Positions 1 to 64,000 of a stretch of DNA of 64,000 nucleotides are shown piece by piece. A model generated the notes under the pieces. The model had not been told where the DNA came from. It did not search any database and was given only the letters and a program-made list of their open reading frames with translations. A program made the translations under genes and the position numbers. Where the stretch lies: the NCBI GenBank assembly GCA_963924565.1, contig OZ004607.1:21762001-21826000 (forward strand), given 5' to 3'. Each line of letters begins with the position of its first letter. Position 1 is the stretch's first letter. This DNA comes from Ascidiella aspersa (lineage: Eukaryota).

Positions 1-2052
1 AAGTCCGTCTCCTTGTATACCAAAGTTTCAAAGAACGCCACGAGGGACAGCAAAGTCACGACGAACCTGTGTTGCTATCGCTGTGGCAAGTCTGGACACT
101 TTGCTTCCACATGTCGTCACCGAAGTTCTATTTGCAAGTTTTGCAGGCGTATCGGTCATTTGGAAGTGGCTTGTCGAAAACTGGCGTCAACGAAGCCATT
201 AAGCGTGGTTCATACGGTAAAGCCTATTTCAAGCATTGGGAGGTCAACACCGAAACTGGACGTCAATATTTACGTTTTAAACAAGATTTGTTGCTTGGAA
301 TTTGATACTGCAACTACCGGAAACTTCCTTTCTGTTGATACATGGAAGCGAATTGGCAGTCCAACGCTGGAGACGCCTACTTATCGTTTTAATTCGGCGA
401 CAGAACATTCAGTGCAACTAATCGGTATTTTTCAAGCAGAAGCAGCATGTGACGAAACCAAGTGTACGCTAGAGTTCCACAAAGTTTGTGAGATGTAAGA
501 TGTAAGATGTTCGCACAGTCGGTGATGATTATAATATGAATTTCGTCAGTTATAAACGGATTGCCGGAAACTTTGCAGTCAATTTCCGGACCTGTTTAAA
601 GAAGAGTTAGGTTGTCTAAAGGGCTTTGAATTAGAGGTACAATTCAAATCCGCGACGAAGCCTGTGTTTTGTAAATCTCGCTCCGTTCCGTTTGCTTTTC
701 AGCAGGACGTGGGTCAAGCATATGATGTTGGCATCGCTAAAGGAATCCGGACTCCAGCGAAGTTCAACGACTGGGGTACGCCTGTAGTACCCATACGGAA
801 AACTCCGCTTCCAGGGAAATCCAAAGGTCGATTGCGCGTGTGTGGTGACTATTCGGTGACGGTAAACCCGCAACTGGCCACGCACCGCCACCCTTTGCCG
901 CTTCCAGAAGATTTGTTACGCAAGCTACAAGGTGGATATGGATTCACGAAAATCGACTTGGGTGATGCGTACAATCAGATGCGTCTCGGACCAGAAAGCC
1001 GAAAGAGGTTGGCTCTTAGCACACATCGTGGAGTCCTTCTGCAAATTCTTTTACCTTTTGGTATACACTTCGCTCCAGGGTATTTTCAGGAAATAATGGA
1101 TAACCTTACAAAAGACCTTTCAGGAGTTTCTGTCTACCTGGATGATCTTTTAGTCAGTGATTCGTGTGCAGAGGATCATCTTCAATATCTTCAAGTTTTC
1201 CAACGGTTGCATGACAAAGGACTTCGCTGCCGATTGTAGAAATGTGTGTTCGCGCAACCCAAAGTGGAATACTTGGGGCATACATTGTTTAAAAGTGGAA
1301 TTGTAAACGGTTCCAAACTTGATGCTCTATTGAATATGTTACCTCCGAAGGATGCAACAACTCTACGTTCATTCTTGGGGTCCGTTCAATTTTATGGAAA
1401 GTTTCTGCCGACCAACTTTGCCGATGTGGCAGAACCTTTATATCCCCTTACCCGGTCTAACATTTCTTGGAAATGGGGAGCGGTTCAACAAAAATCTTTC
1501 GATCAGTTAAAAGCATGGCTTTCGGAAGATAATATTTTTAACTCACTTCGATTCCTCGCTTCCGATCGGAATTGCATGTGATGCATCAAGTGTGGGAATT
1601 GGCGCTGTTTTATTTCACCGTTACCCTGACGGTACTAAAAGGCCAATTTCTAACGCTTCATTTCAATCAGTCAGCGCAACTACAGTCAAATACAAAAGGT
1701 AGCACTTTCTATTATTTTTGCACTAAAGAAGTTTTACCAGTACTTGTTCGGGAGGAAATTTATTCTTGTCACCGACCACAAACCGTTACTGACACTATTC
1801 GGGCCCAGCAAGCCTACTCCGGCACTTGCGGCATATCGACTCGCAAGATGGGCACTTTTTCTCAGTCAATTTGATTATGACATTGAGTATAGAAAGACGT
1901 CAGAACACGGCAATGCTTACGCCCTCCGTCGTTTACCTGGAGGTAAAGATGAGGAGTTCGACGGAGAGGAGTGTGTAGGTAACGTGGACAGTTTGCTCCA
2001 TCACTACATTAAGCTTACAAGTGAAGCCCGCCGATAGCGCCACCCTCCAGAA

Positions 2053-2425
2053 CAGACCTGGGCAACATACGGCCCGCGGGCCGGAGCAGTTTAATCAACA
2101 TACGGCCGGCGGCCCGCCAAGCAGTTTAATCCGGCCCGCGGCTTATTTTCCTTAAAATACATAGGCTAAGTCAAGACGGCACGGATCTTTTTTGTTTTTC
2201 TCGTTTGTTTCACACGATTTTTGACAATTTTACAGACAAATAGCGACCTTTGCACTGTGGCACTCTCTCCAACGAAAGTTTAATAAACTTAGCCTAATAT
2301 TTATATATTTTTTGCGCGTCAAAAGTGCGTATTGCATGTATTTTATATCATATTTTTGATCCGGCCCGCTACAGCATTTTAGGATTCTCATCCGGCCCGC
2401 GGCTAAAAATACTTGCCCACCCCTG
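2053..2425. mobile_element. hAT (Charlie-type) MITE inserted in Gypsy pol
   Basis: Ends CAGACCTGGGCAA...TTGCCCACCCCTG, internal GGCCCGC motifs, duplicated CCAGAA. Removing it restores ATLQKETQKD in pol. Confidence 0.85.
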
Positions 2426-2583
2426 CCAGAAGGAAACCCAAAAGGATTCTGTCTTATCGCGTGTTGTGCGATTCACAAGGGAAGGCTGGCCACCTAAATG
2501 CAATCGAAGTGCTGAAGATGAAGCAGAAAAGTTTCGGAAAATAACCGACTCGTTAAGTACTTGCCATGGATGTTTGCTCTATG

Positions 2584-5500
2584 CAGTGTTTTTTTAAGGT
2601 GTTTTGGGGGACCGAAACGGCCCCCCAAATTTCTCCAGCGGTTTCCCAAAATGTGGACTTGCAACTACAGTAGAAAAGTAATGCTTGTTTCTCGCTATGT
2701 CTGTCGATAATACGAATATAGCCTACGATCAATAGTTCACGTCCGGAAAAAAGAAGAATCAAAGAGTTATTCACAAAAGAAGTGCACCTTCGATACTCGT
2801 CAGCAATGTTTATTTCTGATTTATCGCGCATAATGATGAGTTTTTACGTGTGGAAACATAACATTTTATGTTGCGTTGATTGTATGTAGTTTAAATGCCT
2901 AGGTTTGTACCGCATCTTTAGAGATAACCTTTTGAATCAGAAATAACGTAATAATTGCTTTTCTTGCGAAACCTAGATTCGAGTTAATTCTATTCCTTCT
3001 GGACTCTTCTCTGACTTAAACTGAATATTATGAAGCTTATGATGTCATAAACGTATTTACTCAACCTGACGTTTAGTTTTAACATTTGTTTGTGACGTAA
3101 CACAACCGAAGCTTCTCGTAGGTGGGAGAATATTTTTGGCATTATATAAGGCGGCATATTTTGAGTGTAAAAGAGAGGAAAATTAAGAAATACGTTGAAG
3201 TGCTGACAGTTGCTATCAAGTTTTAATGCGTTATTTGCAAGTGCTATTGTTGATTACATCGCCCATTTTGCCAGTTCTCTGAAGATTTTGGTCAGCGATC
3301 TCAGAAGTAGAACTATTCAGTCGTTAATTGATCAGCGATCTCTTTCCTGGTAAAATAAAAGGAAGACGTGACAGTCGCTATCTTGAGCATTTTTGAGATA
3401 GAAAGATTGTTTTTGCGATGATAAACTTTAGAATAGGCTGTTACCTAAATACTCTTTCTATTTTTTAACTTAAAAATTTTAAGTTTTTGTGAGTTATTTC
3501 AGGTGAAAATGGCAGCGTAAACGCTTATCCTCTGATAAACCACTCGAAGTATAAAGCAGTTCTTTTCTGGTAAACCGAAAACACGTACTGCTGCTCTAAC
3601 CCCCGAAACCGCATCTGCCAACAGCACCACAAGTTCTGATTGTGTCTTACTAAATGACCGCAATTCTGCTGAAAATGTTCAAGAGCAGTCGACTCTTCCT
3701 CTTGCATCGTCGACGACTGTTCCAGCTGCACCATCCGACAAGATATTTCAATCGTGGATTAAACTGAAAGGTTTTGATGATGCTCTACGAATGAACGTGT
3801 TCACCCTCCATGCTGACGGAGGCATAATATGTTTGCTTTGCTCTAAGGATCCAATAACTATCATTGGCCGAGGCAAGTTTGCTGATGTTTACACGGTTTA
3901 CACCAGCGTACCCGCCAGACCTCAGCGCCCCTCTCGTCGAGCTCGGAGCAAGACCAGCAAGCAGTTAAACTGGAACAGAACCAACGTGTCTCGCTATTTC
4001 ACACAAAGTATCAAGATCGTGTATTAAATAAAACCAAAACAGCGGCTGAGAGAGTACACCTAACTTACTGGTTACTGAAAGAGGAAGTAGCGAATCGAAA
4101 AGTTCTTCCTTGCAAACACTGGTTGACCGCATTGGTCACAATGACCGGATTCGTGACCTGCGACATACCAGTTCAACAGCAGTGACGGAGTTTATTTTGC
4201 TCATCTCCGACCATCTGACTGATCGCATCGTTGCTGATGTCAAGCAAAGCTTCTGCTGGGCTACCATGGTCGACGAGACAACCGATATTGCTACCTTGCA
4301 GCAATATATTACATTTGTTCAGTACGTCAATAAAAAGGGACACCAGGCAACTTGCATTTTTGGATATCCGTTGGATAGACGCTCGCGGGGCATCTGCTGC
4401 CAACCTGGGTAAACATGTCGCTATTGCATGCGATGGAGCTGCTGCAATGATAGGCCGCCGAAATTCCCTCTCACAGAAATTGACTGCACAAAATCCGATT
4501 ACCCACACAGTGCACTGCCATGCGCATCGCTTAGCCTTGGCATGTACGGACACGGTAAAGGAGCTACAACACATCCATGATTGCGAACGTGGCTTAGTCC
4601 AGACGTACTTTGCGCGAAACTTAGTTAAAGCCTGCCGTACTCGCTGGCTATCTCATGGTCAGGCTGTAATCGCAACGAAAGCAGAACTACTGTACACGCT
4701 ACGCTCCAATATTTTGCTACCGAGAAGAAAGAGTGCACAGCAGTTGGCATTTAATTTGCTCCAAACGCTTTCTTTTCTCCCTTTACTTGCTGAATGCTGC
4801 TTTGGTCCATCTCAACAAGTTATCATTGTTGTTTCAAAAAGGTAGTTTTCACTTTTCTCACATGCAATCGGCACTTTCAATAGGCAAAACAGAGATTAGG
4901 AGCATTGCCAATTTAGATCAGGTTATAAACAGCCTAAAACTTGACTGGGAGAAGATTTCAAAAATTTTACCAAGATCTCAAAATACACTTCTTAAAGATG
5001 ATTTTAAACTGCTGCGATTCACCACAGAAACATACTGTGAGGCACTGCTCTGCAATCTCGAAGAACGTTTCCCTGAGCCTGAGGTACTCTCTGCTTTTCG
5101 AATCTTTGATGCTAATGAGATTCCTCTTGATACCCCTCAGCGCCAGCTTTATGGGAATGATGATCTCTCGCTGCTTATCAGAAGATTTGACATTGTTCCT
5201 GTTGAACAAACCTTGAAAGTACTAAATGACTATCAAACGTTGAAAGATAGAATGACAGTGTCAGAATTTGAGTTCTGCCAAGATCCTGGTGATGTCTGCA
5301 GCAAAATTGCTCGAGACAACGTATTCCAGCAAATGTTTCCAGAGCTGCATCGACTTTGCTGCACTGCATTGTCAATTCCTCTAGCAACCGCCTGGCCAGA
5401 GCGAGAATTTTCGACTCTAATCAACATTTCGGTGAACGGTCCGGAGCAGCTCACTGGACCGACGAACAGTGACAGTGCGAGCATTGAAGGCGTTGGAATG

Positions 5501-5723
5501 TGCAAACAACGAAGAAATGGAAGCTGGCGGATGGGAACGGGATTGCGAATCTGTTTTGTTGCATGAGATAGAACCTGGAAAATTTGTTCTGTGATTGTGC
5601 ACTGCCAGTAGCCATTAAATAATTCGTTTAAGCAAATATGGCTATTTTTGGTATTTAAATGAAACACTTGCGGTCTCTTAAAACTACTAGCGGTCACCCA
5701 AACCAAATCTTAGAAAAAACCTG
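2584..5723 (+). mobile_element. hAT DNA transposon with a decayed ZNF862/DUF4371-like transposase
   Basis: TIR-like ends CAGTGTTTTTTTAAG / CTTAGAAAAAACCTG and a perfect 8-bp TSD GCTCTATG. Motifs DETTD, DGAAAM, HCHAHRLAL, TRWLS and PLATAWPEREFS occur across frameshifted ORFs at 4110-5566. Gypsy CLLYG|SRIIIP is rejoined on excision. Confidence 0.93.
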
Positions 5724-6771
5724 GCTCTATGGATCGCGAATAATAATTCCGCTCAGCCTTCGACCCCAAGTCTTGCAGCAATTGCACCAGGGACACTTCG
5801 GTGTTCAGCGCATGAAACAATTGGCACGAACTGCCGTATACTGGCTAAATATTGATGCAGACATATTATCATAGTGCCAGCGGTGTACTACTTGTGCACA
5901 GCACCAGAACGCACCAACCAAAGCAGTCATTCATCCGTGGATGATACCAGAGAAGCCGTGGAGCAGAATTCACATTGATCATGCAGTGAATTTTATGGGC
6001 TACAATTGGCTGGTGGTAATCGACGCATACTCTAAGTATCCGTGCATTCACCGAACGTAATCCATGTCATCCAAAACTACTATGGAATTTCTAGAACAGG
6101 ATTTTGCGCATTTCCGGTACCCGCACACTATTGTCTCGGATAATGCTCTAGCATTTCTTTCGGCAGAATTTCAAGATTTCTGCAAACAAATGGGAATTAT
6201 ACATTTAACAGGTGCTCCTTATCACCCTGCTACAAACGGTGCTGCCGAGAGGCTTGTGCAGACTTTCAAGAAAGCTCTCCGTAAGTCATCGAAGTCTCCA
6301 AACGAAGCGCTATTAGAGTTCTTAATCCAGTACCGACGTATACCTGACAGCAACGGTTTCTCTCTGAGTGAGTTGTTAAACGGACGTCAAATTCGTGCTC
6401 GGAAACACGCGAGTAAAACAACGCGAGCATATGAAATGTGCATCAAAAGACTTTCCTCGAAGGGAAATCATTCACAAACTTCGTAAATCGTTTAAAGTTG
6501 GCGATATCTGTTATGCGTTGTACTTTGGTCCAAAGCGCGACAAAGATGAACGTTGGGTCCCAGCTATTATAACAAAACGACATGGCAGTCGAAGTGTAAA
6601 TGTCAAGGTGATTTCCCGTGGTCCGATATGGAGGCACCATATCGACCAACTTCAGTTTCGCTACACCAGCGGCGAGGACGCTGATCCAGGAGAAAACGAA
6701 CTCCCGGCTCCTCAATCGTAAGCCTCGACAGCTATATTGCTGTTAACGAGGCGTTTCTTTCAAAGGGGAGG

Positions 6772-8399
6772 TGTCATGGAGTGTTCATGCGGTTCTACAG
6801 CGAGAGGTTGAAGTCACAAGACTTGTTATAAGACGTAATGGAACACTAATGCATATTCTTAGTGCCAAAAATGCCTCTATCAAGACCTTGCCTTCAATAG
6901 ATGTTGGAGTATGACTTGATTTCCACACGAATACGTCTCCAGGTTTATTGTTGGCTTGCAGAGAATGCACAGCCGTAATTCCAAGATTGTCCATTTCGTT
7001 GATATGCCGAAATTCACTGATGGCAGGAGTAGCAAAATGGTCGAATGCCGTCCTCTTTACAATGGCCTCAAACGAGCCGTTCCGTAGTCTAATCTGTTGA
7101 GTAGTTATGGCACGAACCTTGATGTAGGAATCGATAAAAGGGCACAATTCCCTGTTTTCAATTAGACGATCGTAAGCAACTTGCTCTCTTGATGTCCCTG
7201 CACTGAACGGAACATGAATGCGCCAGGAAGGCCTTGTAGCTGGCGGACAATGCAGTTCGTAAGAATCTTCGGACTCCGGAGAACGTTCGTGGTTATTTCT
7301 TCCGTAAGTGCTTCTTCTTTCTGATGAATATCTTCTTCTTGGTGGTGATCTTCTTCTTTGGGGTGATCTGGATCCTGAAATTCGTCTGATTAAGGTGGCG
7401 TTCTAGGGCCTCGAGATGGCTTCCTCAATTGTCTTTTCACTGTATATTTAGGAGCTGCTGAAGTAGATGGTTGATGACTATCAAGATCTACGAAAGGTTT
7501 ACGTATCTTCTTGACTGTAGAATTTCTGCTTGAGTCTGAGCTTGTAGAACTGATCGGCGAGAACTCTGATACTCGGCGTACAAAGCCTGTTGTGTCCGCT
7601 TGCTGCAGCTGAGGCGAATATAACCTCGAATATGAAAATATAAAAGCGAATATAAATCTGCTTCAGTCACAAAAGCACTCGAGTTTTTTTGTCTGAGTAA
7701 AAGCCATTCTGTATTGATTGAGCACGCTATTTATAGACGAGAATCAGTTAGCGAAATTTCTGTAAACAAAAGAAGGATTTACGTCATTAATTCTTACAAT
7801 ACTTTGTTAACTCAACCTTCTTCACACTTATTTCTGACGCTAAACATACAATTTTTACGTCAAAACGCGATTGCGAAACAGCCTCTGACTTCAGTCAAAT
7901 GACAACAAATGAATATCACGCGACCGGGAAAAACTAATCTATGTTTACACCGCGGCGCGGACCGGCGTTTTGAAAACATATGCTAAAACGGATATACGTT
8001 ATTTTAGAAAATGTTCTGACGGATAAAATTGTTGTCAAAATGTACAGTTTGCACATTTGCTGCAAAGATAACGCAAACATTGAAAGGCGATTGCAAGGAA
8101 TTTAGGCTATGGTGATACAGCGATAAACAAAATTTCTCTGTGGCAAAAACAACAATGTGACGAGGTGTTCCTACAAGGTTGCTACAAGGTTGCCCGCGGC
8201 CCATGAGCCGCGTGCTCTAGTCACGTGTTTTGCAATCATTGATTGTGTTGTACGTTAATTGTATCGCAATGTAAATTACGCGACTACTCGCCTATAAATG
8301 CTCGTGCCCTTTTTGTATTAGCCCGTTCGAATTAAACCAGTCACTTACTTGGACTCTGTTAATATTCTTGCAAGGCAAACAAAGGTTATAAACACAACA
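6772..8399 (+). repeat. Putative 3' LTR of the Mag-like Gypsy (about 1.6 kb, possibly enlarged by an insert)
   Basis: Starts TGT right after the PPT. TATAAAT near 8293 and ATTAAA near 8331. Ends CAACA at 8399 where BEL coding sequence abruptly resumes. The partner LTR is not in the window. Confidence 0.55.
6785..7402 (-). pseudogene. Orphan reading frame with an RS-rich N-terminal part (SRSPQRRRSPPRRRYSSERRS) and a roughly 140-aa non-repetitive C-terminal part
   Basis: The frame is open for about 205 codons (extends listed ORF 6785..7147). TATAAATA at 7728-7735 and ATG at 7707 lie upstream but connect only through frameshifts. No family recognised. Confidence 0.45.
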
Positions 8400-9272
8400 A
8401 TTTTAGTCAGAAGGCGTTCGAGGCAGACAAGTTGTTTCGTCGCCATTTTCAGATTGTTGGGTATATATGGGTGATCATATCGCCAGTGTAGTGGCATAGT
8501 GCCCATCGACAAATTCCACAGAATCTTTCATTAAACGATGCGTTCTTCTGTCTTCAGTAGAGAGTGCATTTCTAAGATTCTTAACCTCCTCATCAGTAGG
8601 TAGCAGATCACTCTCGTTACTTAGAAACATAGCGTTCGCGGCTTCAACAGCAGAAACAAAGTTCGTAAAGGCATGATAATCTGTGGACTCAAAGTTGCTA
8701 CCGAGTATCGACCAGCGAGCGGGTCTTTACGGCATCCGAACTGGATCAGTTTCCGGGACGAATGGACTTTACTCTGCCAGCTACTGGAACATTAGATCCT
8801 ATTAGAAAGGTGTCGATTCCTCCGGGAATGCTGGATAATCGTAACGTCGTAGTGAACGATGTGCCTTAACGTCTGCGAAGTAGGAACCGTGTTCGGCTTC
8901 ACCGGGATCTTCTCAACAACGACGCCCCATTGAGGTTTATTGGTTCTCCGACCTTCAGCGGTTCCACCTAAACAGAAATAGCAATAGTGTCCAACCGACG
9001 TGGCGTCGTCAGGGTATTCAACAAGATCCGTTTGAGCTTGCCGGATGCATCAAGCTTGTCCACAAGATTACGTTCAAGAAACGTAGTCGTGGATCCTTGG
9101 TCCAAAAACGCGTATCTATTGATTGCTGTGTCCCCATATCGCACAACAACAGGAACGACATTCAGAACATTAGAAGAGTTTACGTTAGCGCTATATTACT
9201 ATATTTCGGCACACGCATTTCTCTCAACAGAATTAGTAGTAATTCATGGACGGTAGTTCGGGTTGTGTAAAT

Positions 9273-11219
9273 CAATGCTTAGCATCGATCTCCAGATTTC
9301 ATTCACCCTTGTCTAATGATCTGATAAAACTATCTCGTCTATATATAACAGCAGGGCTACCATATTTTCAGCACCCAAAAAGAGGACATTTTTTGCCGGA
9401 AAGTGAAACGAAAGTAGAACTGTTACTTTTGAGTTTAATGATGTTTTATGCTGATTTTCGGGATGTTTGGTTGTTTTGGGATTCTCGGGTTAATTTTCGA
9501 TAGGAAATTTAGTGTTACTGGCCGACTCGATCGCAAATATTAATCTATTTGTAGTGAATTTTGCTGTTGGTGGCCACGAAGAGAGTTTTAAGTGACGAAT
9601 TAAAATCATACGTTTTAAAGTGAATGATCACACATCTTTGCTTTATTAAAGGGCCTTTTTACATGTGAGGTTTGGTTCCAATTTTTCTGGCGCAATGTTT
9701 GCAATAACAATCAAAAACAGGAGTCGGACAATTATTTTTAACCGCTGGCCGCTGAGAAACTTAAAATGTTGTGTTGGGCAAAAATAAGGATCTCAAATAT
9801 CAAAAAAATAGGATCTCGGTCAAAAATAGGATCTCAAATACACGTAATATGACGTCATACTCTGACGCTATGAAACAAATAAGCTAACGAACAATGAGCA
9901 ATTTAAGTCAAAATTAAAGAAATAAAAAAGTAGGACTATATTGGTTTTAAAATGTAAAGGTTAATTTTGAGTTAGAGGGAGGCATGACACATTTGATACA
10001 GATAGAAAATATACATTGCTTAATATACATTGGCGTTTATCAAGTTGTGGGGCGCGTTGACCCAAAATTTAATATTAAAAAATGGTTTGTTTTTTTGGAT
10101 TTTAAGGCTTTAAGTTACCGATGTGTTACTTGCGGTACAACGGCCATATTGCAAAGACGATATAAATCGGAAGAAACACAAAACATGGCATGAACTAAAT
10201 TAGGTCGAAAAAATGTGAATCGGTATAATGTTTCACAGTTTCGAAAACGGTCGGTATTTCGTTCATACTTTAAAGACATAATACTTTCGACAGAACCGTA
10301 AATAATATATAAATATTAGACTAAGTTTGTTCAACTTTCATTGGATATAGTGCCACAGTGCATTCGACGCTATTTGTCTGTAAAGATGCCGAAAAATCGC
10401 GTAGAACAAACGAGAAAGACTGAAGAGATTCGCGCAAATCGCGAAAATAGTTTCCGTTTTAGCATTTAAAACAGGCTTAAATAGAGGTTGGTGGGTCATG
10501 ACTGGATTTGTTCCTGGAAAAAGTATTTACAACCAAAAAATGTATAAATTCACCCTTGTTTTCGCTTAGCTTATGTATTTTTAGGAAAACAAGCCACTGG
10601 CCGGATAAAATTGCTTGGCGGGCCGTATGTTGCCTTGGCGGGCCGTAAGAAGGTAGGGCTGGTAGGGCAATTTGTTGGAAAACCTTTTCTAAATCAGCAA
10701 TTCAGCATGTTTCATGGCTACAGTAATTTTATGGAAATGAATACAACGTCTCGCCTAAAAGTATTTTTAAAAGTATAAGCAACTAACTCGAAATGCGAAA
10801 AAAGAGGACATTTGGTCACTTTGAGCGTCCTCGGAGGACCATTCACTTTTCTTGAGAAAAGAGGACAAATCCTACCAAAAGAGGACATATAGTAGGCCTA
10901 TAGAACAGCACAAAATGATTTAGGTTGTTTCGATTTTTGTTAAGATCAACTCACCTCAAGCTAAGTTTTACCATTTAAAATCTACAATTTTTTTAGTTCA
11001 GAAATATAAAGCTACAAAAGCACAAAGCACAGTCACCAAATTGTTGTACTTAAACACTCAGTGCAAACCAACTTCACTATTACAATAAGCAAAAAAACAC
11101 CAGTTCAATAGTAGATCTACTGCAGAGCTATCATACATTTCTGACGGTTCACCCCTATTCACCCCTGCAAAATTTTTGTTCGCCCTGGGGTGAACCATTC
11201 ACCAGTTTAAGAAACACCG
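9273..11219. mobile_element. hAT-type MITE (same family as 33484-33883, opposite orientation) inserted in BEL gag
   Basis: TSD GTGTAAAT / GTGTAAAA. Its sequence matches the reverse complement of 33484-33883. Excision restores HYSVLHNPNY. Confidence 0.85.
9352..10900. mobile_element. Non-autonomous hAT (Blackjack-like) element nested in the MITE above
   Basis: Ends CAGGGCTACCATAT / ATATAGTAGGCCTA, subterminal AAAAGAGGACA repeats, TSD TATAACAG / TAGAACAG. Confidence 0.78.
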
Positions 11220-13549
11220 GTGTAAAACAGAGTAATGAAGTGTTGCTGAGCAGTTTCTTTCGCTACAGCTGCCTTTCTCTTTGCACTTATTAGCCACGTG
11301 ACCACCCTTGAGACACCTGAAACACAAGCCCATGTTTCTCACAAGACCACGACGCTCTACGTAGGTCATTTTTTTTAAGTCAAAGGAATCAAAGGTCATA
11401 AGTACCCGAACATAATACGCAGCTAGCGGAAATAGAATCAGAAATTACCGTGTTGTGAGTCGTCACCTTGACTCGGCGATTAGTAGGCTTGCTATCTTCT
11501 CTGGATGGAATACTAGGCGCCTTTCTAAAAAATTGCGTTCTACTTTCTTGCCTAACAAATTCAGCTAAGGCCGCAAAGTTTGCTCTTTTTCCTGTATTAT
11601 TTTCTTTGTCGGTTGACCTGATGATCCATTTCTTGCGGAGGGACACAGAAAGCATTCTTGCCACGGTTAGCATTACATCCATTGAGTCCACGCAAGATGC
11701 ATACTTTATATCGTGCAAAGAGGTGTTGTCCAAGAGAACCGATAGTTTTATCAAACCATCATGATCCTATGCCTTATCGATGGAGTGTCATATAGTTGTT
11801 CGAAACGCTGTGCTATTACATGTGGTTGGCCATAAGTTCATACAAAGTTGCCATGCGACGACCAGTAGTTCATCGGATCACCATCTAAAGCCCTGTGTTC
11901 TAAGGGTTGTATGTTAACATGGTTTTAAATTAGTGCATGACTACAAATATTTACTACAATTTTTATTTACATTTCGTTGTTTTTGTAAAGCCAAGTTGAC
12001 CACTGATAAATCTGTTATGGCTCATCTTGTGACCCGCAGATCAGTGGTATGCTAACGCTGTTCAAGGCCACATTTACTTACCTTAGTGAAATAACACTAA
12101 ATCACATACCTCTGAGAAACCAACCCCATAGAAATATTAAGCTAAACATTAATATAACAGGCCTACTGTAAAATAAAATATAACTACAAATGGTTAGGTA
12201 TTTTAAAGCACGTGTATTAGTCCTATTTTACTGAAACGACGGGTGCAATATTCCACTTCCGAATTATTTATATTGTTTCAGGGTAAACGCAATACAGCTT
12301 AGTGAAGCCGTAGCTTAAAATAAATAAACCCTCATTCTGTGCGGTGTTGTTAAATGATCTAAGTTTTTGTTAGGCGAAGTGTGTTTGGTAATGCGAGTTC
12401 GAGATGATGTGGCAGAACCACGGTCTGCTTTGTAACAGTTGGCGACGTTATTGATAGAAAGGCAACTGTATACGTATCGCAATTGTCGTATACGCATCGC
12501 TTGTCTCGATCAGTTTTAGTATTTAACAACTTTTCCTCATTTGCCTTGAAGTTCATCAATAATTTTTATACACTGAACGTCGAGGTTGATCCATCAGACC
12601 TTAACATACGTAACCGTAACGTGACGGTTTCCACGAGATATCAGGGGCGGCATTATGAACACACCTCGCTAAGCTAAGGGAGCTCGCTAACGACGCACGA
12701 GCTCGTTAGGTGGACGAACCCACTTCTCGTTAGCCAAATCTCGCCAAACTCCTCGCTAACTAGCGAGCGGCTCAGACCACTCGGTAACGATTTTTTGTGT
12801 TCTGAAAACCCAACTTAATGTAAATCAAATTTATTATCAATAAACGTTTATAATAATACCGACACCTAATGAATGTCATAAGAAAGATTCATAATTAATT
12901 TGTAAATTTCCCACCGAAATAGCATAAAATGTGGATTTAGGCGACCTCCTACCTAGCCCACACACCATGGACAGCGAGTTATGGGTGCTTACGGTGCCAA
13001 GAGCATTCCTAGCGAAATCTTGGGGTGATCAGACCGCCCTAAAACAATGATAAATCGTTATGCGAATTCCTTTATTTTTCTGTTAATGCTTACGACTTGA
13101 GGTACTATTTTACACTTATTCCGGCAGTTAGTCAATTTTATTTACCTTAAAATACATTTTAACTCATTTCACCACTTTTTTTTCATAAATTTATATTTTT
13201 AGTGGACATTTTGAGACGTTATATATAGCACAAAATCTTAGCACTCCTGTGAAAAACAAAAGTCGGCGTCTACGCTACACACAGTACACACTGATTTAAA
13301 GGAACATTAAACGTTTTATTTTTTTCAACCAACTAAATGAAATTTATGCCATGACTCATTTTATTGGTGCTTTTGAGTCAGTTTATCAAACACATACATT
13401 CAGTACTGATCAACTAATGCAAAAATATGAACATTTTTATAACAGAGAGTTAATTTTTATTAATTGATATTCGTGCATGTATATTTTGCATTAAAAATGT
13501 AATTTTATATGAATAACTGTTATACTTGAGATATTATAATACCATGGTG

Positions 13550-15190
13550 TACCAGTGGCCCAGCATCTGCCATGATTTATTCATCGTGCAATAAAACATC
13601 CGATGAAACCTTAATAGGTGGGGGGCTGGGGGCATTTTTCCATATAGTACGCTTATCCCTCAAAAATTGTAACAAAAGGTTTTTCAACTGACTTGATTAG
13701 TATTGGGTGTCAGTTTTAACATATTAAAAATGTTAAGGATTCCAACTTTCGGAAAGTAGTTATTTTCAATATGGCTTCCAAGATGGCCGCCAAACCATTA
13801 AAATGACAGTAAATTGGCCATAACTCTGTCATCTTATGACCAAAACATGTAGTTTTGGTGTCTATGTGTAGGTTTTTATACCCTGTGAAGTCGATGAGAC
13901 CATTCTCAGACTTTGTTGAATTATCTGATATCCTATAAATATCTGAAATATTGTTTACTTTCCATCCTCAGTCTAGATCATCCATACCATCGTCAGTACT
14001 CATTCAGACCAGCATAATCTGGTATTAAACTTTGGGGCAGTAGAGGATGATGTAGGTGGCAAACTTTGGGGAGAATTAACTGTAGTAATTTTCATGACCA
14101 ATGTGTTGTAGAGCAGTTTTTCCAGGTAACTACTGCTATCGTTGCCAAATAAACGGTCATCTCGGTGTCTGCAGTAAAGTGAACAACCGCAGTGTTTTTT
14201 TAAGGTGTTTTGGGGGACCGTTTCGGTCCAAATTTCTCCAGCGGCTTCCCAAATTTTGGACTTGCAACTTTTTGGTATTTAAATAAATCACTTGCGGTCT
14301 TTTAAAACTACTTAGCGGTCACCCAAACCAAACCTTAAAAAAAAACCTGCGGGTGGATGTTTATACTGCGTCTTTGATAGGTATTGTCTTTGATAAACGG
14401 ATTACCATATCCATCAAAGACCACCGTTGCTAAGCCATAATGAGGAATGGTAAATTCTGCATACGACTGTGCAGACCCATAACTGTCTCCAGCTACCCAT
14501 GGCACTAGATGCAACAAGGCCCCTTCATCGAGGACGTATAGTGATCGGTTTTTGAGGCAGATTATTTCACTATTTTATAATCGCCTGACGTCATACTGCT
14601 GACATGTTCTGTGATGGCGGAAGTTATTTGAGGCTCATTGACTTCTCGGAAAATAGGTCTAGCTTCAAACAAGGCGGTGGGTATGTACTGAGCCCGTGCT
14701 TTATCACTTCCCGCATGGAGAGATCACCTGTTCAGGATACGACGATGAATATCTGAAACAACAAGTCGGGATCGGTCGTGCGGTCTGGGGCAATTGGCAT
14801 GGAAGAGGGGTTTTAGCCTTATCCTTACTAATGGTAATCTTGTCAAGAGCATGTATGTCTCTCTTTAGGCGTGCATCTGTGGTTTCTTTTGTGTTCATCA
14901 CTGGTGGTATATACCAGGTTGTTAAAATCCTACATTGTCATGTTGTACATTGCTGTAACTGGCATGGACAATGTCCAGAGTGAGCGCTGTTCGTCATTCA
15001 TCCCGTAACCATGTGGTAAGCCTCCATTGTTTTTAAGAGACCTAAAAAAAAAGTTGCTGTTCGATTTCACGATCTGAGTTATGAGTCTATTGCACAGTCG
15101 TATGCAGATTTTACCATTCGTCAATATGGCTTAGCAACAGTGGTGTTTGATGGATAATTTGGATATGGTGGTCCGTCTATCAAAGAAGTT
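13550..15190 (-). mobile_element. Relic of an Academ-like (XPG/PIN-nuclease-containing) DNA transposon
   Basis: Peptide remnants RSLKNNGGLPHGYGMNDEQRSLWTLSMP, TDARLKRD and LHLVPW...YGLATVVFDGY...KD...RR. Family assignment is from recalled motif similarity; boundaries approximate. Confidence 0.55.
14190..14349 (+). mobile_element. 160-bp MITE, internal-deletion derivative of the hAT family at 2584-5723
   Basis: First ~80 bp match 2584-2666 and last ~80 bp match 5646-5723. No clear TSD. Confidence 0.9.
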
Positions 15191-15234
15191 TGGGAACTAC
15201 TGAGCTAACGATTTCCAAAATAAGGCTCTAAAAG

Positions 15235-15859
15235 CAGGGGCGGGCAACCTTTCTAACACATGGGCCAGTTAGGAAATTTAATGCTTACAGGAGGGCCGCA
15301 TATAAACACTAATTGATATTTTCAGCTTTTACTAGAAAAACACAAGTACAAGCGAATATGAAATATCATAGCAGACACACATGTAGATGTTCAAATAGAA
15401 GTTAGTGAGAAGGCTGATGTTGGATATTTTGAACCAACTGGTCAATGTTTGGTTCCAGGCCAGATGTGCATAGACGCAAACTATTTAACAGCAATAATTC
15501 AAAACCAGCTGTTAAACATAGCATCTCAGTCAATATGCGCGGCAAAAGTCGTAGCAGACAAGTGTAATTGTTGCAAAACAATTCTTTATCATACCAACGT
15601 GACGCAAGTAAAATTTTATGAATAAAGATTGTTTTGGAAGAGATGCTTCCCATTCGAGTTCAACAATGCATTAGTGTACCGGTGTAGCCTATGGGTTACA
15701 TTGCACTTTTAAACAGGAAACTGAAAGAGCAAAAGTTCCAACATTGGTGCGCACAAAATACCCTTATTTAGAGAAAAGTATCTGGAAGAAGGCGAAGGGC
15801 CGCACAAAAAATGGCAAAGGGCCGCATGCGGCCTGCGGGCCGCACGTTGCCCGCCCCTG
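15235..15859 (-). mobile_element. Non-autonomous Charlie/Buster hAT retaining the transposase C-terminus
   Basis: TIR CAGGGGCGGGCAAC, TSD CTCTAAA(A)G, and EPNIDQLVQNIQHQPSH*, the Buster-type C-terminal signature. Confidence 0.85.
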
Positions 15860-16380
15860 CTCTAAAGGCTACTCGACGTTTTAGCGGCAAGTCAAATAAA
15901 CACAAAATAACACGTTTTTTAATGGTATTAATGGGACGGGTGCAATTGCTTTTGCTATTTAGTATTGTAACGGTAACGAAATTACTTTATTTTTAGTGAA
16001 GTAATCTCGAATAGTTTTAAAACCTTGACCTTATCGCCCACAGAGGCAGCTCAGCAAGCTGTAAAAACGTAATTCTCATTAGCACAACGCAACACTATGA
16101 CGTCACAATGAACAATTCAACTCAAAGCATGCAATAACGTGAATAGCAACTGATCATAGCAATGACAAGCGCAAAAACGTTGGAATTACGTTAGACTTTA
16201 GAAGTTTAGAGTAATGTCACTTTGCGAGCCTGGGTTTGGCTTTTTTTCTTTTATTCCACAATTAGGCCCATGTACGGCATGGTTATCATTATTGTATAAG
16301 TAAGTTGCCTAAAAATTTTATTGCAGGAATTTTTTATTTCTTCAGGAGCGGCGTGTTGATTTTTGTTAGGTGCTTCGCGG

Positions 16381-17091
16381 CAGTGTTCCCTCTAAGAAAA
16401 TTTTCTAATGCTCAAATATTTTTTGTAATGCGCAAGAATATTTTCAAGCTGATGCGTTGGCAGGGGCTCGCGACAGATCATTGTTTTTTGCGTTGGGGCG
16501 AGAAGTGAAAATTTTAAAAATGACGTCACAAAGCGTGACATCATGAAAAAATACTTTCAATAAACTTGTATGTGCAACTGCAATCGAGTTAAATGTGTTC
16601 AAGGATATGGCAACAAGAGCGGTCGCGCGAAAAAAATCCGAATATTTGGATTAAATTGACAAAATGTCTATTTTTAAAAAATAGGATGCGTGATGCTTTT
16701 AGAGCACAATCAAGAATCACGAAGTATTCGCTCATTTGTATTTATCAAGATGATTTTGTCAATTGGTGAGGGCCATTATTGACCCCACAACTATGGCTGC
16801 ACAGAAATCGTGTAAAAATGCAATTGTGTTAAAAATTTACGTCCTAAAAATGCATTTCGGTTCCCGAATTATTGTCAAACACTCCACTGCTGTGTTCGGC
16901 ACTGTTCTAAACTTATTTTTTCTTTAAGCTTGATTTACCTGAATAGACATGGCCAATTGCGAAATGCTCGAACTGTTGTGGCAAAAACGTGAAGATATTT
17001 TAGTTTTGATTTGAAAATGATGAAGTGCGCAAAAGCAAATTTTACTGCACGATTTGTCTGGTGTGGCTGCGCAGCACCTTAGGGAACACTG
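16381..17091. mobile_element. hAT MITE
   Basis: TIR CAGTGTTCCCT / AGGGAACACTG; TSD CTTCGCGG / CTTCGTGG. Confidence 0.82.
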
Positions 17092-17468
17092 CTTCGTGGT
17101 CCCACAAAATTGTCTCGCTGACCCCAGTTTGAGAACCACTGTGTTATAGCGAGATGTTGGCGAGGACCGTTCGTAATACCAAATGCGTTTGCGAGATCGT
17201 TAATTCCTCGCTGCAATGTTATGTCACAGATGACAACGTAATATTGTTTACATTCGACTTTGCTCTTCATAACCATTTTGAATTGCGATTTTAATCAGCT
17301 CGAAACATTGCCCAGCCTTATTAATTATTTTCGAAACTGTAGTTTATATGATAACAGAAACACTACAAGTTAAAACAAAATAGGTGCTACGAAATGTTAT
17401 GCAATGAAGAAAGTAGGCCAATTGTGCTTACCTTCACCTCGGAAACACGCCGTAGCCTACTTGAATAC

Positions 17469-17604
17469 TGTAGGAGCCAGAGCAGTGCACACGTCAGCTT
17501 GTATTTTCGAAATGACCGAGCGAGACCGCTCGGAAAGAGCACGATAGAAAGACGTGTCGCGTGTAGCATGTCGCGTAACACATATAATAAAAGGATACAC
17601 TACA
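17469..17604 (-). repeat. 3' LTR (136 bp)
   Basis: Direct repeat of 21520-21656, adjacent to the PPT. Confidence 0.95.
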
Positions 17605-17775
17605 AAACCCCCCACCAGTGCGTAAGTCACGTTCGGTAACGAGCAGGCATGGTAATAACGCGACCACGTCGAGTTAACCTCGGTCGAATGGGAACAGAGG
17701 GTTGCGGTGATATACAAGGTATATCGGGACGTTGCGGTAAACATTGGGTAAAAGTGGGGCGAGTATTTTCCATGT

Positions 17776-20764
17776 TTAATAAATCATTATCAGTGTAAGC
17801 CGGTTTAAGTCGGTCACAATCGAGACAGTATCTACACGGCCATTAGCATGAATTTTGAAAAATTTACTGTTTCTTTCTATAACGTTAAACGGGCCGTCGT
17901 AAGGACACTGTAAGGGCGATCTATGACAGTCACGCCGCACGAAAACAAATTTACACGTTTGAAGTATACGCGGTACACTACTATGCGATTGTCTGTGTCG
18001 TGATGTCGCAATGGCGCGAACGTTCTCCATTGATTTCCGGAAGTTGGAAAGGAATGTTGTTACCTCCGCTGGGGTTGTAGAGGTGCCGTGTGACGGTGGT
18101 GAGAAAAACTCCCCTGGTAACCGCAGTGTCGTGTCGTACACCAGCTCTGCGGCAGAACAACCGATGTCTTCCTTCGGGGCCGTGCGAATGCCGAGCATGA
18201 CTGCAGGAAGTTGATCCACCCAGTGGTTGTTGTCCAATCGGGCTTTGAGTGCTGCTTTCATTTGCCGGTGGAGCCTTTCCACTATTCCATTGGATTGCGG
18301 GTGGTAAGCGGTGGTTCTTTGGCGATGGGAACCTAAGAGGGAGTTTAGGTTTGCCCATAGGTTAGACTCGAACTGACGGCCTCTGTCGGAAGTTATGGAC
18401 TGTGGTGTACCGAAACGAAATACCCACGACAGCAAAGCCCTGGCACACGACTCTGACCATCGGGATCGCCTCCGGCCACCTAGTGAAACTATCTATAGAA
18501 GTAAAAATGTAAGAGTAACCCTGCGACATCGGAAGGGGTCCGACGATGTCCACATGAATTTCTGCAAACCTTTTGTCGGGGAGCGTAAATGAACCAAGCT
18601 GTGACAATGTATGGCGGTGAATTTTCGCCCGCTGGCATTGTAAACACGTGCGAGCCCACAGCCCAACATCTTTGTTTAAGCTATGCCAAATGAAACGATC
18701 GGAAACTAGTTTACGAGACGCGCGAATACCTGGATGTGAAAGGTTGTGTAGTACGTCAAAGACAATGCGCCGAAATGCTAGTGGCACAACGGGTCTGGGA
18801 TAACCTTTGGAAACGTCGCATAAAATAGTATCGCTAGATCCAAGGAGCGGAAGGTCCTGAAATTTAAGTGACGTTACAGCTGTTCGGTATGCACGAATGT
18901 CACGATTACCTTTTTGTGCTGTAGCCAAAGCGGCAAAATCTATCGCAGGAGACATCGTTGAATTTATAGCAACGCGAGATAATGCATCTGCGGCAGAATT
19001 GTGAGTGCCCTTAATATGTCGAATATCCGTTGTAAACTCTGAAATGAAAGACAAGTGACGAACCTGGCGTGGAGAAAGTTCGTTGGAGTTTCTATCGAAC
19101 GCATGACTTAATGGCTTTTGGTCGGTGAGCACTGAAAATTGTCGTCCTTCTACAAAGTATCTAAAATGCCGAATGGCCAAATACAATGCGAGAAGTTCGC
19201 GGTCGAACCCACTGTACCTGGTTTTGGCGGGTTTTAGTTTTCTGGAAAAGAATGCAATCGGTTGCCACTTGCCATCGAGGCATTGTTCGAGAGTTGCGCC
19301 CACGGCAACTGCAGAAGCATCTGTTGTTATTCGTGTTGCCGCATCAGGTTTGGGATGTACCAGCATCGTTGCTTTGGCAAGTGCGTGTTTTGATGCTAGA
19401 AAAGCAGTTGTACAGTCGTTGTTCCATACGAAATCGTTGGTTTGCCCACCCAGGGCAAGGTGGAGCGGGTGGAGAATTGTTGCTGCTCCTGGGATGAACC
19501 TATGGTAAAAGTTTAAGAGTCCCAAATACTCACGAAGGCCTTTCTTGGATGTCGGTTGAGGGAAATTCTTAACAGCTTCAACTCTTCCGGCAAGTGGCGC
19601 GATTCCTTCCGTTGAAATGCGGTGTCCTAGAAATTCAAGCTCTGAAGTACCGAACTCGCACTTGTCTGGATTCACGACAATGCCGAATTTCGCAAGCCTT
19701 TGAAACAATTGACGCAAGTGCCGTCGGTATGCACTTTTGGTCGGACTGAATACAAGAATGTCATCTAGATATACAAAGATAAAATCCAGCCCTCTACATA
19801 CCTCATCCATGAAACGTTGAAATGTCTAGGCTGCATTGCACAACCCGAATGGCATACGTGTGTACTCAAAAAGGCCGAACGGCGTAATAATGGCGGTCTT
19901 TGGTACATCTGCTGCTACTGGAATGTGGTGATAGGCACGGACGAGGTCTATTTTGCTAAAGATTTTCGCTTCGTTTAAGTTAGGTGATGAGTCCTGTATA
20001 AGAGGAATTGGATATCGATCAGGAATAGTTCGACGGTTTAGAACCCTATAATCGCCACATGGCCTCCATTTGCCGGACTTTTTGCAAACCATGTGCAAAG
20101 GCGAAGCCCATGTACTAGACGAACGGCGCACGATTCCTAAGTCTAGAAGGTTTTGGAATTCCGATTTAGCGATTTTCATCTTTTCAGGAGAGAGTCGACG
20201 TGCCTTTGTATGTACTGGGGGACCATTAGTTACGATGTGATGCTTAATATTGTGTTTCAAAGAAACGTCATTGTAAACCGCGCTTTGAATAGAAGGAAAC
20301 TCTTTAAACAGTGTTCGAAATTCATTTGTGGCATGGGTTAATGCTACCAAACCAAAAGAAGATGAGCGGGAAACACCAGCGGAAACACAGTTAAATGTTT
20401 TAGCATCAATAAGTCGATTTTTACCAAGGTCGATTAGTATTCCGTCATGTCGAAAAAAATCTGCGCCGAGAATCGGTTGCGTGACTTCGGCTATAATAAA
20501 AGACCATACATACTTTTTGCTGAGCCCGATGTCTAGGTTGATCGACCTCGTACCAAATATTGCGATGGTGCTTCCGTTTGCTGCAACGAGTTCCAGCTTT
20601 CTTTTACAACTGTTGCGATCCATTCTTGTGGTAGGAACAACACTAATCGCAGCACCGGAGTCCACGAGGTACCTTTGTCCAGTGGTGCGGTCATTAACGT
20701 GGAGAAGGCGGCGAGAACAACCAGCGGCACGAGCCGCCATTAGTGGCTGGTTGAGGCGTTTCCC
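17776..20764 (-). pseudogene. pol: Pol of the CsRn1-like element, disrupted
   Basis: LVDSGA protease, YLDD RT, TDAS RNase H, HHCC and DDE integrase. In-frame TAG at 19826-19828 and a frameshift near 18450. Confidence 0.92.
20708..20764 (-). promoter_or_regulatory. -1 ribosomal frameshift signal: G GGA AAC heptamer plus downstream stem or pseudoknot
   Basis: The heptamer at 20758-20764 is in the correct gag phase (YKGN to GKR in pol). CAACCAGC/GCTGGTTG and GGCGGC/GCCGCC pairings follow it. Confidence 0.75.
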
Positions 20765-21417
20765 TTGTACTCGCAGGGAGAAACGCACTTTTGTGCTTTA
20801 GAACCGAATCGCCTGTGGTACCAGCACAGTCGTTGAGCGTCGCGCAGGTTTCTTGTTTGCGGCGTATTGTGCTTCAGAATTGCAATTTCTTTTTGCAGTT
20901 GATTGACTTGGGCCAAAATGGGTGACGTGTCCATCAGGTCAATCATGTTGTCGGCTTTCTGCGCCAAAGCGGATAATTCCAGATCAAGTGTGGCCAAAAT
21001 TACTCGCAAATTGCCTGGTAATCGTTGAAGAAAAAGTTCGCGAAGCAAATTTTTCGAATCTTCTTCGCCCATAAGATGTTGCATTTCTCGCAACATTTCT
21101 GAAGGCTTGCGATCGCCCAGGTCTTCATGTCGAAGAAGTTTCTGTAAGCGTTGATGCTTGGTCATCGAAACCCTGCTGATGAGTGCACATTTTAACTGCG
21201 CGCAAGGATCCGCGTCATCTGGGTTTTTTATAATGTCCCGCACAACGGCGGCGATTTCGGGTGACACTGCTGCTACCACATGATGGTACTTTGTTTTCGA
21301 TAGTGTCACGCCTTTCACACTGAATTGTGCTTCTACATGTAAAAACCATAGTTCGGCGTCTTGTGGCCAGAATGGCGGAATTTTAACAGCAACGGCTGCG
21401 ACATTTTCTTCGTCCAT
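20740..21417 (-). CDS. gag: Gag of the CsRn1-like element
   Basis: Intact 225-aa ORF with [14 protein letters not shown] and [18 protein letters not shown]. Confidence 0.9.
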
Positions 21418-21519
21418 TATAGAATTAAGTGTTAAGTGCGTTGAACATAAGCTAGCCTACAACCTAGCAATGTGTTGTGCTTTTACCTTGCACTTACTTT
21501 GCTTGTCGGGGTCACCATT

Positions 21520-21656
21520 TGTAGGAGCCAGAGCAGTGCACACGTCAGCTTGTATTTTCGAATGACCGATCGAGTTACCGCTCGGAAAGAGCACTATAGA
21601 AAGACGTGTCGCGTGTAGCATGTCGCGTAACACATATAATAAAAGGATACACTACA
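21520..21656 (-). repeat. 5' LTR (137 bp)
   Basis: Direct repeat of 17469-17604, followed by the PBS at 21505-21517. Confidence 0.95.
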
Positions 21657-21913
21657 ATACTAACATGTATTAATTCACATCATAAATCATTTAAATCTAG
21701 GAGATTTGTACCTACCCAATTCCCAAATATATATTATTTTGATCACGTTTTTTCGCCCAGGGTCACGTGTAGGGATGTCCGATACATTTTATTCTAAAAC
21801 TGATAATCTACATAATAAAAGAGAAAGTTCGTGAGATGTGTGTGTGTGTGGGGCAAGATGTTCGCCCAGTCGGTGATGATTATAATATGAAATTCGAGCA
21901 GCGTTGACTTTGC

Positions 21914-21985
21914 GCCGCTTTAGCTCAGTGGTAGAATACTGGTCTCGTGAACCAGGCGTCGTGTGTTCAAACCTCACTGGTGGAA
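21914..21985 (+). tRNA. tRNA-Thr(CGT)-like, probably a pseudogene or repeat-borne copy
   Basis: A box TAGCTCAGTGG, anticodon arm CTGGT-CTCGTGA-ACCAG, B box GTTCAAACC. Mismatches in the acceptor and D stems. Confidence 0.75.
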
Positions 21986-23037
21986 AATTGTTGTAATGGT
22001 GACTTTGAATTTACAATATATACAATGGAAATGTTACGTCACACTCAATGCGATTTACAATGAGCTTTATCACTTACCAAGATTGTATTTAAGCATGTAT
22101 TCCAGATTCCCAGCGTTAGTTAATTTAATTACCAAGATTGTATTTAAGCATGTATCCCAGCGTTAGTTAATTTAATATAGGTATATTTAGAAGTTTTTGC
22201 GGACCCCCGGTTGAGAACCACTGTTATAAACTATGTTAACAAACGTGTGCAACGTTCCAAGTAAAGACTTAAGTTTAACAAATTTAGGCAGAGTTCGCAA
22301 AATATCGCTTTTTTTGTTGTCGCAGTAAGTAAAAGATAGTCCAAGTTTAAGGTATCCGCGCAAAACTTTTTTTCAAGCGCAATTACCTGCCGGGAAATAA
22401 AAAATAAAACTAAGTATATTTCCTTAGTAAAGTAAAATTTTAATGTTTCCAACTAAGACTATTATGTTTAGGAATTTATTGATGCCTGTTTACGCGTAAA
22501 ATTTAGGTAGAGTTCGCAAATTTACGAAGAATTAAATTTTTATTTTTAAGCCGTTTGTTAGCGACAGTGATTGAGGCCAAAGCCTAATGACTTCTTACAA
22601 TGTGTTTACCCACGCAATACTTAGCAGAGTTTGCGAAAAAAGCTTTATTGCAGCAGATAACAGCAAGCATTTGTTTTTTCAATGAGGATTTTTCTTACGT
22701 TTGACGCAGTTTAGCACCGGAATTACGTATTTGCTTAAATATGACGCTACCAAGCAAGTCTAAGCAATTGCTGCTGCAACCTAAAGTTTTACATTTGGGA
22801 GTTATTCTCAATTGACAAATGTCACGGGTTTTCGTTCCTTAAAAGATGTATTGCATGCTTAGCCAAGTGTTGTGCGTTAACCGACTTCACATCACATGAT
22901 TTGAAATTTCTATTTAGTGACACTTAGTTCAAACGTTTAGGCATAAGCAAATTTGTTATGACATTTAAAAAAATATGTTTGCATTATTTATGTCATTTAC
23001 GAAGATTTTACGAATAATCGGTAAATATTCTATTCAA

Positions 23038-23065
23038 CCTGGGCAACGCCGGGTATTTCGTCTAG
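23038..23065 (+). mobile_element. Helitron-like 3' terminus
   Basis: Hairpin CCTGGGCAACGCCGGG followed 8 nt later by CTAG|T. The 5' end was not identified. Confidence 0.6.
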
Positions 23066-24042
23066 TAACCAATATTTGACGTAATGTATATGGCGATCAG
23101 ATTTGATAGCAAATGAAGTCGTAAGTATGCCTAAGTAGGCAAAATTTATAAAATTGGAACGTTCATGGGTAATTTTTGCAGGTTATTAATACAAAATTTT
23201 CCGAACCCAAACGCTAACACGCAACCTAACCCAAATAATGTGTGTTGATTTAATAATTATTTGAACGACAGGGAAGAATCCCAAACTCGGACGGGCATAA
23301 TATATCATTTTTCGTTTTTTCGGTATACAGGATTGTTACGTCACACATTGATGTATTAAGGCTTAAAGTGTTTATATAATTATTATTAAATCAACGCAAA
23401 TTATGAGTTAGAGTTTTATCTGTTCACTGATGATTGCTATATCTATTTGCAAAATACGCCCAATTCTATTCTTAAACAACCTTTCTGTTTAATTGCTTGC
23501 CACCAGGGTCGACTGAAATTCTTTTTTCCAGTTTATTTTACAACAACGAAATTCAACGTTGGCACGCGTTATATACAAGTGATATGAGCGTTAAAGCAAA
23601 AAGGTATAACAAAAAGTATCTCTGACACAACGTAGTCATTCATAAAATCTCATTTACACATAAATCGATGTTTGAATGAAATTCATTTTAATTGAAGTCT
23701 GAGTAAATGCCACAAACGTCCGTCTAATGACCAAAGGACGCCCGGACAAAAAACAAACTTTCCGTTCGATAGAAGCATTTGTTCGCGATGCAGTCAGAGA
23801 CAATCGATTTTCATAGTCAAGGTACAGTTCACGTCAGTAACATCAAGATGCGAGATAAGGTATAACGTTCGTAATTTTCGTAAATATCAAGGAATTTATT
23901 TTATAGACACAACATTATGAACCCTTGTTCCGTGTTACAGTCCAGTTTTATAGTCCGGCATATATATACATATTAGTGCAAAAGAAATAATCCTTAATCA
24001 AGTGATAAATTGTTTTTTATCTAAAAGTTGTAAGTTATGTTT

Positions 24043-24048
24043 TTTATT
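24043..24048 (-). terminator. Candidate polyadenylation signal AATAAA (another at 23895-23900)
   Basis: Hexamer on the minus strand just downstream of the mucin stop. AT-rich context makes chance occurrence possible. Confidence 0.4.
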
Positions 24049-24052
24049 ATTG

Positions 24053-24253
24053 CTACATATATATAATTTCCCAAGGCAGTGGGTTGTCAGTAGATGTAAA
24101 TAAATCGGAAGATGGTGTTGACGTCGCTCCACCGCACGACTCGCAGGAACACGACTGTATATCAGGAATAGTAACAACAAAAGTATCTCGTCCGCAATGG
24201 ATTGGAATATCCCTTTTTTTATGCGAGACAGCCTGGCAACAACGGCAGTCATT
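24053..24253 (-). CDS. Terminal exon, CTCK second half plus short tail: NDCRCCQAVSHKKRDIPIHCGRDTFVVTIPDIQSCSCESCGGATSTPSSDLFTSTDNPLPWEIIYM*
   Basis: Acceptor tgttttacag|, phase 0. The CxCC...C...CxCxxC pattern completes an 11-Cys knot. TAG at 24053-24055. Confidence 0.92.
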   Translation of the reverse strand, partial: NDCRCCQAVSHKKRDIPIHCGRDTFVVTIPDIQSCSCESCGGATSTPSSDLFTSTDNPLPWEIIYM

Positions 24254-25267
24254 CTGTAAAACATAGCAAAATAGCCAATTGTTTTATGTTGGTTTATTGC
24301 ATTTTATAAAAAAAACATTTTTTGTGAAACATATTTTTAAATGTGTATGTGCTAGCAGCTATACAAACTAATCTAAAGTTTCCCTAAGTGCTTTGACTCT
24401 AGCCGGAGTGTCTTTTTATATATTACCACCTGGATTAAAAATTTATACAAACAACCGATGCGAACATAATCCATGTTATATTTGACAGCGCTTTTTCTGT
24501 AGGACATAATAAAGGTATCATATTTATAATTGTCGAGATTTGTAGGCAGCTGTTCGCGCCTCGCAACTAAAATCATAGAGGGGAAAAAGTCCTGTTTTAG
24601 ACCGATTTATCTCCGGAGCGTTATAGAAAAAGTGTACATCGTAGAATTTAAAAATTTTCAGACATGACGTAGAGTGGTATGTAGGTGCATATCATAGGTT
24701 TAGGAGTCTGCACCCATAGAGGCCTTCGATTGGAGGACAAACAACCTAAAATAGTGTGGCCTCATCGTTTGAGTCCTCTGTAGCTATCGACCCCTATCTA
24801 GCGGTAGAAAAACTCAATACACAATTCGTTCATATTCGCTTAGTTTGTCCAGCTCGCGAAGCAAGAGGCGACTAGCATTATGCTGAGCGCTTCATTCTCC
24901 CTGGGGAGATAAGCGGGACCTGCAATGCTCATCGTGCGAAATGTGTCCTGTTGGTAAAACAGCTTATTCCTCTTACAATATAACATGTTTTACGGCCGCA
25001 AATTTTAATGCAAAATCTGGTGGTAATGTAGACCTCTTTGTTAGCAACTATATTTCGCATGTTGTTCCTACTTAACATATAAACTAAATGTTGGTAAACC
25101 CCAGGGCTCTGTGAAAACCTTATTGTTGCTTTACGTAACGATCGTTATAGTCACAATTCGGTGGTAAACATATAATACTTGGTATGGGTTTTTAACGGAA
25201 ATCAATCGATCGGTAGCAATATCTCGTAAACAGGACTTGTTTCTCAGTTTCGTAGTAGTGTCTAGTG

Positions 25268-25712
25268 CAGGGGTGGGCAACTTCTCCAGTCGGCGGGCCT
25301 GCTATGATAAAAAAAATTAAGTACTTGACAGGCCGAATTTCTGGATCGATACATTAATCTTGTATTTATCTATCTATACAAGAAATAAAGCGTATTTTTG
25401 ATGTACTCCTTGTTAGATTGGCGACACTCTTTGACAACTTTACGGTTCTTGGCAAAATCCATGGGAAAATATTCATTGTAAATTATAAATCTAATTTTAA
25501 CCCAAAACAAAGAATCTAAAAACACAAAGAAAACAAAGAACTAAAGAATAACTAACAATCACTATTATTTGACATAGTAAGCAAGTAGTGGGGGATTGCG
25601 GCAGATTGTGGCCGCTCGCCACATTATCATGTAAGTTGTAATAGACCGGAAACTGTCTGCGGGCCGCTCAAAATCCGGGTCCGGCCCACGGGCCGTATGT
25701 TGCCCGCCCCTG
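25268..25712. mobile_element. hAT Charlie-type MITE in the mucin intron
   Basis: TIR CAGGGGTGGGCAAC / GTTGCCCGCCCCTG; perfect TSD GTCTAGTG. Confidence 0.92.
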
Positions 25713-27240
25713 GTCTAGTGGATTTGTATTTCAAAAGCGGTAAAATATTATTATTTTGCTACGTATTTATATATAACTATTACGTATTTATGCTTAGTTT
25801 TTACCTAAATACCGTTACTTAAATTGTTAAGGAAAGTTTTGGGCTATGTAATTGTCTATTAAAGGAGGTTTTTAGGGAGCGGGGTTGGTAAGACTGAAGC
25901 AAATGATTTTTTGCATGGTATTTACAAAACAACATACCAGAAAAGATATCCCTTTGCTAACAAGGTATTCCCTTTGCCCCCTTTTTGCATTTTGTAAATT
26001 CATAGATGGGTGAAGGAAGCAAATTTTCGGCCCATGTCTGATTTTGCTTGCAGAAATAAGTCAGGGAAAAGTACAACTTAATACATACCCTAAAACTAAC
26101 AAACCAAAGTGTAATATATAATATTACAAGAATTAACCTGGCAAATAACCCTATTTATAATGACCCAATTGTTTAACCACCCTTGAAAATAAAGCCCTTT
26201 GAGTGTTCTGCAGGATTTGTGTGAATTAGTGTTGGCAGTTTGCTACCGTTTGTACAATAAAAGTTTATTTTGGGCGGCAAATTAATAGGGTTTCCTTAAT
26301 TGGTTTATTAAGCACTAGATCAAGGGTGGAAAAGTTTTCAGCATGTATGCCACATTCTGAAATTTATGAGTTAAAAAAAAACCCGCATAAAATGAACAAA
26401 GTTTGTTAGATGGATTATTAAAGTTTATTTTTGTCTCTTTACATAAGAGTGGGCTCTGAAAGGCCAAACAATTTTTTTTGAAATAATGGAAACAAATAAA
26501 ATTTCGTTGATTTTTGATATGATTTAATTGATTCTTTGAGGCATCAGCAATACAACAATAAGACCTACAAAACACAACTGAATCAGAAAAATGTATAAAA
26601 TCACAGTATTAACAGTAACACCCACGACACAATAAAGCTAAATACGCAGTAATATCCACGACAGAATCTAAAATCGTAGGCTATTAATAAGACCTAAACC
26701 TCTCGAAATAGCCTAACCTAAGGCCATTAGTGTGCCGTAGGCCGCTTTGGTCGGAAGGTTTGAGCGCTGTAATTTGAACGACGACGCCGCTGTTTAGGCA
26801 CCGGACCCTTTGTCGGTGGTTTGTGTTATGGGCGGGTAATGGGTGAGGTTAGAATCTGGGTATTGAAAGTTTTAGAGGATTTAGTAATGAAGTTAGGGAT
26901 GTGGTTTGTGTTAGGTAAAATGTTGTATTTCTTTTGTTTAAAAAAAAATAAAAATTGAAAAAAACAAATGAAAATTGAGGAGAAAAGCAAGTAAGTTTTA
27001 CCCGACGATCTCCGCGTTTGCAAATGTCAAGTGTTCTTCTTTTTCGGTTAAAATACAGTATCTGTAATCGCACTCAAACTAATTTCAACTAAATACGTAG
27101 GCTACTCGGAAATGGGAGAATTGTTTTGTTTGCAGTATTTTTTTCTCAAACTATACAAGTAGCTGCAGATACAAGAAGTTGAAGCTGGGCAACCTTATGT
27201 TTCATCCTTTCTTTACTTTACTTTTACGTACACTTATAAG

Positions 27241-27677
27241 TAGGGCGATTATTTTTTGACCTAAAAAACAGGAAATTTTGACCTAAATAATTAAAATTTT
27301 GACCAATTTTGACCTGAAAATAATTTATTTTGACAATTTTTGACCTGTTAGAAATGCATTGATTTAAATAACCTAGGCGTCGTTAATCACGCGTTTTTTA
27401 TACTGTATATTGCTCTAATAAAGATGTAATACGGTTAAAATGACTTTGAACATATATTAAAACTGATTTTTTTTTTTTATAAAATGAACGATAAATTTCA
27501 AAATAACTGAACGACCAATTTTAAAAAGCTGACTTCATTTTTTTTTCTATTTTTTAAGCGATTTATGTGCATTTTTGTTCGATTTTGGCTTGAAAAAATT
27601 TTGACAAATTTAGACCTAACGTGTAAATTTTGACACAATTTTGACTTTTTTTGACAAGTCAAAAAATAATCGCCCTA
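27241..27677. mobile_element. hAT MITE with TTTTGAC subterminal repeats
   Basis: 20-bp TIR TAGGGCGATTATTTTTTGAC; perfect TSD CTTATAAG. Confidence 0.92.
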
Positions 27678-28219
27678 CTTATAAGTTATAACCATGCTAA
27701 AACAAACAAACTGTGTAAAACAGACACCTTGTGCTAGTGAACTTAACTTACTGTGACAAAACAATAGATATTGTAAACCAGACAGACTCTATTATGACGT
27801 AGAGTAAAACACTTAAAGCATAGCCTACTTATCGTCTTTCCTACTTATCGTCTTTACTTTATGCCGTATAGATATAGGAAGTAGACGTTCCCGTGAGCCA
27901 AGTGGCTCCCTTAGAGAATAACTGATTTAGACGTTATTTCCATTATTGAGTATTTGTCATATAGTCCTTATTACGAACTATGTTTTATTCCGGCAGGTAA
28001 TTGTTCTAATTTCGGTATTATGGCTGGAATTCGTTACACTGTCAAAAATATTGGGTACTTCATTGAAAAAGTTTTGGGTAGTGCAACACTTTACCCCGAA
28101 GCAGGGCCAAAAAAATTGTGTACCCTTAAAACCTACCCAAGTGGAATTGGGTAGCGTGTATACGTAAAGAAATTTCCTTTTTTTGTTGGGTGAAAAAAAC
28201 ATGCTACCCAATTGGAAGA

Positions 28220-31013
28220 AGATTGTGGTGACGCCATGGTTTTGTTATCTTCATTCACAGACGTACAACCCTGTTGGACCAGTGATGTATTTTGATTGCC
28301 GGTGGAAGGCATTCTAGAGTACTTTTCATGCATGTTCGCATGGAAAACACGATTTTTTCCAATCACATCCAGAACATAATTTCACTGTCCTCGTTTCTCC
28401 ACAACTGTGAATGGACATTTTCACTGGAGAAGAAACTTGTTGTGGTCAGTTGGTAGCAGCAGTAGCGCTTTTTTGTCGACTTCCATCCGTCGTGGTTTGG
28501 GTATCTCTGTTCATACCTCTTGTATCTCTCTCTTGAGCTCTTCTTTGGCCAGCGGTAGAGTCGTCTCAATATTTTTCCTTAGATCGATAACATACTAGTA
28601 GCTTGACCTCGCTTCCGTATCCGTGTGTGGGTTAGTCCACATTTCCTTTAGAATAGACATTGGTCCGCGAACCATCCTCCCGTAAAGTAGTTCGAAGGGT
28701 GAAAATCCCGTTGACTCTTGAGGAACTTCACGATATGCAAACAACAAAGCACAAATATGTTCCATTGTTTTGGTTGATCACAACACAGCCTTATGAGCAT
28801 TTTCTTTAGAGTCCCGTTAAATTTTTCTACCAGTCCGTTACACAAAGTGTGATAGGGACTTGTCATCAGATGCTTATTCATTAGAAGATGGTTCACTTCT
28901 TGCATACACTCCGAAACAAATTGAGTCCCTAAATCGCTTAACACTTCTTCAGGAATTCCTAATCGACTATACATGTCGACCAGTTCCTCTGCCACGGTTT
29001 CAGCTGTTATATTCTTTAGCGCTTTCGCCTCGGGGTATCGCGTTGGATAATCAACCAACGTAAGTATGTATCTGTGTTTGATTGTGTCCCTCTTCACTGG
29101 GAGGATGAATAGGGCCAATGAGATCCACAGCAATTCGTTTAAAAGGAACGTCGATTTGTGGCGCTGTATGCAGACGGACCCTCATCACACTGCCTTTGTC
29201 CACCGTCCTCTGACAAATGTCACCCGTCGACAAAATCGCTTTACGTCGTCACGCATGCCAGACCAAAAGAAGTTCCTTCAAATCTTGTCGAGTGTTGTTT
29301 TAATACCCATATGCCCGGCCATAATGGAATCATGACAACCTTAATAACGCTTTCTTTTAGCTTACTTGGCACAACAAGTTGTTTCATCCATTCTCCTCTG
29401 CTTTGTTTCGGGTGTTGAAACATCAGCAGTCCGTCTTCATTCACAAATGTGGTTACTTGTTCCCCCTGAACCAATACGTCCTCTGCCTCTTTTAGTTTAG
29501 AGATTGACGTTTTTTCTCTCTGTGCCCTTTCGAAACGGCCTTGTCCGTCACAGGCCATTCGTCCCATTTTGGTACCATCAGTAGTTTCTCTTTATCTTTC
29601 TTATGTCTCTTTTGGAAACGCGTTTGGACAGCGTTCGCTTATTCCTACAATAGATCGGGGTCTTCCTCTCCTCTAAAGCCTTGAATGTTTACGATGCACA
29701 CCTCATGCAAAGGATTGGGTAGACATAGAGTCTTTACCTTGCCTGTCCAATATGGTGTATATTGACCTTTATATTTACCACCTCGGCAGACACGACAGAG
29801 CCGTTGGCCAGCTTGAGGAGGCCTGGTCTGTCAATAATTTCGGTGCCTGTTCCTTTAAGTAAGTCGATAACACTTTAGGAGACGGCTTTAAAAATTGCTG
29901 TTTGACGAATAGCTCACTCACACCGCCCGAGACGAAAGTTGCGCCCGATAACTTCACCCACTTCAGCAGGTAATTCTGCAGACGCACCGCAAACTGGGAA
30001 GGCTCTTACCCTTTTCTGGTTTTCAACTCCAAAACTTAATGCGGTATCCTTCTTCGTTTAAATCGTAACGGTTAAGTAAAGCATGCTTAAGCCGATCATA
30101 ATCCACAGAGTCAGCGTCCGAAATTCTTAAGTATGCTCGACCTGTTAGAAGGGCGCTTAGCGTAGTCGCCCACTCTAACTTACCTCATTTGCAGGTTACA
30201 GCAAAGCGTTCGAAGCGTAGCAGATAGTTATCTAAGTCGTCCTTGCCATCGACAAACGTTGGCAGTTTAGGCGCTTTTGCCTTGCTTGTGACTGCTTTCT
30301 CGCGCTGACCAGCATTAACCTCTGAACGCCTACTGTTCAATAATGAGCTTTGCCAAATCGGCTCCAGTCAAACCCATTTGCTTGCCAACTTCAGCAATCT
30401 TTTTCATCTCGTTTTCTTACTTCACCACCAGATAAAACTAGGTCAACAGTCAACAAAATTCAACAGAATAAATCCCGGACGAGCTCCCAATTGTCGCAAA
30501 CCTTTAGGCCAGATATCCTAAAGTTTCTTTTCTGCAGTGTTGTAATGACTTAAGTCATTGACTTGACTTAAGTGCACTTAAGTCACTGTTTTCAAATGAC
30601 TTGACTTCACTTAAGTCCTTTGACCAAAATGACTTGACTTGACTTAAGTCTTTTGGACAAATGACTTGACTTGGACTTGCTCTCATAATGACTTGACTGG
30701 GACTTGACTTGGGCAACCGATGACTTGGACTGGGACTTGACCTGTTATTTTTGCAAAAGACTTGACTTGCACTGAAGTTATTTTTCAAATGACTTGACTT
30801 GGACTTAAGTTATTTCAAAATGACTTGTTTACAACACTGCTTTTCTGTGATGGCAAACCTAAAACCGGCACAGCAAAAACGGCAGATGTTTTCCTTAGTT
30901 AGCTTATGTAAAATCCTTCTCCACGTCTTGCCACAAATTCACATCAAAACAGCAGGTTATTTCAGGTCAACTGGTCGCACCATAAGATATCACAATAGGA
31001 ATATTACGTCACA
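28220..31013 (-). mobile_element. Degenerate Gmr1-like Gypsy relic (5' LTR, PBS, gag, protease remnant, integrase; RT missing)
   Basis: PBS TGGGAGCTCGTCCGGGAT (tRNA-Pro type, 30472-30489) next to LTR end at 30492. Gag KAPKLPTFVDGKDDLDNYLLRFERFA. Integrase (VDLIGP, LSDLGTQF, NGLVEKFNGTLK) follows the protease region directly. Outer limits approximate. Confidence 0.78.
30535..30839. mobile_element. hAT MITE built of GACTT pentamer arrays, inserted in the Gmr1-like LTR
   Basis: TIR CAGTGTTGTAA / TTACAACACTG; perfect TSD CTTTTCTG. Confidence 0.92.
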
Positions 31014-31570
31014 ATGGTCGATGACAGGTGGCAGAGTAATGCAATGTCTGGGATTGTAAAAGTAGTTTTACAGGTATAACGTAATTTGTGGCAATTACTA
31101 TGCGGTTATTGATAACTTCAGATAAACTTATGTATTATATTTATAATACTAGATAGTGATCGGAATGTACATAACATTTATCTGTCTGTTCATTATGTTT
31201 GATTCCTATATTTAATGCCATCATAAATGAACAAAGCGCCTTCTATAGGCATCTATAAGAAGGTACCTGTTCTACATTTGCCCCGTGTTACAGTTGGATA
31301 TAAAGTTTCTTTTCACCCAGTTTTATTAATGTACTCGAAATGATATTTAAACGTGACATGATGACCCCATAAAGGGTGTTCTTAAATGGGTTTCGCACCA
31401 TTTCCCGCATTTAGGAACGGCCATTTTGATATGCGGCGCAACGTTTAAGATAGGTTTAATCGATGTACTCGACATGATATTTAAACCGAAATTTGTTTTT
31501 TTAACAGCCCCCCTTTCTAAACGCACCGAATTCATAACTTAAGAACAGCATTTTAGGGGTCCGTGTAGAG

Positions 31571-32876
31571 CAGGAGTCGGCAACCTTTCGTACTCAGTGT
31601 GCCAGTTAATGAATAATGTCAAAATATTCTCTCGCGTGCCAAACATTTTTCTATGTTTAGTTTTGCATTGGAAATCAGGGCTGCGGAGTTGGTTAAAAAC
31701 AACCCGAGTCCGACTCCGGCCGAATATGCAATTTCATCGAGTCCCGAGTCCGGCTCCAACTCTACAGCCTGTATTTCACCAATTTGTCTAACTTAAACAA
31801 GATGAATATTCCGCAATCCACTTATAGGGCTCATAGAAAATATGCCACCAGCATATGCTATTCCACCTTAGCAATTTACAGTTTGCACCTTAGCAATTTA
31901 CAGTTTTTGCTGAAATTTGGTACTGCGCATGCGCACACGTCCGCCTCGAGACTGACATCTATAGTAATTTAACTATATTTTTTGGAATATACTTCGATGG
32001 TTTTCAGCCGATACCTAGAAGTGTTAACTATTAGTTTCGATTTTAGTTGGTTTCTCAGTCGCACAAAAACGCACGTGCTTAATTTTAATGTAGAACAGTG
32101 CTTACGTTTAACATAGAACAGACCGGTAAAACTTTAAATTAAATTTTGCGGACCGGTTGACCTTCAAAACTTAAAATCAACCCAAAATTTAATTACGACA
32201 AAAGTATCTTTTTCATATCATACGTGGTTCTATTGAAGTTTTTTTAAGTCTGGACTTAAAAGTTTAAGACTTAACGAGTTGTAGCCTAATTTTAAACAGT
32301 TGGGCACAACACTTGCAGGATTGTGGCGTACGATAAAGTCCAAAGTAGTCCATTTCCTCTATGTTACATCACAATGCTGCAAATTACGGAACTGAAGTTT
32401 TAAATTTGATGTACAAGCAGCCTTCAACATCTTGCATTTTGCAATTAAGATATAAGATTGAAACATATATTGCGTACTGGCAGGAAATTTGACGCGGACC
32501 GGCAGTTGAGAACCACTGATGAAGAATACCCTGCTTTAGTTTAACGCAGTAAACTTCACGCCAATTTTGGGGCATTGTGACGTAATACGAACGGTTAGTC
32601 GTAAAACAAAAACAAAAAAAGTTTAACGCTGACAAAAAAATGTTACATACAATAGTTAATTAAAGACATTTATTTGTGACACGAACTGGAAATGTGTGCA
32701 ACTATTTAGTTAGCGCTAGTGTTAGTGGTATAATAATAATGTTAATAATGTGGTAGTGATGTGTTGGTTGTGCTTTCTTAAGGTGATATAACGGCCGCGT
32801 TAAATCGATTGGCGTGCCCTGTAAAATCATCTCGCGTGCCAAAAGTGGCACGCGTGCCAGGGGTTGCCGTCCCCTG
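31571..32876. mobile_element. hAT MITE with nested fragments
   Basis: Ends CAGGAGTCGGCAACC / GGTTGCCGTCCCCTG; perfect TSD GTGTAGAG. Contains a partial copy (from 31677) of the family at 36459-36856. Confidence 0.88.
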
Positions 32877-33483
32877 GTGTAGAGCCCTTATGTGCTTTAA
32901 ATAATCAAACCTTTTGTACCCGACATGCTATTTAAATCTCTGCTAGCTCCCGGACTATAAGCTTTCTTGTGTAATTCCGCAATGGCGTCGTTTATAAATC
33001 GTAGCTTAGAAGTAGATTGGCGATTTTTGTGGCCCACCTAAGCGGACTGTATTGGTTATATTTATTCGCTATTCACTGTTGCTGCCTAAGTTAGAACAGA
33101 CATTTAATAAACGAATTGTTGTTGTTATACACTTTATACATATTAATAGTTTTTTCGTTATATATTTTAGTTTTTTTAAGGTTTTTTTATCGTTATAAAT
33201 GATGTACAAAGTGACGAGGCCTTATAAAACCACGAGTCTTTGTTTCTCGAATACAGCGCTCAATCTGTGGGCTCACTGGTACGTGGTAAAGCTCTTTTAG
33301 CTGGTTCTTGACATTTTAATTGCAACTTTAACTTTTGTTAGGGAAATTTATACAATCTTTTTTATATGATTAAATTTTAAAATATGTTAAACTTCTGTAT
33401 ACCAGGGACAGGGAACCTTTTTATCTAAGGGAGCCAAAAAAGCGGAATACTTTTGGTTATATTTGGATGGGAGTCATTTAACA

Positions 33484-33883
33484 CAGTGTTCTTAAACAGG
33501 TGAATGGTTCACCCCAGGGTGAATAAAATGTTTGCAGGGGTGAGTAAGGGTGAACCGTCAGAAATTGATATACCTCTGCAGTAAATCGACTACTGAACTG
33601 TTGTTTTTGCTGATTGTAATAGTGAAGTTGGTTTGTACTGAGAGTATTAGTACAAACATTTGGTGACAGTGTTTTGTGCTTTTGTAGCTTTATATTTCTG
33701 AACTCGAGAAATTGTAGATTTGCAATGGTAACACTTAGCTTGAGTTAATCTTAACATAAATCGAAACAACCTAAGTCATTTTGTGCTAGACGAGATAGTT
33801 TTCATATCATGAGACAAGGGTGAATGAAATCTATAGATATATGCTAGGGGTAAACAAAACTAAAAAAAGTTTGAAAAGCACTG
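33484..33883. mobile_element. hAT MITE (GGGTGAA motifs)
   Basis: Ends CAGTGTTCTTAAAC / GTTTGAAAAGCACTG; perfect TSD ATTTAACA. Inserted in another MITE remnant starting near 33402. Confidence 0.92.
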
Positions 33884-34444
33884 ATTTAACATGTTTCAAC
33901 ATTTAGTTTATGTTGAAACAAAATCGTGAGTTAAACAGGGCTTTTTTCTGTTCTTATTTAAAAGAATAAACACGAAAAGTACATTTTCTAAGATTAAAAA
34001 ACTTCAATTACAGAATGCCATGATACTATGACCTTTGGAACAATAAGAGATTCCGTCTAACGCACTAACAGACACCAATAGATAAATAGGATTCGCGCGA
34101 AGCGCTGAAAAAATTGCTACTCGTCTTGTTCAAAAAATGAAATGTATAGTTTGGAAAGGGGCCATGGCCGCGAGCAGTTTTATCTACATCATGCTAGAAT
34201 GACAGTTTTCGGGCATAATTCCCTCATTAAAATAAACATTAGGCGTTACCAAACGGCACTGGTGAAGGTTGTCGCGGGGTAAAAAGGTTAAGACGCTCTG
34301 CTCTAATCGAAAACTTTTTGTCATTTCGTTTTCCCGTAAAACCATACACGTCACGGGCAGTGCAACACTTTTATTTTTTATACTGAATATGCATGTCAAA
34401 CTAAAGTAGGTAAAAATGCATTTTTTGCGATAAGTTAAACTAAC

Positions 34445-34587
34445 CTTTAGAAACTGGTTATGATGCAGAAACAAAACTTGTGAGTGACAGGTTCCACTAC
34501 ATGAAGAAACTTCAGTTTTTTTGCTTATACATCCACTGACGTTGAATAGAACTGTTGCACTTTGCAGACCACAACTTTCAACAGTTT
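34445..34587 (-). CDS. Cystine-knot (CTCK) first half: (K)TVESCGLQSATVLFNVSGCISKKTEVSSCSGTCHSQVLFLHHNQFLK
   Basis: Acceptor atttaaag|, donor AAG|GTTAGT. 143 nt, phase 1 to 0. Contains the C-x-G-x-C knot motif. Confidence 0.9.
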
Positions 34588-34690
34588 CTTTAAATATATA
34601 ATACATCTTTATATTACAACTATAACAGTTTACAGGATTAAGCCATGAGTAATTAACAATCAAAAGTTAATAAAAAGGCCATATCCTTAC

Positions 34691-34876
34691 TGCATTGTAC
34701 AGGGCAGCAATCATCGTCAGTGTGATATATGGGAGTTTGGTGTTTATCACAAACCACGTCACATTGCCTAGGCAAGCACGTAGTTCCCTGAACCGGATCT
34801 TCACAAGAGCAAAGTAGGCAGTTACCCTCTTCCCAAGTGGTTCCAACATTGTGAGTTGTCCCGTTGAATTTGCAAG
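34691..34876 (-). CDS. Mucin VWC domain exon: (A)CKFNGTTHNVGTTWEEGNCLLCSCEDPVQGTTCLPRQCDVVCDKHQTPIYHTDDDCCPVQC
   Basis: Acceptor ttattaattcag|, donor A|GTAAGG. 186 nt, phase 1 to 1. Matches the VWC pattern C..NG.....G..W....C..C.C...C....C...C...CCP..C. It is in a different frame from listed ORF 34667..34963. Confidence 0.92.
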
Positions 34877-35940
34877 CTGAATTAATAAAGCAATTGGTTG
34901 TTCTTTATAGTAAATATCAATCTTGGTTGGGAGTTCTACAGTTCCATCTGGTTTTAGCTTCACTAAATGTGGATAAGATTATTTTTCAACTTCATGTATC
35001 TTGTTCAACAAAACATAGCCCTAGACCTGAAGCGTCCAAGATTAAATAATTCGGAAAATATTTTATAACTTCAAGAACCGCGTTTTTAGATGATTTAATG
35101 TCCCTTACAACAAACCCGATTTTCAACTGTAGTTAGCTCAGTGCAAATCTACCCAATTGATAAGTTCTACAACAGTTTAGAATTTGAAATTACCCACGTA
35201 TTTGCAAGCAAGCAGTTTGTGAACCACTATTTGGAAGAACGTTTATGCTTGAACAAGTTTTCTTTTGAATAAATCTTATGCTAGATCACTAATATTTATT
35301 AGTCATATGGAGAAAACTCTTTTCCAGCGTCATTCTATTTTTTTTTCTTTTTACAGCGTCATTCAAGTCGGATATTTTAAGACTTTCATTTAAAAAGGTT
35401 GGACGCCTTTGATCTAGAACAGAGGTCTCCTACCTTTGTGTCGCGACCCCATATGGGGTCGCCTAAACCTTACCTTTTACGGGGTCGCCAACACTCACTA
35501 ATTCTGCAGTTTTAGTGATTTTATTGCGCTTGTGGTTTAAACGAGCGCGATGAGTAGGCTATAATACAAATATTAAAACAAACAAATTATAATCTGGACT
35601 TGAGTATAATTTAAACATATTTAATCGCTTGTATTCAGTTCAATCATTAGGCCAACTTATCTAAAAACAAACTGGGGTCAATTGTAAATGCTGATTTCAC
35701 GAAATAAAATGCATCCAGATATACAGTAAGTTGTCTTAAGTTCCCTAATTGATAGTTTCACGGTATGCACGGCGCCCTTAGGCTGAAAAAAAAGCCCTCA
35801 AAAATATATAATTTACTCAAAATGTATAAACTTACTTGATATACAAATAAGATTTATTACCCGGGGTAAATCAAACGCCTTGTCCTTTTTCAATTTTGGA
35901 TATTAAATCAACTTGTTTAATATTTTACCTTAGCATAATT

Positions 35941-37777
35941 CAGTGGTTCTCAACCTTTTGTGCTCCGTGGCCCCTTTAAAAATCTCTCAACCTTCGTGGC
36001 CCCCTTGATTAAAAAAACAACTAGCATAGTATTTAATGTGTTTTCACTTGTTTTACTATTCCACGTTAATAACCAATACAGTCATTAACGAATTCTAACG
36101 AAAAGCACTTACTTTTCATTAATTTAACAAACCCTGCAGTCATTTTACTTTAAATTAACTTAGTTAGTCATTGCCAAGCTTTTTCTTGTACTCCGCCATT
36201 TTTTCACTCAGTTCTGTTTCGTATTAAGACAAGCGAATGTCATTACATACGTCAAGACGATTTCTGACTTTCGTTTTATGCACGCCTGATCAGAAAGTCT
36301 AGCTTCGCAAAGATAGGTATAGTTGCCAATTAAACGCACATTATGACGGTATTCTTGCTGAGTAGTGGGTACGAATCTCTGATAGACAACAAAAAATGGA
36401 GACATAATTAAACTATTCATAACAAAAATGTTTTATCTGGCGAGTAGGAATCTGCTAGCAGGGCTGCGGAGCCGGATAAAAACAACCCGAGTTCGACTCC
36501 CGAGTTCGACTCCCGAGTCCGACTCCGGCCAAAAAAATACACCCGAATCCGACTCCGGCCAAATGTATGACTTTGTCGAGTCCCGAGTCCAGCTCTGACT
36601 CTACAGCCTGTATTTTACCCATTTACGCAACTAACTTAGAGTGACTCATATTGGTGTCATAATTGATCCACCCACATTACATAGTTTAAAAATATTTCAC
36701 CATTTGCTATTACACTGTTACAACTTACATTTTGCCGCTTTAACAGTTTTAAAATTTGATACTGCGCATGCGCACGTCGGACTCGGGACTCGGGTAGTTT
36801 TACGCGGTCTTACTCGAGTCCCGAGTCCCTCGTCCGACTCCGATTCCGCAGCCCTGCTGCAAAGTAGAATCCAAAGGTATTTTATTTTTCTATAACAAAC
36901 GGTTTCGAATTTAGAGTAACAAATCTAATAATTTTTGAATTCTATTTTGGGGGGTATTATTAACAAAAAAGAAATTAATCGCTAAACTAATGCTAACATA
37001 TGTATATTGTAGTCGAAAAAATAAATAACAAATGATTAAGACTCTAAACAACTGCCAATTAAAGAAATTGTTTAAATTAGAATGCATAACTACACGAAAA
37101 ACTAAACAAGAACCTAAAACGTAATAGAAACACCCCATTGAGTGCAATGCAAAACATTGTAGTGTTTTATTTCTACTTCATTACAAATATGATACGTGAA
37201 TTAGGCAGTCAAGAATATGCTGCCATAATGCGTTACTATTACTTGACAAATACGCTGTGGCGTATTACCTCCCTAAATATTAGCCTAAACTTGACCTTGA
37301 GTAACCCCGTAGCGCAATTTGCGCGTTTTACGATAGAGTGTTTCTTCTGCAACTTAACGCCCTTTAAAAAATGCGAAATCTCTGCAACTGGCATTGAAGG
37401 TTAGTTCATTTGATGGACAGTTAATAATCAGGTGACTGTTATCAGAAAGTTATTGCTCGCCCGAAAAAACACGCCACGCCACGTTATTGGGCTGCACGAA
37501 GCGGATTGTTTCGCCGCAGCGATAGGCGGTGTGAATCTTGCCAATCGCAGATTGACGACTAGGCATAACTTTCCGCGATGAAACAAACAAATTTTATCGG
37601 TTCCACTTACCCGATATAAACGGCTGAATTGAATTCAAAATAAAAAAAAATAAAAATTTGAGTAAGCTGGCAAATTTAAAAAATAATGACCCGTGCTAAG
37701 CGAGTTATGCTCGTGGCCCCCCAATCACAGCTCCGTGGCCCCCCAGGGGGGCCAAGGGCCACGGTTGAGAAACCCTG
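35941..37777. mobile_element. Non-autonomous hAT element in the mucin intron
   Basis: TIR CAGTGGTTCTCAACC / GGTTGAGAAACCCTG, GTGGCCCC subterminal motifs, TSD GCATAATT / GCCTAATT. Confidence 0.85.
36459..36856. mobile_element. MITE with CGACTC/GAGTC repeats, nested in 35941-37777
   Basis: TIR CAGGGCTGCGGA / TCCGCAGCCCTG; imperfect TSD; related partial copy at 31677-31950. Confidence 0.82.
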
Positions 37778-38254
37778 GCCTAATTAATGTTCTTCGCTCT
37801 TTTTACCAAATTCGCCTAAAAATCGTCCTTTACCTTCCAAACTGTAATATTGACTGATCAAAAGCATATTTGTAAAAAAAGGTTGTAAGTTTTACTTATT
37901 GCACCATGCGATCTGGTAACGTGAAAAAGGCGGAAAAACTCACACATATTCGGGTCAGCTTTTGTACCTCTTGGAAGTTAAAGTGCTCTCGAACTAACCT
38001 TTAACCTTTCACGGAGTCAAATGCGTCCGCGGACTCGGGTTTCAGAAACACGGTTATAGAGGAAGAAAAACATAACAATACCACGCAGATTTTCATGGTT
38101 AAACAGAATATTACAAGTTAATTCTAAACCAAAGATAACGCAACTATGATTTTTATGTTTGTTAACTGAAAGCTCAATAAAAATAAGGCTCGATGTCGTT
38201 ATCCGGTCGTTCACCCATAATAAACGTCAACATGCCATAAAAGCTATTTCTTAC

Positions 38255-38405
38255 CGTTTGGAACGCATTTGCAGCATTCGTCTGAGCTGGTTTCATTTAT
38301 AAGAGAAAATCCATCAGGACAAGCAGAAATGCTGCAAAACTTTTTGCAGGTTTCATTGTTGTTCGACAGGTTGCAGTAATAGCACTTGTTTTTAATGACC
38401 AGGTT
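38255..38405 (-). CDS. Mucin VWC-like exon: NLVIKNKCYYCNLSNNNETCKKFCSISACPDGFSLINETSSDECCKCVPN
   Basis: Acceptor ctaatttag|, donor G|GTAAGA. 151 nt, phase 0 to 1. The CxxC...C...CP.G...CCxC spacing is typical of mucin/VWF C-terminal modules. Confidence 0.88.
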
Positions 38406-38939
38406 CTAAATTAGTAATTAAAATAAACTGATTTTAATCAGACTGCAAGATGCCTAATGAAGCCGTGTTCCCTTGGTTGTACGACTGTAGGCCTACGTCA
38501 TAAATGATAATACACAATAAGACCTATTTTTTGGCAACACCATATATAACTCATAAGTTCATAACTTCTTTACTCAAGGCACACCTTTAGTCAGTTAAAC
38601 ATTAATGTAAATGTTAGACGTTATCATTAGGCCCCATAGAAGCAAATTGTTATTACAATGGTAGCGTGATGGTATGGCCGAGCCATGAATTCTTAACTTA
38701 CCACAGGCTATTTGTAACCTGGCCTTGTTTGCATTATTATTCAACAGATTCTATTGAGGCTCCCGGTTTACGGTGATGTGTAATCGTTTTTCAAAAAATA
38801 CAGAAGGGCTAGTTGTACACATATGTGCATGTAGCTTTAGTTGTTATTCATATTGTTTTTAAACAAAACTTTGATGCAAACATGTTGTTGAACTTCCATC
38901 GACGGTGCAAAACCGTTTGGTGGACTTATATAAATTCAC

Positions 38940-39035
38940 CTTTACTGTGGTTGAATGAAAATAAGGAGTACTGTAGTATCTGCAACCAGTGCTTTTGGGA
39001 CAATTTTTTAACCCGTTATGTAAACAACTGACACG
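38940..39035 (-). CDS. Mucin Cys-linker exon: RVSCLHNGLKNCPKSTGCRYYSTPYFHSTTVK
   Basis: Acceptor tttggtttgcag|, donor AAG|GTGAAT. 96 nt, phase 0 to 0. The donor choice is less certain than for the other exons. Confidence 0.65.
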
Positions 39036-39135
39036 CTGCAAACCAAACTACTTATTAAACTCTAAATTTATACTTATTAAACTCTGACCATACTTATTAA
39101 ACTCTGAATTTAGCTCAAATAGGATGTGCACATAC

Positions 39136-39233
39136 CGCTGAACACTCTTCGTAACACGCTTCACACTTCGACGATGGGGAAGTGGATATATTAGGTTTAG
39201 TTGTTGAAATAACAGAAAAAGTGGACACCACAG
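39136..39233 (-). CDS. Mucin exon after the PTS exon: (A)VVSTFSVISTTKPNISTSPSSKCEACYEECSA
   Basis: Acceptor ttcatctgcag|, donor |GTATGT. 98 nt, phase 1 to 0, compatible with the PTS exon. Marks the transition from S/T-rich to Cys-containing sequence. Confidence 0.82.
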
Positions 39234-39701
39234 CTGCAGATGAAACTTAGTTAAGCATAGAGTTGTTGACATTTTTAGAAAAATAACTAATAATAATTTC
39301 ATATTTACCACATGAAGAAACTCATGGCTTTGCGAAATAAGTTTCTAATGTAACTGCTATTTTAAACAATTAGGATCCGAATGCTAATTTTATCAAAGAA
39401 TTTAGTTAGATTTATAGTGTCTTCAGGACATTTTAATTGACAATATGGCAACACATTTTTTTGTTTAGTGAGAAAGAAATTTTTATAACATAAAAAAGTA
39501 TAGAACCATAAAAAATTACAGATATTTCAGTAAAAATCTCTCGAACTTTATAAAAATATTTGTCAACAGCCAAACGACTGAGTTAGACTGTCTTTAATAT
39601 TCTATGTTTAAAAAAAATAGATTTAAACATAATTTATTGTGTAACCGCCACAGGGGTGTGCTGTTAAACTGCCAGTATTTGAACTATGGGCTTAACCTCA
39701 C

Positions 39702-42700
39702 CAGGAGATTGTGTAATTTTCCCAACAAGAGGAGAAGATTCTATGTTTGCCACAAATCTTGACGTTGAAACAACCGTAGATCTCACAGGTTGCGTTACAG
39801 TGGACGAAGAAATATTTAAAGAAGAAGAGGAAATGGAAATGGATTCTGTAGTATCCATTGAAGGACCTGATTCTAATTGTGTATTTGTCCATAATGAGGA
39901 ACCGCTGGATGATATAGCGGTTCCAGGTGCACCTGATGAAGTTCCACTTTTCAAAACCTTGGTTGAAGTAAAGCCTGACGTAAAACCTCCTGCAGATAGC
40001 GTTTTTTTAGGGGTATTTGTAGCCGAATTACCAATTGACACCGCCGAAATTGATTCCGTGTTAGTCGACGAAGATGTTTTTTCACTTTGTCCGATATTTG
40101 TTATTTCGAATGAAGAAACAATTGGATATGGAGAAGTGTCGGTAACATTTGAAATAGAACTGCTAGATAATGACATGGTTTCCATGATACTTGACGAAAG
40201 TTCGTTTTCGGATTCTCCCGTTGGTGATAGTGTTGATGTATAAATTACCGGAAAAGGTGTGTTTTCAGTTGACAACACAGAGCTAAATGTCGATTCAGTG
40301 GTTGCTGAAAAACTTGAAACAGAGCTGGGATTAGATTCTGTCACACCTATTGAGGAAGCTTCTTGTGATTGTGGTTTTGGCGATATAGTTGATATGGAAC
40401 TACCTGACGATATCGCGGTTTCAGGTGTGCTTAATAAAGTTCCACTTTTCAAAACCGTGGTTGAAGTAAAGCCCGACGTAGTAACTTCTTCGGATAGCGT
40501 TTCTCCAGGGGTCTTTGTAGCAGAATTGCCAATTGACACCGCCGATTCCGCACTACCCGACGAAGATATTTTTTCACTTTGTCCGATATTTGTTGTTTCG
40601 AAAGTAGAAACACTTGGATATGGAGAAGTGCCACTAACATTTGAAATAGAACTGCTAGATAATGACATGGTTTCCATGATACTTGACGAAAGTTCGTTTT
40701 TAGATTCTCCCGTTGGTGATAATTTTGATGTTGAAATTACAGCAAATGGTGTGTTTTCAGGTGATGACACAGAGCTAAATATCGATTCAGTGGTTTCTGA
40801 AAAACTTGAAACAGTGCTGGGATTAGATTCTGTCGCACCGATCGGGGAACCGGGCAGTGATTGTGGTTTTGGCGCTATACTTGATATTGAACTACCTGAC
40901 GATATCGCGGTTTTAGGTGTGCTTAATAAAGTTCCACTTTTCAAAACCGTGGTTGAAGTAAAGCCCGACGTAGTACCTCCTTCAGATAGCGTTTCTCCAG
41001 GGGTCTTTGTAGCAGAATTGCCAATTGACACCGCCGATTCCGTACTACCCGACGAAGATATTTTTTCACTTTGTCCGATATTTGTTGTTTCGAAAGTAGA
41101 AACACTTGGATATGGAGAAGTGCCGGTAACATTTGAAATAGAACTGCTAGATAATGACATGGTTTCCATGATACTTGACGAAAGTTCGTTTTTAGATTCT
41201 CCCGTTGGTGATAATTTTGATGTTGAAATTACAGCAAGTGGTGTGTTTTCAGTTGATAACACAGAGCTAAATATCGATTCAGTGGTTTCTGAAAAACTTG
41301 AAACAGTGCTGGGATTAGATTCTGTCGCACCCATCGGGGAACCGGTTAGTGATTGTGGTTTTGGCGCTATACTTGATATGGAACTACCTGACGATATCGC
41401 GGTTTTAGGTGTGCTTAATAAAGTTCCACTTTTCAAAACCGTGGTTGAAGTAAAGCCCGACGTAGTACCTCCTTCAGATAGCGTTTCTCCAGGGGTCTTT
41501 GTAGCAGAATTGCCAATGGACACCGCCGATTCCGTACTACCCGACGAAGATATTTTTTCACTTTGTCCGATATTTGTTATTTCGAATGTAGAAACACTTG
41601 GATATGGAGAAGTGCCGGTAACATTTGAAATAGAACTGCTAGATAATGACATGGTTTCCATGATACTTGACGAAAGTTCGGTTTTAGATTCTCCCGTTGG
41701 TGATAATTTTGATGTTGATATTACCGCAAATGGTGTGCTTTCAGGTGATGACACAGAGCTAAATATGGATTCAGTGGTTTCTGAAAAACTTGAAACAGTT
41801 CTGGGATTGGATTCTGTCGCACCCATCGGGGAACCGGTTTGCGATTGTGGTTTTGGCGCTATACTTGATATGAAACTACCTGACGATATCGCGCTTTTAG
41901 GGGTGCTTAATAAAGTTCCACTTTTCAAAACCGTGGTTGAAGTAAAGCCCGACGTAGTACCTCCTTCAGATAGCGTTTCTCCAGGGGTCTTTGTAGCAGA
42001 ATTGCCAATGGAAACCGCCGATTCCGTACTACCCGACGAAGATATTTTTTCACTTTGTCGGTTATTTGTTATTTCGAATGTAGAAACACTTGGATATGGA
42101 GAAGTGCCACTAACATTTGAAATAGAACTGCTAGATAATGAGATGGTTTCCATGATACTTGACGAAAGTTCGGTTTTAGATTCTCCCGTTGGTGATAATT
42201 TTGATGTTGATATTACCGCAAATGGTGTGTTTTCAGGTGATGACACAGAGCTAAATATCGATTCAGTGGTTTCTGAAAAACTTGAAACAGTGCTGGGATT
42301 AGATTCTGACGCACCCATCGGGGAACCGGTTTGTGATTGTGGTTTTGGCGCTATACTTGATATGGAACTACCTGACGATATCGCGGTTTTAGGGGTGCTT
42401 AATAAAGTTCCACTTTTCAAAACCGTGGTTGAAGTAAAGCCCGACGTAGTACCTCCTTCAGATAGCGTTTCTCCAGGGGTCTTTGTAGCAGAATTGCCAA
42501 TTGAAACCGCCGATTCCGTACTACCCGACGAAGATATTTTTTCACTTTGTCCGATATTTGTTGTTTCGAAAGTAGAAACACTTGGATATGGAGAAGTGCC
42601 GGTAACATTTGAAATAGAACTGATAGATAATGACATGGTTTCCATGATACTTGACGAAAGTTCGTTTTTAGATTCTCCCGTTGGTGATAATTTTGATGTT

Positions 42701-45700
42701 GAAATTACAGCAAATGGTGTGTTTTCAGTTGATAACACAGAGCTAAATATGGATTCAGTGGTTTCTGAAAAACTTGAAACAGTGCTGGGATTAGATTCTG
42801 TCGCACCCATCGAGGAACCGGTTAGCGATTGTGGTTTTGGCGCTATACTTGATATTGAACTACCTGACGATATCGCGGTTTTAGGTGTGCTTAATAAAGT
42901 TCCACTTTTCAAAACCGTGGTTGAAGTAAAGCCCGACGTAGTACCTCCTTCAGATAGCGTTTCTCCAGGGGTCTTTGTAGCAGAATTGCCAATGGACACC
43001 GCCGATTCCGTACTACCCGACGAAGATACTTTTTCACTTTGTCCGATATTTGTTATTTCGAATGTAGAAACACTTGAATATGGAGAAGTGCCGGTAACAT
43101 TTGAATTAGAACTGCTAGATAATGACATGGTTTCCATGATACTTGACGAAAGTTCGGTTTTAGATTCTCCCGTTGGTGATAATTTTGATGTTGATATTAC
43201 CGCAAATGGTGTGTTTTCAGTTGATAACACAGAGCTAAATATCGATTCAGTGGTTTCTGAAAAACTTGAAACAGTGCTGGGATTAGATTCTGTCTCACCC
43301 ATCGGGGAACCGGTTTGTGATTGTGGTTTTGGCGCTATACTTGATATGGAACTACCTGACGATATCGCGGTTTTAGGGGTGCTTAATAAAGTTCCACTTT
43401 TCAAAACCGTGGTTGAAGTAAAGCCCGACGTAGTACCGCCTTCAGATAGCGTTTCTCCAGGGGTCTTTGTAGCAGAATTGCCAAATGAAACCGCCGATTC
43501 CGTACTACCCGACGAAGATATTTTTTCACTTTGTCCTATATTTGTTGTTTCGAAAGTAGAAACACTTGGATATGGAGAAGTGCCGGTAACATTTGAAATA
43601 GAACTGCTAGATAATGACATGGTTTCCATGATACTTGACGAAAGTTCGTTTTTAGATTCTCCCGTTGGTGATAATTTTGATGTTGAAATTACAGCAAGTG
43701 GTGTGTTTTCAGTTGATAACACAGAGCTAAATATCGATTCAGTGGTTTCTGAAAAACTTGAAACAGTGCTGGGATTAGATTCTGTCTCACCCATCGGGGA
43801 ACCGGTTTGTGATTGTGGTTTTGGCGCTATACTTGATATGGAACTACCTGACGATATCGCGGTTTTAGGTGTTCTTAATAAAGATCCACTTTTCAAAACC
43901 GTGGTTGAAGTAAAGCCCGACGTAGTACCGCCTTCAGATAGCGTTTCTCCAGGGGTCTTTGTAGCAGAATTGCCAATGGACACCGCCGATTCCGTACTAC
44001 CCGACGAAGATATTTTTTCACTTTGTCCGATATTTGTTATTTCGAATGTAGAAACACTTGGATATGGAGAAGTGCCGGTAACATTTGAAATAGAACTGCT
44101 AGATAATGACATGGTTTCCATGATACTTGACGAAAGTTCGTTTTTAGATTCTCCCGTTGGTGATAATTTTGATGTTGAAATTACAGCAAGTGGTGTGTTT
44201 TCAGTTGATAACACAGAGCTAAATATCGATTCAGTGGTTTCTGAAAAACTTGAAACAGTGCTGGGATTAGATTCTGTCGCACCCATCGGGGAACCGGTTA
44301 GTGATTGTGGTTTTGGCGCTATACTTGATATGGAACTACCTGACGATATCGCGGTTTTAGGTGTGCTTAATAAAGTTCCACTTTTCAAAACCGTGGTTGA
44401 AGTAAAGCCCGACGTAGTACCTCCTTCAGATAGCGTTTCTCCAGGGGTCTTTGTAGCAGAATTGCCAATGGACACCGCCGATTCCGTACTACCCGACGAA
44501 GATATTTTTTCACTTTGTCCGATATTTGTTATTTCGAATGTAGAAACACTTGGATATGGAGAAGTGCCGGTAACATTTGAAATAGAACTGCTAGATAATG
44601 ACATGGTTTCCATGATACTTGACGAAAGTTCGGTTTTAGATTCTCCCGTTGGTGATAATTTTGATGTTGATATTACCGCAAATGGTGTGCTTTCAGGTGA
44701 TGACACAGAGCTAAATATGGATTCAGTGGTTTCTGAAAAACTTGAAACAGTTCTGGGATTGGATTCTGTCGCACCCATCGGGGAACCGGTTTGCGATTGT
44801 GGTTTTGGCGCTATACTTGATATGAAACTACCTGACGATATCGCGCTTTTAGGGGTGCTTAATAAAGTTCCACTTTTCAAAACCGTGGTTGAAGTAAAGC
44901 CCGACGTAGTACCTCCTTCAGATAGCGTTTCTCCAGGGGTCTTTGTAGCAGAATTGCCAATGGAAACCGCCGATTCCGTACTACCCGACGAAGATATTTT
45001 TTCACTTTGTCGGTTATTTGTTATTTCGAATGTAGAAACACTTGGATATGGAGAAGTGCCACTAACATTTGAAATAGAACTGCTAGATAATGAGATGGTT
45101 TCCATGATACTTGACGAAAGTTCGGTTTTAGATTCTCCCGTTGGTGATAATTTTGATGTTGATATTACCGCAAATGGTGTGTTTTCAGGTGATGACACAG
45201 AGCTAAATATCGATTCAGTGGTTTCTGAAAAACTTGAAACAGTGCTGGGATTAGATTCTGACGCACCCATCGGGGAACCGGTTTGTGATTGTGGTTTTGG
45301 CGCTATACTTGATATGGAACTACCTGACGATATCGCGGTTTTAGGGGTGCTTAATAAAGTTCCACTTTTCAAAACCGTGGTTGAAGTAAAGCCCGACGTA
45401 GTACCTCCTTCAGATAGCGTTTCTCCAGGGGTCTTTGTAGCAGAATTGCCAATTGAAACCGCCGATTCCGTACTACCCGACGAAGATATTTTTTCACTTT
45501 GTCCGATATTTGTTGTTTCGAAAGTAGAAACACTTGGATATGGAGAAGTGCCGGTAACATTTGAAATAGAACTGATAGATAATGACATGGTTTCCATGAT
45601 ACTTGACGAAAGTTCGTTTTTAGATTCTCCCGTTGGTGATAATTTTGATGTTGAAATTACAGCAAATGGTGTGTTTTCAGTTGATAACACAGAGCTAAAT

Positions 45701-48700
45701 ATGGATTCAGTGGTTTCTGAAAAACTTGAAACAGTGCTGGGATTAGATTCTGTCGCACCCATCGAGGAACCGGTTAGCGATTGTGGTTTTGGCGCTATAC
45801 TTGATATTGAACTACCTGACGATATCGCGGTTTTAGGTGTGCTTAATAAAGTTCCACTTTTCAAAACCGTGGTTGAAGTAAAGCCCGACGTAGTACCTCC
45901 TTCAGATAGCGTTTCTCCAGGGGTCTTTGTAGCAGAATTGCCAATGGACACCGCCGATTCCGTACTACCCGACGAAGATACTTTTTCACTTTGTCCGATA
46001 TTTGTTATTTCGAATGTAGAAACACTTGAATATGGAGAAGTGCCGGTAACATTTGAATTAGAACTGCTAGATAATGACATGGTTTCCATGATACTTGACG
46101 AAAGTTCGGTTTTAGATTCTCCCGTTGGTGATAATTTTGATGTTGATATTACCGCAAATGGTGTGTTTTCAGTTGATAACACAGAGCTAAATATCGATTC
46201 AGTGGTTTCTGAAAAACTTGAAACAGTGCTGGGATTAGATTCTGTCTCACCCATCGGGGAACCGGTTTGTGATTGTGGTTTTGGCGCTATACTTGATATG
46301 GAACTACCTGACGATATCGCGGTTTTAGGGGTGCTTAATAAAGTTCCACTTTTCAAAACCGTGGTTGAAGTAAAGCCCGACGTAGTACCGCCTTCAGATA
46401 GCGTTTCTCCAGGGGTCTTTGTAGCAGAATTGCCAAATGAAACCGCCGATTCCGTACTACCCGACGAAGATATTTTTTCACTTTGTCCTATATTTGTTGT
46501 TTCGAAAGTAGAAACACTTGGATATGGAGAAGTGCCGGTAACATTTGAAATAGAACTGCTAGATAATGACATGGTTTCCATGATACTTGACGAAAGTTCG
46601 TTTTTAGATTCTCCCGTTGGTGATAATTTTGATGTTGAAATTACAGCAAGTGGTGTGTTTTCAGTTGATAACACAGAGCTAAATATCGATTCAGTGGTTT
46701 CTGAAAAACTTGAAACAGTGCTGGGATTAGATTCTGTCTCACCCATCGGGGAACCGGTTTGTGATTGTGGTTTTGGCGCTATACTTGATATGGAACTACC
46801 TGACGATATCGCGGTTTTAGGTGTTCTTAATAAAGATCCACTTTTCAAAACCGTGGTTGAAGTAAAGCCCGACGTAGTACCGCCTTCAGATAGCGTTTCT
46901 CCAGGGGTCTTTGTAGCAGAATTGCCAATGGACACCGCCGATTCCGTACTACCCGACGAAGATATTTTTTCACTTTGTCCGATATTTGTTATTTCGAATG
47001 TAGAAACACTTGGATATGGAGAATTGCCGGTAACATTTGAAATAGAACTGCTAGATAATGACATGGTTTCCATGATACTTGACGAAAGTTCGGTTTTAGA
47101 TTCTCCCGTTGGTGATAATTTTGATGTTGATATTGCCGCAAATGGTGTGTTTTCAGGTGATGACACAGAGCTAAATATCGATTCAGTGGTTTCTGAAAAA
47201 CTTGAAACAGTGCTGGGATTAGATTCTGTCTCACCCATCGGGGAACCGGTTTGTGATTGTGGTTTTAGCGCTATACTTGATATGGAACTACCTGACGATA
47301 TCGCGGTTTTAGGGGTGCTTAATAACGTTCCACTTTTCAAAACCGTGGTTGAAGTAAAGCCCGACGTAGTACCGCCTTCAGATAGCGTTTCTCCAGGGGT
47401 CTTTGTAGCAGAATTGCCAAATGAAACCGCCGATTCCGTACTACCCGACGAAGATATTTTTTCACTTTGTCCTATATTTGTTGTTTCGAAAGTAGAAACA
47501 CTTGGATATGGAGAAGTGCCGGTAACATTTGAAATAGAACTGCTAGATAATGACATGGTTTCCATGATACTTGACGAAAGTTCGGTTTTAGATTCTCCCG
47601 TTGGTGATAATTTTGATGTTGATATTGCCGCAAATGGTGTGTTTTCAGTTGATAAAACAGAGCTAAATATGGATTCAGTGGTTTCTGAAAAACTTGAAAC
47701 AGTGCTGGGATTAGATTCTGTCGCACCCATCGAGGAACCGGTTAGCGATTGTGGTTTTGGCGCTATACTTGATATTGAACTACCTGACGATATCGCGGTT
47801 TTAGGTGTGCTTAATAAAGTTCCACTTTTCAAAACCGTGGTTGAAGTAAAGCCCGACGTAGTACCTCCTTCAGATAGCGTTTCTCCAGGGGTCTTTGTAG
47901 CAGAATTGCCAATGGACACCGCCGATTCCGTACTACCCGACGAAGATATTTTTTCACTTTGTCCGATATTTGTTGTTTCGAAAGTAGAAACACTTGGATA
48001 TGGAGAAGTGCCACTAACATTTGAAATAGAACTGCTAGATAATGACATGGTTTCCATGATACTTGACGAAAGTTCGTTTTTAGATTCTCCCGTTGGTGAT
48101 AATTTTGATGTTAAAATTACAGCAAGTGGTGTGTTTTCAGTTGATAACACAGAGCTAAATATCGATTCAGTGGTTTCTGAAAAACTTGAAACAGTGTTGG
48201 GATTAAATTCTGTCGCACCCATCGGGGAACCGGTTAGTGATTGTGGTTTTGGCGCTATACTTGATATTGAACTACCTGACGATATCGCGGTTTTAGGTGT
48301 GCTTAATAAAGTTCCACTTTTCAAAACCGTGGTTGAAGTAAAGCCCGACGTAGTACCTCCTTCAGATAGCGTTTCTCCAGGGGTCTTTGTAGCAGAATTG
48401 AAAATTGAAACCGCCGATTCCGTACTACCCGACGAAGATATTTTTTCACTTTGTCCGATATTTGTTGTTTCGAAAGTAGAAACACTTGGATATGGAGAAG
48501 TGCCACTAACATTTGAAATAGAACTGCTAGATAATGACATGGTTTCCATGATACTTGACGAAAGTCCGTTTTTAGATTCTCCCGTTGGTGATAATTTTGA
48601 TGTTGAAATTACAGCAAGTGGTGTGTTTTCAGTTGATAACACAGAGCTAAATATCGATTCAGTGGTTTCTGAAAAACTTGAAACAGTGCTGGGATTAGAT

Positions 48701-51700
48701 TCTGTCGCACCCATCGGGGAACCGGTTAGTGATTGTGGTTTTGGCGCTATACTTGATATCGAAGTACCTGACGATATCGCGGTTTTAGGTGTGCTTAATA
48801 AAGATCCACTTTTCAAAACCGTGGTTGAAGTAAAGCCCGACGTGGTACCTCCTTCAGATAGCGTTTCTCCAGGGGTCTTTGTAGCAGAATTGCCAATGGA
48901 CACCGCCGATTCCGTACTACCCGACGAAGATATTTTTTCACTTTGTCCGATATTTGTTATTTCGACTGTAGAAACACTTGGATATGGAGAATTGCCGGTA
49001 ACATTTGAAATAGAACTGCTAGATAATGACATGGTTTCCATGATACTTGACGAAAGTTCGGTTTTAGATTCTCCCGTTGGTGATAATTTTGATGTTGATA
49101 TTGCCGCAAATGGTGTGTTTTCAGGTGATGACACAGAGCTAAATATCGATTCAGTGGTTTCTGAAAAACTTGAAACAGTGCTGGGATTAGATTCTGTCGC
49201 ACCCATCGGGGAACCGGTTTGTGATTGTGGTTTTGGCGCTATACTTGATATGGAACTACCTGACGATATCGCGGTTTTAGGGGTGCTTAATAAAGTTCCA
49301 CTTTTCAAAACCGTGGTTGAAGTAAAGCCCGACGTAGTACCGCCTTCAGATAGCGTTTCTCCAGGGGTCTTTGTAGCAGAATTGCCAAATGAAACCGCCG
49401 ATTCCGTACTACCCGACGAAGATATTTTTTCACTTTGTCCTATATTTGTTGTTTCGAAAGTAGAAACACTTGGATATGGAGAAGTGCCGGTAACATTTGA
49501 AATAGAACTGCTAGATAATGACATGGTTTCCATGATACTTGACGAAAGTTCGGTTTTAGATTCTCCCGTTGGTGATAATTTTGATGTTGATATTGCCGCA
49601 AATGGTGTGTTTTCAGTTGATAAAACAGAGCTAAATATGGATTCAGTGGTTTCTGAAAAACTTGAAACAGTGCTGGGATTAGATTCTGTCGCACCCATCG
49701 AGGAACCGGTTAGCGATTGTGGTTTTGGCGCTATACTTGATATTGAACTACCTGACGATATCGCGGTTTTAGGTGTGCTTAATAAAGTTCCACTTTTCAA
49801 AACCGTGGTTGAAGTAAAGCCCGACGTAGTACCTCCTTCAGATAGCGTTTCTCCAGGGGTCTTTGTAGCAGAATTGCCAATGGACACCGCCGATTCCGTA
49901 CTACCCGACGAAGATATTTTTTCACTTTGTCCGATATTTGTTGTTTCGAAAGTAGAAACACTTGGATATGGAGAAGTGCCACTAACATTTGAAATAGAAC
50001 TGCTAGATAATGACATGGTTTCCATGATACTTGACGAAAGTTCGTTTTTAGATTCTCCCGTTGGTGATAATTTTGATGTTAAAATTACAGCAAGTGGTGT
50101 GTTTTCAGTTGATAACACAGAGCTAAATATCGATTCAGTGGTTTCTGAAAAACTTGAAACAGTGTTGGGATTAAATTCTGTCGCACCCATCGGGGAACCG
50201 GTTAGTGATTGTGGTTTTGGCGCTATACTTGATATTGAACTACCTGACGATATCGCGGTTTTAGGTGTGCTTAATAAAGTTCCACTTTTCAAAACCGTGG
50301 TTGAAGTAAAGCCCGACGTAGTACCTCCTTCAGATAGCGTTTCTCCAGGGGTCTTTGTAGCAGAATTGAAAATTGAAACCGCCGATTCCGTACTACCCGA
50401 CGAAGATATTTTTTCACTTTGTCCGATATTTGTTGTTTCGAAAGTAGAAACACTTGGATATGGAGAAGTGCCACTAACATTTGAAATAGAACTGCTAGAT
50501 AATGACATGGTTTCCATGATACTTGACGAAAGTCCGTTTTTAGATTCTCCCGTTGGTGATAATTTTGATGTTGAAATTACAGCAAGTGGTGTGTTTTCAG
50601 TTGATAACACAGAGCTAAATATCGATTCAGTGGTTTCTGAAAAACTTGAAACAGTGCTGGGATTAGATTCTGTCGCACCCATCGGGGAACCGGTTAGTGA
50701 TTGTGGTTTTGGCGCTATACTTGATATCGAAGTACCTGACGATATCGCGGTTTTAGGTGTGCTTAATAAAGATCCACTTTTCAAAACCGTGGTTGAAGTA
50801 AAGCCCGACGTGGTACCTCCTTCAGATAGCGTTTCTCCAGGGGTCTTTGTAGCAGAATTGCCAATGGACACCGCCGATTCCGTACTACCCGACGAAGATA
50901 TTTTTTCACTTTGTCCGATATTTGTTATTTCGACTGTAGAAACACTTGGATATGGAGAATTGCCGGTAACATTTGAAATAGAACTGCTAGATAATGACAT
51001 GGTTTCCATGATACTTGACGAAAGTTCGGTTTTAGATTCTCCCGTTGGTGATAATTTTGATGTTGATATTGCCGCAAATGGTGTGTTTTCAGGTGATGAC
51101 ACAGAGCTAAATATCGATTCAGTGGTTTCTGAAAAACTTGAAACAGTGCTGGGATTAGATTCTGTCGCACCCATCGGGGAACCGGTTTGTGATTGTGGTT
51201 TTGGCGCTATACTTGATATGGAACTACCTGACGATATCGCGGTTTTAGGGGTGCTTAATAAAGTTCCACTTTTCAAAACCGTGGTTGAAGTAAAGCCCGA
51301 CGTAGTACCGCCTTCAGATAGCGTTTCTCCAGGGGTCTTTGTAGCAGAATTGCCAAATGAAACCGCCGATTCCGTACTACCCGACGAAGATATTTTTTCA
51401 CTTTGTCCGATATTTGTTGTTTCGAAAGTAGAAACACTTGGATATGGAGAAGTGCCGGTAACATTTGAAATAGAACTGCTAGATAATGACATGGTTTCCA
51501 TGATACTTGACGAAAGTTCGTTTTTAGATTCTCCCGTTGGTGATAATTTTGATGTTGAAATTACAGCAAATGGTGTGTTTTCAGTTGATAAAACAGAGCT
51601 AAATATCGATTCAGTGGTTTCTGAAAAACTTGAAACAGTGCTGGGATTAGATTCTGTCGCACCCATCGAGGAACCGGTTAGCGATTGTGGTTTTGGCACT

Positions 51701-54700
51701 ATACTTGATATTGAACTACCTGACGATATCGCGGTTTTAGGTGTGCTTAATAAAGTTCCACTTTTCAAAACCGTGGTTGAAGTAAAGCCCGACGTAGTAC
51801 CTCCTTCAGATAGCGTTTCTCCAGGGGTCTTTGTAGCAGAATTGCCAATGGACACCGCCGATTCCGTACTACCCGACGAAGATATTTTTTCACTTTGTCC
51901 GATATTTGTTATTTCGAATGTAGAAACACTTGAATATGGAGAAGTGCCGGTAACATTTGAATTAGAACTGCTAGATAATGACATGGTTTCCATGATACTT
52001 GACGAAAGTTCGGTTTTAGATTCTCCCGTTGGTGATAATTTTGATGTTGATATTACCGCAAATGGTGTGTTTTCAGGTGATGACACAGAGCTGAATATCG
52101 ATTCAGTGGTTTCTGAAAAACTTGAATTAGTGCTGGGATTAGATTCTGTCGCCCCCATCGGGGAACCGGTTTGTGATTGTGGTTTTGGCGCTATACTTGA
52201 TATTGAACTACCTGACGATATCGCGGTTTTAGGTGTGCTTAATAAAGTTCCACTTTTCAAAACCGTGGTTGAAGTAAAGCCCGACGTAGTACCTCCTTCA
52301 GATAGCGTTTCTCCAGTGGTCTTTGTAGCAGAATTGCCAATTGAAACCGCCGATTCCGTACTACCCGACGAAGATATTTTTTCACTTTGTCCGATATTTG
52401 TTGTTTCGAAAGTAGAAACACTTGGATATGGAGAAGTGCCACTAACATTTGAAATAGAACTGCTAGATAATGACATGGTTTCCATGATACTTGACGAAAG
52501 TCCGTTTTTAGATTCTCCCGTTGGTGATAATTTTGATGTTGAAATTACAGCAAGTGGTGTGTTTTCAGTTGATAACACAGAGCTAAATATCGATTCAGTG
52601 GTTTCTGAAAAACTTGAAACAGTGCTGGGATTAGATTCTGTCGCACCCATCGGGGAACCGGTTAGTGATTGTGGTTTTGGCGCTATACTTGATATTGAAC
52701 TACCTGACGATATCGCGGTTTTAGGTGGGCTTAATAAAGATCCACTTTTCAAAACCGTGGTTGAAGTAAAGCCCGACGTAGTACCTCCTTCAGATAGTGT
52801 TTCTCCAGGGGTCTTTGTAGCAGAATTGCCAATGGACACCGCCGATTCCGTACTACCCGACGAAGATATTTTTTCACTTTGTCCGATATTTGTTGTTTCG
52901 AAAGTAGAAACACTTGGATATGGAGAAGTGTCACTAACATTTGAAATAGAACTGCTAGATAATGACATGGTTTCCATGATACTTGACGAAAGTCCGTTTT
53001 TAGATTCTCCCGTTGGTGATAACTTTGATGTTGAAATTACAGCAAGTGGTGTGTTTTCAGTTGATAACACAGAGCTAAATATCGATTCAGTGGTTTCTGA
53101 AAAACTTGAAACAGTGCTGGGATTAGATTCTGTCGCACCCATCGGGGAACCGGTTAGTGATTGTGGTTTTGGCGCTATACTTGATATTGAACTACCTGAC
53201 GATATCGCGGTTTTAGGTGTGCTTAATAAAGATCCACTTTTCAAAACCGTGGTTGAAGTAAAGCCCAACGTGGTACCTCCTTCAGATAGCGTTTCTCCAG
53301 GGGTCTTTGTAGCAGAATTGCCAATGGACACCGCCGATTCCGTACTACCCGACGAAGATATTTTTTCACTTTGTCCGATATTTGTTGTTTCGAAAGTAGA
53401 AACACTTGGATATGGAGAATTGCCGGTAACATTTGAAATAGAACTGCTAGATAATGACATGGTTTCCATGATACTTGACGAAAGTTCGGTTTTAGATTCT
53501 CCCGTTGGTGATAATTTTGATGTTGATATTGCCGCAAATGGTGTGTTTTCAGGTGATGACACAGAGCTAAATATCGATTCAGTGGTTTCTGAAAAACTTG
53601 AAACAGTGCTGGGATTAGATTCTGTCTCACCCATCGGGGAACCGGTTTGTGATTGTGGTTTTGGCGCTATACTTGATATGGAACTACCTGACGATATCGC
53701 GGTTTTAGGGGTGCTTAATAAAGTTCCACTTTTCAAAACCGTGGTTGAAGTAAAGCCCGACGTAGTACCGCCTTCAGATAGCGTTTCTCCAGGTGTCTTT
53801 GTAGCAGAATTGCCAAATGAAACCGCCGATTCCGTACTACCCGACGAAGATATTTTTTCACTTTGTCCGATATTTGTTGTTTCGAAAGTAGAAACACTTG
53901 GATATGGAGAAGTGCCGGTAACATTTGAAATAGAACTGCTAGATAATGACATGGTTTCCACGATACTTGACGAAAGTTCGTTTTTAGATTCTCCCGTTGG
54001 TGATAATTTTGATGTTGAAATTACAGCAAATGGTGTGTTTTCAGTTGATAAAACAGAGCTAAATATGGATTCAGTGGTTTCTGAAAAACTTGAAACAGTG
54101 CTGGGATTAGATTCTGTCGCACCCATCGAGGAACCGGTTAGCGATTGTGGTTTTGGCGCTATACTTGATATTGAACTACCTGACGATATCGCGGTTTTAG
54201 GTGTGCTTAATAAAGTTCCACTTTTCAAAACCGTGGTTGAAGTAAAGCCCGACGTAGTACCTCCTTCAGATAGCGTTTCTCCAGGGGTCTTTGTAGCAGA
54301 ATTGCCAATGGACACCGCCGATTCCGTACTACCCGACGAAGATATTTTTTCACTTTGTCCGATATTTGTTATTTCGAATGTAGAAACACTTGAATATGGA
54401 GAAGTGCCGGTAACATTTGAATTAGAACTGCTAGATAATGACATGGTTTCCATGATACTTGACGAAAGTTCGGTTTTAGATTCTCCCGTTGGTGATAATT
54501 TTGATGTTGATATTACCGCAAATGGTGTGTTTTCAGGTGATGACACAGAGCTGAATATCGATTCAGTGGTTTCTGAAAAACTTGAAATAGTGCTGGGATT
54601 AGATTCTGTCGCCCCCATCGGGGAACCGGTTTGTGATTGTGGTTTTGGCGCTATACTTGATATTGAACTACCTGACGATATCGCGGTTTTAGGTGTGCTT

Positions 54701-57700
54701 AATAAAGTTCCACTTTTCAAAACCGTGGTTGAAGTAAAGCCCGACGTAGTACCTCCTTCAGATAGCGTTTCTCCAGTGGTCTTTGTAGCAGAATTGCCAA
54801 TTGAAACCGCCGATTCAGTACTACCCGACGAAGATATTTTTTCACTTTGTCCGATATTTGTTGTTTCGAAAGTAGAAACACTTGGATATGGAGAAGTGCC
54901 ACTAACATTTGAAATAGAACTGCTAGATAATGACATGGTTTCCATGATACTTGACGAAAGTCCGTTTTTAGATTCTCCCGTTGGTGATAATTTTGATGTT
55001 GAAATTACAGCAAGTGGTGTGTTTTCAGTTGATAACACAGAGCTAAATATCGATTCAGTGGTTTCTGAAAAACTTGAAACAGTGCTGGGATTAGATTCTG
55101 TCGCACCCATCGGGGAACCGGTTAGTGATTGTGGTTTTGGCGCTATACTTGATATTGAACTACCTGACGATATCGCGGTTTTAGGTGTGCTTAATAAAGA
55201 TCCACTTTTCAAAACCGTGGTTGAAGTAAAGCCCGACGTAGTACCTCCTTCAGATAGCGTTTCTCCAGGGGTCTTTGTAGCAGAATTGCCAATGGACACC
55301 GCCGATTCCGTACTACCCGACGAAGATATTTTTTCACTTTGTCCGATATTTGTTATTTCGAATGTAGAAACACTTGGATATGGAGAATTGCCGGTAACAT
55401 TTGAAATAGAACTGCTAGATAATGACATGGTTTCCATGATACTTGACGAAAGTTCGGTTTTAGATTCTCCCGTTGGTGATAATTTTGATGTTGATATTGC
55501 CGCAAATGGTGTGTTTTCAGGTGATGACACAGAGCTAAATATCGATTCAGTGGTTTCTGAAAAACTTGAAACAGTGCTGGGATTTGATTCTGTCTCACCC
55601 ATCGGGGAACCGGTTTGTGATTGTGGTTTTGGCGCTATACTTGATATGGAACTACCTGACGATATCGCGGTTTTAGGGGTGCTTAATAAAGTTCCACTTT
55701 TCAAAACCGTGGTTGAAGTAAAGCCCGACGTAGTACCGCCTTCAGATAGCGTTTCTCCAGGGGTCTTTGTAGCAGAATTGCCAAATGAAACCGCCGATTC
55801 CGTACTACCCGACGAAGATATTTTTTCACTTTGTCCGATATTTGTTGTTTCGAAAGTAGAAACACTTGGATATGGAGAAGTGCCGGTAACATTTGAAATA
55901 GAACTGCTAGATAATGACATGGTTTCCATGATACTTGACGAAAGTTCGTTTTTAGATTCTCCCGTTGGTGATAATTTTGATGTTGAAATTACAGCAAATG
56001 GTGTGTTTTCAGTTGATAACACAGAGCTAAATATGGATTCAGTGGTTTCTGAAAAACTTGAAACAGTGCTGGGATTAGATTCTGTCGCACCCATCGGGGA
56101 ACTGGTTAGTGATTGTGGTTTTGGCGCTATACTTGATATTGAACTACCTGACGATATCGCGGTTTTAGGTGTGCTTAATAAAGTTCCACTTTTCAAAACC
56201 GTGGTTGAAGTAAAGCCCGACGTAGTACCTCCTTCAGATAGCGTTTCTCCAGGGGTCTTTGTAGCAGAATTGCCAATGGACATCGCCGATTCCGTACTAC
56301 CCGACGAAGATATTTTTTCACTTTGTCCGATATTTGTTATTTCGAATGTAGAAACACTTGAATATGGAGAAGTGCCGGTAACATTTGAATTAGAACTGCT
56401 AGATAATGACATGGTTTCCATGATACTTGACGAAAGTTCGGTTTTAGATTCTCCCGTTGGTGATAATTTTGATGTTGATATTACCGCAAATGGTGTGTTT
56501 TCAGGTGATGACACAGAGCTGAATATCGATTCAGTGGTTTCTGAAAAACTTGAAACAGTGCTGGGATTAAATTCTGTCGCCCCCATCGGGGAACCGGTTT
56601 GTAATTGTGGTTTCGGCGCTATACTTGATATTGAACTACCTGACGATATCGCGGTTTTAGGTGTGCTTAATAAAGTTCCACTTTTTAAAACCGTGGTTGA
56701 AGTAAAGCCCGACGTAGTAACTCCTTCAGATAGCGTTTCTCCAGGGGTCTTTGTAGCAGAATTGCCAATTGAAACCGCCGATTCCGTACTACCCGACGAA
56801 GATATTTTTTCACTTTGTCCGATATTTGTTGTTTCGAAAGTAGAAACACTTGGATATGGAGAAGTGCCACTAACATTTGAAATAGAACTGCTAGATAATG
56901 ACATGGTTTCCATGATACTTGACGAAAGTCCGTTTTTAGATTCTCCCGTTGGTGATAACTTTGATGTTGAAATTACAGCAAGTGGTGTGTTTTCAGTTGA
57001 TAACACAGAGCTAAATATCGATTCAGTGGTTTCTGAAAAACTTGAAACAGTGCTGGGATTAGATTCTGTCGCACCCATCGGGGAACCGGTTAGTGATTGT
57101 GGTTTTGGCGCTATACTTGATATTGAACTACCTGACGATATCGCGGTTTTAGGTGTGCTTAATAAAGATCCACTTTTCAAAACCGTGGTTGAAGTAAAGC
57201 CCGACGTAGTACCTCCTTCAGATAGCGTTTCTCCAGGGGTCTTTGTAGCAGAATTGCCAATGGACACCGCCGATTCTGTACTACCCGACGAAGATATTTT
57301 TTCACTTTGTCCGATATTTGTTATTTCGAATGTAGAAACACTTGGATATGGAGAATTGCCGGTAACATTTGAAATAGAACTGCTAGATAATGACATGGTT
57401 TCCATGATACTTGACGAAAGTTCGGTTTTAGATTCTCCCGTTGGTGATAATTTTGATGTTGATATTGCGGCAAATGGTGTGTTTTCAGGTGATGACACAG
57501 AGCTAAATATCGATTCAGTGGTTTCTGAAAAACTTGAAACAGTGCTGGGATTAGATTCTGTCTCACCCATCGGGGAACCGGTTTGTGATTGTGGTTTTGG
57601 CGCTATACTTGATATGGAACTACCTGACGATATCGCGGTTTTAGGGGTGCTTAATAAAGTTCCACTTTTCAAAACCGTGGTTGAAGTAAAGCCCGACGTA

Positions 57701-60700
57701 GTACCGCCTTCAGATAGCGTTTCTCCAGGGGTCTTTGTAGCAGAATTGCCAAATGAAACCGCCGATTCCGTACTACCCGACGAAGATATTTTTTCACTTT
57801 GTCCGATATTTGTTGTTTCGAAAGTAGAAACACTTGGATATGGAGAAGTGCCGGTAACATTTGAAATAGAACTGCTAGATAATGACATGGTTTCCATGAT
57901 ACTTGACGAAAGTTCGTTTTTAGATTCTCCCGTTGGTGATAATTTTGATGTTGAAATTACAGCAAATGGTGTGTTTTCAGTTGATAACACAGAGCTAAAT
58001 ATGGATTCAGTGGTTTCTGAAAAACTTGAAACAGTGCTGGGATTAGATTCTGTCGCACCCATCGGGGAACTGGTTAGTGATTGTGGTTTTGGCGCTATAC
58101 TTGATATTGAACTACCTGACGATATCGCGGTTTTAGGTGTGCTTAATAAAGTTCCACTTTTCAAAACCGTGGTTGAAGTAAAGCCCGACGTAGTACCTCC
58201 TTCAGATAGCGTTTCTCCAGGGGTCTTTGTAGCAGAATTGCCAATGGACATCGCCGATTCCGTACTACCCGACGAAGATATTTTTTCACTTTGTCCGATA
58301 TTTGTTATTTCGAATGTAGAAACACTTGAATATGGAGAAGTGCCGGTAACATTTGAATTAGAACTGCTAGATAATGACATGGTTTCCATGATACTTGACG
58401 AAAGTTCGGTTTTAGATTCTCCCGTTGGTGATAATTTTGATGTTGATATTACCGCAAATGGTGTGTTTTCAGGTGATGACACAGAGCTGAATATCGATTC
58501 AGTGGTTTCTGAAAAACTTGAAACAGTGCTGGGATTAAATTCTGTCGCCCCCATCGGGGAACCGGTTTGTAATTGTGGTTTCGGCGCTATACTTGATATT
58601 GAACTACCTGACGATATCGCGGTTTTAGGTGTGCTTAATAAAGTTCCACTTTTCAAAACCGTGGTTGAAGTAAAGCCCGACGTAGTAACTCCTTCAGATA
58701 GCGTTTCTCCAGGGGTCTTTGTAGCAGAATTGCCAATTGAAACCGCCGATTCCGTACTACCCGACGAAGATATTTTTTCACTTTGTCCGATATTTGTTGT
58801 TTCGAAAGTAGAAACACTTGGATATGGAGAAGTGCCACTAACATTTGAAATAGAACTGCTAGATATTAACATGGTTTCCATGATACTTGACGAAAGTCCG
58901 TTTTTAGATTCTCCCGTTGGTGATAATTTTGATGTTGAAATTACAGCAAGTGGTGTGTTTTCAGTTGATAACACAGAGCTAAATATCGATTCAGTGGTTT
59001 CTGAAAAACTTGAAACAGTGCTGGGATTAGATTCTGTCGCACCCATCGGGGAACCGGTTAGTGATTGTGGTTTTGGCGCTATACTTGATATTGAACTACC
59101 TGACGATATCGCGGTTTTAGGTGTGCTTAATAAAGATCCAGTTTTCAAAACCGTGGTTGAAGTAAAGCCCGACGTAGTACCTCCTTCAGATAGCGTTTCT
59201 CCAGGGGTCTTTGTAGCAGAATTGCCAATGGACACCGCCGATTCCGTACTACCCGACGAAGATATTTTTTCACTTTGTCCGATATTTGTTATTTCGAATG
59301 TAGAAACACTTGAATATGGAGAAGTGCCGGTAACATTTGAATTAGAACTGCTAGATAATGACATGGTTTCCATGATACTTGACGAAAGTTCGGTTTTAGA
59401 TTCTCCCGTTGGTGATAATTTTGATGTTGAAATTACAGCAAGTGGTGTGTTTTCAGTTGATAACACAGAGCTAAATATCGATTCAGTGGTTTCTGAAAAA
59501 CTTGAAACAGTGCTGGGATTAGATTCTGTCGCACCCATCGGGGAACCGGTTAGTGATTGTGGTTTTGGCGCTATACTTGATATTGAAGTACCTGACGATA
59601 TCGCGGTTTTAGGTGTGCTTAATAAAGATCCACTTTTCAAAACCGTGGTTGAAGTAAAGCCCGACGTGGTACCTCCTTCAGATAGCGTTTCTCCAGGGGT
59701 CTTTGTAGCAGAATTGCCAATGGACACCGCCGATTCCGTACTACCCGACGAAGATATTTTTTCACTTTGTCCGATATTTGTTATTTCGAATGTAGAAACA
59801 CTTGGATATGGAGAATTGCCGGTAACATTTGAAATAGAACTGCTAGATAATGACATGGTTTCCATGATACTTGACGAAAGTTCGGTTTTAGATTCTCCCG
59901 TTGGTGATAATTTTGATGTTGATATTGCCACAAATGGTGTGTTTTCAGGTGATGACACGGAGCTAAATATCGATTCAGTGGTTTCTGAAAAACTTGAAAC
60001 AGTGCTGGGATTAGATTCTGTCTCACCCATCGGGGAACCGGTTTGTGATTGTGGTTTTGGCGCTATACTTGATATGGAACTACCTGACGATATCGCGGTT
60101 TTAGGGGTGCTTAATAAAGTTCCACTTTTCAAAACCGTGGTTGAAGTAAAGCCCGACGTAGTACCGCCTTCAGATAGCGTTTCTCCAGGGGTCTTTGTAG
60201 CAGAATTGCCAAATGAAACCGCCGATTCCGTACTACCCGACGAAGATATTTTTTTACTTTGTCCGATATTTGTTGTTTCGAAAGTAGAAACACTTGGATA
60301 TGGAGAAGTGCCGGTAACATTTGAAATAGAACTGCTAGATAATGACATGGTTTCCATGATACTTGACGAAAGTTCGTTTTTAGATTCTCCCGTTGGTGAT
60401 AATTTTGATGTTGAAATTACAGCAAATGGTGTGTTTTCAGTTGATAAAACAGAGCTAAATATGGATTCAGTGGTTTCTGAAAAACTTGAAACAGTGCTGG
60501 GATTAGATTCTGTCGCACCCATCGAGGAACCGGTTAGCGATTGTGGTTTTGGCGCTATACTTGATATTGAACTACCTGACGATATCGCGGTTTTAGGTGT
60601 GCTTAATAAAGTTCCACTTTTCAAAACCGTGGTTGAAGTAAAGCCCGACGTAGTACCTCCTTCAGATAGCGTTTCTCCAGGGGTCTTTGTAGCAGAATTG

Positions 60701-63700
60701 CCAATGGACACCGCCGATTCCGTACTACCCGACGAAGATATTTTTTCACTTTGTCCGATATTTGTTATTTCGAATGTAGAAACACTTGAATATGGAGAAG
60801 TGCCGGTAACATTTGAATTAGAACTGCTAGATAATGACATGGTTTCCATGATACTTGACGAAAGTTCGGTTTTAGATTCTCCCGTTGGTGATAATTTTGA
60901 TGTTGATATTACCGCAAATGGTGTGTTTTCAGGTGATGACACAGAGCTGAATATCGATTCAGTGGTTTCGGAAAAACTTGAAATAGTGCTGGGATTAGAT
61001 TCTGTCGCCCCCATCGGGGAACCGGTTTGTGATTGTGGTTTTGGCGCTATACTTGATATTGAACTACCTGACGATAACGCGGTTTTAGGTGTGCTTAATA
61101 AAGTTCCACTTTTCAAAACCGTGGTTGAAGTAAAGCCCGACGAAGTACCTCCTTCAGATAGCGTTTCTCCAGTGGTCTTTGTAGCAGAATTGCCAATTGA
61201 AACCGCCGATTCCGTACTACCCGACGAAGATATTTTTTCACTTTGTCGGATATTTGTTGTTTCGAAAGTAGAAACACTTGGATATGGAGAAGTGCCACTA
61301 ACATTTGAAATAGAACTGCTAGATAATGACATGGTTTCCATGATACTTGACGAAAGTCCGTTTTTAGATTCTCCCGTTGGTGATAATTTTGATGTTGAAA
61401 TTACAGCAAGTGGTGTGTTTTCAGTTGATAACACAGAGCTAAATATCGATTCAGTGGTTTCTGAAAAACTTGAAACAGTGCTGGGATTAGATTCTGTCGC
61501 ACCCATCGGGGAACCGGTTAGTGATTGTGGTTTTGGCGCTATACTTGATATTGAACTACCTGACGATATCGCGGTTTTAGGTGTGCTTAATAAAGATCCA
61601 CTTTTCAAAACCGTGGTTGAAGTAAAGCCCGACGTAGTACCTCCTTCAGATAGCGTTTCTCCAGGGGTCTTTGTAGCAGAATTGCCAATGGACACCGCCG
61701 ATTCCGTACTACCCGACGAAGATATTTTTTCACTTTGTCCGATATTTGTTGTTTCGAAAGTAGAAACACTTGGATATGGAGAAGTGCCACTAACATTTGA
61801 AATAGAACTGCTAGATAATGACATGGTTTCCATGATACTTGACGAAAGTCCGTTTTTAGATTCTCCCGTTGGTGATAATTTTGATGTTGAAATTACAGCA
61901 AGTGGTGTGTTTTCAGTTGATAACACAGAGCTAAATATCGATTCAGTGGTTTCTGAAAAACTTGAAACAGTGCTGGGATTAGATTCTGTCGCACCCATCG
62001 GGGAACCGGTTAGTGATTGTGGTTTTGGCGCTATACTTGATATTGAACTACCTGACGATATCGCGGTTTTAGGTGTGCTTAATAAAGATCCACTTTTCAA
62101 AACCGTGGTTGAAGTAAAGCCCGACGTAGTACCTCCTTCAGATAGCGTTTCTCCAGGGGTCTTTGTAGCAGAATTGCCAATGGACACCGCCGATTCCGTA
62201 CTACCCGACGAAGATATTTTTTCACTTTGTCCGATATTTGTTATTTCGAATGTAGAAACACTTGGATATGGAGAATTGCCGGTAACATTTGAAATAGAAC
62301 TGCTAGATAATGACATGGTTTCCATGATACTTGACGAAAGTTCGGTTTTAGATTCTCCCGTTGGTGATAATTTTGATGTTGATATTGCGGCAAATGGTGT
62401 GTTTTCAGGTGATGACACAGAGCTAAATATCGATTCAGTGGTTTCTGAAAAACTTGAAACATTGCTGGGATTAGATTCTGTCTCACCCATCGGGGAACCG
62501 GTTTGTGATTGTGGTTTTGGCGCTATACTTGATATGGAACTACCTGACGATATCGCGGTTTTAGGGGTGCTTAATAAAGTTCCACTTTTCAAAACCGTGG
62601 TTGAAGTAAAGCCCGACGTAGTACCGCCTTCAGATAGCGTTTCTCCAGGGGTTTTTGTAGCAGAATTGCCAAATGAAACCGCCGATTCCGTACTACCCGA
62701 CGAAGATATTTTTTCACTTTGTCCGATATTTGTTGTTTCGAAAGTAGAAACACTTGGATATGGAGAAGTGCCGGTAACATTTGAAATAGAACTGCTAGAT
62801 AATGACATGGTTTCCATGATACTTGACGAAAGTTCGTTTTTAGATTCTCCCGTTGGTGATAATTTTGATGTTGAAATTACAGCAAATGGTGTGTTTTCAG
62901 TTGATAACACAGAGCTAAATATGGATTCAGTGGTTTCTGAAAAACTTGAAACAGTGCTGGGATTAGATTCTGTCGCACCCATCGGGGAACTGGTTAGTGA
63001 TTGTGGTTTTGGCGCTATACTTGATATTGAACTACCTGACGATATCGCGGTTTTAGGTGTGCTTAATAAAGTTCCACTTTTCAAAACCGTGGTTGAAGTA
63101 AAGCCCGACGTAGTACCTCCTTCAGATAGCGTTTCTCCAGGGGTCTTTGTAGCAGAATTGCCAATTGAAACCGCCGATTCCGTACTACCCGACGAAGATA
63201 TTTTTTCACTTTGTCCGTTATTTGTTATTTCGAATGTAGAAACACTTGGATATGGAGAAGTGCCGGTAACATTTGAAATAGAACTGCTCGATAATGACAT
63301 GGTTTCCATGATACTTGACGGAAGTTCGGTTTTAGATTCTCCCGTTGGTGATAATTTTGATGTTGATATTACCGCAAATGGTGTGTTTTCAGGTGATGAC
63401 ACAGAGCTAAATATCGATTCAGTGGTTTCTGAAAAACTTGAAACAGTGCTGGGATTAGATTCTGACGCACCCATCGGGGAACCGGTTTGTGATTGTGGTT
63501 TTGGCGCTATACTTGATATGGAACTACCTGACGATATCGCGGTTTTAGGGGTGCTTGATAAAGTTCCACTTTTCAAAACCGTGGTTGAAGTAAAGCCCGA
63601 CGTAGTACCTCCTTCAGATAGCGTTTCTCCAGGGGTCTTTGTAGCAGAATTGCCAATTGAAACCGCCGATTCCGTACTACCCGACGAAGATATTTTTTCA

Positions 63701-64000
63701 CTTTGTCCGATATTTGTTGTTTCGAAAGTAGAAACACTTGGATATGGAGAAGTGCCGGAAACATTTGAAATAGAACTGATAGATAATGACATGGTTTCCA
63801 TGATACTTGACGAAAGTTCGTTTTTAGATTCTCCCGTTGGTGATAATTTTGAAGTTGAAATTACAGCAAATGGTGTGTTTTCAGTTGATAACACAGAGCT
63901 AAATATGGATTCAGTGGTTTCTGAAAAACTTGAAACAGTGCTGGGATTAGATTCTGTCGCACCCATCGAGGAACCGGTTAGCGATTGTGGTTTTGGCGCT
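39702..64000 (-). CDS. Giant PTS (Ser/Thr-rich) exon of a gel-forming-mucin-like gene; 5' end outside the window
   Basis: Stop-free ORF of 8100 aa, Cys-free, about 45% Ser+Thr (46 S and 27 T counted in one 164-aa unit). Splice donor TCTCCTG|GTGAGG at 39702/39701 (phase 1) lies just before the ORF stop at 39664. Confidence 0.93.
39900..64000 (-). repeat. Coding tandem repeat, 492-bp (164-aa) unit; 48 full copies from 63966 down to about 40351, plus a degenerate terminal copy
   Basis: The MG(A/E)TESNP unit start recurs every 492 bp. The last unit (IGVTESNPSS...) is diverged and contains a small insertion. Confidence 0.97.

Follow-up and report, generated by a model that had tools for sequence, protein, structure and literature searches.

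A predicted gel-forming mucin gene of the tunicate Ascidiella aspersa with a 42.7-kb repeat exon and six small C-terminal exons

Organization of the Locus

The analysed stretch of DNA (the window) comprises 64,000 nucleotides of an Ascidiella aspersa contig (OZ004607.1, positions 21,762,001 to 21,826,000 of the forward strand, assembly GCA_963924565.1). Its minus strand carries, between positions 24053 and 64000, the in-window part of a giant Ser/Thr-rich exon followed by six small exons rich in Cys (exons 2–7; Table 1). Judged from the sequence, this region very probably holds the last two-thirds (3' part) of a single gene, whose product would be a secreted gel-forming mucin with an overall length of ~15,800 amino acids. 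In 5' to 3' direction the gene is composed of the D1, D2, and D'D3 assemblies, two small S/T-rich exons, the 42.7-kb repeat exon, and the six small exons. The sequence demonstrates this division of the mucin gene into exons, the domains that they encode, and the integrity of the reading frame. As a whole, the gene is a canonical, conventionally built gel-forming mucin of known architecture that stands out mainly by its size.

Table 1. Features of the mucin gene within the window (exons 2–7 follow the giant exon in the direction of transcription).
Feature	Position	Strand	Basis and remarks
Single giant PTS (mucin-domain) exon, portion inside the window	39702..64000	-	Open frame, acceptor, composition
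492-bp (164-aa) tandem repeat array, Ser/Thr-rich	39911..64000	-	TRF: 49 copies in window, 95% matches, 0% indels
Splice donor of giant exon, phase 1	39700..39702	-	CCTG/GTGAGG; last exon base G 39702, GT 39701-39700
In-frame stop, met only with intron 1 retained	39664..39666	-	Sequence; AATAAA ~30 nt downstream
Exon 2, 98 nt, end of S/T-rich sequence, then 3 Cys	39136..39233	-	AG/GT borders, phase 1 to 0; no Pfam match
Exon 3, 96 nt, Cys-rich linker, 3 Cys	38940..39035	-	AG/GT borders, phase 0 to 0; no Pfam match
Exon 4, 151 nt, 8 Cys	38255..38405	-	AG/GT borders, phase 0 to 1; no Pfam match
Exon 5, 186 nt, one complete VWC, 10 Cys, symmetrical phase 1-1	34691..34876	-	Pfam VWC
Exon 6, 143 nt, 4 Cys, cystine knot (N-terminal half)	34445..34587	-	Pfam Cys_knot
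Retroelement integrase remnant inside last intron, non-coding for the mucin	28648..29133	-	Pfam rve, E 5e-7
Exon 7, 201 nt, 7 Cys, cystine knot (C-terminal half), short S/T tail, TAG 24055-24053	24053..24253	-	
AATAAA polyadenylation-type hexamer	24043..24048	-	Starts 5 nt past TAG stop; read from sequence

The Giant PTS Exon and Its Repeat Array

The open reading frame at 39664..63966 (minus strand) encodes 8,100 amino acids, 44% of which are Ser or Thr and none of which is Cys. An earlier interpretation of the window (the sequence-only reading) had derived from it a protein of more than 8,300 amino acids. The giant size was borne out, but the gene is larger than that figure suggested: the whole PTS exon reaches from C1:21844358 (window-equivalent 82358) to 39702, has a length of 42,657 bp, and contains ~14,219 codons, ~8,100 of them within the window. 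It is entered and left in phase 1. The open frame that holds the exon continues past the window and spans 14,246–14,247 codons, with a composition of 28.6% S, 15.8% T, and 6.1% P, 89 N-x-S/T sites, and a single Cys located upstream of the acceptor at 82358. The exon itself is free of Cys, and hence no CysD domains interrupt it. With 44.4% S+T and 6.1% Pro over 85 units, each of 164 aa, it exceeds the values used to define a PTS domain, which are at least 40% S+T and more than 5% Pro (PMC4948705).

The repeat array consists of 85 full units overall, as assembled from near-identical units, and is specific to this place in the genome, as all matches to one repeat unit (87 of 87) fall in this single locus and the repeat was seen nowhere else. 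A search with the PTS tail among public proteins retrieved no match (candidates of 1,375–4,375 and 4,455–14,175 aa). The units are 97.8% identical to their consensus, and the 142 distinct variants found among them comprise 51 synonymous and 91 non-synonymous substitutions and no stop codon. Gel-forming mucins are difficult to assemble and annotate, and in this array blocks of 100% identical units recur at lags of 4 and 6 units, a pattern that may stem from real block duplications or from mis-assembly. Moreover, the crude N/S ratio across the units (~0.66 of the neutral value) indicates merely weak constraint. Both observations would fit a gene that expanded recently but is decaying or not expressed, or an array whose length is an assembly artefact, and in either case the size would be biologically meaningless. 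We regard this as most improbable, because 42.7 kb have remained without stop or frameshift despite the 142 variants (P(no stop) = 5e-4) and the flanking domain exons are intact, whereas weak constraint on the PTS sequence is usual in mucins.

The End of the Giant Exon and the Six C-Terminal Exons

In the preferred model of one intact mucin gene, the giant exon ends at a donor that splits a codon after its first base. That the 8,100-aa frame contains a donor shortly before its stop had been predicted correctly, with a phase-1 GT lying 36 nt ahead of the stop codon. The six GT-AG exons with matching phases that were proposed to continue the protein were likewise recovered: all borders read AG...GT, and from the giant exon to the terminal stop the phases form a compatible chain (1, 0, 0, 1, 1, 0, stop) with zero internal stops. 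The exons have a G + C content of 37–47%, versus 24–29% in the three short introns. At the sequence level, the hidden C-terminal exons thus hold up.

A different end of the protein is conceivable if the donor at 39702 is unused, or used only sometimes. The mucin would then terminate at 39666-39664 without a cystine knot, and the Cys-rich exons would belong to another transcript or be relics. The short distance between donor and stop and the AATAAA that follows the stop within intron 1 agree with such an arrangement, and because of this hexamer a truncated isoform ending at 39666-39664 is possible. In addition, a Met-initiated short ORF resembling a signal peptide begins at 39302 in intron 1. 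We considered whether an independent Cys-rich protein might begin there and rejected this because the ORF is in a different frame and never enters the Cys-rich one. Exons 2–6 lack any Met and therefore cannot open a separate protein, exon 2 extends the S/T-rich sequence, and every phase fits. A protein with D1–D3 and a PTS domain but without a C-terminal dimerization domain would also be atypical. Altogether, termination ahead of the Cys-rich exons is very unlikely as the regular end of the protein, and the C-terminal exons are treated below as parts of the mucin gene.

The domain content of these exons was determined by Pfam and other searches in which each exon was scored separately, as a single exon. 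The C-terminal order anticipated by the sequence-only reading, namely PTS, Cys-rich linker, VWC, and an 11-Cys CTCK, was found, with the VWC in exon 5 and the knot in exons 6 and 7. Exon 5 covers the VWC profile completely (positions 1–57 of 57, E 8.2e-6) with 26.5 bits, ~1 bit short of the cut-off of 27.6, and its sole match in the PDB search was fibronectin type I (E 0.025). Below the Cys_knot cut-off of 24 bits, exon 6 aligned to positions 2–42 of 105 (E 0.006, 17.4 bits) and exon 7 to positions 50–94 of 105 (E 0.01, 16.6 bits). The two exons thus represent complementary halves of this profile that jointly contain 11 Cys, and the 7 profile positions left unmatched are accounted for by the 7 residues at their junction. 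Exon 7 was also similar to the C-terminal half of Norrin (E 0.08). For exon 6, the PDB search gave nothing, and its 160-aa open frame had no match among public proteins of 88–280 aa. Exon 7 alone, compared with 1.84 billion representatives, retrieved no mucin and only four bacterial repeat proteins, which are spurious.

Further support for the split cystine knot comes from the genome itself. A paralogue on contig C4 contains VWC-like, exon-6-like, and exon-7-like pieces in matching order, and is 36% identical to exon 6 (E 4e-6) and similar to exon 7 (E 7e-4). When spliced, it has a spacing of 14 residues between the C-x-S and C-x-C-C motifs, equal to that in the gene described here. Other Cys_knot matches in this genome mostly begin at profile position 46–51, pointing to an intron at the equivalent loop of the cystine knot.

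Exons 2–4 are less well anchored. No Pfam family matched any of the three, exon 4 had no usable match in the ESM Atlas, and the C4 paralogue showed no significant similarity to them. The 'VWC-like module' that had been assigned to exons 3 and 4 is accordingly without statistical support; the terminal CC-x-C motif of exon 4 resembles the end of a VWC, and no family was assigned to it. Lacking this homology support, one or more borders of exons 2–4 could be wrong, or a small exon could be missing, in a gene model that is otherwise right overall. Such a local error appears unlikely considering that the introns around these exons have canonical splice sites, are AT-rich, and measure 100–534 nt, that no stop occurs in the frames chosen while at least one alternative frame per exon contains stops, and that the phases of exons 2–4 are required to put VWC and CTCK in frame. 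Introns 1–6 contain no other Cys-rich open segment, and this includes the 3.4-kb and the 10.2-kb intron, where an exon could have been overlooked. A D4 assembly is not present between 39702 and 24053 according to the search for VWD matches and extra Cys-rich open segments. The last intron, with 10.2 kb, starts with a weaker donor (GTTAGT), and its size is partly explained by the retroelement integrase remnant that lies inside it.

N-Terminal Assemblies Upstream of the Window

The N-terminus had been expected beyond the window, and a search for VWD-C8-TIL exons upstream had been suggested. This search, which was run here, detected, at window-equivalent 87.7k–115.1k and on the strand of the giant exon, VWD, C8, and TIL matches that form three assemblies (D1, D2, and D'D3). 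The matches within the D region are positional (MUC5AC 858–940, MUC5B 852–937, VWF 850–924, and VWF 592–694). From D3, a junction that creates a Cys codon and phase-matched small exons provide a phase-compatible link to the giant exon. The first VWD1 exon contains no Met and requires an upstream exon ending in phase 1. Within 13 kb no convincing candidate for a signal-peptide exon was found, as the heuristic candidates upstream of VWD1 have no usable donor. An EGF-like stretch, detected as a weak match, may precede VWD1.

Comparison with Known Mucins and VWF

Since both D4 and CysD are absent, the layout of the A. aspersa gene resembles that of MUC6 and MUC19. These vertebrate mucins also combine D1-D2-D'D3 with one huge repetitive PTS exon and a short Cys-rich C-terminus with a cystine knot, and they too have neither a VWD between PTS and CTCK nor CysD domains. 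The likeness is one of domain layout, and neither MUC19 nor MUC6 has, in its reference form, a PTS domain as long as the one described here (164-aa units, ~14,200 aa in total). Invertebrate mucin-like proteins have been reported not to be assignable to any vertebrate family (PMC4948705). MUC2, MUC5AC, MUC5B, and VWF have D2 and D3 assemblies that align position for position with the N-terminal exons, and they share the C-terminal VWC and the 11-Cys CTCK; disulfide polymerization, both tail-to-tail and head-to-head, is presumed to be alike. They differ by possessing D4 and several VWC domains, and the MUC2/MUC5AC/MUC5B subtype also by CysD domains, compared with no D4, no CysD, and a single VWC by profile in A. 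aspersa; VWF additionally has VWA domains, which are absent here.

Among tunicates, Ci-GFM1 of Ciona belongs to the same superfamily and shares D1–D3, VWC, and CK. It has a length of 2,880 aa and contains D4, two VWC, and a PTS domain of ~50 aa (PMC6109156), in contrast to the ~14,200-aa PTS domain and the missing D4 of the A. aspersa mucin. The VNTR of human MUC12 is one uninterrupted tandem-repeat coding exon of tens of kilobases, with alleles predicted to encode up to 23,080 aa (PMC13345508). MUC12 is membrane-tethered and has an unrelated domain architecture, so that it is comparable in exon size alone; an exon of the size found here is therefore not unprecedented.

Proposed Assembly Mechanism and Significance

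In VWF and gel-forming mucins, the CTCK mediates tail-to-tail disulfide dimerization. By analogy with VWF and MUC2/MUC5B, the cystine knot of the A. aspersa protein would form tail-to-tail disulfide-linked dimers in the ER. The ~6,300 Ser and Thr residues of the repeat exon would then acquire dense O-glycosylation in the Golgi, which would make the domain a stiff bottle-brush micrometres in length. The D3 assembly could join the dimers head-to-head, producing linear polymers that expand to mucus when secreted. We infer transcription, in vivo splicing, secretion, glycosylation, polymerization, and the tissue of expression of this mucin. The feeding net, the adhesive, and the matrix named in the sequence-only reading would be candidate roles. 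No concept is altered by this mucin: both its architecture and the way it is presumed to assemble follow the textbook.

To our knowledge, PTS domains are tiny in the tunicate gel-forming mucins described to date, of which Ci-GFM1 is an example. Together with intact D1–D3 and VWC-CTCK regions, the fully open 42.7-kb repeat exon completes the gene model of a true bottle-brush mucin from the vertebrates' sister group. As a tentative suggestion that we consider rather unlikely, the endostyle might secrete this mucin without D4 and CysD as the chief structural polymer of the pharyngeal feeding net, and the gene might also represent a pre-vertebrate lineage of the MUC19/MUC6 type. If the role in the feeding net were true, the filament or mesh dimensions of the net would be set by the length of the PTS rod, which would span several micrometres in each monomer. 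The gene model itself is useful for the annotation of tunicate genomes, for identifying the polymer from which the filter-feeding net or the gut mucus is made, and for the evolution of D4-less mucins.

Gene layout and giant repeat exon

The minus-strand gene is identified from its sequence as a gel-forming mucin, since its predicted layout comprises D1-D2-D'D3, PTS, VWC, and CTCK (D1, D2, and D'D3 being VWD-C8-TIL assemblies). An ORF listing of the window yielded an 8,100-aa ORF (Table) whose translation contains 28.6% Ser, 15.8% Thr, and no Cys. Tandem Repeats Finder detected a 492-bp unit from position 39911 to the window end (49 copies, 95% matches, 0 indels), and the frame is unbroken at the window edge, base 64000. 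When upstream DNA of the 308.6-Mb genome was included (window: G000:C1:21762001-21826000), the frame remained open over 14,246-14,247 codons. The acceptor ATATGCAG/GT at position 82358, in window numbering carried on past base 64000, thus gives a giant exon of 42,657 bp or ~14,219 codons with phase 1 at both ends.

The array, which continues to C1:21844358, consists of 85 full 164-aa units with 97.8% nucleotide identity to their consensus and no indels. Its 142 distinct variants comprise 51 synonymous and 91 non-synonymous changes and not a single stop-creating one, for which the probability under random substitution is 5e-4. In a genome-wide search the repeat was confined to this one locus. 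Unit runs are 100% identical at lags of four (1,968 bp) and six units (2,952 bp), which indicates recent multi-unit duplications or an assembly effect; the last unit stands furthest from the rest (94.5% identity versus a mean of ~96-97% between units). With S+T of at least 40% and Pro above 5%, the values by which PTS domains are recognized (PMC4948705), the product classifies as such a domain. A comparison of the PTS tail with public proteins (candidates of 1,375-14,175 aa) gave no match.

Predicted splicing of the downstream exons

The sequence-only reading had proposed that the ORF carries a splice donor just before its stop and continues into six small GT-AG exons in matching phases. Both proposals were borne out at the sequence level. 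The donor (CCTG/GTGAGG, minus strand; final exon base 39702) lies 36 nt ahead of the in-frame stop and splits a codon after its first base. Exons 2-7 are all AG/GT-bounded, with acceptors CAG, CAG, TAG, CAG, AAG, and CAG and donors GTATGT, GTGAAT, GTAAGA, GTAAGG, and GTTAGT, and their phase chain (1, 0, 0, 1, 1, 0) runs without internal stops to a terminal TAG, contributing 291 residues in total. A polyadenylation-type AATAAA begins 5 nt past this stop. The exons have a G + C content of 37-47% versus 24-29% in the three short introns. Translation in the gene frame revealed no Met codon in exons 2-6, which would therefore be unable to initiate a separate protein, and no further Cys-rich open segment was found within the introns of the C-terminal region. 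The last intron (10.2 kb) harbours a retroelement integrase remnant.

Intron 1 contains a second AATAAA ~30 nt beyond the in-frame stop; a transcript that retains the intron and is polyadenylated early could encode a mucin isoform lacking VWC and CTCK. A Met-initiated ORF in the same intron, which has a hydrophobic, signal-peptide-like start and abuts the exon 2 acceptor, was rejected as the start of a separate Cys-rich protein, its frame differing from the Cys-rich frame; it probably arose by chance in AT-rich sequence.

Table. Coordinates of features of the mucin gene and its surroundings (C1, contig with the window; C4, another contig; L010, L011, L015, pieces of genome DNA outside the window)
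Feature	Position	Strand	Remarks
Repeat ORF	39664..63966	-	stop at 39666-39664
Intron 1 stop to AATAAA	39625-39666	-	
Intron 1 Met-ORF	39302-39100	-	
Exon 2	39136-39233	-	98 nt, 3 Cys
Exon 3	38940-39035	-	96 nt, 3 Cys
Exon 4	38255-38405	-	151 nt, 8 Cys
Exon 5	34691-34876	-	186 nt, 10 Cys
Exon 6	34445-34587	-	143 nt, 4 Cys
Exon 7	24053-24253	-	201 nt, 7 Cys; TAG at 24055-24053
Terminal AATAAA	24048-24043	-	
tRNA match	21914-21985	+	Rfam, 33 bits, E 0.003
LTR-type retroelement	17525-21660	-	84-nt direct repeats (98% identical) at 17525 and 21577
Transposon debris	13-1581	+	
Transposon debris	4231-5566	+	hAT dimerisation-domain ORF 4733-5566
Dispersed repeat pair	31695-31785 / 36534-36624		81-86% identity
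Dispersed repeat pair	10940-11095 / 33604-33759		81-86% identity
VWD1-opening exon	L011:5762-6109	-	
SDGPGLTGG peptide	L011:6297-6943, L010:964-1065		
Paralogous tail	G000:C4:10279106-10280777 (L015)		

Domains of the C-terminus and paralogues

Domain searches were run separately for each exon. Exon 5 encodes a complete VWC (Pfam; profile positions 1-57 of 57, E 8.2e-6, score 26.5 bits with the cut-off at 27.6) and is symmetrical (phase 1-1). In Pfam searches with single exons, exon 6 resembled Cys_knot positions 2-42 of 105 (E 0.006) and exon 7 positions 50-94 (E 0.01); the seven residues at their junction account for the seven profile positions left unmatched, and the two halves contain 4 + 7 = 11 Cys. 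For exon 7, a similarity to Norrin (C-terminal half, E 0.08) was noted as well. A search of exon 7 alone against 1.84 billion protein representatives returned only spurious bacterial repeat proteins, and exon 6 had no match among public proteins (candidates of 88-280 aa). The Cys-rich exons 2-4 matched no Pfam family and nothing in the ESM Atlas. From the earlier proposal of a Cys linker, a VWC-like module, a VWC, and an 11-Cys CTCK, the exon 5 VWC and the knot over exons 6 and 7 thus stand, whereas "VWC-like" comes down to a terminal CC-x-C motif.

A Cys_knot profile scan of the genome gave many paralogous matches starting at profile positions 46-51, so the knots are usually split by an intron within the same loop. 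One paralogue, a VWD gene on C4, encodes a VWC together with a CTCK tail that a 1.4-kb intron splits in this loop; its VWC-like, exon-6-like (36% identity, E 4e-6), and exon-7-like pieces (31%, E 7e-4) follow the order and orientation of the mucin gene. Spliced at its own GT/AG, it has a C-x-S to C-x-C-C spacing of 14 residues, equal to that of the gene model.

N-terminal assemblies

The expectation that the N-terminus lies beyond the window, with VWD-C8-TIL exons upstream, proved correct: VWD, C8, and TIL exons on the same strand form D1, D2, D', and D3, with a phase-compatible link to the giant exon. One exon aligns with MUC5AC 858-940, MUC5B 852-937, VWF 850-924, and MUC2 822-902, the start of D3, and another aligns best with VWF 592-694, the C8/TIL of D2. 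The final TIL/E exon closes in phase 2, and at its junction with a 64-nt exon a Cys codon arises within a C-x-T-C-x-C motif; the next exon, 70 nt long and S/T-rich, enters the giant exon in phase 1. A signal-peptide exon was looked for upstream of the D assemblies and not found. The product is estimated at ~15,800 aa with the array as assembled (roughly 1,250-1,350 for the N-terminal part, + 44 + 14,219 + 291).

The exon opening VWD1 starts with Cys residues in an EGF-like pattern (weak Pfam matches to EGF, E 5e-4 to 0.03), an arrangement not known ahead of D1 in vertebrate gel-forming mucins. Several introns of the N-terminal part contain a conceptual peptide starting SDGPGLTGG, probably the sign of a repeat family dispersed in the genome.

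Neighbouring mobile elements

Just downstream of the gene lies an LTR-type retroelement flanked by direct repeats; its gag-like DUF7041, aspartyl protease, RT, RNase H, and integrase domains are divided among four broken ORFs. The tRNA match just past the upper direct repeat of this element may represent either a tRNA gene or a repeat derived from tRNA. Transposon debris at the window start includes zf-CCHC and RVT_1 ORFs. Short dispersed repeats, which probably represent small mobile elements, are common to introns 4 and 6 and the downstream region.

Relationship to known mucins and putative role

No D4 assembly and no CysD domains were found in the gene, so that by layout alone it is nearer to MUC6/MUC19 than to MUC2/MUC5. 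In Ciona, 17 multi-VWD proteins have been reported, part of them with PTS domains (PMC4948705); Ci-GFM1 has 2,880 aa and a PTS of merely ~50 aa (PMC6109156). Human MUC12 alleles are predicted to encode up to 23,080 aa within one exon (PMC13345508), and the size of the giant exon is thus large, yet with precedent.

By analogy with VWF and MUC2/MUC5B, the CTCK would dimerise through disulfides in the ER, the repeat exon product would be densely O-glycosylated in the Golgi, D3 would provide head-to-head disulfide linkage, and the polymer would swell upon secretion. As an extended mucin domain measures ~0.25 nm per residue, a single PTS would span a few micrometres. The polymer may contribute to gut mucus, surface mucus, or the mucus net of the endostyle, none of which is favoured. 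The original observation of a giant ORF continuing into Cys-rich exons is confirmed and its interpretation as a very large polymer-forming glycoprotein supported, with the splicing and the borders of exons 2-4 being predictions; the gene would add a very large member to the gel-forming mucin family.
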